Source: Torpedo marmorata (Eukaryota). From it: DNA of 64,000 bases. The position numbers and the translations under genes were made by a program. Below, piece after piece: positions 1-64,000 of this stretch. Location: positions 26,536,001-26,600,000 of the forward strand of contig OZ360239.1 of NCBI GenBank assembly GCA_977017645.1. The letters are read 5' to 3'. Numbering within the stretch: the first letter of the stretch is position 1; each line of letters begins with the position of its first letter. Below the pieces are notes generated by a model. The model saw only the letters and a list, made by a program, of their open reading frames with translations. It was not told the origin of the DNA and ran no database searches.

Positions 1-1355
1 GGGACTATATCACCTAAAATGCCCTTGATACAGAACAATCTTACACTTTTTACAAAAGATAATCAATTTTTAAACATATGGTTACAGAAAGGAATTAAGA
101 AGATAGAAGATTGTTATGAAAGAGGCCAATTGATGTCGTTTGTACAGTTAAGAAATAAATATGGAATACCGAATAATACTCTTTTTTGTTACTTTCAATT
201 AAGAGGATATTTAAGGGAAAAACTAGGTTCAGACATGTTGTTACAAAATTGTAGTGAAGTGGAAACTCTTATTAGAAAAGGAAATACTAGAAAAGTTACT
301 TCCACAATGTACTCTTTGTTACAAAGATGAGCCCTCAAACAAGGACTTCATAAATCTGGACAGAGATGGGAACAAGATCTTAATGTGATAATTGATGAAA
401 AAAGATGGTCGGATTTATGTCGAGATAGCATAACCAATACTATTAATGTAAGATATAGATTAGTTCAGTACAACTTTTTACACCAGTTATACCCTACACC
501 GCAAAAATTGAATAAAATGAAATCTGAATGATCAAATCAGTGCTTTAGATGTGGTGAAGCAGTGGGAACTTTTTTACATTCAACTTGGTTATGCTCTAAG
601 GTAAGACCCTTCTGGGTGGAACTAGGGAGTTTGTTAAAGCAAATTACGGGTGTTACACTCCCACAAAACCCTGATTTATTTTTGTTAGGGAATGTTGAAG
701 GAACTAGACCAAAATTGAAATTATCAATACATCAATTGAAATTTGTTAAAATTGCTCTAGCGGTAGCGAGGAAGTGTATAGCAGTAACTTGGAAATCAGA
801 TACAAATTTAGGTATGGAAAGATGGAATGCAGAGATAGAGTTGCATTCCATTGGAAAAAATAACATACAATATGAGAAATAAATATGGGGTATTTTTGAA
901 AATTTGGCGTCCATATATCCAGACATTAGGTATAAATATGTAAATGTGTTATTCCATACCCTAGGCCTTATGCTAACTCCCTCAAATTTAGATAATAAAA
1001 ACATTGTTGAAAACCTTGCGTCGAGCTATGAATCCCCGGGCGATCCACATAATTGTCTTTTATAAGTAATATTATATTACTTTTTTCTTTTTCCTTCTTT
1101 CTTTTGTAGATTTTAGGAAGGGGAGGGAATGTAAGGGGAGGGAGTGGGTGGAAGGTGGGTTTAGAAATATTAAGTACCGGTAATAATTTTAATTTGAACT
1201 GTTGGAAAGATGTTATAAGGGTTTGGGGGGTTAAGGGAAGGGGTAGAATACACCATGTAATACAATGTCATTTTAATAGATTTTTCTGAAGTAACAATGT
1301 ATATTATTACTGTGTGTGAAAATTTAAAATTTAAAATAAAATATTCAAAAAAAAA
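1..1355 (+). mobile_element. L1-clade LINE, 3' part (decayed ORF2 C-terminus with zinc-finger region, 3' UTR, poly-A); runs off the window start
   Basis: ORFs 19-330 and 562-882 (C-F-R-C...GTFLHSTWLC) interrupted by stops; G-rich UTR; AATAAA then A9 at 1347-1355; same family as 50482-52431. Confidence 0.88.
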
Positions 1356-2930
1356 GATTAAACTTTATACTGATGAAGTGAATATATTAAATTTGACATA
1401 TAAACCAGTCATTACTCTTTATTCTACTCAAATGCATTAATGCCCATGTGTTATGGAACAACCTCAGGAGAAATTACACTGTCGTGCAGAGTAAATTACA
1501 GGCTATCCAAATTGTTTGCCAGGGAAGCAGTGTATGGAGTGTTCATTATAAAATTTAGCAGGAGTACATTATTTGTAGCGATCACAACAGCGACTGTGCT
1601 TAGCTGTCCTGTTTGGCTGACGCCTCTGATTGTAATTAAATGGGTAAATTTATGCACGTACAGGAAGTTGGTATTGAGTTCAGCATGATTAAGTTGTATG
1701 TAGTTTTAATTAATGTCAATAGGTTTTATCAACAATCTCTTTCATTTGAACGAAGACCTCCACAGTTAGTTTGAATTAAAATTGCTGCTGTGCATATATC
1801 CTCTCTAATTATAGAAGTAAATTGGTCAATTGTTCTTTTCTTTGTTTTTCTGCACTGTTGTTGCTTGGGATTTGATATGTTGGTGTGACCTAGCAGTGAT
1901 CTGGCAAAATGCATTGCTTTGTGGGTGCAAATTTTGACCCCGCTACTGTCGGAATGAACAGGAGAGAAATATTGTCTCTTTACAAAGGTGGCTGGAAAAT
2001 TGAAGGGGTAGGAATCCATCCCACATGCATGCACTATTTCCCATTTCTTGCCGCAGAATTAAACTGGCAGCCACCAATGAGCGTTTCAACTGCCCACCCT
2101 TGAGTTTGAAGCTTGAGAATGTGAATGTGAAATGGTGGACAGAAGAGAAGGCAAGTGTCTTGGGCTCGTGATTATCAGAAACTACATTTTCGTTGATTTG
2201 AGGAATGACCAATAGCAAACGAGTTCAAAATGATTTCTGGTTTTGCAATCAAAATGCATGATTACGGCAATGGACATGATTGTTACATCCTTGCAAGAGG
2301 GTGTTTTAAGTGGGGAGGTGCATGTGATGGTCAATTTCCCGACATCATGGTAGCGTGAGATTATTCTCCCAGTGCTAATGTCACAGATGCCTGATCTTCA
2401 CAATTGAAATGAACTTGGTAACTTAACAGCATTTTGCATATTACAAATTGTAACTTTTCTGTTCAGAATGGTTGATGGTTTCTACTGCACTTCACAGATA
2501 TTTTGATACCAGACTGCTGTTTCCATTCAATCGCATTCACTGAAGGTCCCTGTGGTCTGAGGTAGATAGATTGGTGCTTTATGTTTGTGTTTCAGAAGGG
2601 CAGGAATTTCAGCCCCTTGATTTCCACCTCCCCCACTCCCACCCCGACTGACATGACCAGCACACTGAACCATTTTCCATGTTTAAGGGTCTTCATCCAT
2701 GCTGGCCAGCAGTATATTGAACAGGATGTTGCGTATTCGAGTCTTCTCAACACTTGGACATTAAAGTTATTGGACATCTCGAACCTGCACGGCATCACTT
2801 TCCATTCTTGCTGTGAAATGTTCTTGAATCCGGTTCCGTCCTGGTCACTTTATCACAGAGAGTTGTTTCACAAATTGTTCACTTTCATAAAAAACTCATT
2901 CACTCTTTTTGCTCTCCTTACTGTTTGCAG

Positions 2931-3008
2931 CCAACAAGATCTTCTTCTGAAAGTATTTCATCCAGACCTGGCTCCAGCATTCCCAGCTCACCTGGTCACA
3001 CAATATAC
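2931..3008 (+). CDS. ABLIM1: ABLIM1 coding exon (78 nt, phase 0-0): PTRSSSESISSRPGSSIPSSPGHTIY
   Basis: Acceptor ctctccttactgtttgcag, donor TAC/gtgagt; matches human PTRTSSESIYSRPGSSIPGSPGHTIY. Confidence 0.95.
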
Positions 3009-3051
3009 GTGAGTAACGATGACCAATGTCCTTGTTTTTCAATTCATAATA

Positions 3052-3270
3052 CAGTAAAACCCATGGTATCTGGAATTCAAGCAACCGGCAGCCTCAAGCA
3101 ACTGGGAAAAAATCCGTATATTAGACTTGTTTGGTGAGCAGAAATCAGCGGATCATGAGGCAGCGGATAAGTTTTAGTTAGGCATTCTAAGAGTAAGTCA
3201 AGCAACCAGAAAATACACTTATCTGACACCTGCCAATCCCCATGGGTGCCAGATACCAGGGGTTTTACTG
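3052..3270. mobile_element. Tc1/mariner-type (Tigger/pogo-like) MITE
   Basis: TIRs cagtaaaacccatggtatctgg / ccagataccaggggttttactg flanked by TA on both sides; related copy at 19661-19873. Confidence 0.85.
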
Positions 3271-3306
3271 TATGCAGAGAAATTAAAAACATCCTGTGGA
3301 GGATTT

Positions 3307-3590
3307 AGAGTCAAGCATTCTACAGCACAGAAATAGGCTCTTCAGCCCAACTTGTCCATGCTGACCAAGCTAGTCCCTTTGCTGGTATTTGGCCCATATC
3401 CCTCTAAACCTTTCCTACCCATGTACCTATCTAAATGTACTTTGAACATCACAGTTGTCCCCGCTTCTACCACTTCCTGTGGTCGCTCGTTCCATATACC
3501 ACCTACCTCTGTGTGAAGAAGGAGCCCCTCAGATTCTCTTAAATCTTTCCCCTCTCGCCTCGAATCTCTGCCCTCGACTTTTGGATTCGC
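3307..3590 (-). mobile_element. CR1 LINE 3' fragment, decayed
   Basis: acagcacagaaataggc...ttcagcccaac...ccatgtacctatctaaatg resembles the 3' ends of the CR1 copies at 55956 and 58155. Confidence 0.7.
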
Positions 3591-3971
3591 CTCCTAACAT
3601 CCCCACTGACCTTCCACACCTTAAGCAGATCTCTATTCCAAGCGGGAGGAATGTTACACTGCCAAATCGGGCGATAATAACCTTTTTCACCTCGCAATGC
3701 AGGATGCACCAGACAGCTGGCACTGCAGATGCTGCAAGAGCTCGCAGAGGGGTTTTTTAAATTTAAATGGCTCACGAGGGAAAGCAACTACTGTTCATCT
3801 GGCTTGTTGCCAGTGTGATGGGGGAATCTCCTTTTGGTAGCTATAGGCGTCAATGCAGTGAGGGTGCTGGTATTTTCCACTCCTCACAGTGTGGGTAAAA
3901 ACTCTCCCCAAAGATGCTAGATTTTATGTTAACCCTGAGATTTTTATTGGCATGTTTAGATAGGTTGTAAA

Positions 3972-4345
3972 CTCGACCAGTGCCATCATGGGCATTTGTC
4001 TCCACTCCATTCAGGACATCTTTAAGAGAGCGGTGTCTCAAGAAAGCAGCCTCTATTATCAAGGACCCTCATCACCCAGGCCAAACCCTCTTCCCACTGG
4101 AAGACGCACACCCAACATTACAAAAACAGCTTCTTCCCCTCCGCCATCAGATTTCTGAACGGACAATGAACCATAGATGCTACGTCACTTTTTTCTCTTT
4201 TTTGCACGAATTATTTATTTTTAAATATTGTATTTATGGAACCGTAATTTATAGCAATATTTGCACATGTAATGCACAATACTGCTGCTGCAAAACAACA
4301 AATTTCATGATATGTTCATGACAATAAACCTGATTCTGAATCTGA
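3972..4345 (+). mobile_element. Rex-Babar LINE 3' fragment
   Basis: Encodes RCLKKAASIIKDPHHPG; ends atgacaataaacctgattctgaatctga; same family as 34039-34497. Confidence 0.8.
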
Positions 4346-4573
4346 AGTACCTGCTCTGCCAACCTTTTCCTTGAGAGGAAAACCTCCACTGATAGCTTTT
4401 GTATGATCTTTACTCTTGGTGGTCTAAACTCAATAAACCAGGTTTGTCCCTGCTTGACCATAAATTCATGGATTATGTTTTCCTCTGGTGCATTGCTTGA
4501 AGATGAATGACTGTGTAATGTTACATATCTTCAACAAAATAAAAGTGGATCTCCAGGCAACAAATTAAGCACC

Positions 4574-4940
4574 TGTAGTCGACTGCTACGAAGAAACACA
4601 CACACGCAGTGTGGAAGGTTAAGCTCTCTGATTTATTGACGCTGGAAATGCTTCTTTTATACAGTTGGAGTTCCCGCCGTTTGGTTGATTGGTTGACATC
4701 AGCCGCATGAATAACAATAGCGGGTGGGAACGTTCTTGCATATGAATACCCTTCTTCCCCAGCCTGGTATTGATCTGTTAGCTGGGCAGCTTGGCCAGTG
4801 CCATTTTAGGGCTGCTGTCTTGTACTGCTCCAGCTTTCAACCGCGCCGGTTCGCTATGCTAAGGGTCGCGTTACAGTGTGTTATGCCGCTGTTTACTACC
4901 GCGCGCACCGGCTCGATCTCCGCGGTGGTGGGCCATCACA
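4574..4940 (-). repeat. 3' LTR of the Gypsy element
   Basis: tgtagtcgac...ccatcaca; direct repeat of 8707-9085; minus-strand TATAAAA (4655-4661) and AATAAA (4632-4637). Confidence 0.95.
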
Positions 4941-4964
4941 TGACCCGCCCCCCCCCCCCCCCCC
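4941..4964 (-). promoter_or_regulatory. Polypurine tract
   Basis: Minus strand poly-G run then cgggtca immediately before the 3' LTR. Confidence 0.85.
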
Positions 4965-4978
4965 ACAGAACCGGCGCT

Positions 4979-7900
4979 TCAGTTCATAGTGTCCATGGAT
5001 GCAGTCCCCAAAGTCTTTGGTGGTCTGCCTCTGCGCCGAGGTGCTGGCGTCTCCACAGGTTGTGTTGGGTCCGTGTGTGCCGGCTTGAGCCTGTCTGCGG
5101 TGAAGACCTCTGGTTTGCCACCGATGTCCAGTTCGAAGGTACCCCGTTGTTCTGGACGACTTGGAAGGGGCCTTCGTAGGACTTCTGTAGCGGTGGACGG
5201 TGTGGCCCTCTGCATACGAACACATACTCACAGTCTTGGAGTTCTTTAGGGATGTTGAACTTGGCTTTCCCGTGTCTGGAGGGTGGGATCGGAGCCAGGT
5301 TACCGACCTTTTTCTGCAGCCTGTCCAGGAAGGTGGTTGTATCCTCCTGTTGACCTCTGGCCGGTGGGACGAAATCCCCGGGGACCATGAATGGAGCTCC
5401 TTAAACGTGCTCGGCGGAGGATGTGTGGAGGTCTTCCTTCGGGGCTGTACGAATCCCCAGCAGTGCCCATGGCAGTTCGTCAACCCAGTTGGGGCCCTTG
5501 AGTCTGGTCATAAGGACGGCCTTGAGGTGCCTGTGGAAGCGCTCAACCAGCCCATTAGACTGCAGGTGGTATGCTGTCGTGTGGTGTAGCTGAGCGCCCC
5601 ACAGATTGGCAATGTCGGTCCGCAGGCTGGAGGTAAATTGTGCGCCTCTGTCGGAGGTTATGTGGCGTGGTAGCCCGAACCTTGCTACCCAGGACGAGAC
5701 GAGTGCCTTGGCGCAGGACCTGGTGGATGTGTCGGCCAGGGGGATTGCTTCTGGCCACCAGGTGAAACGGTCGACCACCGTGAACAGGTAGCGGAAACCC
5801 TGTGAGACTGGTAAAGGTCCCACTATGTCCACGTGAATGTGGTCAAACCTTCACTCCGTTGGCTCGAAAGGCTGCGGGGGGACCTTGGTGTGCCGCTGTA
5901 CCTTGGCTGTTTGGCTCTGTGTGCATGTCTTGGCCCACCCGCTGACTTGTTTCCGCAATCCATGCCACGCGTACTTGCTGGCCACCAACCGGACCGTGGT
6001 CCTGATTGATGGATGTGCCAGCCTGTGGATGGAGTCGAAATCTCATCGCCTCCATGCCATTGGGACGATAGGTCGAACCTGCCCGGTGGCCACGTCGCAC
6101 AGGAGGGTAGTGTTACCTGTGCCGACTGGGATGTCCTGAAGCTGCAGCCCCGTGACGGCGGTCCTGTACTGAGGCATCTCGTCGTCCTGCTGCTGTGCCT
6201 CCGCCAGTGCCACGAAATCCAGTCCGTTAGCCAGAGAGTGGATGCTCTGTCTCGACAAGGCGTCCGCGACCACGTTGTCTTTTCCCGAGATGTGCCTTAC
6301 ATCGGTGGTGTACTCCGAGACGTAAGACAAGTGTCCCTGCTGGCAGGCTGACCAGGGATTGGAGATCTTGGCCAGGGCGAACGTCAGTGGCTTGTGGTCC
6401 GTGAAAGCCATGAAAGTCTTTCCCTCTAGGAAGTACCGGAAGTGGCGGGTGGCTAAGTACAGTGCCAATAGCTCTCTGTCGAAAGCACTGTACTTTACCT
6501 CAGGGGGCTGCAGATGTTTGCTGAAGAAAGCTAGTGGACGCCAACTTCCTTCTATCTGCTGCTCCAGAACTCCACCAATCGCTGTTCCTGAGGCATCGAC
6601 CGTGAGGGCTGTGGGTGCATCTGACCTGGGGTGGGCCAGGAGTGTGGCATTAACCAGGGCTTCCTTTGCTTCCACGAACGCTCGTGCGGAGTCATCGTCC
6701 CAGGTCAAGTCCTTCGCCTTGCCGGTCATCAGGGTGAAGAGTGGGCGCATGGTTCGAGCAGCTATGGGGATGAATCTGCGATAAAAGTTGACCATCCCCA
6801 CAAACTCCTGCAGTCCTTTGGTCGTACTGGGCCTCGGAAAGTTGCGGATAGCCTCCACCTTGCTGGGTAGTGGCATGGCCCCGCAATTCGTAATCCTGTG
6901 GCCCAGGAAGTCAATCGTGCTCAGCCCAAACTGGCATTTAGCCAGGTTGATAGTAAGGCCGAACTCACGTAGGCGACTGTAGAGGCTTCGGAGGTGTTGT
7001 AGATGTTCCTGCCGGGTTCTGCTCGCCACCAGGATATTGTATAAGTAGACGAAGGTGCCGCCAGGTCTCGGCCCACCGCGTCTATCAGTCGCTAGAAGGT
7101 CTGTGCCGCGTTCTTGAGCCTGAATGGCATCCTCAGGAACTCGAAAAGCCCGAATGGAGTGATGATAGCCGTCTTAGGGATGTCGTCAGGGTACACCGCG
7201 ATTTGGTGGTACCCTCGCAACAAGTCCACTTTGGAGAAGATCATCGCTCCGTGCAGGTTTGCCGCAAAGTCCTGGATATACGGCATAGAGTAATGATCTG
7301 GAGTGGTGGCCTCGTTAAGCGGGCCATAGTTGCCTCACGGTCTCCAGCCCCCAGATGCTTTGGGCACCATGTGCAGGGGAGAAGCCCATGGACTGTCCGA
7401 CCGCCGAACGATGCCTAACTCCTCGAGCTTGTGGAACTCCTCCTTGGCCAGTTGAAACTTCTCTGGGGGAAGTCGTCTCGCCCTTGCGTGGAGAGGTGGA
7501 CCCTTGGTAAGGATGTGATGCCTGACGCCGTGTCGGGGCCCCTCCACCATGAACTGAGGGGAAAGGATTGCCGGGAACTTTGGAGTCCAGGTGCAGTGCC
7601 GGGAGCCTGGCGCCCCTCAGTGCGAAGGTTTGGAACGTTTCCGTGTGCACGAGTCTCTTGCCCTTGAGGTCCACTAGGAGGCTGTGGGCCCACAGGAAGT
7701 CCGCTCGAGGAGTGGCTGTTCCACTGCGGCCAGCGTGAACTCCCACGAGAAGTGACTGGCTCCGAACTGCAGCTCGGCCCTACGCTTGCCATAGGTCCGA
7801 ATGCTGCTGTTGTTGGCAGCCCTCATCGTGGGGCCCGCTTGCGTGCATCTAGTGTCCAAACCTGTCGGGGGCATCACGCTGACCTCTGCTCCTGTATCCA

Positions 7901-8000
7901 CCAAGAATCGTCTACCGGAAAGGCGATCCCATACGTACAGGAGGCTCTCTCGATTGTCAGCCACCGTGGCCATCAGCGATGGCTGGCCTTGTCGTTTCCC
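4979..8000 (-). pseudogene. pol: pol (aspartic protease, RT, RNase H, integrase), frameshifted and catalytically dead
   Basis: FLVDTGAE (7674-7973); SPWASPLHMVPK, FSKVDLLRGYHQI, TPFGLFEFLRMPF; LTVDASG, YSAFDRELLA, TDHKPL, NVVADALSR (6043-7029); DIVGPLP, ITSDRGAQF, SNGLVERFHR (5401-5832); YLDD mutated to YLYN at 7036-7047. Confidence 0.93.
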
Positions 8001-8665
8001 TGGAACTCACAGGGCGACTGGCATCAGCGGGTCTCAGAGCCCCATCTTTGGTGGTAGAAGCACCATCTCTCCTTGGACTCGTCCCTGCCTCTTGCCTGCC
8101 GCTCCTTTCCAGGGCCTGCCTTGGTCTGGTTGCGAGACTTCGTGACGAGCCCCACGGAAGCCGAGCACTTCTGTTTCTGCTTCCACAGAATATCTGCCCG
8201 TGCTGCGACTTTCCGGGGGTCGCTGAAATCCGCGTCAGCCAGGAGCAGTTGGATGTCCTCGGGCAGCTGCTCCAAGAACGCCTGCTCGAACATGACGCAG
8301 GGCTCGTGGTCTCCCAGGAGGGCTAGCATCTCGTTCATGAGCGCTGACGGGGATCTGTCCCCTAGCCCATCCAGGTGGAGCAGCCGTGCCCCTCTCTCTC
8401 GCCACGAGAGCCCGAAGGTCTCAGTCAATAGCTCTTTGAAGGCAGTGTAAGTGCCTTCCGATGGTGGCCTCTGGATGAAGTTGGCCACCCTGTCTGCAGT
8501 CTCTGGATCCAGGGCGCTGACCACATGGTAGTACCGAGTGGTCTCAGCTGTGATGCCCCGAATCTGGAACTGAGCCTCAGCCTGGTCGAACCACACGCCG
8601 GGTCGAACTGTCCAGAAGGTCGGGAGCTTGAGGCCGACTGCGCTGATCGCTACTTTGCTATCCAT
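7976..8665 (-). pseudogene. gag: gag with C-X2-H-X9-C-X3-C knuckle, interrupted by one TGA at 8024-8026
   Basis: MDSKVAISAVGLKLPTFWTVRPGVWFDQAEAQF...WCFYHQRWGSETR*CQSPCEFQGNDKASHR*. Confidence 0.88.
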
Positions 8666-8690
8666 CGCTGGGTTTAGATGCCGTCTAAAC

Positions 8691-8704
8691 CATCGGGGTT
8701 ACCA
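8691..8704 (-). promoter_or_regulatory. Primer binding site, probably tRNA-Trp
   Basis: Minus strand TGGTAACCCCGATG two bases after the 5' LTR, versus TGGTGACCCCGACG expected for the tRNA-Trp 3' end. Confidence 0.8.
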
Positions 8705-8706
8705 AT

Positions 8707-9085
8707 TGTAGCCGACTGCTACGAAGAAACGCACGCACGCAGTGTGGAAGGTTAAGCTCTCTTCTTTATTGAGGCTGGAAATGCTTCTTTTATACAGTTG
8801 GAGTTCACGCCGTTTGAGTTGATTGGTTGACATCAGCCGCATGAATAACAATAGCGGCTGGGAACGTTCTTGCATATGAATACCCTTCTTCCCCAACCTG
8901 GTATTGATCTGTCAGCTGGGCAGCTTGGCCAGCGCCATTTTAGGGCTGCTGGTCTTGTACTGCTCCAGCTTCCAACGGCGCCGGTTCGCTATGCTAAGGG
9001 TCGCGTTAGTGTGTTATGCCGCTGTTTAATACCGCGCGCGCCACACGATGTGCCAGCTCGATCTCCGCGGTGTCGGGCCGCCACA
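8707..9085 (-). repeat. 5' LTR of the Gypsy element
   Basis: tgtagccgac...ccgccaca; about 20 substitutions and 4 indels versus the 3' LTR by eye; TATAAAA at 8788-8794 on the minus strand. Confidence 0.95.
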
Positions 9086-9767
9086 CACCAATGGATTCCG
9101 TGAGTTATGATTTCATTTGACATGCTGACATTCAACCTTTGTGTTTTCTGCATTTGCATCTGATGTTTGCATTATGCAGTTTGTCAGTTGTGACAAAATG
9201 TTGTTACTTTGACGTGCTTTCTCAACATTGTTCTTTCCTTTGAGCTGCCAATGAGTAAAAATTATAAAGCGGGCATGTATGGGATAAACGCAGTCCATTC
9301 AGTCATTGGACACCTCTCCACCAATTTCCCGCCAAGGCCACAAGGTCATTTAAATAGCTGAGGGTGGTTTTTCAAGGCAGATGACAAGTGGTTGGAGTGG
9401 AGTAGATTGAGCTTTACTTTATACCTAGCCCTTTCTGTTCTGACATATAGATGTTTCTGCTGATAACCTTTGCGTAAAATGCAGCCAACAAATTAGCAAA
9501 AAAATCACAAAGGGGAGAAATTCTCTTTAATCTCCAGTGCTCAATGTGTGCCAGAAATTGATTGTATTAACCTCCATTCATCCAGTTACCTTGAAGCTGT
9601 CAAGATACCAAAGCACAAGCTAGGACGTTGTTTTTCGATATTATTTGTTCCATTTGAAATTCTGATCTTCATTCCTGTTTCTTTAGACATTATACTATTG
9701 TAAGCTCGCTTGTGATTGAGAAATTTGCTCACATTCTGAAATATTCTTGTATATTTTATCTTCCTAG

Positions 9768-9923
9768 GCAAAAGTGGACAATGAGATTCTTGACTACAAG
9801 GATCTGGCTGCCATACCCAAAGTTAAGGCCATTTATGATATTGAACGTCCTGACCTGATCACGTACGAGCCGTATTTTGGTGCTAAAATTGAGGATAGAC
9901 ATGAACGTCACAGTATGGGAGAG
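9768..9923 (+). CDS. ABLIM1: ABLIM1 coding exon (156 nt, phase 0-0): AKVDNEILDYKDLAAIPKVKAIYDIERPDLITYEPYFGAKIEDRHERHSMGE
   Basis: Acceptor ttttatcttcctag, donor GAG/gtatag; highly conserved ABLIM/dematin motif DYKDLAAIPKVKAIYDIERPDLI. Confidence 0.97.
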
Positions 9924-10399
9924 GTATAGTACCCCTGACTGGGAATTTCAACACGCATTGGCCTACATTTGTTTCACTAATCATTCTGGGATTAGCTTTC
10001 AGTTCTGCTGCACTAGGGATGGATAATGGACAGTGTGTCTGCCCTAGCCTTCCCAAAGAAGTTGGCAGGAAGTCCAAAGAGGTTTTGTGTTTGGAGCTTC
10101 TTTTAACACAGGATGGAAACCTGCACCCACTACTTGTGCAGTTTATCAACAGGTTGACATTTGGGAGGATGTAGATTCCAGAGGGATACAGACTTGAGAG
10201 TGATGAGAGGAGCCCCAGAAAGAGGGAAGGGAGCTGAGGTCAGTGGTCAACATATCAGGCAATTGGAGAACTCATGAAATGTAAAGAACACAAACTGAAT
10301 ACTTAAGAGAATGAAATGAAAGGAGTCTTTATTTTGTAGACCAGTCTTCTGCTGGAGAGCAAGTTAAAGAAGGACATAATTTCCTTGAATATTGTCACA

Positions 10400-10850
10400 G
10401 TATGGATGGCTCCTGGGATAAGGAGATGTTTCTGTGAGAAGATGGGCCTTAACTCACAGAAACTTTAAAAAAAAACCTGGCGATTTCATTGAAGCGTATT
10501 CTGAGAGGGACTGATAGGAAAAATGCTGAGAGGAAGTTTCTTCCAGCTAGAGATGAGAACTTTGGATAACGAATCAGCCTTTTAGGATTAAGGTGAGGAT
10601 AGGTTTAGGGTAAGTGGAGAAACTCAGGAGGGACCTGAAGGATAACATTTTCATTCAGCGGATAGCCTGTATCTGGAAAGAGCTGGCAAAGGAGTCTATT
10701 GAGTGGGTATAATTACAACATTACGAAAGCATTTGAACAGGTATATGACTTGGAAGGATTTCGAAGGATATGAGCCTAATACAGGTAAATGGAGCTTGCC
10801 CAGAAGGCCAACATAGGCAAGTTGGGCCAAAGAGTCTGTTCTGTACTCAA
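10400..10850 (+). mobile_element. Old CR1 LINE fragments
   Basis: Decayed matches to the CR1 RT C-terminus (gggacctgaaggataacattttcattcagcggatag; ...gaaggatatgagcctaatacaggtaaatgg). Confidence 0.55.
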
Positions 10851-11108
10851 TTAATTTCTTCACTAAGAGGCATCTGAATCGTTCGACTTCTCAACCTCAG
10901 AAGACTATGGATTATTTGGTCTATTCAAGTCAAGACATGGGGTTTGAGTAAGAAGGTGGAACAAATAAAGGATCAACTGAAATTTTTTTGAATGCCAGAG
11001 ATATTTGCATTTAAAACTAAGCACCAGAAATCTGAGACTAGCAAAGGGGTAGTTGTTTACAAATTGATGCGCAATGCTGAAAATTAAAAATTGATTCTTT
11101 GTTGACAG

Positions 11109-11156
11109 TCTCGGTATAGAAGAAGTGACAACAACTCAGTTTTTCAGAGTGAAACT
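11109..11156 (+). CDS. ABLIM1: Candidate ABLIM1 cassette exon (48 nt, phase 0-0): SRYRRSDNNSVFQSET
   Basis: Acceptor ttgattctttgttgacag, donor ACT/gtaagt, stop-free and frame-preserving between two phase-0 junctions; no protein match recalled. Confidence 0.5.
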
Positions 11157-14100
11157 GTAAGTTGGTAATGAGTGTTTTGCACAAGAATCATTGTGCAATT
11201 GAACATGACTAACTTCTCTGATTGCTGAGGCCAATGAGTCAATAGAAACCTGCATAAAACCTGGGCAAACTCTCCATAACAATGCATCGGTTGAATGAAT
11301 CCTCCTCCACTTTGCACCTAAAACAGGATTTAAAAAAATAATTAATGAAATTGAGAACTTCGACATTTTTTTATTATTATTGTCTATGGGCATAACTGGG
11401 CATTTGAAATTGCATTTGGGTGGTGGGATTGTTGCAGATTTCCCATTGAAAGAGATGAAGCATCTTTCTATTGACCCTACTAACACTACTAACTCATTGA
11501 AATTAGGACTGGTTTTTAAGGAAGCATTTGAATTCTCATTGGACAGGTTCCTCTCAGGAGAATATTCCCCATGGTCAAATTTCTCATTTTTAAAGCAGTC
11601 TTACAGATTGGAATTTTTTTTTGTCAAATTCCATTTCCACCCCTAAGTAGTTTTTTAGAATATTTTTGTAGCTTATAAAATGATTAAATCGTTTGAGTTC
11701 CAATACATCTTATTTACCTGATACTACAATTTCACCTTGAGCAAGAGTCCAGTGATGGTTTGGTTTTGTGGTGTTTAATTATAATCATTCCTTCCATTGT
11801 GCCAGTCCACAGGGATGTGACATTTAAAACAACAATACAAAATTGAAGGAAGGAGTCGCCATCTAAAAGTCGGTGGCGAAGTAACGCATAATTGGACCTT
11901 AGTGTTTGAGATATTCATAATTCTTGGGATTGTTGACAATAACTCTCATGTAGGTTGGTGGTTCACGGCACGACATTTATGCGAGAAAAGGAAAAAAGCT
12001 GTGAAATGACTGCAGCCTCCTTAGTGTTATTAGTGAGGAACGTGGGCAGTTGATTCAATGAAATGATCGAATTAAATATTTTGTGAGCTTGAGGTTTTAA
12101 CATTATGGAATGCACAATATAAAGGACATGCAGCTTTGATCACTTGTAATTTGTAAACCTTGTGGATGGGGAGAGAATGTATTGTGTGTCGGTGTCATAA
12201 GTACATTTGTGTGGATTTCCTCTGCTTGCTATTTCTCTCAAAATAACAAATGGTTTGGAGGGGAGAATCGGAGTATTGTTGGCTGGGAGAAGATGGTAAC
12301 CCTACAGTCCAAGCTGCAGCCTTTCTCTGACCCAACACCATCACTTGGTATTCTAACCAAAGCAACAGCACAAAGGGAGCTGAAAGCTCTTGTTGTGTGC
12401 CAATTCTCAGAACAGTGTTTATATTACCAAGAGCTTTTTTGTCAGCACAGAATCCACGCCATGATTTGGTTTTGCCTTGTAACATTATTGCCTCATTTAT
12501 GACTGAGCCCTACCAGAGTGTGTAGTTCCCAGTTGTGTGGCAGCATTACAGTGTAAGCGAGACATTGTGATTGTCCCTGGAGGATGAATGGCACTCCTCC
12601 CTCCACTGTCAGATGTTCAGTAACCAGTTTTAAGAGCAGTGGCACAAAAAAATTAAGAGGAGAGGAGACTTTGATTCAACTCAACGAATGATAATGTGGA
12701 ATAAATTGACCGAGTGGATGATGAAAACAGATTTCCAGTATTACTTACGGTATAGGTAGGGTCATAAGGAAAGAGCAGCTTCGTAATATAATTGTTCTTG
12801 GACACGATGGGCCAAATGTTCTCCTCAGTGATGTATGATCCCAAATGAAAATGAAAGCTCGTGCCTGCAAACATCTTACAGAACCAGATGAAAAGAACTG
12901 GATTTGTAATGTAATCTGAACATTGGCTACCCATCTCTAAGAAAGGCACAAACTAATTTCTCTGTTTTAATTTGCCACTTTATTTACTGGTATAAAATTT
13001 GAAAACATTGTGAATTAACTGCACCAGTGTCCTGCAACTGAAAAGTTCCCAGACACGAATTGTTTTGACACTTTATATTTAAATGAAGTGGTGCTGGTGG
13101 AGAAATTGCTCTCAAATGGAATGCATTGACTGAAGGAATGTTGAAAGCATATTCTACAGTAACCTGTGATAGAGATGAGAATAGCTGCAAAGGCCATATC
13201 GGCTTCACTCCTGCAATAATTAGGTAAGATAGCTGCACGTTAACTTAAATGGTAGGCCAGTGATGGCGAGCTTGGGGGCGAAATCACAAAAACAAATATA
13301 TAGCATAAATTATGTGGTCTCAGTGGCAGCAAGGACTGATTCAGAATATTGGCGGTTCTGGGTGCAGACACTCTGCTTTCATTACCTTGGGAGATCCACC
13401 TAGCACCATAATCAGCCAGAGCTAAAAGAAAATAACGATGCCCCTTCCTTTGATCATCGCTCTGCAGTAGCATTGCGAAAACCTGTAAATGACAATAGCA
13501 GTGTTTAAATTCTTTGGTCTATTACCAAAGACAACATACATCTCCTCAAAATACACAACACAGTATCATCAACCGCTTGAGTAGCGGAGGTGGTCAAAGT
13601 TCATGAGAAAATATAAAAATGGGGACAGACAGTGTGATGCAGTGATCTTGCTGCTGCATAGCTTTATGATCAGCAATTTTCCTTGTGTGCCTCACCATTC
13701 TCCATATGGGAGCTTTAATAATGAGAACAGACAGATGGGACAACTGAAGGGGCCCTTCCAGTCAGTTTGGATTCAGTGTTGTTCAATGTCAAATGCCCAG
13801 CTGCAGCAAGATTTATTAGATTGCCATTAGGATTGAGAGCATTGCCCGTTCTTTATTTTGCCTCTTTTAAGTGAAGGCCAACTGTAACATTCTCGTGCCA
13901 GGATGAGGTCAGCAAACTCTGTACAGATTCAAGCCAGTGAATTTTGCAGCTCACTGTGACACTGTAGAGTGATGCTAGCAGCAGATAAACATTAGATTCT
14001 TAATGCTGTATATACTACATGGGTTTTGAAGTGAATTGCAGATAATGATTAACAGACGGGCAAGTCCGCCATTATGTTCCCTGTCATACACTTCACTTGC

Positions 14101-14874
14101 ACCTCCCCTCTTGTACAGAGGGCAAACGTGATAAAAGGTAATTTTATAACTTGAAACCACTGAGGTAATTTGTGTTGACTTTGAAATCTTGGCAAGTTGC
14201 CAATGCACATTCTTGTGTAATGTCTCGTGCTGGTTTGAGTGCACTTAAAATACACTTCCATTTGCCCTGGAATGCTGCATTGATTCTTGGGTTAAGGTGG
14301 CAATCCAGTATTTCTGAATTTGAGACAACCATAATCAAAGTATGTTCTAATTTGCAGTTTACCAAAATATAAATTAATTGGTCTTGATATGAGTGTACAT
14401 TTGTGAGCGAGTTACTGCTTAATCAAAAGCAAATTATTTTGGAATTGCGCTTTTATATTCAAAGTACCTAGCCCACATCTCACTTTATACTGTGTGGACA
14501 TTTTTTTGCCTCTTTTGTTCATTGAATAAGAATGTTGCTGACAAGGCCAACATTGTTGCCCACCCTGAACTTACTTTGAATTGAGTGGCTTCCTCAGTCT
14601 TTTCGAAACCCAGTGAAGATTCAGCCACATTGCTGTGGGTTTTGAATCTCGTGTTCTGTTGAGGACATCAAATTTCATTAGTGAATCAGCCGTGAATTTG
14701 ACGGTAGTCCAGTTGCTTGAGGAGCAACATTGTTGAAGCTGCAATCCTAATTTATCTCAGTAACAGAATTTAAATTCATCAGCTGTTGCATAGAATTTAA
14801 ACAAGATCATTAGTTCAGGCCTCTACCGCAGTCATTTGTGTTTTGCTCCAACTTGGTTGCTTCAGTGATATTAC

Positions 14875-14897
14875 AGAGAGAGAGAGAGAGAGAGAGA
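14875..14897. repeat. (AG)n microsatellite
   Basis: agagagagagagagagagagaga. Confidence 0.95.
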
Positions 14898-15430
14898 TTC
14901 TTGCAGATTTGAACCCTTTCCTTTACTTAATGGATTGTTACTTCTGGTGAGCTGTCAATTAGTCCAGACAAGGAAAAAGGACAAAATGCAGAACAAGTGC
15001 ATTGTGTGTTTTCCAAGAAATATATTTTTGCTCCGATCCCCTTTACTAAACTGAAACAATTAAAGGAAAACAGTCCCATTGTGCACTCTTGGAAGCTCTC
15101 TCTATATATATATATATGTGTGTGTGTGTATAAAAATAATTTTAATATCAGCATTAACCATTTGTATGTCTTAGCTCATGCTTTGTTGATGTGTTTTGTC
15201 CCAATGTTTTCCTGATATGTATCTGTTTCATTATGACATGTATGGGAATATTTTGTTCAATGTAATGTGACCTTTATTTGATAAAAAAGTGAGTTTTTTC
15301 TCATTCATTTATGTCCCAGAAATAAACCAAGGTTTATGGTGAGGTATTTTTGAGACTTAATCAATTTCTATCTGATGTAATCCAGAAAGTTTTACATGTT
15401 TATTTTTTCTTTTTTTTTATTATCTCACAG

Positions 15431-15466
15431 TCGCCAAGGACACTTTCCCCCACACCTTCAGCTGAG
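15431..15466 (+). CDS. ABLIM1: ABLIM1 coding exon (36 nt, phase 0-0): SPRTLSPTPSAE
   Basis: Long T tract then tatctcacag, donor GAG/gttagt; identical to remembered human peptide. Confidence 0.95.
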
Positions 15467-16439
15467 GTTAGTATATCACTTCACATTCACCTCTCAGCCT
15501 TCTCTACTTGATCTTCTTTTGCTTCATGCAATAGTGAGAACTTTAGTGTATCAGTGGCATTGTGAAGTTCTGTTGAACAGTTCTCGAGGGGTGCTGAAGC
15601 AAAGCACATCGCAGTGGAGCCCAATGCAACTACTCTTCTAGAGATGAAAGAAGAACTGTTTGTGCTGGAAATCTCAAATGAAAATAATAATTGCTGAAAA
15701 TATGCAGCAAAGGTCATCAGATGGATTTGACTGATTATAATTCACTTTCGTTTTGCTCTGCCTCTCATATTTCAAATCAAAGATGCAAATTACTGTTGCC
15801 TCAGTTTCGCAACACAAATCCTCGAGGAAAGAATATCACCAGAAAGGGTATTATTAGTCCTCTCATTATGTTCTGTCTATGCAACAATGACAACAATATC
15901 TCTTGCTCTGAAAAGAAAACATTCTGTTGATAATTGCTTTCTGGATTTGGGTGACTGGATGTTTGCTTTTTATTGGTGAGTGCACCTTAATTTGAAAAAG
16001 AAATACGTGGACTGATCCATTAAATACATGCACATTACCAGCAGGTGCCTATTAAATGGATCTCACAGTAGTTTACCCTGTGGATTTTCATAGATGCTTT
16101 CATATATATTTTCACTAAAGGAGAATACAATGGGCCAGATCTTTCTGGCTCATGCCCCTGCCAAGGATTGTCACTGGTGATCCACGCCTCCTGTATTGAC
16201 CTAGCCCCAGTCGCACATCCCAGAATCCAAAAGAGTGCTCCAGACAGTATCAGGATCTCCAGCAGAATAGTGAGGATGCCCCATGCATGAAACTGCCCTG
16301 AAAGCTTTGACAGCTGGCAACCCCATCCACAGGCTTCTTGCCTGCCAATCAAAGCGGGGAGAAGATTTTAAATGTTGAGAGGATTTGCTTCCTCCACTTC
16401 CTTCCGATTCCAGCTCGTTTCTTTGTGAAAACATTCCCT

Positions 16440-16990
16440 CTCGGATCCCCTCCAAACCTCCTCCTTCTCACCTTGGATCAATGCTTTTATTTTAGACATC
16501 CCACCAAGGAAAAATGAGTCTTAGCATCTACCCTATCTATTCCCTTCATAATGGAATACACATCATCCTTCTCTCCATGAAGGACAAAACCAGTCTATTC
16601 AATCTCTCCTTATTACTGAAGTGCTCCAAACCAGGTAGTGTTTTGGTTACAATAAAAACACAGAAATAATGGAGGAACTCAGCAGGTCTTGCAGTGTCCA
16701 TAGAAGGTAAAGATATATTACCGACATATCAAGGTATGAAGAAGGGCTCAGGCCCGAAACGTCGGTAATATATCTTTACCTCCTGTGGATGCTGCAAGAC
16801 CTGCTGAGTTCCTCCGGCATTTCAGTGGTTTTACTATAATCACAGCGTCTGCAGACTTTCGTGCTTCACAAAGTTTGGTGAATCTCCTTTGCACCTGCTC
16901 CACTGCATTTGCATCCTTTCTACAGTGTGGTGATCAGAACTGTGCACAATACTCAAGTGTAACCTGACTAGTGTTTTCTAAAGATCGAAC
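16440..16990 (-). mobile_element. Old CR1 fragment interrupted by a Penelope-end fold-back insertion
   Basis: ccaggtagtgttttggt (16645) resumes as ttggtgaatctcctttgcacctgctcc...cagaactgtgcacaatactc (16875-16955). Confidence 0.65.
16652..16870. mobile_element. Fold-back element made of two inverted Penelope 3' termini, with hammerhead-like motif in the loop
   Basis: ggaggaactcagcaggtcttgcag...gatatattaccgac (16671-16725) pairs with gtcggtaatatatc...gacctgctgagttcctcc (16761-16815); TGAAGA-agggctcaggccc-GAAACGTC at about 16737-16763. Confidence 0.8.
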
Positions 16991-17629
16991 CTGGCACGGG
17001 ATCAGGGAGGCAATTTTCCCAGCATAATCTCTGTGGAGCCCAGCAGTAGAGTGAAGCAACAGTTTCAGTCTTCTTACTGTAAGAACCACAGACTAGCAGC
17101 TATTTAAATAGCTAAAGCCAATGGCCCCATCAGAATTGTCTAGGAAAATCAAGAAACATGAGATAATCGGTCAGATATCATTTGTGTCTCTGGAGGAGGC
17201 AAATGGCTGTCAGCAACATGAAGAATTGTCATTACATGGCCACTGTAATTATTTTGCCTGTTGCTTTAAACAAATAAATCCTCATGAAATCAATAGTACC
17301 ACAATTGTCTGGAGCACTTACAAATACTGGATTCTGATAACTCTTAAAATGTACAAAGCAATATGCACCAAGCCATGTGACATACTATTTCCTGTTGAAA
17401 TTGGTGATTATATTTTTAAAAATCTTCTCGCATCTTGTAACAAATTGTGGTAGAGGAGCAGGTAGCACTGTCATTAGAGCAGAGAATGTTGCAGCACAGT
17501 ACAGGTCCTTCAGCCCCACCATGTTATGCTGACCAATGTAAACCTACTCCATAACAATCTAATTTTTCATTGCCTCACGCCCATAACCCCTTATTTTTCT
17601 TGCATCATTTCGTATATTTTCTTAGCTTT

Positions 17630-18327
17630 TTAAAAAAATATTTTATTTAAAATTTTTAAATCACAAAATACATAAAATAAAATATAAAATTATCAAAATA
17701 TTTGTGATACATTTTCACCCCTCCCTCCCTCCCCAACCCCACTAATCTAATAAAAATAAAAATATAAAATAAAAATAGAAAAAGAAGAAGAAAAAAAGAA
17801 AGAAAAAGATAGAGAAAGGAGAATGCCAATCTATAAACTAATTCTATTATGGAGGTCAAGTATGCCAGTAGATCCGATATCCAGAGATCTTCAAATCCTT
17901 AAACCAACAACTTTCATATATGGGCTCCAAATTTTTAAGAAGAAATGATATTTGTTACGTAAATTATAAGTAATTTTTCAAGTGGTATACACGAACGAAG
18001 TTCTGCATGCCATCTTTCTAATCCTAAATATAAATCAGATTTCCATGTAATAGCAATACATTTCTTTGAAACAGCTAAAGCAATTCGCAAAAATTCTATT
18101 TGATACATATTTAATTTCATCTTGATACTAAATTTTCTAATATCTCCGATCAAAAATATCATAGGATCCATTGGAAATGTAATCTTAAATACTTTGTCTA
18201 AAAAATTTTTAACTTTCAACCAAAAATCATAAACTTTTGGACAAAACCATGTAGAATGTACAAAAGACCCTTCCTCTTTATTACATCTAAAACATAAACC
18301 TGATAATATCAGATTAAATTTCTTTAA
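17630..18327 (-). mobile_element. 5'-truncated L1-clade LINE with 14-bp TSD
   Basis: ORF 17935-18219 (IALAVSKKCIAITWKSD); TSD attttcttagcttt at 17616-17629 and 18328-18341. Confidence 0.9.
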
Positions 18328-19660
18328 ATTTTCTTAGCTTTCTTTATGCTCTTTGTAACGCGCCATGTGGGAAAGTCTCAAACTCGCATATCACAACTCC
18401 AGGCGCAGTGAGATGATAGATGACCAGCCCTGAGCCATTGGGAGTTCTAGGCCACTGAGGCGTTTTTGAAGTGTTGTGTGACTTGCTAAATCTGACAGCA
18501 GTGTTTCTGCCTGTGAGATACAAGCGATACACAAGGAGAAAGCCATGCTGTGTCACTGCTGACTCGGGCTTCTGAAATGTCTCCAGGAATAAACATGTCC
18601 AGGATTGCTCCTAACATGGGGTCATGGCTGCCACGGGCATTTCACAGACTTCACTAATTGATAAATTATGGATATAAATTATGGATATTTTCAGAGGCCG
18701 CTGACCGGGGCCTTCAGAAAACATACTGCTTTCGTGTAATATCAACCACCACATCATCAAATTGACCTACTGATGATATGACTATAAATATAGGTTGTAT
18801 GGTGCAATATTCAGCCTTACAACTTCAATTGAATGAAGTATCTCATTGCAAATCAAATATTGACTCCTCTCAAGAATTTTTTCCTACTATCTCACCGGCA
18901 TGGTTTGTTTCACCCCTTCTATTCTTGTATCTGAAAAATATTGAATAAAATGGAAGGCCCAAGAAAGGCAGGTGTTAAAGTCTGACTGCCCTTCCAAATC
19001 CTCTTCCAAAACTCTTTCTCCTTCTTCTTACCTACTTCTCTTCCTTGGATCATTTCCTGCTTGGTCTCTTCCTCCCTCTGTTGTGATGCCCCACATTGTC
19101 GAGATGACTTTGTTGTGGCTTTTCTTTCAGTTAAAATGAGTCATTAAGTTAGCTTTGAATAATGCTGCAATTTATTTTTTACTTGACATGTTTCACTTGA
19201 CTCGCTGGCAACTGTTGTGCTGTGTTCTTGTTCTTTTCACTGGAATGAAGTAATAATGATTTCTGACAAAATGAGGGGGGGGAAACTGTTTCTTGGAGCT
19301 TTCTGGCTGTTTGATTTTAACTGAGAACTCTGCGCCTCATCTATCAATAATGTTAAAGGAAGGTTGGGGGACCATTGCTTAGAACGTCTTTGCAAAGCCA
19401 ATGTTAATCAAGCAATATTGACGTGGAAGCGCAATATTTCCACGTTGGCGCCATACAAAAACAGGGTTTCAATGAAAAGGTGGTTCAATACGATTATCAA
19501 TCTGCTTAAAAGGCTCCAAACTGATCCAACTAAAGATTTACTCAAAGTAAAAGCCCAAGTATATCTACCATTGCATTGATCTGCTGGTAGTTTGTTTCAG
19601 CACAAATGCTCTCCATGAGGTACAGCTGAAAGAATTCACTGATCAATGCTATTTGCTCTA

Positions 19661-19873
19661 CAGTAAAACCCCTGGTATTCGGCACCTAATGGGGATTGGT
19701 AGATGCTGGATAAGAGTATTTTCCAGTCGCTTGAGTTTGCGTGTTGCATGATTGTTGAACTAACTAAAATTACGTGCCAATTTTTTACCTATTTGTTTTC
19801 CTCGATTTTTTTTTTTCACTGGTTGCTTGAGGCTGCTGGTTGCTTGAATTCCGGATAACAGGGGTTTTTACTG
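19661..19873. mobile_element. Tc1/mariner-type MITE, second copy
   Basis: TA|cagtaaaacccctggtattcgg ... ccggataacaggggtttttactg|TA. Confidence 0.85.
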
Positions 19874-20433
19874 TAGTAGGTGAATGCAATCCCAGAAGTT
19901 GTGTAATTCACCGAAACAATTTGCTTGTGACACGCCAAATATTTGGAATTTGCTGCACATTTCAAAAGCAATACAGGCTTGAAGTTTATAGACCTGTGTC
20001 AAGATCAAGAAAAGAAAGGGATTTGACAAAGGAAGTGGCCAATGTTACAGAGAAATTATGATCCATAAATAATAATCTTTACACAGGATTGTATTCTGTA
20101 GTAGAGTTTTTGTTTGCTCATTCTCACTTACCAAGTGTATTTTTTAAATTATTAAAATTAATGTACACATTAACAAAACCAACTACTTCAAAAAAAAATT
20201 ACAGTTTAAATATAGACCTGAAGATAACATAGTGAAATTATACTGAAACCACTTTGGGATGCAGGCTAGTAGATATTCCTTATGCCCTTTTGCTCGCACT
20301 TTACAAAGTACAATGCAGGTACAAGATGGGCTGAATGAAGGGAGTAGATATGAGATTATAAACCAGAAATTATTGTGATTTGATATTATTCATGTCTCAC
20401 TGTTCAGAGTCCAGTGATCATATAGCATAGAAA

Positions 20434-21465
20434 TGTCTGCTTTTTCCACAAACGTGGCTTCCCCTCCACCACCATCAACTCAGCCCTCACCCGCATCTCC
20501 TCCATTTCCCGCTCATCTGCCCTGGCCCCCTCTGCCCCCAGACACAACAAACATAGAATCCCCCTCATCCTCACCTACCACCCCACCAGCCTCCGCATCC
20601 AACACATTATCCGCCGGAATTTCCGGCACTTGCTGCAGGATCCCACCACCAGACACATTTTTCCTTCTCCTCCCCTCTCGGCCTTCCGTAGGGACCGCTC
20701 CCTCCGTGATTCACTCGTGCACTCGTCCCTCCCCACCCATCGCACCCCCGGCACCTTCCCCTGCGCCCGCAGGAGGTGCAACACCTGCGCGCACACCTCC
20801 CCCCTCACCACGGTCCAGGGCCCCAAACAGGCCTTCCAAGTGAAGCAACACTTCACTTGTACATCCAGAGGACTTATTTACTGCATCCGGTGCTCCCTTT
20901 GTGGCCTTCTATACATTGGAGAGACCGGTCGCAGATTGGGAGATCGCTTCGCTCAGCACCTCCGCTCGGTTCGCAACAACAGCGACCTCCCGGTGGCCAA
21001 CCATTTCAATTCTGGGTCACACTCCCACACTCACATGTCTGTCCATGGCCTCATGTACCATCCCACCCATACTACCCGCAAATTGGAGGAACAACATCTC
21101 ATATTCCGTCTCGGCACTCTCCAGCCAGATGGAATTAACATTGACTTTTCTGCTTTCCACTAAACCTGTTTGTTGTTCCCTTCCCCTCCCCCTCACCTGT
21201 CCTTCCTGGTTTCCTCTAGCTACCCAGCCACCCCTCCTCCCCCTCTTTACTGCTGTCCCCTCCCTCCTTTCTCCACCTATCATCTCCTGCCTTTGCCACC
21301 CCCCCCCTTCCCCCCTCACTCCTTTGTTCGGACGTCTGCCGGCATTTTCTCATACTTTGAAGAAGGGCTCAAGCCCGAAACGTCGGTTATGTATTTCCTC
21401 CTTTGCTACATAAAAGACACTGTTTGACCTGCTGAGTTCTCCAGCTTTTGTGTTTTTTACTATAA
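20434..21465 (+). mobile_element. Penelope-like element (Neptune type), 5'-truncated: RT C-terminus, Cys linker, GIY-YIG endonuclease, 3' UTR
   Basis: ORF 20630-21163 PCARRRCNTC...GLIYCIRCSLCGLLYIGETGR...QPDGIN; flanking direct repeat agcatagaaa (20424-20433, 21466-21475). Confidence 0.93.
21351..21391 (+). ncRNA. Minimal hammerhead ribozyme motif in Penelope 3' UTR
   Basis: catact-TTGAAGA-a-GGGC-tcaa-GCCC-GAAAC-GTC-ggttatg. Confidence 0.65.
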
Positions 21466-21835
21466 AGCATAGAAAAGGCCATTTGCATCTGCATTTACAC
21501 TAATCCTTATTTTTATTTCCCCACATTCCCAGAGTCTACAATGAACACATATATTTGTACGTTTATTATACTGAGAGTGACTTCTATTCAAAATGAATCA
21601 TTTACTCCATCTTTAAATATTTCTTCCAATCGCACCAGATGATGTAAAACATAGAGGAATGATTTTTATTCTGATCACTTTCAAGAGAGGCTGTTAATTT
21701 GGAACTGAGGCCCATTCCCACTGATCAGAAAGTCGTTCTGCTTTGAGCTGGAATTGGCAAAGTGAGAATTGTGAGAGTCTTTCCAAATGTCATCTTTCCT
21801 TTCCCCGCATTCTGGTCAGCTTAAGTGTCTTTCTT

Positions 21836-21910
21836 TTCTTTTTAAAATATTTTTATTGATTTTAATAAAGAACTTAGACACAGAAAGGTATAAACCAGTA
21901 TAATCCAGTG
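21836..21910 (-). mobile_element. 75-bp extremely 5'-truncated poly-A retroinsertion (probably L1 3' end)
   Basis: 14-bp TSD taagtgtctttctt (21822-21835, 21911-21924); minus strand ends aataaaaatattttaaaaagaa like the other L1 tails. Confidence 0.8.
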
Positions 21911-22010
21911 TAAGTGTCTTTCTTACACTATAGATCTCAATAAAGGTAAAATAAGCAAGCCTTGGGTTTCCAGTAATCAATCACTTCAATCAGAACAGAC
22001 CTCATCACTG

Positions 22011-22119
22011 ATAGTTGTTATCACCAGCCACAGGAGATAATGTCCTCTTCCCTCAGCACTCTGTCATCATGCACAGTGTTCTCAGACCATTATCTCCTGT
22101 GCCTGGTGATAACAACTAT
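22011..22119. repeat. 109-bp hairpin / small MITE
   Basis: Arms 22011-22042 and 22088-22119 pair at 31 of 32 positions; flanked by catcactg / gatcactg. Confidence 0.85.
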
Positions 22120-22578
22120 GATCACTGGTGCAAGTTGTAGGTAAGACATCAAATCTTGCAAAGACATTCTGCTGATTATAGAATCAGTCGTAAAGAACAG
22201 TCTTGAGATTATTATTTCCACCAAGACGAACCGAGAATTGCCTGCATTAAATTCATAATCTTGTTGTACATGTAGGAATACAAAAACTGGAACATTTCCT
22301 TGAAACTGTTCGAAAATTCAGTTAGTTCCATGTGTCAACTTCATTTCCTCAGCTTTGTTCCATATCAAACTCATAGTCACTGAATGTAATGAAGTGGGAT
22401 ATGCATACTATGTTTCGTAACAATGGTTCCTGAGGGCATGGGATTCTTTCTTTCTTCTTTTCAGTGATCTGGTCTTCACAAAGTAAGCTGTCAGACCCTA
22501 CTGAAAGCTAATTGGTGCTGGGTAATTAGACATTGTGTAACAGCATCTTAGGGATCCAATATTCTTGTGCACGTACTT

Positions 22579-23454
22579 AGCCTCTTTCACATTGGCTAAC
22601 CAGTAAATTGGCCGTTCAGTGTCCCGGTTAAAGAAGCCGTTTTTGCCGTTCACACTGGGCCAATGTTAACCAGGACACGGCGTCCTTTCACACTCATCAC
22701 AAGGCATCCCTGGGGATAGGGGAGTTATCCTCCACCGGTGACATCTGAGTGACGCATCGAGCGATGGTGGACCTGCCCTAAATCCTGATCATGTACAGCA
22801 CAGTATGAGCCCTTCAGCCCCTGTTGTTGTGCCGACCTATATAAACCTTTATAAATTTATAAAGGACCGTGAGAAAGTTGTAGCTGCAATAGCGGACAAT
22901 TTATAAAGACCGTGGGAACAATAGCGCACCATAAGACCATGGGGACAATAGCGCACAATTTATAAAGAAAACGTGGGAAAGAGAAATGGCGGACCTGCCC
23001 TCCCAGAATTCCATGCGGCAGAGAAAGAGCTGTATGCACGGAGCACTCATGGAGGGGTTTCTCTGCCGTACGGAATTCTGGGAGGGCACGTCCGCCATCG
23101 CTCTCTCTCTCTCTCTCTGCGACTTTCCCATGGTTCTTTTGAAATTTATTAAGGTTTATGTAGGTCGGCAAAGTTTATACCTTTTTAATCCTTTGTTTCC
23201 TTCACGTTCATGCACTCACGCAAAAACGTCATCGAAGCGTCACTACTTTGTCCCTGGATAGTAAGTGTCCCTTTCACACTGGGCTAATCAGCACGCAGGC
23301 GTCAGTTGACGCCGGGGATGAGAGTAGGGGTCGAGGCCGTCCATCCCCGGCGTGATTTGACGCCGGCGTGCCGATTAAATCGCTTTCACACTGGACCCTT
23401 AACCGGTAAATTGGCCGTCAATCACTAGGACAAGGTGCCAGTGTGAAAGGGGCT
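22579..23454. mobile_element. Non-autonomous DNA transposon, PIF/Harbinger-like, with internal palindrome
   Basis: TIRs agcctctttcacattggc / gccagtgtgaaaggggct (16 of 18); repeated subterminal ttcacact motifs; CpG-rich relative to flanks. Confidence 0.75.
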
Positions 23455-23809
23455 GCTGATTGGCTTCATGGAAGTGCAGCATGACTCTGAGAACTGTGTA
23501 ATGTAGTTAATTAAATCTTCAGTGCCAGTCATCCAAGTGGCAAGAAATCTATTATAATGCAGTGGTCTTTGAGTATATAATGTAAGAGATGTATGATCCC
23601 TTTTCGGTGGACTTGGCTGTAGAGTGTGATGTATTTGGCTTTTATCAGTGATACAGTCCTACCATTCTGGTCTCTGGGTCTGTACATTTCACAGTACAAT
23701 TCTTCTAAGCCTTCTAGCAGAAATGTCTCCATCTCTGTTTAAAACATGATTTTGTTTGACTCTCTTGCTTGTCTGAGCTGAGAATGTAATATATGCAAAT
23801 TTATTTCAG

Positions 23810-23939
23810 GGATACCACGAAGCTCGTGATCGACTAATGCACAGGTCCTCGAGTCAGGGTTCCATCGGCTCTCCCGTCTACAATCGTCACTGCTATACAC
23901 CCACTGTTGCCCGCTCTCCACAGCACTTTCACAGGCCTG
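23810..23939 (+). CDS. ABLIM1: ABLIM1 coding exon (130 nt, phase 0-1): GYHEARDRLMHRSSSQGSIGSPVYNRHCYTPTVARSPQHFHRP
   Basis: Acceptor ttatttcag, donor CTG/gtaagt; matches human GYQDVRDRMIHRSTSQGSINSPVYSRHSYTPTTSRSPQHFHRP. Confidence 0.96.
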
Positions 23940-24354
23940 GTAAGTAAAGGAATCCAGTCGTAGATCCCTTAACTCCACAGCAGCTGGGGAATTCATTTTG
24001 CAGATCGATATTACAAAAATAGTCATAATGATGGTCAATTTATTTTGCGCACAGGTCACGATGAGCTTGTTTTTTGTAGGTTAAGTGATTTTCATCAATT
24101 TTTCGGCTGTTACAAAGTTTCATTTTAAGAGCATCACCGTGGAAAACTGTACTGAATGATGAAGTGAAGATTGTTTTGTGTATTTGTCTCAGCTGTGGCT
24201 TAAGTGAGATATCCTTGACTCTTGAGTCAGGTTTTGGGTTTATTTGTCACACCAGAGACCTCAGCTATTCTTCCTCTGCATTAGTGTTGTATTATTGAAC
24301 AAGCTGTCTTTTAGTTGAATTGTTCAGCCCAGTCTGTTTTCTTAGGTATGTTTT

Positions 24355-24437
24355 TTTAAAACTCCTCACAGACAGCACCGGATTTGAACCTGAGTTGCTG
24401 GCTCTGTAATAGCGTCGCCCTAACTGTGCCACCCCAA
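24355..24437 (-). mobile_element. tRNA-derived SINE head fragment
   Basis: aactcctcacagacagcaccggatttgaacctgagttgctggctctgtaatagc is the reverse of the SINE at 25778. Confidence 0.7.
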
Positions 24438-25042
24438 AATTTTCATTTTGCCTCCTGCTAAAATGTTTCCTGGCATATCCTTCTCATTAGAGGCTTACTT
24501 TTATGTTATTTATTTACATAGATCACAATAATATGAGTTGAGTGGTGTTTAATTAGTTTGATCTTTCTCAAAATGTGGGCATGTGCAGCATTCATTTCTT
24601 TCAAGCTGGAGCCCATGACCTTTATGTAATTTACTGTTCAATTAGCTGTCTTTAAAAAAAAAGTCAACAAGGCTGTTGTTTTACCGAGAAATCACAGTTC
24701 AGAATGAGCTATAGATGAACAGTTTACTTAAATTGCCTGAACATAATCCTTGAAAATGTTTGAATTGTGAAAGTGCATGGTTCCACAAATGGATGAGTCA
24801 TCTAGCTGCAGCACTCTCACACATTCACACTAACTGACATCCTTCAGGTTCAGTCAGACCCCAAAGGCATTATATCCAGAATCACAAAGAGGAACACTTT
24901 CCTGACAGGTTGGCAGAAAGCATGAAGCAGACCAACAGTTTAGTCCAAACGTCTTTATGAGCTCATGATCAAGTTCCTGCTCCAGACATCATCCTCTTTT
25001 TCACCTCCTCCCATTGCTCCTGTGTGACATCCCCTTGTCTAG

Positions 25043-25105
25043 AAGACAATGGAACACTCTGTTCCTTCTCAATGCAAATCTGCGCCCTTGTTCATCCCAT
25101 TCGAG
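25043..25105 (+). CDS. ABLIM1: Candidate ABLIM1 cassette exon (63 nt, or 120 nt from 24986; phase 1-1)
   Basis: Consensus donor GAG/gtaagt at 25105/25106; two in-frame acceptors (ctccag 24985, cttgtctag 25042); open frame ...EDNGTLCSFSMQICALVHPIR; no clear peptide similarity. Confidence 0.3.
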
Positions 25106-25777
25106 GTAAGTAGTGGACTGACAGCATTTAAATGAAGCCGCAGTGTTGAAAAGCTGAGGTCCTGAAACTTGAGCCAGAACGTCGAGTTATTACGCCTTGG
25201 TGTGCTATGGAGCACATTGCAAAAACTTTTGGATGTACAATTTACTGTTACTGTAACTATACCAGAGCTATCAACATGTGCAGCTCCAATGGATCATCTA
25301 CAAAGAACAGTACAGGCCTATGATATTGTGCCGACCTATCCGTTTAACCCCTCCCATCCTTACAGCCCGTAATCCTCTATTTTTGCCTATCTAAGAGTTT
25401 TTTTAAAATGTTCCTATGGTACTAACCTCCACCACCAACCCTGGCAATGCATTCAAGGCACCCACAACTTTACCTCTGATGTTTCCGCTAAACTTCTCTG
25501 AAGAATTTTCCATTGTTGAAGCAACTGCATTCTGTCAGATATCCAGGACGAGAATTGTCCAACCCAGTTTTGCATCTCCAGATTTTCAACATTCTGTGTT
25601 CTTTCTCATGGAATTTCAGATGTGCCTTGCCTTCACAGATGTACACATCTGCTCTTGGTACTCCCTCACAGATATAATCTTGGTCATTCACCAGCTTTCA
25701 CTTTCACCACAACCACTTGTCATTTCATCTTTCCTGGTCTGCACCCTGCTGTAGACCTTCAACTCCAACTTTCTTTT

Positions 25778-26050
25778 GGCATGGTTAGCGTCATGGTTAG
25801 CGCAACGCTGTTACAGTGCCAGCAACCAAGACCGGGGTTCGAATCTGGCACTGTCTCTTAAGGAGTTTGTACGTTCTCCCCATGTCTGCATGGGTTTCCT
25901 CCGGGTGCTCCGGTTTCCTCCCACCCTTCAAAACGTACCGGGGTTTGTAGGTCAATTGGGTGTGATTGGGCGGCACAGGCTTGTGGGCCGAAATGGCCTA
26001 CCATGCTGTATGTCTAAATTTAAATTTTTTTTTAAAATTAAATTTAAATG
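25778..26050 (+). mobile_element. tRNA-derived V-SINE (HE1-like)
   Basis: A/B boxes (tggttagcg..., ggggttcgaatc), V-domain ggagtttgtacgttctcccc...ggtttcctccgggtgctccggtttcctcccac, CR1-like tail and taaatt repeats. Confidence 0.88.
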
Positions 26051-27608
26051 TAAAATTTCTCTGCAAGTTCAAAACTTTTAATCTAACTTCTCCGAGTTCA
26101 GATAAAAATTATCGACCTGAAACATTGGGCAGGATCACACTGATTTTTTTTTTTTACCTAGCCATTTTGGGGGAAACCATTATCTAGCTGCAGTGAATGT
26201 GTCATTACAGTCCTGATTTCTGTGGCTGCATGCTGCTACAGTATATGGAGCTTGGAACAGCTGGAAGCAGATGCAGGCACAGGGTCATTCCATGTCGTGC
26301 TGAGGTCAGATACACTCTCTCTGGCCATCATCTTTAGATCAACTTATCTGGCATGTCAGTCAATTAAATGGATTTATCTTTTCTAAAATAAGAACTAGAA
26401 ATTACTATTTGTCTCAATAGCTTATTCAGTAAGATATTGGTTAGCAGAAATCAAATTGTAGTTTCTATTGCAAGAGACAAGAGCAGAAGTTAGCAATATG
26501 GCCCTCAAACTTGTTCCACGTTAAATAAGATCATGACTGGCTATGGCTTCATTTCCTCGCCTGTTCCCCACAATGTTTGATCCCATTGGATTATAAATTT
26601 GACAATTTCCCTTTGACTATATTCATTGACTCAGCCTCCACGTCTTTTCCAGGTAGAGAACTTTAAAGATTCAAGAAACCTTAATCAGGGAACCAAATTT
26701 TCTTGTTACCATAATGTTTGGCTCCAACCTGTTGTTAACAACAGATGTTAGGCTGACGGCTTCTTATATTTATTTTTTTTTTTTTGGCTTCTTATATTTC
26801 CCTCCTTATTTTGTTAAACAGAGTTGCTGCCAGACTGCCCGACCTTCTCCAGAATCTTGGAGATTTTGGAAGATGGTGACTAATGCATTCACTGTCTCTG
26901 TAGCCACCTCTTTTATAATCTAATACTCAGATTCTGAAATGCCCATCAAATTATTTAATAATTTGAAACTTCAATTTGATTATTTATACACAAGAGAATT
27001 AAGCTCTTAACGGTGTGATATATCTTGCAAAGGTTTACTGCTCAGACACTGCCAATCTTTTTAGAGGTTTGTTGTTTGTTATAGATTTTGTGCTTATAGC
27101 ATTCACCAATAATGTATGTTTAAATGCACAGAAAAAAATGGATTCACAATGATTTGCAAGAATGTGCACTCTTGGGCTCTTTACATTGATCCAGTTAAGC
27201 ACATGAAATGTTAAATGCAATCACTCTTTTCATTTTTATTTCACTCAGATATTTTTTCATTTAATCCATGGCTGCTGCCACACTTCCCTGTGCTTGTAAA
27301 TTATTCAGCAGAAATAGATTTTAAATTCATTCACTCTGTAATGCTATCTGCGACAGATTGAACCAATTCTGTGATTGCCAAAATAATTAGAGAAGTGATT
27401 TTTGGGGATAATTGGCTCTAATTGCAGTCACATTTCTGCAGAAAACCATGCAATTTTCTGTACTCTTTGACAAGTTTTCTTTTAAACACATTTATAATTA
27501 ACATTGCAATATGTCAACTGCAAGTTTCATAGCTATGACAAAAGAGCAACATAATTTGATCCATTGCTCATATTTCAATGTTTTGCAGCTAAGTATACTG
27601 TAACAATT

Positions 27609-28193
27609 AAAAAACACAAATGCTGGAGAAACTCAGCAGGTCAAACAGTGTCTTTTATGTAGCAAAGGTAGAAATACATAACCGACGTTTCGGGCTTGAG
27701 CCCTTCATCAAAGTATGAGAAAATGCCTGTAGGCGTCCGAACAAAAGAGTGAGGGGGGAAGGGGGGTGGCAAAGGCAGGAGATGATAGGTGGAGAAAGGA
27801 GGGAGGGGACAGCAGCAAAGAGGGGGAGGAGGGATGGCTAGGTAGCTGGAGAAAAACAGGAAGGACACGTGAGGGGGGAGGGGAAGGGAACGACAAGCAG
27901 GTTTATGGAAAGCAGAAAAGTCAATGTTAATGCCATCTGGCTGGAGAGTGCCGAGACGGAAAATGAGATGTTGTTCCTCCAATTTGCGGGTAGTCTGGGT
28001 GGGATAGTACATAAGGCCATGGACAGACATGTGAGTGTGGGAGTGTGACCCGGAATTGAAATGGCTGGCTACTGGGAGATCGCTGTTGTTGCGGACGGAG
28101 AGGAGGTGCTCAGCAAAGCGGTCTCCCAATCTACGACCGGTCTCTCCAATGTAGAGAATGCCACAAATAAGTTCTCTGGATGTACAAGTGAAG
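27609..28193 (-). mobile_element. Penelope-like element, 5'-truncated (GIY-YIG with internal deletion, 3' UTR)
   Basis: ORF segment HFTCTSRELICGILYIGETGRRLGDRF...; 10-bp TSD tgtaacaatt (27599-27608, 28194-28203). Confidence 0.92.
27677..27717 (-). ncRNA. Minimal hammerhead ribozyme motif
   Basis: Minus strand catact-TTGATGA-a-GGGC-tcaa-GCCC-GAAAC-GTC-ggttatg. Confidence 0.65.
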
Positions 28194-28324
28194 TGTAACA
28201 ATTGACTTTTTTTGTATCTTGCCAAAGGTCCATTATGGGGAATTCTTACAAATTCCCCATTATTCTTTCCCAAATCCCAACAAACTTAAAATCCAACACT
28301 AGTGGCTGATATGAAATTAAGTTA

Positions 28325-28465
28325 AACAAGGAAGTCTGCAGACGCTGTGATTGTAGTTTACACAAAAATGCTGGAGAAACTCAGCAATCCACGCAGCGTT
28401 CTTTATGTAGCAAAGATAAATATACATAAACAACGTTTCGGGCCAGAGCCCTTCATTCAGGTATA
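28325..28465 (-). mobile_element. Penelope 3' terminus with degenerate hammerhead motif
   Basis: Minus strand ataccTGAATGAagggctctggcccGAAACgttg ... gctgagtttctccagcattttt ... gcgtctgcagactt. Confidence 0.75.
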
Positions 28466-28555
28466 TATTGCACTGAGGCAGGCCATGCTCAAATCTTTTA
28501 AGCTGTCATTTTCTTGATATGTATAAAATGTATTGCATATTATAATTTAAAATTA

Positions 28556-28800
28556 GGGGGTGGCAAGGTTGGCGTAGCGGTTAGCGCAACGCCTTTACAG
28601 CGTCAGCGGTCGGGACCGGGGTTCGAATCCCTCGCTGTGTGTAAGGAGTTTGTGTTCTCCCCGTATCTGCGTGGGTTTTGCCCGGGGGCTCCGGTTTCCT
28701 CCCACTGTTCGAAACGTACTGGGGGTGTAGGTTAATTGGGTGTAAATTGGGCGGCACAGACTCGTTGGCCAAAATGGCCTGTTACCGTGCTGTATGTCTA
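28556..28800 (+). mobile_element. tRNA-derived V-SINE (HE1-like)
   Basis: ggttggcgtagcggttagcgc...ggggttcgaatccc, V-domain, ends gtgctgtatgtcta. Confidence 0.88.
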
Positions 28801-31800
28801 GACTCATCTGCATGGCTTTCCTATAAAATTCCCACACTACTTGAACTGCCAATTATTCATATTTTCATTTTACTATCTCAGATATATTTTGTTTCATTTT
28901 TTTTATTTAATGAGCATAAAACCATAAAAATGTATCAAGAAAATTTCAATTATTTTATTTGTATTTAAAATAATAATCTTTTTCAAAGTTGAACCTCCAA
29001 AAATTAAAAAAGTCACACAGTGACCAGGAAATGTAGCCATCACCTTAGAGATTTAATTTCCAGTCTGACCTGGAAAATGAACCTTTTTTTTAATCAAATG
29101 TATTTGACCTGATGTGCTTTCCCAAGAATTTTTGCTTTAATGCTTGTTAACCTACCAAATTGTTAGAATAAATTTAAAAACTCTGACGTGGAAGAAAACT
29201 ATTGCATGAATCAATTCCATCATGATACGGTCTTGTATTCCACTACCTGAAGAAGAGTATAAGAACATAATAATGGAAGAAGGAGGAAGATATTAGGCCA
29301 TCGTGCCTGCTCTGTCATTCAGTAAGATTATGGCTCTGTATCACTTTCCTGCAATAACTCCATATCCCTTAATTGCTTTTAAAATGCAAGTCTTCATCTT
29401 TGGAATTCTCTACCCCAAATAGCAATAAAGGCTGAATGATTGAATAAATTCAAGGCACAGATAAACTCATTTTTTGATCTATAATGGTAAAAGATTATGG
29501 GGAACCATGGTAGATTATGCAGAAGAATGTATCTTAAAGTAAGACATGGCTCGGGTTACTAAGTAATAATTGGTGAGTGAAGCCAGCTTTATTATTCATT
29601 GGCAGCGGAAGGAGAATTTGGAGTCATAAGTGAAGTTCCTTCTCAATGTCAGAAGTAATTTCTATGAGCTGAATCGATTTGTTGTACAAATAATTCTCTT
29701 CATGTTTAAATCAGTCTCCATTGGACTCTTGGCAGAGATTTCAAAGATTCGCTATCCCCTGAGTGTCTGAATATCTTTTCATCTGATATTTTGAGACTTC
29801 ATATTTGAAACTGATCCTTGATTTTAGACACTTGAGCCAACGAACCCATCCACGCATCTGCCTTCACGTGCCTCATTTGAATTTTGGAATTCACCTCTCA
29901 TTCTTCTAAACTCAGGAGACCATTGGCCCACTATATTTAAACTTTCCTTATTGAACAAAGTCACCATCTCAAGAATAAATCTGACAAATCTTTATTGCAC
30001 TCCTGCTTCCACATTTATTCTTCCTCTCCTGAAGTTAATGATCATCTCCTTTGTCTTGATGACTTGAGAGAGAGGTTGTTACCTTGGTGCCATGCCACTA
30101 CTAATCATTCAATCTCCTTCCTGAATCCAGTCTCATTGTTATTTGATACCTGACCCGGAACTGTGGTGTGGTCACTGAATTGGAATATTGAGTTGGAACA
30201 GTATTTGGCTGTACAGTTGTGGGCGTGGAGAGAGTATAGTCGTGGACTAAGTTCACATTCTTGAGCACCAGTGTTGAATGTATATTGATTCTAAAGGCTT
30301 CTGCATTCATTGCCTGTGTTGTCTGTAGATTAAATCTGTATATGTGAAAATTTACACAGGCATACGTTACATACTGTCAAATAAAACTGTGCATTTGCTG
30401 TTGCCTCTGTGAGTTAGCAGGTTGTAAAGTAAAATTGTGAATTTCAAGAATAACTATTGAGCCAAGGATTGTGTTTAATGGTCAGTTTTGAATTAAATTC
30501 GATTGCATGTTGCCCATAAATATTTCGCTGTGATAGAACTTTGAGGACATTTTATTCAATTTTCGTTGTGGTTCTTTATTCTAAGGTGGAAAATATTAAG
30601 AAAAAATATATCTGATTATTCAGTTATGTGAAATAGCAGGAACTGAATGGGGCTATTATTGAAGATAGCATCAGTTAAGTTAAGTATTCTGAACTTTGTT
30701 GAGTGTGCCAGGTAACAATTCTGATGAAATGTGCACATGGGTACAGTGATATCTAAAGACTTCCAGAATTTTTTTTACTAAGTCGTACATTATAAAACAT
30801 AGAGCTCAATTGCATGTGTTGATTCAGTAGAGTTTGACCCCAGTTTGATCCAGTACTGGGGTCAACCTTGTTTGACCCCAGTAACAGCGATACTTTTCAG
30901 ACACAATGTAGAAATAAATGATTTATGAATGGATGTTTCAAATGTCAGGTATTTGATTCTATTCACGTCGCCAATAATGAGCTGCTTATTTCAACTATCC
31001 AAAGCCATCATTGGGCAAGCCTTAATATTTGTATTAGACATTCCAAAGCAGTATATTGCCCCAGTTACCCATGCTGCCGGTAAGGCTTTTTTTTACTCTC
31101 AGTATCATAGGTTGAATTAGTTATGTTGAGGGGAAACAAAGGAGAATTATTTACTCCATTCTTTCACCATAATCCAAGAGCTCATTCCATAGGATATGTC
31201 TGAGACCTTGAATAGGCTGCCCTTCCATTTCCCAAAAGCAGAGTGCTTCCATTGTGATTGCATTTTGCAATCTTGTTTACTTGTCTGCATTTCAATTTGT
31301 TTTGCAGTTCTTCCATTTTACATAGGTATGTCACAGTTATTATTTAGTTTTCAAATTTTGGTACATGCAAAACAGAAAATATGGCACATGTATGTATGTA
31401 TGTATCTGTATGTGGTTACAGATAGCTATTGAGATGGGTCTTTTTAGGCAAGCATGCTAATAAATGTGTCATGTGAAATGTATTGCCATGAAGATAAAAC
31501 TTCCACAACTTGCCTTGTTATCACAATTCATGTTGAACAGAGGGAGCATGTATTTTATTACAGTGCCATAGAAACACAGGAATAATGAATGTTTTATGAT
31601 TCCGCTATTTGCACAGTTCATTCACTGCTAAAAATCTCGTTCTTGGTGTATTTCAATGGGTGACCCTCCAGAAATAATTCTGCTATATAAAAAAAATAAT
31701 ATCCTTTCTTTTAATGGTGCCCCCAGTCTCTCTCCATATCTGTGTTATTTTCCCCAGCCCTATAACATCCATAGCCCTCCAGTTCTAGTCCTCTGTACAA

Positions 31801-32049
31801 CCTGAAAATTAATTGCTTTACCAGTTCTAGTGGTACCTTTGGCTATAATCTCTGTAATATACTCACAACAATCTCTGCCTCTGTACCTGAATTTCCTCTT
31901 CTTAAACATCACTTTAAACCCTCGACTAAGTTTTGGGTCATTATTCCTAAAGTCTGTTTGTGTCAGTTTGAATTTTGTTTACCAACACTTACATGAAGCA
32001 CCTTGAATGTTTGGGTATCTTAAAAGCACCATAATTGAATGTTGTAAAC

Positions 32050-32345
32050 ATTTCAGATACTACCGGTAATTATTGTCATGTAATAAAACAGAAATGTAAT
32101 ATTACATGAAATTGCCTTTAGTCAGCTATAAGACAGACAAAGATTCACCATTACCATTGGCCAGTGCCTCTTACAGTCAGGGAAAGAGAAGCAAAAGAGA
32201 GTCATCGTCCCCCCCCCCCCCAAGAGGATTTCCATGGCAAGTGAGAAAGCTAGAAACCTCCACTGCTACCTTTGCCTCTGTCAAAGCCTATCAGGAACAT
32301 TCTGAGGGCAGGAGTTAGTTGCTGAAGGATCTTGACACCAGCTCA
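32050..32345 (-). mobile_element. Rex-Babar-related 3' fragment
   Basis: ttattgtcatgtaataaaacagaaatgtaatattacatgaaattgcc is the reverse of the atgacaataa tail; shorter relative at about 32955-33020. Confidence 0.5.
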
Positions 32346-33336
32346 ATGAAGGAGAAGTGAAATTGCCTCTCCTCATACAAGGTTAACTGGTGTCATACTT
32401 TTTTTAAGTAATGGAGTTGATCTTCTTTAAGATCCTGTATCTGTCAAATTTGTGATTTTATTCCCAATTTTATTTGATTAACCTGTCATACTTACGATTG
32501 TAAATCAAATGCCAATTTCCTTAGTGTCAAAATCAAAATTCTGGAAGTGTGAAAATGAAATAAAAAAATGTTGAAAACTTTCAGCAAATTAGGCAGCAGA
32601 GTTGACAAAATGTCTTCAAACTAAGGCATTGGATCGGTTCCTCCGGCTGCTGCCTGTTCGGCTGAGTGTTTCCAACATTTTCTAGTTGTTACTGATGTCC
32701 TTAAAAGTTCTTTCTACGTTTCATGTGTAATGAACAATGGTGATTAATTACGGTATCTTACATTTTGTACAAAGCCACTGATAATCTTGGAGACCTTTCA
32801 ACTTTGATATTTTTATATTTATGAGAGTTGGGATTAATAAATAGGCTTCTATTTTTATGATGCAATTCATTATCTGTATTAAATAACTTGTACATAAAAA
32901 GGAAATTATAATTCAGAAATTTTAGACGCTTGGCTTTCTGGAATTAAGTCTATAGATTCAAGATTCCGTTATTGTCATGTAACAGTACAGAACATGTAAT
33001 ATTACACAAAATTGCCTTAACTAAAAATTTTAATGTTTTAGCGTTATTCCAAAATTATTCACATGTTGAAATTTTGTATTTGGTGTTATATAGATAAATA
33101 GTTTGAAGTTCTTTTCAAGCAAAATGTTGTTGTTTATTAGTTAATGAGAGTTTTTTTTAACTTACCGGTAATTATGAATTCTTTTGTGTAAACTAACCCA
33201 TCATTGTGGCATTGTATCATTGTAAAGCAACTTATTAATTGATTTTTGTTTACTTTATTACTGATCCATTTTTGTTGTGTTAAATTTAAAACAAAATCTC
33301 TGCCATTCTCATGATCTTTTACTCTTCTTATTGGAG

Positions 33337-33441
33337 GCAATGAGCCATCCAGTGGTCGGAGCTCCCCTCTCCCTATGCAGCCAGACAGCAGGCCTTTAAC
33401 ACCATCTTATGTTCACACTCTTAAACATTTCCATCTTCCAG
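33337..33441 (+). CDS. ABLIM1: ABLIM1 coding exon (105 nt, phase 1-1): GNEPSSGRSSPLPMQPDSRPLTPSYVHTLKHFHLP
   Basis: Acceptor tcttttactcttcttattggag (rare GAG), donor CAG/gtagga; matches human GNEPSSGRNSPLPYRPDSRPLTPTYAQAPKHFHVP. Confidence 0.93.
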
Positions 33442-34038
33442 GTAGGAATTTAACCACAATGGTCAGTGTCGTAGTCAAGGCTGTAGCTCTGTCTCTATCT
33501 CTATGTCCTGTCTACATTTCTCCACACAGATTCTTTGGAATAGTTTTTCAATCTATGACTTCAGTTTGCTTAACATTATTTAATCAGTTATGAAACAAGG
33601 CTACGCAGAGACTTGATAATACAGGCACTCTTTAGACTGTGAGTTGCACGGAGATTACTCCTCGCTCATAAGTGCCAAAGGCACATCGACATTGATCAGA
33701 ATTCACACCCATTCAATTTGATCTGGAGATTACAGAAGTGGACTTGAAAAGATTATGGGGTAGAAATTTGCCATTAGTCACACGTTAACCTCTCCTGAAT
33801 CCTTAATCCCTCCTTAATCCCCTTTGTACTTTATTAATTACAGACTGCGGATCAAGTCTCGGACTTTCATATCTGTATGCCTCTGTTATGAAATAGCAAG
33901 AATATATCAGCCCAGTCAGGATTTCTTATTGAATGTTTCAAGAGCTTTTTATGCAGATTGAAAACTCACCAAGTCAAATGATAGACCAGTGAGAAATTAA
34001 AGTCAAAGCTAAAATACTTAACAATTCATGAACAGAAC

Positions 34039-34497
34039 AGAGCATTCTGGCTGGTTGCATCACTGCCTGGTATGGAGGCGCCAACTCTCAGGACAAGAAT
34101 AAACTCCAGAGAGTTGTTAACTCGGCCTGTGACATCACGGGCACCAGATTTCACTCCATCGAGGACATCTACATGAGGCGGTGTCTTAAAAAAGCAGCCT
34201 CTATCCTCAAAGACCCCCACCACCCAGGCCATGCCCTCTTCACTCTGCTACCATCGGGGAAAAAGGTACAGGAGCCTAAAGACAAGCACTCAACGGCTCA
34301 AGGACAGCTTCTTCCCTGCTGCCATCAGATTCCTAAATAATCAATGAACCAAAGACACTGCCTTACTTTTCGTTCACTATTATTACTTTTTTTATAGTAA
34401 TGTCATAAGATGGTTATAATATAAATGTTTGCACTATGATGCTGCCGCAAAACACCGAATTTCATGACTTGTTCATGACAATAAACTCTGATTCTGA
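34039..34497 (+). mobile_element. Rex-Babar LINE 3' part
   Basis: Translates ESILAGCITAWYGG...KLQRVVNSACDITG...RCLKKAASILKDPHHPGHALFTLLPSG-like C-terminal domain; tail atgacaataaactctgattctga. Confidence 0.88.
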
Positions 34498-35591
34498 GAA
34501 TCACTGAGATATAAGAAAACAAATGCATTGAAATTCTTAAATCTCTTGTTTGCTTATTGATGCTTTAAAAACAAATTTACCTTCACCTAAATCCACTTCT
34601 AAGATTGCAACTTTTACCATCTGAAGGAGTAGTTCTTTTATAGGTTTCAGGAAAATTAAAATTTGGTCTGATATATTCCAATGAAATATAGAAGGATAAC
34701 ATAAAAAAACAAGGTCCAAGCAGAGGTTTTATGTGAAGTAAAATAATGAAATGAAAAGATGACAAGGATGGCTTAGTGCAGCCATAAACATTTGTTTTCA
34801 TATTTTATTTCTAATACAACCCAAATCTACTTCCCCCATTAGAAACTGCAACTCACAAATAGAAAAACAAATTTCAAATCGACAAGTTTCCTTCATTCCT
34901 CTGTACACTGACTTTATTAACCAGCAGGATGAAGGCACAATAAAGAATCTTGTGGCATCATTTCAGATCTCTGCCAGTACACAGCATTTTCCATGTTTCA
35001 ATTTTATTTGCCATATCAGCAACAATAAGCCTTTGATTCTTCATGAATCAGTGTTCTGCTTCAGCCAGTTTATTATTAAAGTACATTACTCATGATCAGG
35101 TTAAGGAGATAGACCGTAATATGGCTCTGATGAATAATTCAATATTATTGATCTTGTCAATCTCAGTTCTTGTGCTGGAAGGGGATATAAAGGAAGATTT
35201 GTATTTGATTGTTTTAAACAACTTGCCTTTTTTCAGCTCAAGCACTACTTGCTCTCGACCATTTTCTCAGCCATCTTGAGGTTATAAATGCCTGGGATTA
35301 AATGACAGGCTAATTTGAAACCATCTCTAACAAACCTTTCTCACTGAACTCTGTGTTCTAATCACACTGTCCCTGTGTAATAAGAAACTGGCAATCTAAC
35401 AGGTTAACCCGGCACAATAGTGTCCTCAATCTGTTTGGGTGACATACTGGTCTTGTATCATTTGCAATGTTGCTTATTTTGAGGATGCCTTCTGTTGCTG
35501 TGAGCCTCTCAATCACTGTACTACATTTGGCTTGTACAGGCCATTCCTTGTTACATACTCAGCCTACACCTAATACTGTTCCTGACCAGAG

Positions 35592-37067
35592 TTGCCCTCT
35601 GCCCCCAGAAATTCTCCCCTGGTCCAATCCCTCCTCACCTACATCCGCGACACCTCACATGCCCTCCATCTCCTCAATGACTTCAGATTCCCTGAACCGG
35701 TCTGCATCATCTTCACCATGGATGTCCAATCCCTTTATACCTCTATCCCCCACACAGAAGGTCTGAAAGCGCTTCGCTTCTTCCTGGACCAAAGAACCGA
35801 CCAGTCACCCTCTACCACCACCCTCCTACGCCTGGCAGAACTTGTCCTCACTCTCAATAACTTCTCCTTCAACTCATCCCACTTCCTCCAAATCAAAGGA
35901 GTAGCCATGGGTACCCGCATGGGTCCCAGCTACGCCTGCCTGTTTGTGGGCTTTATGGAGAAATCCATGCTGCAAGCCAACACAGGCAATACCCCTCATC
36001 TCTTCCTCCGTTATATCGACGACTACATCGGGACTGCCTCATGCACCCGCGATGAGCTTGTCAACTTCATCCACTTCGCATCCAACTTCTACCACTATCT
36101 CAAACTCACCTGGTCCATCTCCGATAATACTCTCCCCTTCCTGGATCTCTCTGTCTCCATCTCAGGAGACAAGCTTTCCACCGACATTTACTACAAACCC
36201 TCCAACTCCCACAACTATCTGGACTACACTTCCTCACACCCTGTCCCCTGCAAGGATTCCATCCCCTTCTCTCAATTTCTCCGTCTCCGCCGCATCTGTT
36301 CCCAAGATGAGGTCTTCCAGTCCAGATCTTCTGAAATGTCTGCCTTCTTCCACAAACGTGGCTTCCACTCCACCACCATCAACTCAGCCCTCACCCGCAT
36401 CTCCTCCATTTCCCGCTCATCTGCCCTGGCCCCCTCTGCCCCCAGACGCAACAAACATAGAACCCCCCTCATCCTCACCTACCACCACACCAGCCTCCGC
36501 ATCCAACACATTATCCACCGGAATTTCCGGCACTTACTACAGGATCCCACCACCAGACACATTTTTCCTTCTCCTCCCCTCTCGGCCTTCCGCAGGGACT
36601 GCTCCCTCTGCGATTCCCTCGTGCACTCATCCCTCCCCACCTATCGCACCCCCGGCACCTTCCCCTGTGCCCGCAGGAGGTGCAACACCTGCGCCCACAC
36701 CTCCCCCCTCACCACGGTCCGGGGCCCCAAACAGGCCTTTCAAGTGAAGCTACACTTCACTTGTACATCCAGAGAACTTATTTACTGCATCCGGTGCTCC
36801 CTTTGTGGCTTTCTCTACATCGGAGAGACCGGTCGTAGATTGGGAGATCGCTTTGCTGAGCACCTCCTCTCCGTCCGCAACAACAGCGACCTCCCAGTAG
36901 CCAGCCATTTCAATTCCGAGTCACACTCCCACACTCACATGTCTGTCCATGGCCTTATGTACTATCCCACCCAGACTACCCGCAAATTGGAGGAACAACA
37001 TCTCATTTTCTGTCTGGGCACTCTCCAGCCAGATGGCATCAACATTGACTTTTCTGCTTTCCACTAA
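35592..37067 (+). CDS. Penelope RT plus GIY-YIG endonuclease ORF (N-terminus truncated, no native start)
   Basis: Motifs FTMDVQSLYTSI, QIKGVAMG, LRYIDD, LPFLDL, DIYYKP, PCARRRCNTC, LIYCIRCSLCGFLYIGETGR. Confidence 0.88.
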   Translation: MPSAPRNSPLVQSLLTYIRDTSHALHLLNDFRFPEPVCIIFTMDVQSLYTSIPHTEGLKALRFFLDQRTDQSPSTTTLLRLAELVLTLNNFSFNSSHFLQIKGVAMGTRMGPSYACLFVGFMEKSMLQANTGNTPHLFLRYIDDYIGTASCTRDELVNFIHFASNFYHYLKLTWSISDNTLPFLDLSVSISGDKLSTDIYYKPSNSHNYLDYTSSHPVPCKDSIPFSQFLRLRRICSQDEVFQSRSSEMSAFFHKRGFHSTTINSALTRISSISRSSALAPSAPRRNKHRTPLILTYHHTSLRIQHIIHRNFRHLLQDPTTRHIFPSPPLSAFRRDCSLCDSLVHSSLPTYRTPGTFPCARRRCNTCAHTSPLTTVRGPKQAFQVKLHFTCTSRELIYCIRCSLCGFLYIGETGRRLGDRFAEHLLSVRNNSDLPVASHFNSESHSHTHMSVHGLMYYPTQTTRKLEEQHLIFCLGTLQPDGINIDFSAFH

Positions 37068-37354
37068 ACCTGCTTGTCTTTTCCTTCCCCTCCCCCCTCA
37101 CCTGTCCTTCCTGTTTTTTTCCACCCACCCAGCTAACCCTCCTCCCCCTCTTTGCTGCTGTCCCCTCCCTCCTTTCTCCACCTATCATCTCCTGCCTTTG
37201 CCACCCCCCCTCATTCTTTTGATCAGACGCCTGCTGGCATTTTCTCATACTTTGATGAAGGGCTCAAGCCTGAAACGTCAGTTATGTATTTCTACCTTTG
37301 CTACATAAAAGACACTGTTTGACCTGCTCAGTTTCTCCAGCATTTGTGTTTTTT
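35595..37354 (+). mobile_element. Penelope-like element (Neptune type), 5'-truncated but young
   Basis: Stop-free 491-codon frame; 7-bp TSD agagttg (35588-35594, 37355-37361). Confidence 0.95.
37246..37286 (+). ncRNA. Minimal hammerhead ribozyme motif
   Basis: catact-TTGATGA-a-GGGC-tcaa-GCCT-GAAAC-GTC-agttatg (one G-U in stem II). Confidence 0.6.
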
Positions 37355-37592
37355 AGAGTTGTATTAGCTCTTATCAGTGATTTTTTTAAAAAAAAACCTT
37401 GCCCAATCCTGTACTGAACCAAACTAATAACATGCTAACCATGTATGTTGTTGGACTTGTCTTGAACAGTGACATACGCGGTACATGCATGGTTATGTAC
37501 TAAACCTCTCTGATACTGCAGCGAATGTAGCTTGGTACTGGACCAAGCCTATCACATTTAATTTCATCTTGAATGATGATGATAACTTCCTC

Positions 37593-37596
<4 letters not shown>

Positions 37597-37644
<48 letters not shown>
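37597..37644. repeat. (TA)n microsatellite
   Basis: Run of over 20 TA units. Confidence 0.97.
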
Positions 37645-37649
<5 letters not shown>

Positions 37650-37704
37650 CATTCTCCAGCTGGGAATTTAAAGAGTGATACAACATAAAAACAGAATGTT
37701 TGAC

Positions 37705-37997
37705 CCACGACGACTTTGCCAATTGTGAACCACCCACTTTTATACTAATCCTACACTGATCCCATTATATTTTCCCCATGTTCCTATCAACCACACCTCC
37801 CCCATCACCGACACAGCAGCGGCAATTTACACTGGCCATTTCAACAACCAGCCCACATGCACTTGGAATATGTGAGATATTGAAGAATATCTCCTGAAGG
37901 ATACCAATACAATCCCAAGGAGTACATTCAGAGGCCAGGATTGAACCTGGATCTCTGGATTTGAGTCAACGCCTTTACTCATTGCACCTCTGTGCTG
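37705..37997 (-). mobile_element. Old tRNA-derived SINE
   Basis: cacccactttatactaatcctacact...ggcaatttacactggcca...ggccaggattgaacctggatctctgg; relatives at 57420-57495 and 57690-57915. Confidence 0.6.
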
Positions 37998-38435
37998 CAG
38001 ATGGTCGGTGCAGGACGATGGGCATCATTCATCATTGAGCTGCTTCTGACTTCCATCAGAAAAATAGTAATGCTCAATAAATAGCTTGAATAATGTACTT
38101 TAATTTTTTTTTTTTAATCCAGAAGCAGAAACTGTGTACAGCATTCAAAACTTTGCATACATGGAATTTTCAATTGCAAATTATTGCCATTGTCCTTGCT
38201 GTGATTCTTCATGTGTTAAGGTGTTTGCAGCACTTGTACTTTTGTGTTGTGGCTGAAGCTTTTTGTTGGTACATCTATGATGCATGCTGCCATGACACAT
38301 TGACATTTGCCTTTTTTGTATAACATCCTGTGTTAGATCAATCTTCATTTTCATCTTTGGAATTAATGCCAAAAATAATTATTTTTCCATTGTGTTGTGC
38401 AATGATTAATAAATTGTTCAACTTTCTTTCCACAG

Positions 38436-38483
38436 ACCAAGGAACTAATATATACAGAAAGCCTCCGATCTACAAACAATATG
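38436..38483 (+). CDS. ABLIM1: ABLIM1 coding exon (48 nt, phase 1-1): DQGTNIYRKPPIYKQY
   Basis: Acceptor ctttctttccacag, donor ATG/gtattg; conserved NIYRKPPIYKQ motif. Confidence 0.96.
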
Positions 38484-40424
38484 GTATTGTTCTACTTTGT
38501 TTTTGACTTCTGATAACTTGATATATTGCAGTGCAAGTTGTCTTTTTTGTTTTTTTCCATAATTTTTTCTTGAATTATTATGACTAATATTAAGGATGTT
38601 GTACACTAGATGATAGATAAGGTCATATTTAAGAGACTTTCCTCATGGCCATTTGGGTACCAGATCAAATTCCAGAATTAAGAGTGTCATTTTCACTGAG
38701 GACTAGCACTCCGGCCCACATCTCCAGTGAGTGGCTAACCTCACTAGCCAAGATGAAAGTCAGGGAGAAATGTGTCATCTTTTCAAGCACTCGCCTTTCT
38801 TTCCAAACCACTACAAATAATATGGAGATGGGCACAAAGTTGGATTAAACACAAGCGTTTATGGAGACAATTTACCGGTAGTACTTTTTTTTATTGCTTT
38901 CACTAACGTTGGAGAATTGAAAACATTTCCCATTGTAACGATGTGAACGTTATTCAATTTATACGCTTGCTCCCGTGAGTGCAATTGCAGATTCAGCACC
39001 AAACAGTGCCTGATTATAAAGGGTCTATTTTTCAAACCCAAACTCCCTCAGAACTGGATTGAGATTAACAAATTAATTCCTTCCAGAAAGAACTTGCTAC
39101 CAACAGCTGGATGAGTATTCCCTTAACATGACTTCATAACTTGGTTCCATGGGTATAAAATTAATAACGGTATCGTTCAATATCAATTGTCATTTTGTGA
39201 AAATTGTTTTTTTTCTAATGTCAATAGAACTTTTCAGTATGAGGTTTACAGTAGTTTAAAGGACACTTTAAGTTTGATGCCTGATCCATTTCCTTGATTC
39301 TTTATCATTCATTATAGTTTTGCTCATGTTTTTGATTTTGGCTCATTTTTCTATTAATATGTCCCTTGTTTTCCTGCTAACAATGCTCAGATTAATCCGT
39401 AAGTGCTGTTTGCTTGTGAATTTCCTTAGCTGTAGGTCTTCCTAAACGTCTAACTAATTTTAATGCTTCAAATAAACATTTCTGCAGCAAATTATCATTT
39501 TGGAATGTTTAAGTAACATAAACTCTTTACAACTCTTTTAAACTCAAAAGATGCATTGAAGGAAATTGTCATTTAAGCATTATATGCAAATTCAGTGTTA
39601 AACACTTTATCTAGTATAAATCAAGTGTATTCATAAATCCCACAATCAATCACTTTCATAGGGAAGGTAGATTAGATAATCAGTCTCGCAGCAGCGACTC
39701 TGTCATGTTCCCTTTTTGAATGATGCCTTTCAATCAAAGCATGAATGAAGAACTTACCAAATTGTGACAAAAAAACTGTAAATGACCCTCTTTCTAAACC
39801 TATTTGCTTGTCTCAGGATTCCAATGGTAAAAAGAGAATATATTTCTACATTATCAGGCCTACTATGATGTAGGGCTGACCTTTTGAAGCAAAGGAATTT
39901 AAATTTTTTTCCATCAGAACCCTCTTCCCTTCAATTGCTTTTAAAACCTGTGCTCTGTCCAATAATAATGATTTCATTTCTACCACGTAAAAATAACACA
40001 AATAGATTTAATCATCTAATTAAAGAGTTGGTGTGGAAATATTCAGCATTAAAAGATTTGTTCTTTAAACCCACATTTATTGCCACATGTACTAAGGTAC
40101 ACTGAGAAAGTTTGTTTTGCATGCAATCCAGCTAGTCAACCCATACCTGGTTCAGCGATAAAAACAGTTCAGAATGCTGAGTTAGAGAGATCACTTAGAA
40201 CAGAGCAAAATCAATATTAATTTACTTGTTTGAAGTTCGTTTGGAAATCTGATAGTAAAACAAAATGCATCGCTTGCCTGCATTAATGTCTCTCTTGCTT
40301 CATCTCTGAGATTTATGAGGAAGTTCTCTGGCAATTAAATTGGGGAATTGGAAGACCACTTGGAATTTCGACTCTGTGTAACTTGTCTGTAACTGTGGTC
40401 AGTTTCGGGCTGTTCCTCAAACCA

Positions 40425-41070
40425 GCTGAGGCAGAGCTTTGTGCATTCACATCATCCAAACTAATCTACTGCATTCAGTGTACTGGATGTGGCCTCCTCT
40501 ACGTTGGTGGAACCAAACCTAGATTGGGTGATCACTTTGGCTCTGTTATGGGTCTAAGCGTGAGCTCCTAGTAGCCAACCATTTTAATTCCTTCATTATT
40601 CCCACATTGATATCTGTCCTTGGCCTTGTCCATTGCCAGAGTGAGGCCAAATGTAAAGCTGAGGAACTACACTTCATGTTCCTTCAGAACAGCTTTAAAT
40701 CCAATGCCATGAACATCATTTTTTCTAAGTTTAGGTAACCCCCTACCTCTATCTTGGTTCCACTGTTTCTTTCCCTTTAACTACTCCCATTCTTATTTTT
40801 CTCTCCCACATTTCACCCCACCCCCCAATCCCCCAATGGTCTCTCCCTCTGCCTGTTCTCCACCTCCCGCATCTGTCCAATACCCAATCAGCTCTTCGCC
40901 CCTTCCCAGCTTCTTCCTCCCCTTGATATAGTTGCCATCTCCCCTTCCCTCTTTAGTCTCTGTGATGGGTCCAGACCCAAAACGTTGATTGACCATTTAC
41001 CCCAAGATGCTGCCTGATCTGCTGAGTTCCTCCAGCAGCTCATTGTTTGCATTTGCAGTTTTTGTATTTC
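40425..41070 (+). mobile_element. Decayed Penelope-like element (GIY-YIG region and 3' UTR)
   Basis: TSSKLIYCIQCTGCGLLYVGGTKPRLGDHF; 3' end gggtccagacccaaaacgttga...gctgagttcctccagca. Confidence 0.8.
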
Positions 41071-41204
41071 TCTCCCTTCTGAAGCAAGCCTCGACAATGG
41101 AACTGAAAGGTTGTGCAACCTCGGCCACCAGAGGGCAACAGCAATCTCTTAGCTGAGTATAACAAAATACAAGAAAAGGCTGCTTCCTTCCATTTTTATA
41201 TTTA

Positions 41205-41446
41205 AGCTGCTTTTTCTCCCCCTACAACATGGTAGAAGGCCCTTCCCACCCATGAAACACATGCAGCCTAATTACACCCAATTAACATCCCAACCCCGTA
41301 CATTTTTAGAGGGTGGGACAAAGCAGGAGCACGCAGAGAAAACCCACAGAGGTAACAGGGAGAACGTACAAAGTCCTTACTGACAACACCAGATTCAAAC
41401 CTGGGTTTGCTGGTGCTGTAATCGTGTTGCACTAACTGTGCCACCT
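41205..41446 (-). mobile_element. V-SINE
   Basis: Reverse of V-domain (gggagaacgtacaaagtccttac) and B box (gattcaaacctggg). Confidence 0.8.
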
Positions 41447-42050
41447 GAGTCACCTTTCGGATCCTTGCTCAAAGAATTTGGATTGCGAAAGGTCGAGATT
41501 CAACAGTTTGCATTTATATCTGCCCTCCTCCATCTCTTCCTTGGGAATTGGAAGATTTCACTTCAACATAGAGTTACCCTTGCATTTGTCAACATCCTAA
41601 TTGCACTCTGTGCAAACAGTTTCCACGTCAATTGAAATTGTTTCACAAAAAAGTCTGGACAAAATTAATGGCCAGGTTAAATTAACTTGAGGCGTGGTGT
41701 ATGCTGAACTAAGCGAATATTGAGTATTGCAGACAACATTTTTGGGAATCACTTTTAATATACAAGGCATACATTATTCAGAATGTGACAGGTTCAATAA
41801 TATGAGATCTCATTTTAAATTTACATATGGCTTGTCTTTGAGACTAACCAATTATAAAATGACTAGTATGATGATTTGATGACAAACAGAATGTGATTAC
41901 TCTATGCCAAATAAATATGACTTGTATTTGCAATGATGACATTTCACTAAGTGCGCCAATTAGCAAAGGGCCAATGCAAGCTGATGGGGAACCTCCAGTC
42001 TATTGCAGACCTACTGACATGTGCTGAGTTCCCACTGATTGCCACTCTAG

Positions 42051-42188
42051 ATGCAGTTGCAATGGCAGCCCAACTCAAAAGAGGCGTGGAGATCATCAAG
42101 TCATCCAAGTTCCCTGCTGCCCAGGCTCCAGATCCTGATCAGACTTCTGAGGAGGAGACTGACTACTGGCCAGGTCCAGGTATCATAG
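42051..42188 (+). CDS. ABLIM1: ABLIM1 coding exon (138 nt, phase 1-1): DAVAMAAQLKRGVEIIKSSKFPAAQAPDPDQTSEEETDYWPGPGII
   Basis: Acceptor ccactctag (alternative atgcag 6 nt downstream), donor TAG/gtatga; conserved IIKxSKFPAAQAPDP...ETDxWPGP. Confidence 0.93.
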   Translation: MQLQWQPNSKEAWRSSSHPSSLLPRLQILIRLLRRRLTTGQVQVS

Positions 42189-42810
42189 GTATGAGAAAAG
42201 CCGAACACATGGGCCTTCAGTTCATTTGTTACATTTAAAATCTATCTGTCTTCTCCAATTAGAGGGTAAAATGTAAACATTTTCAGCCTAATCATTACAG
42301 AACTAAAATCTTAAAAGTGAATTTCCCCAGCATTTTAAAATCTCTCAATCTTTTGTATTACCGTAGTTCGTTTTTTTAAAAAAAAACTATCTTCTAAATA
42401 AAATATTAATCAATTCACAGCAAACAGGTTTTTCTGTTTTGACCAGGATTTACATCAGTACATCTTCATGTGTCATGTCATGCAGATAAAAGTTGAAGAC
42501 TACTGTGCAGTACTATTTAAATTCCCAGTTGACTCCTTTTCATTGGACCTTTATTTTATAAATGTTCATGTGCTTTGCTGTTTGAGCCAGTATTTATTGC
42601 CTAATTGACCCTGTATTAGGTGACATGCCAGGTCATTTCAGAGGTCAGTTAAGCACCAACCTTATTGGAGTGGGTTAGGTCACCAGAAGACATGATTGGG
42701 GAAAGTACAACCAATTTTCTTCCCTAAAGAGCATTGGTGAATCAGATGGGCTTTTACAAAAAAACAGTGTTTCATGGTTACTATTGCTGCTTCACATTTA
42801 TCTAATTATT

Positions 42811-43187
42811 ATTATTATTTATTTTTTTTAAATAATTTTATTTAAATTTTAAATCACAAAATACATGAATCAAAAATAGTATATCATTTAAAATACATGT
42901 GATATATTACCTCCCACCCTCCCCTCCCCAACCCCCCAGCACTATTCTTAAAAAAAAGAAAACAAAAAGAATGTTAGTTATAAAGAAAAAAAAAAGAAAA
43001 GAGTTGAATAATAAAGAATTAAAGAGTTAAAGTGAGGAGAAAACAAATTACAAGCTAATTCTATTTATATATTGGAGGTTATTTTTGCCAGCGGTACCAA
43101 CTTCTAGAGAATTAATTCATACCCATAATTCTCATATATGGGCTCCAAATTTTCAAAAAGAAATGATATTTATCATGTAAATTATAT
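42811..43187 (-). mobile_element. Short 5'-truncated L1-clade LINE with 15-bp TSD
   Basis: TSD atttatctaattatt (42796-42810, 43188-43202); near-identical in reverse to 50700-51075. Confidence 0.9.
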
Positions 43188-45171
43188 ATTTATCTAATTA
43201 TTGAATGTAAATTCCGAGGTTAGATTCAATCTCAAGTCTGGTACTTAGTCCACTTAACCACAGCTACTCCACCCAACCTTAACCATAACTACTTTACCCA
43301 AACTAGTCTTACCCAACCTTCACCTCGGCAACTCTACTCAACCTTTATATAAAACTTGCGAACTTAAGTCAGTGTCCATTGCAGGTCATAGTCAGGGTAG
43401 TTCTTAGAGAAGTGCCACATCTACGTATTGTGGAACAAGAAATGGCCATTGTTCGTCTTTCATCATTTTTCAAGCTACAGTATTTAATCAATCGGCCAAG
43501 AACTGTCAATTCTGTTGATTGAGCCAGTAAGTTCAAGTGATGAGTAGCTTTGCAAGTTGAACAGCCTTCCCTTGATGGGAGTCAATCTCAGCGCCAGAGC
43601 CCATGAAATTTGTTGTTTTGCTGGACCCAGTGTACCTGGTTGTATCAGGAGTGTGAACACATTTCTGTTCATTAGAAGCTACACATGTTCTTGGCCAATT
43701 AAGCTAATCTCTTAACAAGGGCAACTCTGTGACTGAGCACATGCACCTGAAGCCAATTCCCTCAGAGCAACCAGCCAAGGTGTTTTGGCTGCAGAGCAAC
43801 ATTGTGCTGCAAGATGGGCATCTCTTTGTCCCAAAATTTATGCTGCTGCAAAGTATAAGTGAATTACGAAGCCATAATTACTGCTTTACAAGCCTGCTAG
43901 TACAAAAGTTATGAATTATTATTCCCTCTGGAAAAACTTCAAAATTCCATTTAAAAAAAAAAAGATTATTGTATTTCTGCAGTCTTAATCTCATTTATGT
44001 TCCAGATTTACTTCACACTTGGGTTTGTTATCTGTACTATCTTTTCAATGAGATTCTGCTCAGGCTGCCTGATCTTATCGTGGCCCCTGGACACCAGGAT
44101 TTCCTTTGGCGGATGCCTGCTTGCAACTGACGATAGAATGGATAGGAGCTACACCACAGGGAATATGTTTCATTGTGGTGGTCTTCTTTCAGGTTATTGC
44201 AGGCACAGTTGCTTCGTTGTTCAACTGCTCCGGTAAAATCTGGGCCAGTTTCCTGCAAATGTAGAAGGTACATTGGGAGGGAACCTTTTGACCATTTATA
44301 TTGTCCCTGGAACATGCTGATAGCTTGCAGAAGAAATAGATGAATTAAAGATCAAATAATTCATTAATTTAAAGCACAGATTTTCTGATAAATATCTAGC
44401 CAAGAATTACTATAAAACTTACTGAAAGTTGGCGACCCCAATCAAAGTAATGAAGACACTTCAGAGACATCAGCCATGTTTCAGGATGGTGTGAGCTGCC
44501 CATGAACTTAGTGACCAACCCAGAAATAGAGCAAGAGGTTAGATGCACTGAGATTTGACTTCTGGCACATTTCATGCTGATGCACTGCCATGCACAGGTG
44601 CAGAGTCGTGAATGTGCTGATCCGAGGAGCAGTGGGATAGCAGCTCCTTTCCAAACTATGGGCTGTTCAAGCCAAGATTCCTTTACATTTGTCTTCTTCA
44701 GAACTTGTTTTCATCCACAGATGTTCCTTTTTATTTTAAACTGAGTGAAAATGTTTTCAACTCCCAAAAGAAATACTGTCTCAAACATTGTCCTAAAATT
44801 AAAAGCACCTCTGATTTCTCATTACCTTTCAAGAAGGATTGTCATCTAGGCTCCAAAAGTATTTAAACGGTCTGCACTGTGGATTGATTGATAAGGTTTC
44901 AATATTGGAAATTAAATCAATTAATCTTTTTGAAATGAGTCTTTCAGTTTGTGCATGATTATCAAAATCTTTTATTTCTAAAGTCTTCACTACTCTGATT
45001 TCATTCATTACCATCACTCAGAGTCTGGTGCACATAAATTGCCCTAAAATAATGTTTTGTGTGTATGTCCACTCTTTTTTTGGTGGAGCTTTTGTTCAAC
45101 TTCCCTCAAACTACTGATTTCCTTTATAACAAATGACAACAGCATCTCTTGTCCACTAACAACTAGAGAAA

Positions 45172-45335
45172 GAACCATAGAACATTAGAGCACAGAAACA
45201 GGCCCATCTAGTGTGTGTCAAACTATCATTCTGCTGAGTCCCACTGACCTGCACCCAGACAATATCACTCCATACCCCTCCCATCCATGTGCCTGTCCAA
45301 TTTTTTTTCTTAAATGTTAAAATTGAGCATTTAAT
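45172..45335 (-). mobile_element. CR1 3' end
   Basis: accatagaacatt...gtcccactgacctgcaccc...cccatccatgtgcctgtccaa, same as 58155-58310. Confidence 0.8.
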
Positions 45336-46586
45336 GCGGCAACTTATTGAGACCATGTTTTCTCTTGGCCTGGGCTCTTTGAGTCTTTAATACAGAGACT
45401 TTTTAGATCTTTTAGGTCATAATTTTTTTTTTAAGCAGAATTAAGATGGAAGGTAGTTCTTTCCCATCATAACCTCTGTGACTTTAGGACAAAACCAAAC
45501 AGTTTTTATTTTCCTTCTTCATTAACGAGCAAGTTTCTCACTGGGCACCCAGCTTTGCTACTCACTGCTCTTCACACGGCTGAGAATATTGTTTTGACCA
45601 CTGCAAACACACATCAATGTCAAACGCATGCTGCAGGTAAAAGGTAGTAGTTCAGTTTGTTGAGAGGTGTTTTGTGGGGCCAGTTGCATGTGGTTTGAGT
45701 AATCCTTTAACTGCGTATGCAACTGAATAAGAAGCTGAGATCATTTTTATTGGGACTTATTCAAACCCAATGATTTTTACACTCGAATTTAAAGTACTGA
45801 AGAAAGTACATGATATTTCCAGATACATTTGTTCAGATTGAACGTATTTTATAACATAAAAGGTGTTTCTTTTTATGAGAGAATCAATGTCAGCTAATTT
45901 GTGTGCCTACATCTTATTTGTATTGGTATGCCAAATGGCCATCAAAACAGTCATAATTCAATTACATGGTGCCCAGCCATTTTCCCTGCAGTAGAGAGAA
46001 AGCCAATGTAAACTGTGGTGCCTGAACTCAAGACAGAGTGGTACATTTTACATGGGTGATTTGAGCATGTATCCTGGCTATTGCTCCTTGTCATGTGGTC
46101 TTTAAAGAGGCCTCTGTGGTTTAACTCAAAATCTAATTTTTTTCTACTTTAATTCTTGTGGGATCAGGAGAAAGACTCCTGCTAATTCTAACACTGACAC
46201 AGTATTGAAGCCCTCCGATGTGCTCTCAAAATTTGCTCATTTCGAACCTGCCCTGAATCACATGCTGGTTCAGAGGCACACTTGTCACCCAGCTCACTAG
46301 AGGGTTGGGCTTCACGTGGATTAAATCACAATTGATTGAAGAGGTTGTGGGGATGACCACCTGCCTGATTCATGCACTTGATATAAGCCATCACACACAT
46401 CTTTTCTGGAGAGAAAATGATTTTGCAACCCCTCTCGAGTAGCTTTCTGTAAGTTTGTTAAATGCAACCACGCCATCATGAAGGTTTGTAAACCTCATCT
46501 CTCTTTGATCTAACCCTATACAAAGCCTGCCCCTCTGGTATTGTACATATCTCGGATCTCCTAAGGCTGTATTTTGTGACTACCAG

Positions 46587-46675
46587 GAATAGACAGGAGG
46601 AGAGGCAGCGAACGAGAAGAGGACGATGAGGAAAAACTCCGACGGAGACAACTCCAGGAGGAGCAACTCAGTAAA
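46587..46675 (+). CDS. ABLIM1: ABLIM1 coding exon (89 nt, phase 1-0): GIDRRRGSEREEDDEEKLRRRQLQEEQLSK
   Basis: Acceptor ttttgtgactaccag, donor AAA/gtatgt; matches the coiled-coil segment REEDDEELLRRRQLQEEQLMK. Confidence 0.94.
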
Positions 46676-48805
46676 GTATGTTTGGTTTTTGTATATAAAG
46701 CTGTTAAAATGTACTATTAAAAGCATGGCATTTTCACTTTCCAGTTGTATATGGGCAAAGGCACAGTAAATTGCAAACTCTAACATCCACTCACTTATGA
46801 CCTGTGCAGAATCATTAATGGGGAAGTATGTACGCAGGTAGATATGTTTGTTTTCAGTGTCTTGTTAATTGGGGCAAGCTGATATGAACAGTATCTTTAT
46901 CATTTCAGTCTTAATTTTAGCTTAAGTTCATTTAGTTGGATAATACATATTAATCATTTTTTTCTGTTCAAGTCAACCTTTCAAATTTGTATGCCTTATT
47001 TTGAATGTTTTTTTTTATTGTCAGTATTATTTCCCTCTTCTAACTGTTTATTGCATTATTTTGTGATGTCATCACTAGCTATAAAGAAATATCTACCCTC
47101 AAACAACAGCATGTCTCAGAACATTTTATATCCTTTTTCCTCTGAAGTGATTGTCAGTAGCCATTGGCTCTAGAAAATTCTACCCATTTGCGCCTGTTTG
47201 GTATGAGTGAATAATGCAAATATGCATGTCTTGTTTGGGGCCATTTCTCGTCCCATCCAATGGAATTTGACTGGGTACTTCCTGCTGTGATTCACTTTAC
47301 TGTGGACCTCATTTCCATGAAGCACATGAGACAATATCATCAATGTCCAGGGACCCATTAACTACTCAGTCAGAAATTGGATCAAAAGGTCATAACTGAT
47401 GACCTTTGTTTTTAACTCAATAAAACAATCAGTATAAGAAATAGAAGCAGGAATAAGCCATTTTAGCACATTGTGTCTACTCTGTCGTTCACTGAGGTTT
47501 TGGTTGATGTTTTACCTGAGTAATACTTTCCTGTACTAATGCCATCCCTGGATGGCCTTAAAATCTATTGGACTTGGCCTTGAATGTGCTCCGCAACTGT
47601 TCTGCTCTCATGGGTAGAGAATTCCAAAGGTTTCCTCCCTTTTATGTGAAATAAAAATCATCACATTTCTGCCCTGATGCGTCTTTCAAAATCTGCCCCA
47701 AAATTAGTGAACCATACGGAATTTAAGTGGAGCATCACTTATTTTGTTCACCTTGTAGATTCTCCTGCCCGCCACAATATTTAATTGTCATAAAATTCTC
47801 ATACCGACTGCCCAGAACACGTAGCTATGTAGCACTGATGTTTCAGACCGCAGTTGCTTTGATCCACACTACTGTTCAGTGTATTGGGATCATTCTTGGC
47901 ATGTTTCAGTCAGAAGCAATTTTTTTGGTCTGGAGAACTGCACCATTTTCCCCCTGTATTCCGCTTCACACCCATGTTACCCGTCATCCACAATTTTACC
48001 ATGATTATTCTCCCCCACCAAACTAATTCATTCCCATTCTCTCTCATCCCATGACAGCCTTGAAGGGAAATGATTCACATCCCATGAGCCAATAGGCCTG
48101 TTACGCAGCAGCTGTCTGCTTAATTAAACAGGTGGATCTTAATGCTGCTTAACCGCAATAAGGACTTTATATTAAAATAAGGATATCCTGATTTCTTTTT
48201 TATTTAAGGTAACATCTCATCTGGAATTGATGGCAAAACATGGTACCCAATTAGTAAACCAGAAATGGGTCAAATACAAGCACGAGACACCCGTGGATAT
48301 GTTCAAACAATAAAATTGAGTTCTTCACTCACCTTTTATTGCCTAGTCAATAACTGAAATGCAGTCTTGTTTTTTCATTTCAAAATACTTCTTTACCAAT
48401 AAAGCATTTGTGAGATCGTGAGATGATAAAAAGACTCCACATAAATACGAGTCTGTCTCTTTCAATTAATGGTCCCCCAACATAATTGAGAAAGCAACCA
48501 AAAAATGACATCACTTGCAAACTGTCATTGTTCTTCTTCAGTATTACTAGGGTTAATGGAAAGGAAATGAATCCTTCATCAAAATAGAATTGTTTGTTTT
48601 GTACTCCTGCCCACAACATAGCACCACTTGCACTCTTGCTTATTGAAACATTTCAAAGAAAAATATGTTCAAAAAGGAACATTGTTCTCAGGAAAGATCA
48701 GGCCATGTTTCGCTAGGCTCAGCACAATAGCTTCCACTCGCCGTTGGTTGCTGTTCAGAAATATTGGTTTATTTATTTTTGCCACTGTCCTTTGTAAATT
48801 TTCAG

Positions 48806-48935
48806 ATCCAGTCCGGCCTTGGGAAGCTGATTCTGAAGGAAGAACTGGAAAAAGAGAAGCAAGCCCGCTTAGCATCTCACACTCTCTCTGGTAATCCTCA
48901 ATTCAGGCATCGTTACGATCTGGCAGGGAGTGCGT
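48806..48935 (+). CDS. ABLIM1: ABLIM1 coding exon (130 nt, phase 0-1): IQSGLGKLILKEELEKEKQARLASHTLSGNPQFRHRYDLAGSA
   Basis: Acceptor aattttcag; conserved SGLGxLILKEExEKE; donor CGT/gtaaga at 48935 (alternative in-phase donor CTG/gtaatc at 48890), so the 3' boundary is less certain. Confidence 0.85.
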
Positions 48936-49524
48936 GTAAGAGCATAAACCTTCCATCAAGTGACTGAGCAGAATGGATTTCTTATTCTTTTAAATGGGCC
49001 TGTGTCTTGTGGTGTTACCTTCTGCCGAGCTTCACTGTGATAGAAAGTTGTCCTTTTATTTACTTCACGTTCTGGTTATAAAGTAAATAACAGATATGAA
49101 TCCAATTTAGTATCGATGAAATTCATGCAGTTAATTTGTGTTCTGGAATATTTTTAATTAGCTACCATTTGACGCGTCAGATTAATGTTTTTAGAATTTT
49201 TTGATTAGCTGCATCTATGTTTTTTTTAAAAGGATACAGCAGCAAATGAATAGAAATGGCTCTCTTAGTGTGAATGGGCCTTGTGCTGTTTTCAGAGCTA
49301 TAATAATATAACAGTCTACCAGGCAGAGTCATCAAGCAAAGGGTAGTCATTGCACCTCTCTGCCTGACACTGAGGTGGAGAGCCAGTGTCTCCAATGCAA
49401 CATTAGCTTTTGGAGGTATTTCTCTGTTCTTCTCTTTGACAAGGAAAAGTAAAACAGAAGGAGCAAACACAACACACAGTTACACTGTGCACTCACTTGC
49501 CCAGGACTTGACAGTTAACTCTCA

Positions 49525-50330
49525 GTAACAAAAATAAAGATTGCTGGAAGTACTCAGCAGGTCAAACAGCATCAGCAGGGAGAATAAAAGAGTCAACTTC
49601 TCAGGCCAGGGACCCTTCAACACAACAGAAGAAATGAAATGGCAAGTGTATTTTAAGTTGCATGGAGGAGAAGATGAAAAAAACCAGAGGAAATGTTTGT
49701 GATAGGTTCCAGACTAAAGAAGTCATGGTAATCATTACTATAAAGATCAGAAGTTCAAGCAAAATTATACAGAAATAAATTGTCACAAAACAAGTTAAAA
49801 GAGAACGGCTGCCACATCTGCTGGAGAAAGAAGGAGAGATCTCCTGAGGTTACTAAACTCTGAGATTATGTTTTGCATCTTGTAGCATGTCCTCAAGCTT
49901 ACTTACATCTCCATTGGAGGCCAGAGATATTGGAATGGAAGTGGGATAGAGAAATAAAATGACTGATAACTAGAAGCTCAAGGTCCCCCTTCCAAACTGA
50001 ACAGAGTGTTCTGGGAGGCACGCCATCTGTGTGGCTTTCTCCAATGAACAGGAGTCCACATCATGAGCGCCAAATGCAGTGCACTAAATTGGAAAAAGAG
50101 CAAGGAAATCACTATCACACCTAGAAGGACTGTTTGAGATCTTGGATGTTGGAAGGGAAGAGGTAAAAGAGGATCTCAAGGAAAACCAGGATTCTGGCTG
50201 GGATGTGAGAGCACTTTCCAGTTTCTGATCCTAACTCAACTCTTCCACGCTTCCATCCCACACTGAGATATGCTGAGGGTCCTTCTTCCTTGAAGAAGTG
50301 CTGAGTTTTTCTAGCTTTTTCTGTTTTTAA
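49525..50330 (-). mobile_element. Decayed Penelope-like element with inverted terminal piece
   Basis: tgctggaagtactcagcaggtcaaacagc at the start; ctccaatgaacaggagtccaca...atgcagt is reverse GIY-YIG; tgctgagtttttctagc in opposite orientation near 50300. Confidence 0.6.
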
Positions 50331-50481
50331 CTTAGATTTTGTGGATATTTTTGTAAATGCCCTGGAGTGTCTTGTTGAGGGTTTAATGATCAGATTTCAG
50401 AAGTGGGTAGCAGGCAGACTTTCGTGATATTTTCCTTTTCCTCCCTTGCTTGTTTAATGTCAATCAAGATGGCATCGGTGA

Positions 50482-52431
50482 GAAATAGGAGAGAAGAAGC
50501 CACAAGAATTTATATATAAATGGAATTCAAAACTGTTGACAGGTGTTAAAGAAACACCGTTATTAAAACATTAGAACATAACATGCGAATTGTTTTAGCG
50601 GTTTCAAAAAAATGTATTGCCATTACTTGGAAATCAGATTTAGATTTGAATTTAGATAGATTGCATGCAGAATTACGTTCATGTATACCATTGGAAAAGA
50701 TTACATATAATTTACGTAATAAATATCATTTCTTTTTGAAAATTTGGAGCCCATATATGAGAATTATGGGTATGAATTAATTCTCTAGAAGTCGGCTCCG
50801 CTGGCGAAATTAACCTCCAATATATAAATAGAATTAGCTTGTAATTTGTTTTCTCCTCACTTTAATTCTTTAATTCTTTATTATTCAACTTTTTTCTTTT
50901 TTTATATAATCTTTTTTTTTCTTCTTTTTTTTTAATTTTTAGAGTAGTGGTGGGGGGGTTGGGGGGGGGAGGGTGGGAGGGGGGGAGGAAATATATCACA
51001 TGTACTTGGAATGATATATTATTTTTGATCTATGTATTTTGTGATTTTAAAAATTTAAATAAAATTATATTTAAAAAAAACAAAAAAAAAAAACATTTGA
51101 TTAATGCTTGGAATAAGGTTAATGACGATATAGGATTAAAAGGAAATATATCACCTAAAATGCCATTGATACAGAACAATCTGATACCATTTACAAAAGA
51201 TAACCCTTTTTTAAATACATGGTCATTAAAAGGAATAAAGAAAATAGAAGATTGTTATGAAGGAAATCAAATGATGTAATTCATACAATTACAGAATAAA
51301 TACGGAATACCTAGAAATACATTTTTTTGCTATCTTCAACTAACAGCTTATTTAAGAGGAAAATTAGGTCCAGACATGTTGTTACAAGAGTGTAGCGAAG
51401 TAGAAACTATTATTAGGAAAGGAAACACTAAGAAATTTACCTCTATAGTATATTCTTTGTTACAGAAGGGAGCTCAAAAACGAGGACTTCATAAGTCCAG
51501 ACAAAGATGGGAACAAGATCTTAATATTATAATTGATGAAAAAAGATGGTCGGATCTATGCTTAGATAGTATGACTAATACTGTTAATGTAAGATATAGA
51601 CTGGTACAATACAACTTCTTACACCAAATATTCCTCACACCACAAAAACTGAACAAGATGAATTCTACAATACCAAATAGATGTTTTAGATGTGGAGAAG
51701 AAGCAGGAACATTCTTACATTCAACGTGGTCATGTTCAAAAGTTAAAGATTTTTGGGCAGAGTTAGGAAACCGGTTAAAACTAGTTACAGGTATTACATT
51801 TCCTCAAAACCCTGACTTGTTCTTATTGGGGAATGTAGAGGGAGCTAGACCAAAATTGAAATTATCCATATGGCAATTAAAATTCGTAAAAATTGCACTA
51901 GCAGTAGCTAGGAAATGTATAGCAGTGACCTGGAAATCGGACACAAATCTGAGTATGAGTAGATGGAATTCAGAGATGCAGAGTTGCATCCCATTGGAAA
52001 AAATAACATACAATATGAGGAATAAGTATGGACTCTTTTTACAAATTTGGCGTCCATTTATCCAATTATCAGGAATGAATATTTAAATATGTTGCCCTGC
52101 ATCCCAGACCCCGCTGACTCTCTTAAGTTTAAATTTGAAGAATGAACATTGTTGAATTTCTTGCATCGAGCCATGGATATGTACAGATATATTTTCAATT
52201 GTTCTTTTCCCTTCTCTTTTCTTTTTTAGTTCTAGTATGGGGAGGGGATAAGGGATGGGAAGGGTGGAGGGTGGGTTGTTTTAGTAAGGGTGGTTTAGAT
52301 GGGGTTAGATTCATGGTAATACGAAATTCCTATGTATCGAATTTAACTGATGTTTAATGTATATTTTACATTATTTTGTATTATTGTGAAAAAGTTGAAA
52401 ATCTTAAAATAAAATATTAAAAAAAAAAAAA
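50482..52431 (+). mobile_element. 5'-truncated L1-clade LINE with 13-bp TSD, containing a nested L1
   Basis: TSD atggcatcggtga (50469-50481, 52432-52444); ORF 51376-52086 with CFRC...HSTWSC zinc finger; poly-A tail. Confidence 0.92.
50573..51089 (+). mobile_element. Second L1 family inserted inside the L1 above
   Basis: TSD aaaacatt (50565-50572, 51090-51097) at a TT/AAAA site; host frame ...KETPLLKH|LINAWNK rejoins on removal. Confidence 0.88.
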
Positions 52432-52734
52432 ATGGCATCGGTGAAGTGTGGGGAGATATTGCGAGCTGAACCTCTCTTTACATAAAATACAACCATTCTG
52501 CTCTGCTTTCCCTGAACTCTAACACTTTCTGTATCAATTCTGTAATTGATCTTGCCCTTCTACTTTATATGGCTGTATGCATGTTAGACTTGACTTGTGA
52601 GACGGCTCACAGAAAGGACCTTCTCACTGTACCAGGTAGAATGTGACAATAAACTTTAAACTATAATTTCATATAAAGTCAGTGATTAATGAAGAGTGTT
52701 TGGCCCATTCAGCCTGTGCTGCTCCTAGATTCGT

Positions 52735-53310
52735 AGATACATTGAAAAGAGGTGCAGGTAAAGGCCATTCTGCCCTTCAAGCCTGCACCAGCATTGAACG
52801 ATCATACAACCTCAGTATCCTATTTCTCTTATCTCTCAATTCCTTTAGCCATAAGGGCCACATCCAATTCTCTTTTGAATTTATCTAATGAACAAGTTCT
52901 ACAAGTTCACAACTCTGAGTGAAGTTGTTTCTCCTCATCATAGTCCTAAATGGCTTACCCCTTATCCTGGAACTGTGACCCTTGTCCTGGCCTTCCCTAA
53001 CATTGGGAACCTTCTTCTGGCATCTAACCTGTTTAGTCCTGTCAGAATGTTGCATGCCCCTACGAGATCCCTTCTCATTCTTCCAATTTCCAATGAGTGT
53101 AACCCCTTTGTCATACGTCAGTCCTGCCATCCCAAGAATCAGCCTGGTGAACCTTTGCTGCACTCCCTCAATAGCAGGAATGTCCTTCCTTGGATTAGGA
53201 AGCTAAAACTGTTCACAATACTCAAGGTGTGGCCTTGCCAAGGCCCTATAAAACTGCAGTATGACCTTCCTGCTTCCAAATTGAATACCTCTTGCAACAA
53301 AGCTCATGAG
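52735..53310 (-). mobile_element. CR1 LINE 3' fragment, decayed
   Basis: Minus ORFs VILQFYRALARPHLEYCEQF and MQQRFTRLILGMAGLTY. Confidence 0.85.
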
Positions 53311-53334
53311 GTGTTCTGCTGTGCAATGGAGATT

Positions 53335-53556
53335 TTTTTTAAATTTAGAAATACAGCATGGTAACAGGCCCTTCTGGCCACGAGCCCGTGTCACCCAAAT
53401 CCACACTTGTGACCAATTAACCTACTAACCCGTACATCTTTGAAACGTGAGGGGAAACCAGATCACCCGGAGGAAACCCACGCGGAGCGCCGGATTCAAA
53501 CTCTGGTCGATGGTGCTCTAATAGCATTGCGCTAACCACTACACTAACCGTGCTGT
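53335..53556 (-). mobile_element. V-SINE with internal deletion
   Basis: atacagcatggtaacaggcc...ggaaaccagatcacccggaggaaacccacg...gcgctaaccactacactaaccgtgc. Confidence 0.85.
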
Positions 53557-54196
53557 CCAGATTGTTTAGTTTCTGCCTACAAGCCCTTTTTGCAATCTGC
53601 CTCTTTTTAGCGGTTAATGTTTGCCTGCATGAGCTTGACCTCCACAGAACCCTGCTATTATTCCAGGCTCAGTTAGGTCAAAAGTAGAAGGGAAATGCCA
53701 GATAACAATTTTGCACTGGATTAGTTGTTTGCTTCAAAGTGGAGCAGGAAATTGCACGTGTTGATCCAGACCAAATCAGCTGCCAATTGATTGTGATAGC
53801 ATCTCCATTCAAATAATACATCCTACCATGTTAAACAATTTGTAAAAGTAATGCATACCCAAGCAAAGTGAAAGTTTTTTCAGGTCACATTATAACTTTT
53901 TCAGTCTGATGCAAACAATTTTTAATACCCACATTTTGTTTTGGAAATAAGCTTCGATGTTCAGTTCACTTCTGTGTTGTTGTCGGCTTGGTCTCTGTAC
54001 AACCAAGCATGTTGTAATCCATCACACATGTCCGATTAGTGATAGCATTATTTAATTAAAATATTCACTGTTAATTGTCAAGTTCCTTCAATTGAAAAGT
54101 GCAAAGTTGCTTAGAAGTATAAGCTTAATGTGTCTCGTTTGTTACCTGATTGGCCCTTTGCAGCTCTAATGCAGGTTTTATCTTTTTGCTCTCTAG

Positions 54197-54261
54197 CCCT
54201 GCATGCTGCTGCCTCCAAAACATCCTCCCTCCCCGGTTACGGACGAAGTGGACTGCATAGG
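54197..54261 (+). CDS. ABLIM1: ABLIM1 coding exon (65 nt, phase 1-0): (S/A)LHAAASKTSSLPGYGRSGLHR
   Basis: Acceptor tctttttgctctctag, donor AGG/gtaagg; matches SKTASLPGYGRNGLHR. Confidence 0.95.
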
Positions 54262-55456
54262 GTAAGGCAAGACCAGCAAACACCACACTTTATGTAAATG
54301 TTAAGGCAGAGAGCCTATCAACTGGCATTTCTTGTTTATTTTCAGTACATTCCCTTCAGGTTTTCTCTGCCTTTTACATTGTGACTTTCTAAGCCTGGAG
54401 TTTCACAAGAATAATGAACACCAAGTGTTCTGAAGCTTGACTGGAAATTTAAATTTGTAATTGCGTGGTTTCTAAGGGAGCAGCCGTTCGTGTCCGCGCA
54501 CAATGCTGTTGCTCTTGCAGCAGAATTATTATAGTACCGAGAATAAAAGTTCACTGTCTTCGTGTGGTTGCTCCACATGTTAAAGTCATTGTGCATTTTC
54601 TGAAAAATAAACAGTAGCATGCTGAGAATTCTCGGCAGCATCTGTGGAGAGAGATAGACAGTTAATACTCCACTTCAATGATCTTTTATCAGGATGCTTT
54701 TACGGTTGTGTGTTAGGCCAGTAAGGCAATAGAATAAGACATTCATTAGTAGAGTTTGAATAGAAGAGAGATATAATTTTAAAACTTGTGCCATATCTTG
54801 CTGGAGGGGATAAAAAGTCACCTTTGATCCTAATTTATTGTTAAGAGACTGCAATTAAGGATGCCATGGGTTGCCACTTTGTCTGCACACGAGATTTAAA
54901 AGCAGAACCAACAGAGTGGGAACCTTGCTGTAAAAAAAAATGAGTTGACCCCATCTTGACAGGCCATACTATCCCTAATTTAGCAATAATTCATTGTCTT
55001 GTTCAGCAAGGCCACCATGAGGGTGAGCAGAACTCACCAGGAAAAGATTTTTCAAGGTGTTCAGAAGGGGTTTAAAATACAGAAGATCTTTGGGGGGGGA
55101 AAAGGTATTTAGGCTCTTGCATTTCACCACACACCAGTCTCTGGCATGATCCTCCCTGACAGCTGGAGAAACTCAACAGGTCAGGCAGCATCCACGGAGT
55201 AAAATTGAAGGTGATATTTTGGGTCCAATCCCTGCTCGACCCGAAGCTTCAACTGTCCACTTTCCTCCACAGATGCTGCCTTCCTCCAGCAGTTTAATTT
55301 TCTCTGTTGTAGATTCCTGCATCTGCAGTCACTTGTGTCACCAACCTGGCAATCTTGGTTAGAATGAATGTTGTGAGAATACTTTGATAATAAATTTTAC
55401 TGTGTCAGCAACGGAGGATGAGGGAATATCAAGTTCAACTTTATTATAATCATACA

Positions 55457-55690
55457 ATCACCCAGCCATCCCTCCTCCCCCTCTTTGCTGCTGTCCCCTC
55501 CCTCCTTTCTCCACCTATCATCTCCTGCCTTTGCCACCCCCATTCCCCCCTCACTCTTTTGTTCAGACACCTGCTGGCATTTTCTCATACTTTGATGAAG
55601 GGCTCAAGCCCGAAACGTTGGTTATGTATTTCTACCTTTGCTACTTAAAAGACACTGTTTGACCTGCTGAGTTTCTCCAGCATTTTTTAA
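55457..55690 (+). mobile_element. Penelope 3' UTR-only insertion with hammerhead motif (55586-55626)
   Basis: Near identical to 37127-37345; catactTTGATGAagggctcaagcccGAAACgttggttatg. Confidence 0.88.
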
Positions 55691-55699
55691 TTGTAAAGT

Positions 55700-57290
55700 A
55701 CAACTGGACGAAACAACATTCTTCGGTCCTCGGTGTAAAAACATGCAAACACATATAAAGCCATAGCACACATATTTACAAGCAATTTATATGCAGTACA
55801 TATATAAAAATAAATAAATATTGTTAATTAATAGTAGATTCTCAGAGGGAATTGTATGAGCAGTTCATCAGTCATTCAGCAGTCTAACTCCCCGTGGGAT
55901 GAAGCTGTTTCCCAGACTGGTGGTTCTGGCTCTGATACTTCTGTATCTCTTTCCTATAACCATATAACCATATAACAATTACAGCACGGAAACAGGCCAT
56001 TAGGCCCTTCCAGTCCGCACCGAACCAAAACATTCCTATCTAGTCCCACCTACCTGCACCTTGCCCATAACCCTCCACTTCCCTCTCATCCATATACTTG
56101 TCCAACTTTTTCTTAAATACTAAAATTGACTCTGCCGCCACTACTTCTCCCGGAAGCTCATTCCACACCACTACCACTCTCTGAGTAAAGAAGTTCCCCC
56201 TCATGTTACCTCTAAACCTCTGCCCCTTAACTCTTAGCTCATGTCCTCTTGTTTCAATCTCTCCTATTCTTAATGGAAATAGTCTATCCACATCCACTCT
56301 GTCTATCCCTTTCATAATTTTAAATACCTCTATCAAATCCCCTCTCAACCTTCTACGCTCCAAAGAATAAAGACCTAATCTGCTCAATCTCTCCTTGTAC
56401 TCTAGATTCTTAAACCCAGGTAACATTCTGGTAAACCTTCTCTGCACTCTCTCCACTTTGTTGATATCCTTCCTATAATTTGGCGACCAGAACTGCACAC
56501 AGAACTCTAAATTAGGCCGCACCAAAGCCTTATATAATCTCAACATCACTTCCCAACTCCTATATTCTATGCATTGATTGATGAAGGCCAGCATACTAAA
56601 AGCCTTCTTCACCACCCTATTCACATGAGTTTCCACCTTCAGGGAACGATGCACCGTTATTCCTAAATCTTTCTGCTCTTCTGTATTCATCAATGCTCTC
56701 CCATTTACTACATATGTCCTGTTCTGATTCTTCTTTCCAAAATGAAGCACCTCACACTTATCAGCATTAAACTCCATCTGCCATTTTTCAGCCCACTTTT
56801 CTAAGCAGCCCAAATCCTTCTGCAATCCTTGAAAACCTTCTTCATTATCCACTATTCCACCTATCTTGGTATCATCTGCATATTTACTAATCCAGTTTAC
56901 CACCCCATCATCTAGATCATTGATATATATAACAAACAACAATGGGCCCAATACAGATCCCTGAGGCACACCGCTTGTCACGGGCTTCCAACCTGACAAA
57001 CAATTATCCACTACCACTCTCTGGCCTCTCCCCTCCAGCCAATGTTCAATCCATTTGACTATCTCAGAATCTATACCTAAAGACTGCACCTTCCTCACTA
57101 ACCTTCCATGCGGAACCTTATCAAAGGCCTTACTGAAGTCCATATAGACAACATCCACTGCACTACCCTCATCCACAGTCCTAGTCACCTCTTCAAAAAA
57201 TTCAATCAGATTGACGGGAGTTGCTGGAAGATGCTGTGTGCAGGGTGGTAGGGGTCCTCAACGATTTTGCAAGCCCTCAGACAACGATCC
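55700..57290 (-). mobile_element. Rex-Babar 3' fragment split by the CR1 at 55956-57211
   Basis: Joined minus strand reads KIVEDPYHPAHSIFQQLPSGKRYRSIRARTTSLGNSFIPR. Confidence 0.8.
55956..57211 (-). mobile_element. Young 5'-truncated CR1 LINE with open RT frame (56040-57188)
   Basis: 382 aa without stops: DVVYMDFSKAFDKVPH, SGVPQGSVLGP, KYADDT; tandem (ataaccat) 3' tail at 55956-55976. Confidence 0.95.
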
Positions 57291-58154
57291 CGATTTTGTC
57301 ATCAGCAACAGGCTGTAGTTGTTTGTCTCCTGGAAACTGACCAAAAGCAGTATTGCTCGGGCCTTGTGAGTTGTCCTGACCTCAGTATTAAACGGATAAC
57401 AACAGGCACTGAGCCATAGTGAGGCACGGAAACAGGCCTTTCGGTCCACCAAGTTGATGCTGACCATCAACCACCCATTTACACTAATCCTACATAGGAG
57501 CAGGAGTAGGCCATCTAGCCCATTGAGCCTGCTCCACCATTCAATAAGATCATGGCTGAACTGGTCGTGGACTCAGCTCCACCTACCCGCCTTTTTAGGC
57601 CCTTGATTTCCCTAGTATGCGAAAAATCTATCTAACTGTGTCTTAAATACATTTAATGAGGCAGCCTGTACTGCTGCCTTGATTTCCTCGCTCCCACCCT
57701 CTGAGATTTTGCTAGTTACTGACACCGTAGTATCAAGTTCCAGTGGCCAATTAAACTGCCAATCCACGTGTCCTTTGTGATGTAGGGAGTGAAACAGGAG
57801 TACCCAACAGAGTCACAGGGAGAACGAGCAAACTCCACATAGTACCCAAGGTCAAGAATGAACCCAGGTCTCTAGTACTGAGGCAGGGGCTCTACCAGTT
57901 GCACAACTGATGCCCAGAACATTTCGATCTTGATTGGGGATAATTAAGGAATGTTGTTGCATGTAGTCCACTGAAAATTGCCAGACGGTTATCTCTTCAA
58001 AGAAAAAGCTTCAATGCCAAAGAGAAATGAGCAAGAAGAAACTCCTCTGCTTTCAAAGAACTGTACGTTAAAGATATAAAGAGAGCAGTTTAATGGAATG
58101 TTTCCCATTTGAACTTTAATTATTTAACTGGTAACTTGAGAAACAATTACACAC

Positions 58155-59072
58155 CATAGAACATTACAGCACAGAAAATAGACCCTTCAGCTCTTCTAGT
58201 CTGTGCCAAACTATTATTCTCCTTAGTCCCACTGACCTGCACCCAGTCCATAGCCCTCCATACCTCTCCCATCCATGTACCTGTCCAAATTTTTCTTGAA
58301 TGTGAAATTTGAGCCCGCACACACCACTTCAGCTGGCAGCTCGTTCCAAACTCCCACTACTTTCTGTGTGAAGAAGTTCCTCTTGATGATCCCCATAAAC
58401 TTTTCCCCTTTCACCCTTAACCCATGTCCTCTGGCTTGTATCTCACCTAACCTCAGTGGAAAAAGTGTACTTGCATTCATTCTGTTTATACCCCTCATAA
58501 TTTTAAATACCTCTATCAAATCTCCCCTTATTCTTCTACGCTCCAAGGAATAAAGTCCTAACCTGTTTCACCTTTCCCTGTAACTCGGTTCTTGAAGTTC
58601 CGGCAACATCCTAGTAAATCTTCTCTGCACTCTTTCAATCTTATTGATATCTTTCCTGTAGTTAGGTGACCAAAACTACACAATACTCCAAAAAGGTACA
58701 GGAGCCTAAAGACGAGCACTCAACGGCACAAGGACAGCTTCTTCCCCGCTGCCATCAGATTCCTGAATAATCAATGAACCAAAGACACTGCCTTACTTTT
58801 CGTGCACTATTTTAAAAAAATTTATTGTTGTAAGGTGGTTTATGTGAATGTTTGCACTATGATGCTGCCGCAAAACAACGAATTGCATGACTTGTTCATG
58901 ATAATTGATTCTGATTCTGAAATTTGGCATCACCAATTTCTAACACAACATTTCAACTCCTGTACTTAATACTTTGATTTATGAATGCCAATATGCCAAA
59001 AGCTCTCTTTACAACCCTGTCTACCTGTGATGCCACTTTCAGGGAATTATGTATCTGTATTCCCAGATCCCT
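58155..59072 (-). mobile_element. CR1 LINE 3' part split by a Rex-Babar insertion
   Basis: ORF 58223-58546 ERRRIRGDLIEVFKIM; caatactcca (58690) resumes aatttggcatcacc (58921). Confidence 0.88.
58692..58920 (+). mobile_element. Rex-Babar 3' end nested in CR1
   Basis: aaaggtacaggagcctaaagac...gattctgattctga, near identical to 34262-34497. Confidence 0.88.
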
Positions 59073-59167
59073 CTGGGGAACAGATACACAATAAGCAAAC
59101 CCATGATATCACTACTTCATTGACCTAAAACATGCAAAAGCTGATTATACATTCTTCTCTTTGTTAG

Positions 59168-59228
59168 CCACTGTCAACAGATTTCACACAGTACGACAGC
59201 TACAGTGATGTAAGCGAAGGTGTCAGAG
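59168..59228 (+). CDS. ABLIM1: ABLIM1 coding exon (61 nt, phase 0-1): PLSTDFTQYDSYSDVSEGVR
   Basis: Acceptor ttcttctctttgttag, donor GAG/gtaagg; matches PVSTDFAQYNSYGDVSGGVR. Confidence 0.94.
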
Positions 59229-59273
59229 GTAAGGATGTCTGTCTGGCTTGTGTTTCTGTTCATGTCTATCCAG

Positions 59274-59281
59274 ATTATAAA
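59274..59281 (+). CDS. ABLIM1: Candidate ABLIM1 8-nt microexon ATTATAAA (phase 1-0; D-Y-K) or in-frame extension of the 59168 exon
   Basis: Acceptor tttctgttcatgtctatccag, donor AAA/gtatgt; resembles human DYQ, but the preceding intron would be only 45 nt. Confidence 0.3.
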
Positions 59282-60654
59282 GTATGTATAGATTCAGTAG
59301 AACACATCTCTCATTGAAGTGGTACTGTCAAATTTTGGTCCAAGCATGTACTGTATGTATTGCTTTCATTAAATACTTAGAATATAAGCAAGTTGCTCCA
59401 TTATAAATGGACCTGTTGCTATTGCTGTACCTTGTCATATGCCTCTATGCATTTCCTCTAAGCAAGTGCTTACAGGTAAATGGATGCATCTGCTATATAT
59501 TGGTTCGTGTCCAAATGAGTCAGTGCTTTTGATACAAACTAAAGCCGTATGTGGTAGTGTTTGGGGAACTAGTATTTCAGAACATGACTGCTTACATTTC
59601 TAAGAGTAGCTTCTGCAAGTGTTTTGTACATAAACTAGTGACTACAATGCAGTACACAACTATGTATTTTCAACTATCTGGCTGTGCGTAGGAATGCTCC
59701 TGCAATTTGTGCACTGCCATGATTTGAAAATACATTGCCATCCCTGAGACTCATTTCCGGAGGTCCTTAGCCAATAATCACCCAAGAGCAACAACATGGC
59801 GCGGAAGGGTGAAGATTGAAGATGATTGTATTTTGCTGGTCCACTGAACTTTTGTACCAAACATTCCATCCAGAGTCCATAGTTGCATTAAAGTTTTTGA
59901 AGGTGTGTGTTTGATGTGGCTGAATGGTATTTTCTCATTATTCTAAGCAATTGCTATACTGATTTTAGTGTGTGACACCACATTTGAATGCTTACCAGAA
60001 TCTTACTGCTTTACTTCCCTTGCATCATTTCAAAAAAGTGATTTTTGCCTTGTGCTTCCCTTGTTATCAAAGACCTAGTAGCGTGCTGTGCTCCATATTG
60101 TTCCAATGAAAATGTTATTCTCTTCCTTTAAACAAATGGATTTCATTAACATTCTTGGTTTTCACATAGATTCTCACTGCCTTATAAAAAGCCTATAGCT
60201 TGGCTTATGATAGCTTTGAATCTAAAGCCAGCACATTTATTTTTCAAAGTTCATCACTTGCAGCTCTCAGGAAAGATCTGAAGACAAGCTAGCATCAGAT
60301 GATAACTTCTTCTTGAAGTGTGTGTCAGAGATTGTAGCTGTCCCATGCAAGAGCCTCAGGGCTCCTTTCACTAATAGTTTGGCACTGCCACCTACCAGCT
60401 GGAAGCAGAACAGACGGTGGCTGTGGCTCGGCCCAACGGGAAATCAGTCATGGGATTCTCTGTTTGGCAGATGTAAAAAAAAACATTAGCCTTGGGGCCC
60501 CTTTTCAGCAAGTTTAATTGTTCAATCAAAGGTATTGAGGGAGGACGAGACTAAATGACTAACTACCTGCACTCAAATAGCTCTCTGTAACGCGCAACCT
60601 ATGCCCATAGCCTCAAATCAAAATTTGAAACTGGGCTCTTTGTAAATGAGAGGT

Positions 60655-60765
60655 GCGAAACATGAAAGTCTGCAGACACTGTGATTGTAGTCAAAACACA
60701 GAAATGCTGGAGGAACATCTATGGTTGAGACTGGTTGAGTTCCTCCAACATTTCTGTGTTTTGTC
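60655..60765. repeat. Small fold-back of Penelope termini
   Basis: caaaacacagaaatgctggaggaac (60692-60716) pairs with gttcctccaacatttctgtgttttg (60739-60763). Confidence 0.8.
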
Positions 60766-61404
60766 TTTGTAAATGAGTGAGCACAAGCTTCATCTGCTGA
60801 TTTGAAATGCATCTGCCTGTTATTTTAATGGGGTATTTACACCACCACCCTAATGAAGCAATGAACAGAGGAATTTAATTAGCTGGACCCAAGTCTCCAC
60901 TGTGCTGCTGGAGGAAGGACGGGAAACAAAACAGATCTAGTCATGTTGAAGGAAATAGCATATAAAGATGAGTTTATTCATGGTGTTATAATATTAACAA
61001 TAGACAGGCCAAACTGAGCCTGATTTTAATGCACCACAAATTAGTCATAGAGTCACACAGGATGGGAACAAACCACTCATCCCACTGCAGCACAGTGACC
61101 ATCCATATTAATTCCATCTTCCGCACTTGGCCCATAGCCATCTGTGCCCAGGTGATTCAAGAACTCACCTAGAAAAATGCTATCAGGAGATCTGCTCCCA
61201 CCACTCTCAGGCAATCCATTCCGTGGACCATCGAAAAAGATGGATGTGAAGGGATGCATATATTTTCTTCTGAAATAAAAAAAGTAGTTTTATTTTTTTT
61301 TTAAATAACTCAACAATGACAAAAATAGTAGCTGAGGAAAGGTGGTGTTTATATCCGAACCAGATGGCTGAGTTCCTGTTAACTCTTTGCTGCTCAGAAT
61401 CAGA

Positions 61405-63210
61405 CATTGAGAAGCAGACAAACAATTGCCGGAGGAACTTAGCATCTGTAAGTAGAAATGATCAGTCAACGTTTCAGGTCTGGGCCCTTTATCAAGACTA
61501 AAGGGAAGAGGGTGATAGAAGGAGAAAGAAACTGGGGAGGGGTCAAGAGGTGATAGGGCAGGCGGTGTGAGAAATGGAGAGACGGGCAGAGACTACTGTT
61601 GGGGGTTGGAGAAAAGGTAGAGGGGAGAAAGTAAGTGCAGGATTAGGGAAGCCCTGATGGTACATGTTGGTTGGATGTGGGGTAGTATTGATAGTAATGG
61701 TGGAAGGAATCTTTGTGCTAACTCCCCACCTATTGAAGGTAAATACATCTTGGCAGCAGAAAAAGTCATGGATATACTCATTTGTACACTTGGGCTCTTT
61801 TTTTCAAGGCATGGCTCCTCAGCTCTTCCTCTGCTTCATTGACAACTACATTGGTGCTTCCTCCTATACTCATGATGAGCTCGTTGACTTCATTCTCTTA
61901 GCTGCCAACTTCCACCCTGATCTCAAATTCACTTGGTCCATCTCTAGCAGCCCTCTTTCCTTTCTAGATTTCTCTGTCTCCATCTCAAGTGAAAACTCCT
62001 GATAGACATTTTCTACAAACCCACCAACTCCCACAGTTATCTCGACCACACCACTTAACACACTGTTCCCTGTAAGGATTCTATTCCTTTCTCAAAATTT
62101 CTACGTCTCCGTTGCATGTTGTCCCAGGATGAGGTCTTCCATGCAAGATCATCGGAGATGTTCTCCTTCTTCAAAAAATGTAGCTTTCCCTCTACCATCA
62201 ATTCTGCCATCACCCACACATCTGCTCTGGCCCCCTCTGCCCCCAGACCCAAAAAGGACAAGATTTACCTTGTCCTCATCTACCACCCCACCAGCCTCTG
62301 CATCCAACAAACCATCTTCTGTAATTTCCACCACCTAAAATGTGATGCTACCACTAGACAAATCTTCCCCTCTCCACCTTCCACAGGGACTGCTCCCTCC
62401 ATGACTCCCTTGTCCACTCCTCCCTTCCTACCAATCGGCCTCTTGGTACCTACCCCTGTGACTGCACTTGCACCCACACCACCTCCCTCACCACCATTCA
62501 GGGCCCCAAACAGTCCTTCCAAGTGAAGCAGCACTTCACTTGTGAATCTGTGGGGGGTCATCTACTGCATCCGGTGCTCCCGTTGTGGCCTCCTCCACAT
62601 TGGAGAGACTGGACGCAGACTGGGAGATCACTTTGTTGAGCACCTTCGCTCTGTCCTCTGCAATAGAGTGCATCTCCCAGTGGCCACCCATTTCAATTCC
62701 CCGTCCCATTCCCATGCCGACAGGTCGATCCATGGTCTTATGCACAGCAAAACTGAGACCTCCTACAAATTGGAGAAACAACACCTTGTATTCTGTCTAG
62801 GCACCTTCCAACCAGATGGCATTAATATCGACTTCTCCGATTTACGTTAGCCCCCCACCCCACCCCCCCCCCAACGTCTCTTCCCCTTTCCCTATCCCTC
62901 TGTCTCCTTTCCTCCAGCTCTGCATTCCCCACCACTCACCTGATCAATTCTCAGCTTTTCTATCCTGCCCTCTTATCCATGTCCACCTATGGCCTCTTGG
63001 CTGTTGGCCTGTGCTCCTCCCCTGCCCCTTCTTCCCTCCTCCCCGGCCTTTGTATTCAGGCATTTTGCTCATACCTTGACCAAGGACTCAGGCCTGAAAC
63101 AACGTTGATACATCTTTTCCTTCTAAGGACACTGCGGGAACTGCTGAGTTTCTCCAGTTAATACATTATTAACTACAATCACAACGTCTGCATACTTTCT
63201 TGTTTCACTC
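61405..63210 (+). mobile_element. Older Penelope-like element with inverted 3' segment at its 5' end
   Basis: RT remnants FIDNYIGA...FTWSIS...FLDFSVSIS (from about 61800), GIY-YIG ORF 62542-62850; reverse-oriented terminus with hammerhead-like motif at about 61405-61500. Confidence 0.85.
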
Positions 63211-63402
63211 TCCTTTTTGCTTCTCTTGATAGGGATGCCTCTCTGTGTGCCTTTATAGGACAAACAAAGGCAATTAAGGTTTGGCTATTTGGTAATAAGA
63301 GAATCATTATTCTTGGCAATGAGGAAAAATGTGATGACACGTATAAAATGCCCAGCCGATGACCAACAAAGTAATGATGCTATTTTCTTTTTTTTTCCTC
63401 AG

Positions 63403-63410
63403 AATCTCTG
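63403..63410 (+). CDS. ABLIM1: Candidate ABLIM1 8-nt microexon AATCTCTG (phase 1-0; E-S-L)
   Basis: Very strong acceptor tattttctttttttttcctcag, donor CTG/gtatgt; 8 nt restores phase 0 after the phase-1 exon ending at 59228; TGCATG at 63469-63474. Confidence 0.6.
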
Positions 63411-63771
63411 GTATGTTGACGGCTTTAAGAAATTCAAACCGACCACTATGTGGAAAAGGCGAACATTTTGCATGTTCTTATCTTCCTCATTGACACTGTA
63501 TTTTGATTCAAAAAAAGATTCATAAGCCAATGTTAAGTTGATCAATATACATCAAGGATGTAATGTTATGTATATTTTACTTGAATGAAATTAACAAATT
63601 TTCATTTTCACTTGGGCCTTTAAGTTATTAGTTATTAGTCTTTGATTAACTGAAAGAGCAAATAAACTGGATCAAAATATATAAATATTTTTGAACATTC
63701 CAAATTTTAAAACGAAACCTAGTTTTAAATTTTTTATGGCAAGAAATACAATTAGGTGTCAGTTTATTATA

Positions 63772-63862
63772 CAGGTCGAGTACCCCTTATCTGAAATGCA
63801 GGGGACCAGAAGTGTTTCAGATTTTGGATTTTTCAGATTTTGGATTTTTCAGATTTTGGAAC
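63772..63862. mobile_element. Tigger/pogo-like DNA transposon end
   Basis: TA|caggtcgagtaccccttatctgaaatgc followed by repeated ttcagattttgga; opposite TIR not seen in the window. Confidence 0.6.
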
Positions 63863-64000
63863 ACCATTTAAAAAAATGCACTCATTCACTCAGACTTAAA
63901 GATACATGCATTCACATTACAATACAAATATTTACATATGCACAAATTAACTGAAGTAGACATATATTGAAAAATCTACACTCAATAATGCACTACTTAC

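Follow-up and report, generated by a model that had tools for sequence, protein, structure and literature searches.

The window analysed here, a 64,000-nucleotide stretch of Torpedo marmorata DNA, carries a gene of the ABLIM family on the + strand (2931..59228). Exons at 2931-3008, 9768-9921 and 23811-23939 were confirmed with Pfam. Further likely ABLIM exons, located by peptide-motif matching or by scanning for splice sites, lie on the same strand at ~38440, 42050-42188, 46580, 48800, 54240 and 59168-59228, and a villin-headpiece exon is located 4.5 kb beyond the window end. Two other paralogues best match ABLIM3-like and ABLIM2 headpiece structures, and the gene is therefore probably ABLIM1, by elimination of paralogues. 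The first-pass annotation had named it ABLIM1; the family and the strand stood, whereas the numeral comes from that elimination only.

The same annotation had reported a hammerhead ribozyme motif, or variants of it, at nine places in the window. The motif or a relative was present at all nine, with offsets of at most about 10 bases; five of them (16736, 28459 (−), 40958, 63076 and 61494 (−)) are degenerate. Position 3 of the main copies is at 21357 (+), 27711 (−), 37252 (+) and 55592 (+). A strict pattern of core plus stem II matched four copies in the window versus none in each of 20 Markov-shuffled windows.

Three of the main copies are in the sense orientation. The hammerhead at 21351..21391 (+), which belongs to the young family, has stem I at 21351-21356/21385-21391, U3 at 21357, G8 at 21362, stem II GGGC/GCCC and an ACGU palindrome, with a predicted cut after GUC at 21384. 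It lies about 197 bases 3' of the RT/GIY-YIG ORF stop (21160) in a 5'-truncated Penelope-like element (PLE; 20426..21460, +) that comprises the RT thumb, a C-x4-C-x2-C linker, the end of the GIY-YIG ORF, the 3' UTR and a pLTR ending at TTTTAC. The hammerhead at 37246..37286 (+; U3 at 37252, GUC at 37279) has G10.1-U11.1 and A1.1 from CpG decay. It belongs to the longest Penelope-like fragment of the window (35586..37355, +), where the pLTR comes after an open frame of 493 codons that matches RT (RVT_1, E 6e-6) and GIY-YIG (E 0.005); the RVT_1 and GIY-YIG matches were both slightly below the Pfam cut-offs. The third, at 55586..55626 (+), has U3 at 55592 and a GUU triplet and lies inside a 230-base stub (55459-55690). 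The fourth main copy is an intact hammerhead (U3 at 27711, C17 at 27684) in an antisense Penelope-like fragment (27608..28197, −). This fragment lies in the same intron as the 37252 copy, and its sequence is complementary to each of the three sense copies.

The remaining places carry damaged copies. An antisense pLTR stub (28360..28463, −) starts at the motif's front edge and has a broken core (CUGAAUGA). At 16644..16870, head-to-head pLTR ends form a hairpin with 87-base arms (−129 kcal/mol), its + copy having A3 and no stem I and its − copy having no core. The old-family copy at 40958..41046 (+), with a GIY-YIG remnant upstream at 40287-40568, has stems AGUC/GAUU and GGGU/ACCC around a decayed core with G12A, and the old-family antisense copy at 61418..61498 (−) has a U3-A8 core (UUGAUAAA; position 3 at 61494) with a mismatch in stem II. 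A copy of intermediate age at 63070..63158 (+), preceded by a Penelope ORF remnant (61817-62847), has G8C and an insertion after GAAAC and is predicted to be dead. An HMM search of the window gave 13 matches, including old copies at 49622 (−), 55235 (−) and 32625 (+) and the inverted arm at 16731 (−).

The host element of the motif has the features of an EN+ PLE. Truncation of copies at the 5' end, partner pLTRs in inverted orientation and a tail of 30-40 bases are described for such elements (PMC8557442), and all of these were found here. Copies terminate with TTTTAC at either of two fixed positions, +103 and about +139, in agreement with the known PLE tail; nearly all copies end at +101 to +103, the 36-base tail is optional, and head-to-head pairs are present. 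The RT-EN linker, CARRRCNTC, is of the CX2-5CxxC type described in both Neptune and Nematis (PMC8557442). Non-LTR retrozymes (bioRxiv 10.64898/2026.07.22.740005) also contain type I hammerheads related to those of PLE pLTRs, but their ribozymes are neighbours in tandem arrays. No such array of complete hammerheads was found among the window copies, which are single ends dispersed at kilobase spacing.

The core of the window copies is UUGANGA, as it had been read from the sequence originally, and the register was settled by stem I, which pairs in it. In 56 distinct copies the 2.1-1.1 pair was C-G in 32, U-G in 16, U-A in 4 and unpaired in 4. An alternative register that places C3 one base earlier was ruled out, because stem I would then fail to pair. 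The layout is that of type I, with G10.1-C11.1 and an extra base 9a, the same as the published consensus for minimal hammerheads (min-HHRs). In the young family stem II is only 4 bp. Positions U4, G5, A6, G8, A9, G12, A13, A14, A15.1 and U16.1 and the NUH triplet, which ends in C or U, are kept across subfamilies. The palindrome is ACGU (AACGUU in copies with the GUU triplet), not AACGT as first proposed, which is not palindromic. A canonical hammerhead, with C3-G8 and a stable one-molecule three-helix junction, was not found, helix III being absent and no Rfam hammerhead model matching at E up to 10. Judged by its sequence, the motif is a Penelope pLTR minimal type I hammerhead without helix III, for which weak cutting is predicted, and the original assignment to this class holds, given its position in the pLTR of an RT/GIY-YIG element. 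As found, it is an ordinary case, an already described ribozyme motif within dead copies of a familiar class of retroelement.

Close relatives have been described. The min-HHRs in the pLTRs of metazoan PLEs (Cervera & De la Pena 2014, PMC4209133) are alike in their type I layout, ACGU-only helix III, extra nucleotide at 9/10.1, G10.1-C11.1 pair, short stem I and pLTR position, and in occurring mostly as single truncated copies. The U3 core, considered unusual in the first-pass annotation, has a precedent there: in Figure S3 the entry Saccoglossus kowalevskii(1) reads UUGAAGAA, with U3 and G8, and Schistosoma mansoni has U3-A8 cores. The present family differs in that U3-G8 is dominant (~143,000 matches), stem II is just 4 bp, and a single genome contains, side by side, families with C3-G8, with U3-A8 (often with C4) and with U3-G8. 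The part of the PMC4209133 supplement examined has no entries for shark, skate, Callorhinchus or Leucoraja. Our literature search found no paper dedicated to C3U, U3-G8, U3-A8 or cartilaginous-fish hammerheads, though supplements may hold one. The Poseidon element of Anolis carolinensis (Frangieh et al. 2024, PMC11167929) shares a pLTR minimal hammerhead, an uncut RNA template, two fixed reverse-transcription start sites and a 30-40-base tail; it differs in its C3-G8 core and in an ORF start within stem II, whereas the element here has the C-x4-C-x2-C linker. The PLE variant hammerheads of Lunse, Weinberg and Breaker 2017, as far as they are covered in a review (PMC6765202), are alike in their reduced stem III and cleavage as dimers.

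Copies of the motif are abundant throughout the genome. A loose core pattern gave 150,501 matches compared with 946 in a reversed control; 7,180 of these had C3. An exact 27-mer occurred 63,171 times, and a separate pattern gave 5,469 matches of the U3-A8 type. The density in the window was that of the genome as a whole, with 13 HMM matches versus 9.2 expected (P = 0.14; evenly spaced stretches totalling 800 kb gave 115) and four strict motifs versus 2.6 expected (33 in the 800 kb sample). The motif is therefore not ABLIM-specific, and a link to ABLIM1 finds no support.

Core state tracked lineage in a tree built with positions 3-9a excluded and without support values or outgroup. Median nearest-neighbour identity was 0.94 for U3-G8, 0.79 for U3-A8 and 0.73 for C3-G8; on sequence criteria the U3-G8 family is the youngest and largest. 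In this family U3 is fixed (95% of core matches), opposite G8 as a wobble. Older relatives have C3-G8 or U3-A8 instead; thus the 3-8 pair, like stems I and II, covaries between lineages. Among the 56 distinct copies, 53 pair at 3-8 (U-G 37, C-G 8, U-A 8, unpaired 3). For covariation overall, 87.9% of 448 cells were paired and 29 were changed on both sides, counts that represent few independent events because the copies are related; none of 500 shuffles scored as high, and slid controls gave 20-54%. A selection of older-family copies that constrained the stems but not the core gave 854 matches; the first 100 of these, counted by hand, were U-A 55, C-G 13, U-G 11, C-A 11 and other 10, and positions 3 and 8 were associated in these 100 (odds ratio 5.9, p = 0.0009). 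Absence of stem covariation had been named beforehand as half of a refutation; stems I and II covary across families, so that half falls away.

These data bear on whether the resemblance to a hammerhead could come from chance or mere repeat homology, with U3 a decayed C3. Such an origin would agree with an Rfam scan of the window, a search of the kind first recommended, which returned no hammerhead family at E up to 10, and with monomer folding z-scores of just −0.3 to −1.6. Against it, all 50 young copies sampled without reference to the core had U3, at a position outside any CpG, which rules out decay of C3; both stems show double-sided changes, U3-A8 exists at the family level, and the layout is the published consensus. 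With covariation and a fixed U3 refuting it, we regard this origin as extremely improbable. U3 was inherited from master elements. Pairing of the U3 region with 9a-10.2 into a hairpin was also rejected as the cause of U3, the probability of this pairing being at most 0.05 in 8/8 folded copies.

In 50 young copies, differences numbered 4/498 in the core versus 78/3882 in the flanks. The core is thus slightly less variable and weak selection may act on individual genomic copies, although the difference falls short of significance (p = 0.076) and selection on single copies was not accepted. Stem and cut-site CpGs have decayed at 10-11%. Related repeats were also present in assembled contigs of other organisms (eight runs), material that does not resolve ends, strand or level; there was no change at position 3 among the rows listed, from which we conclude nothing.

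The 5' ends of copies are concentrated at the motif's front edge, without preferential start at the cleavage site. Break points numbered 4,664 at −8..0, 855 at about −19..−12 and 935 at about +24..+36; these are raw counts from three patterns with different anchors, and the last interval includes the cut site. Exact starts at +28 were found in 5/30 truncated loci (one being an internal deletion) and in about 10 of 100 matches listed. On these counts there may be a small excess of 5' ends at the cut site; the peak is not clear, and we did not read it as evidence that cutting happens in vivo.

It had been proposed that several sense copies in one ABLIM1 pre-mRNA pair through the palindrome, cut the introns and free small Penelope RNAs, with effects on the host gene. 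Three near-intact sense copies do retain core, stems and triplet, whereas three of the nine places (27711, 28459 and 61494) are antisense. Minimal hammerheads are published to cleave as dimers in vitro with low activity, and tandem retrozymes are reported to be depleted in Xenopus introns, so that selection against active ribozymes in genes is possible. However, the three sense copies each lie in a different intron, with 15.9 and 18.3 kb between neighbours. ViennaRNA energies, which leave out tertiary contacts and proteins, were −15 kcal/mol for the dimer, −18.6 to −20 for two monomers and −90 to −96 for the antisense duplex; helix III alone contributes about −3 kcal/mol, and by nearest-neighbour energies the antisense copy of the same gene outcompetes the hammerhead dimer by ~75 kcal/mol. 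The U3-G8 wobble is predicted to reduce activity further, and local enrichment is absent. In a small test of four ABLIM-family genes (414 kb), sense copies were not depleted (strict, 11 sense and 4 antisense; HMM, 30 and 23). Nicking of the introns is therefore very improbable, and release of small RNAs finds no more support in the distribution of 5' ends or in the disfavoured dimer fold. Were nicking real, pre-mRNAs could be cut by intronic copies numbering in the tens of thousands; nothing here suggests that they are. The ABLIM intron copies are likely harmless passengers rather than scissors of host RNA.

The reading we prefer, with a probability of roughly 0.86, is that the motif is the minimal hammerhead of an abundant PLE's 3' pLTR, that its wobble core is a predicted weak cutter, likely acting as a protein-helped dimer, and that the ABLIM copies are likely inert. 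In the master lineage, where one transcript would hold two pLTRs, selection would have preserved the fold, and the U3-G8 core would cut weakly, likely only as a dimer aided by the element's own protein. The anole PLE hammerhead cut only with PLE protein and was dispensable for insertion, this being the only reconstituted system, and RNA-seq ends at its cleavage site were absent (PMC11167929). Uncut RNA probably served as the template for reverse transcription, because copies continue past the cleavage site and in many cases break off just before the motif. Inserted copies would then decay, and those in host pre-mRNA would be separated by splicing or held in long duplexes with antisense copies.

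A tentative alternative is that the U3-G8 lineage has lost catalysis, the fold serving as a protein-binding or RNA 5'-end landmark, so that the top Penelope family moves without self-cleavage. It is consistent with the wobble family being youngest and largest, with 5' ends clustering at the front of the motif and not at the cut site, with anole insertion unaffected by core mutants, and with the weak activity of every single mutant of the CUGA turn in a type III hammerhead. Retention of all other catalytic positions and the NUH triplet across subfamilies argues for catalysis instead, as do the confinement of position 3, at the family level, to bases that pair with position 8 and the recurrence of the U3/G8 core in a distant PLE. 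Loss of catalysis differs from our preferred reading in degree only.

It is possible, if doubtful, that this one genome shows the 3-8 pair walking through C-G, U-A and U-G, with the weakest state in the youngest family of ~143,000 copies, and that cutting is dispensable or protein-gated while the motif marks the RNA 5' end, where copying would stop. If so, PLE hammerheads would be protein-gated switches or structural landmarks and not plain processing ribozymes. The three-state 3-8 families, of which the wobble is the most successful, would provide natural variants for testing whether PLEs need cutting.

Every one of the nine sites named in the first-pass annotation contained the motif or a relative of it. 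The strict pattern, consisting of the core plus a paired stem II, matched with position 3 at 21357, 37252, and 55592 on the + strand and at 27711 on the − strand; these four matches compare with none in 20 Markov-shuffled windows. Damaged copies were found at 16736 (A3, with stem I absent), 28459 (−; core broken), 40958 (G12A), 61494 (−; a stem II mismatch in a member of the U3-A8 family), and 63076 (G8C plus an insertion). The segment able to pair with itself is ACGU rather than the proposed AACGT. An Rfam scan of the window gave no hammerhead match, as would be expected because this form lacks helix III.

The assignment to the minimal hammerheads of Penelope-like elements was right. An ORF encoding reverse transcriptase (RT) and GIY-YIG domains ends ~197 bases upstream of the motif; the Pfam matches of both domains fell slightly below the curated thresholds. 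Young copies, those of the abundant U3-G8 family, almost all have their 3′ end at TTTTAC, +101 to +103 from position 3; many carry an extra 36-base tail likewise ending in TTTTAC, and head-to-head pairs are common. Such fixed ends, tails, and head-to-head pairs are described as marks of Penelope-like insertions in passages of two reports (PMC8557442, PMC11167929).

The motif is not specific to ABLIM1, to which it had been linked. An exact 27-mer occurred 63,171 times in 6.2 Gb, and a loose core pattern matched 150,501 times in the genome vs. 946 for the reversed control. An HMM matched the window 13 times, where 9.2 matches would be expected from the 115 found across 80 evenly spaced 10-kb stretches (P = 0.14); strict motifs numbered 4 in the window and 33 in those stretches. 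One repeat family (fetched copies L071, L074, L075, L085, and L097) fits the loose core without stem II pairing and is a false positive. Elsewhere, at G000:C1:25411156-25411363 (L093–L096), four head-to-tail 60-base units each contain a hammerhead-like core with C3, A8, and a GUA triplet, forming a small retrozyme-like tandem array.

The + strand carries the host gene, an ABLIM that is, by elimination, probably ABLIM1. Three exons match Pfam AbLIM_anchor, two further candidates had no Pfam match, and the exon for the headpiece is 4.5 kb past the window end; additional likely exons were located by peptide motifs. Positions 4899-8698 (−), in an intron, hold what we take to be Ty3/Gypsy-like LTR-retrotransposon remains with gag-, protease-, RT/RNase H-, and integrase-like frames, split over several frames. 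Segments 56043-57257 (−), 58226-58567 (−), 51280-52083 (+), 532-879 (+), and 17938-18333 (−) are presumably other non-LTR retrotransposon fragments, with CR1-like and L1-like RT ends.

The suggestion that sense copies pair and nick ABLIM1 introns was not supported by spacing, fold energies, or strand counts. Spacings of 15.9 and 18.3 kb separate the three near-intact sense copies, each of which lies in a different intron. Helix III alone contributes about −3 kcal/mol, and the hammerhead dimer folds at −15 vs. −18.6 to −20 kcal/mol for two separate monomers; other dimers reach −26 to −30 kcal/mol. An antisense copy (27608-28197), in the same intron as the 37252 copy, forms duplexes of −90 to −96 kcal/mol with each 54-base ribozyme region and pairs over ~540 bases with the two longer of these copies. 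Two points speak against this conclusion: tandem retrozymes are reported to be depleted in Xenopus introns, and in young copies the core positions differ slightly less often than the flanks (0.8% vs. 2.0%, p = 0.076). In a small sample of four ABLIM-family genes (414 kb), sense copies were not depleted, with 11 sense and 4 antisense strict motifs and 30 sense and 23 antisense HMM matches. A head-to-head pair of 3′ pseudo-LTRs at 16644-16870 forms a pre-mRNA hairpin of −129 kcal/mol; with the antisense copy, it provides extended stretches of double-stranded RNA that may be a target for editing.

Copies continue beyond the predicted cleavage position as far as +103 or +139, which suggests that their reverse-transcription templates were uncut there. 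The 5′ ends of short copies accumulate at the stem I front edge rather than at the cleavage site, where no clear peak was seen among 13 positions. Break-point patterns, which have different anchors and give raw, unnormalized counts, matched 4,664 times at −8 to 0 before U3, 855 times at about −19 to −12, and 935 times at about +24 to +36; the front edge has about five times the count of neighboring windows. Starts exactly at +28 were found in about 10 of the 100 matches listed for the +24 to +36 pattern and in 5 of 30 fetched loci. Candidate causes of the front-edge cluster are transcript start, pausing, or microhomology. The commonest start is −4 (L171–L200), where TAC-TT resembles both 3′ end sites. 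One identical junction in 11 of the 100 matches listed for the −8 to 0 pattern, within 285 kb (G000:C1:57775806-58060274), points to local segmental amplification. The front-edge ends and uncut templates agree with the anole element, whose hammerhead needed protein to cut and was dispensable for insertion, with no RNA ends left by it (PMC11167929).

The U3 core proposed in the annotation was borne out: in young copies chosen independently of the core, position 3 was U in 50 of 50 and position 8 was G in 48 of 49, the register being set by stem I pairing. Among loose matches C was the first core base in only 7,180 of 150,501, a count inflated by the false-positive repeat family. The U3 core is already known. 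Cervera and De la Pena (2014; PMC4209133, Supplementary Fig. S3) give UUGAAGAA for a Saccoglossus element and U3-A8 cores for Schistosoma, and Perreault (2011; PMC3088659) describes natural U3-A8. An exhaustive mutational analysis of a type III hammerhead found low activity for all single and double CUGA-turn mutants other than the C-G to G-C swap (PMC9901934); U3-G8 cleavage is therefore predicted to be weak.

Older families were searched with the stems fixed (GUC/GAC and GGGU/ACCY) and the core unconstrained. Among the first 100 of 854 matches, counted by hand, positions 3-8 were U-A in 55, C-G in 13, U-G in 11, C-A in 11, and other in 10, an association with an odds ratio of 5.9 (p = 0.0009, uncorrected for relatedness of copies); C4 was also present in many. 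In one such family (61418-61498 (−), 40958-41046 (+); L241–L270), the core is U3-A8 and frequently has C4 as well (UCGAUAAA, which decays at CpG to TTGA or TCAA), so that two core changes occur within one natural family. Another old group has the core CUGAUGCA, with C at position 9.

Covariation was scored in 66 of 72 HMM-chosen copies (56 distinct; six excluded for indels). Pairing was kept in 87.9% of cells, with both-side changes in 29 cells; 0 of 500 shuffles were as high, and slid controls gave 20–54%. In a tree of 94 sequences built without positions 3-9a, the C-G, U-A, and U-G groups separated, with median nearest-neighbor identities of 0.73, 0.79, and 0.94; it includes 30 old-family loci picked by their stems, and because it carries no support values, it does not order the core-state events. 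The covariation and the separation of 3-8 states by lineage show that the hammerhead fold is real and was maintained between master lineages. The one useful addition is that related families have three 3-8 pair states, the wobble being that of the most successful family.
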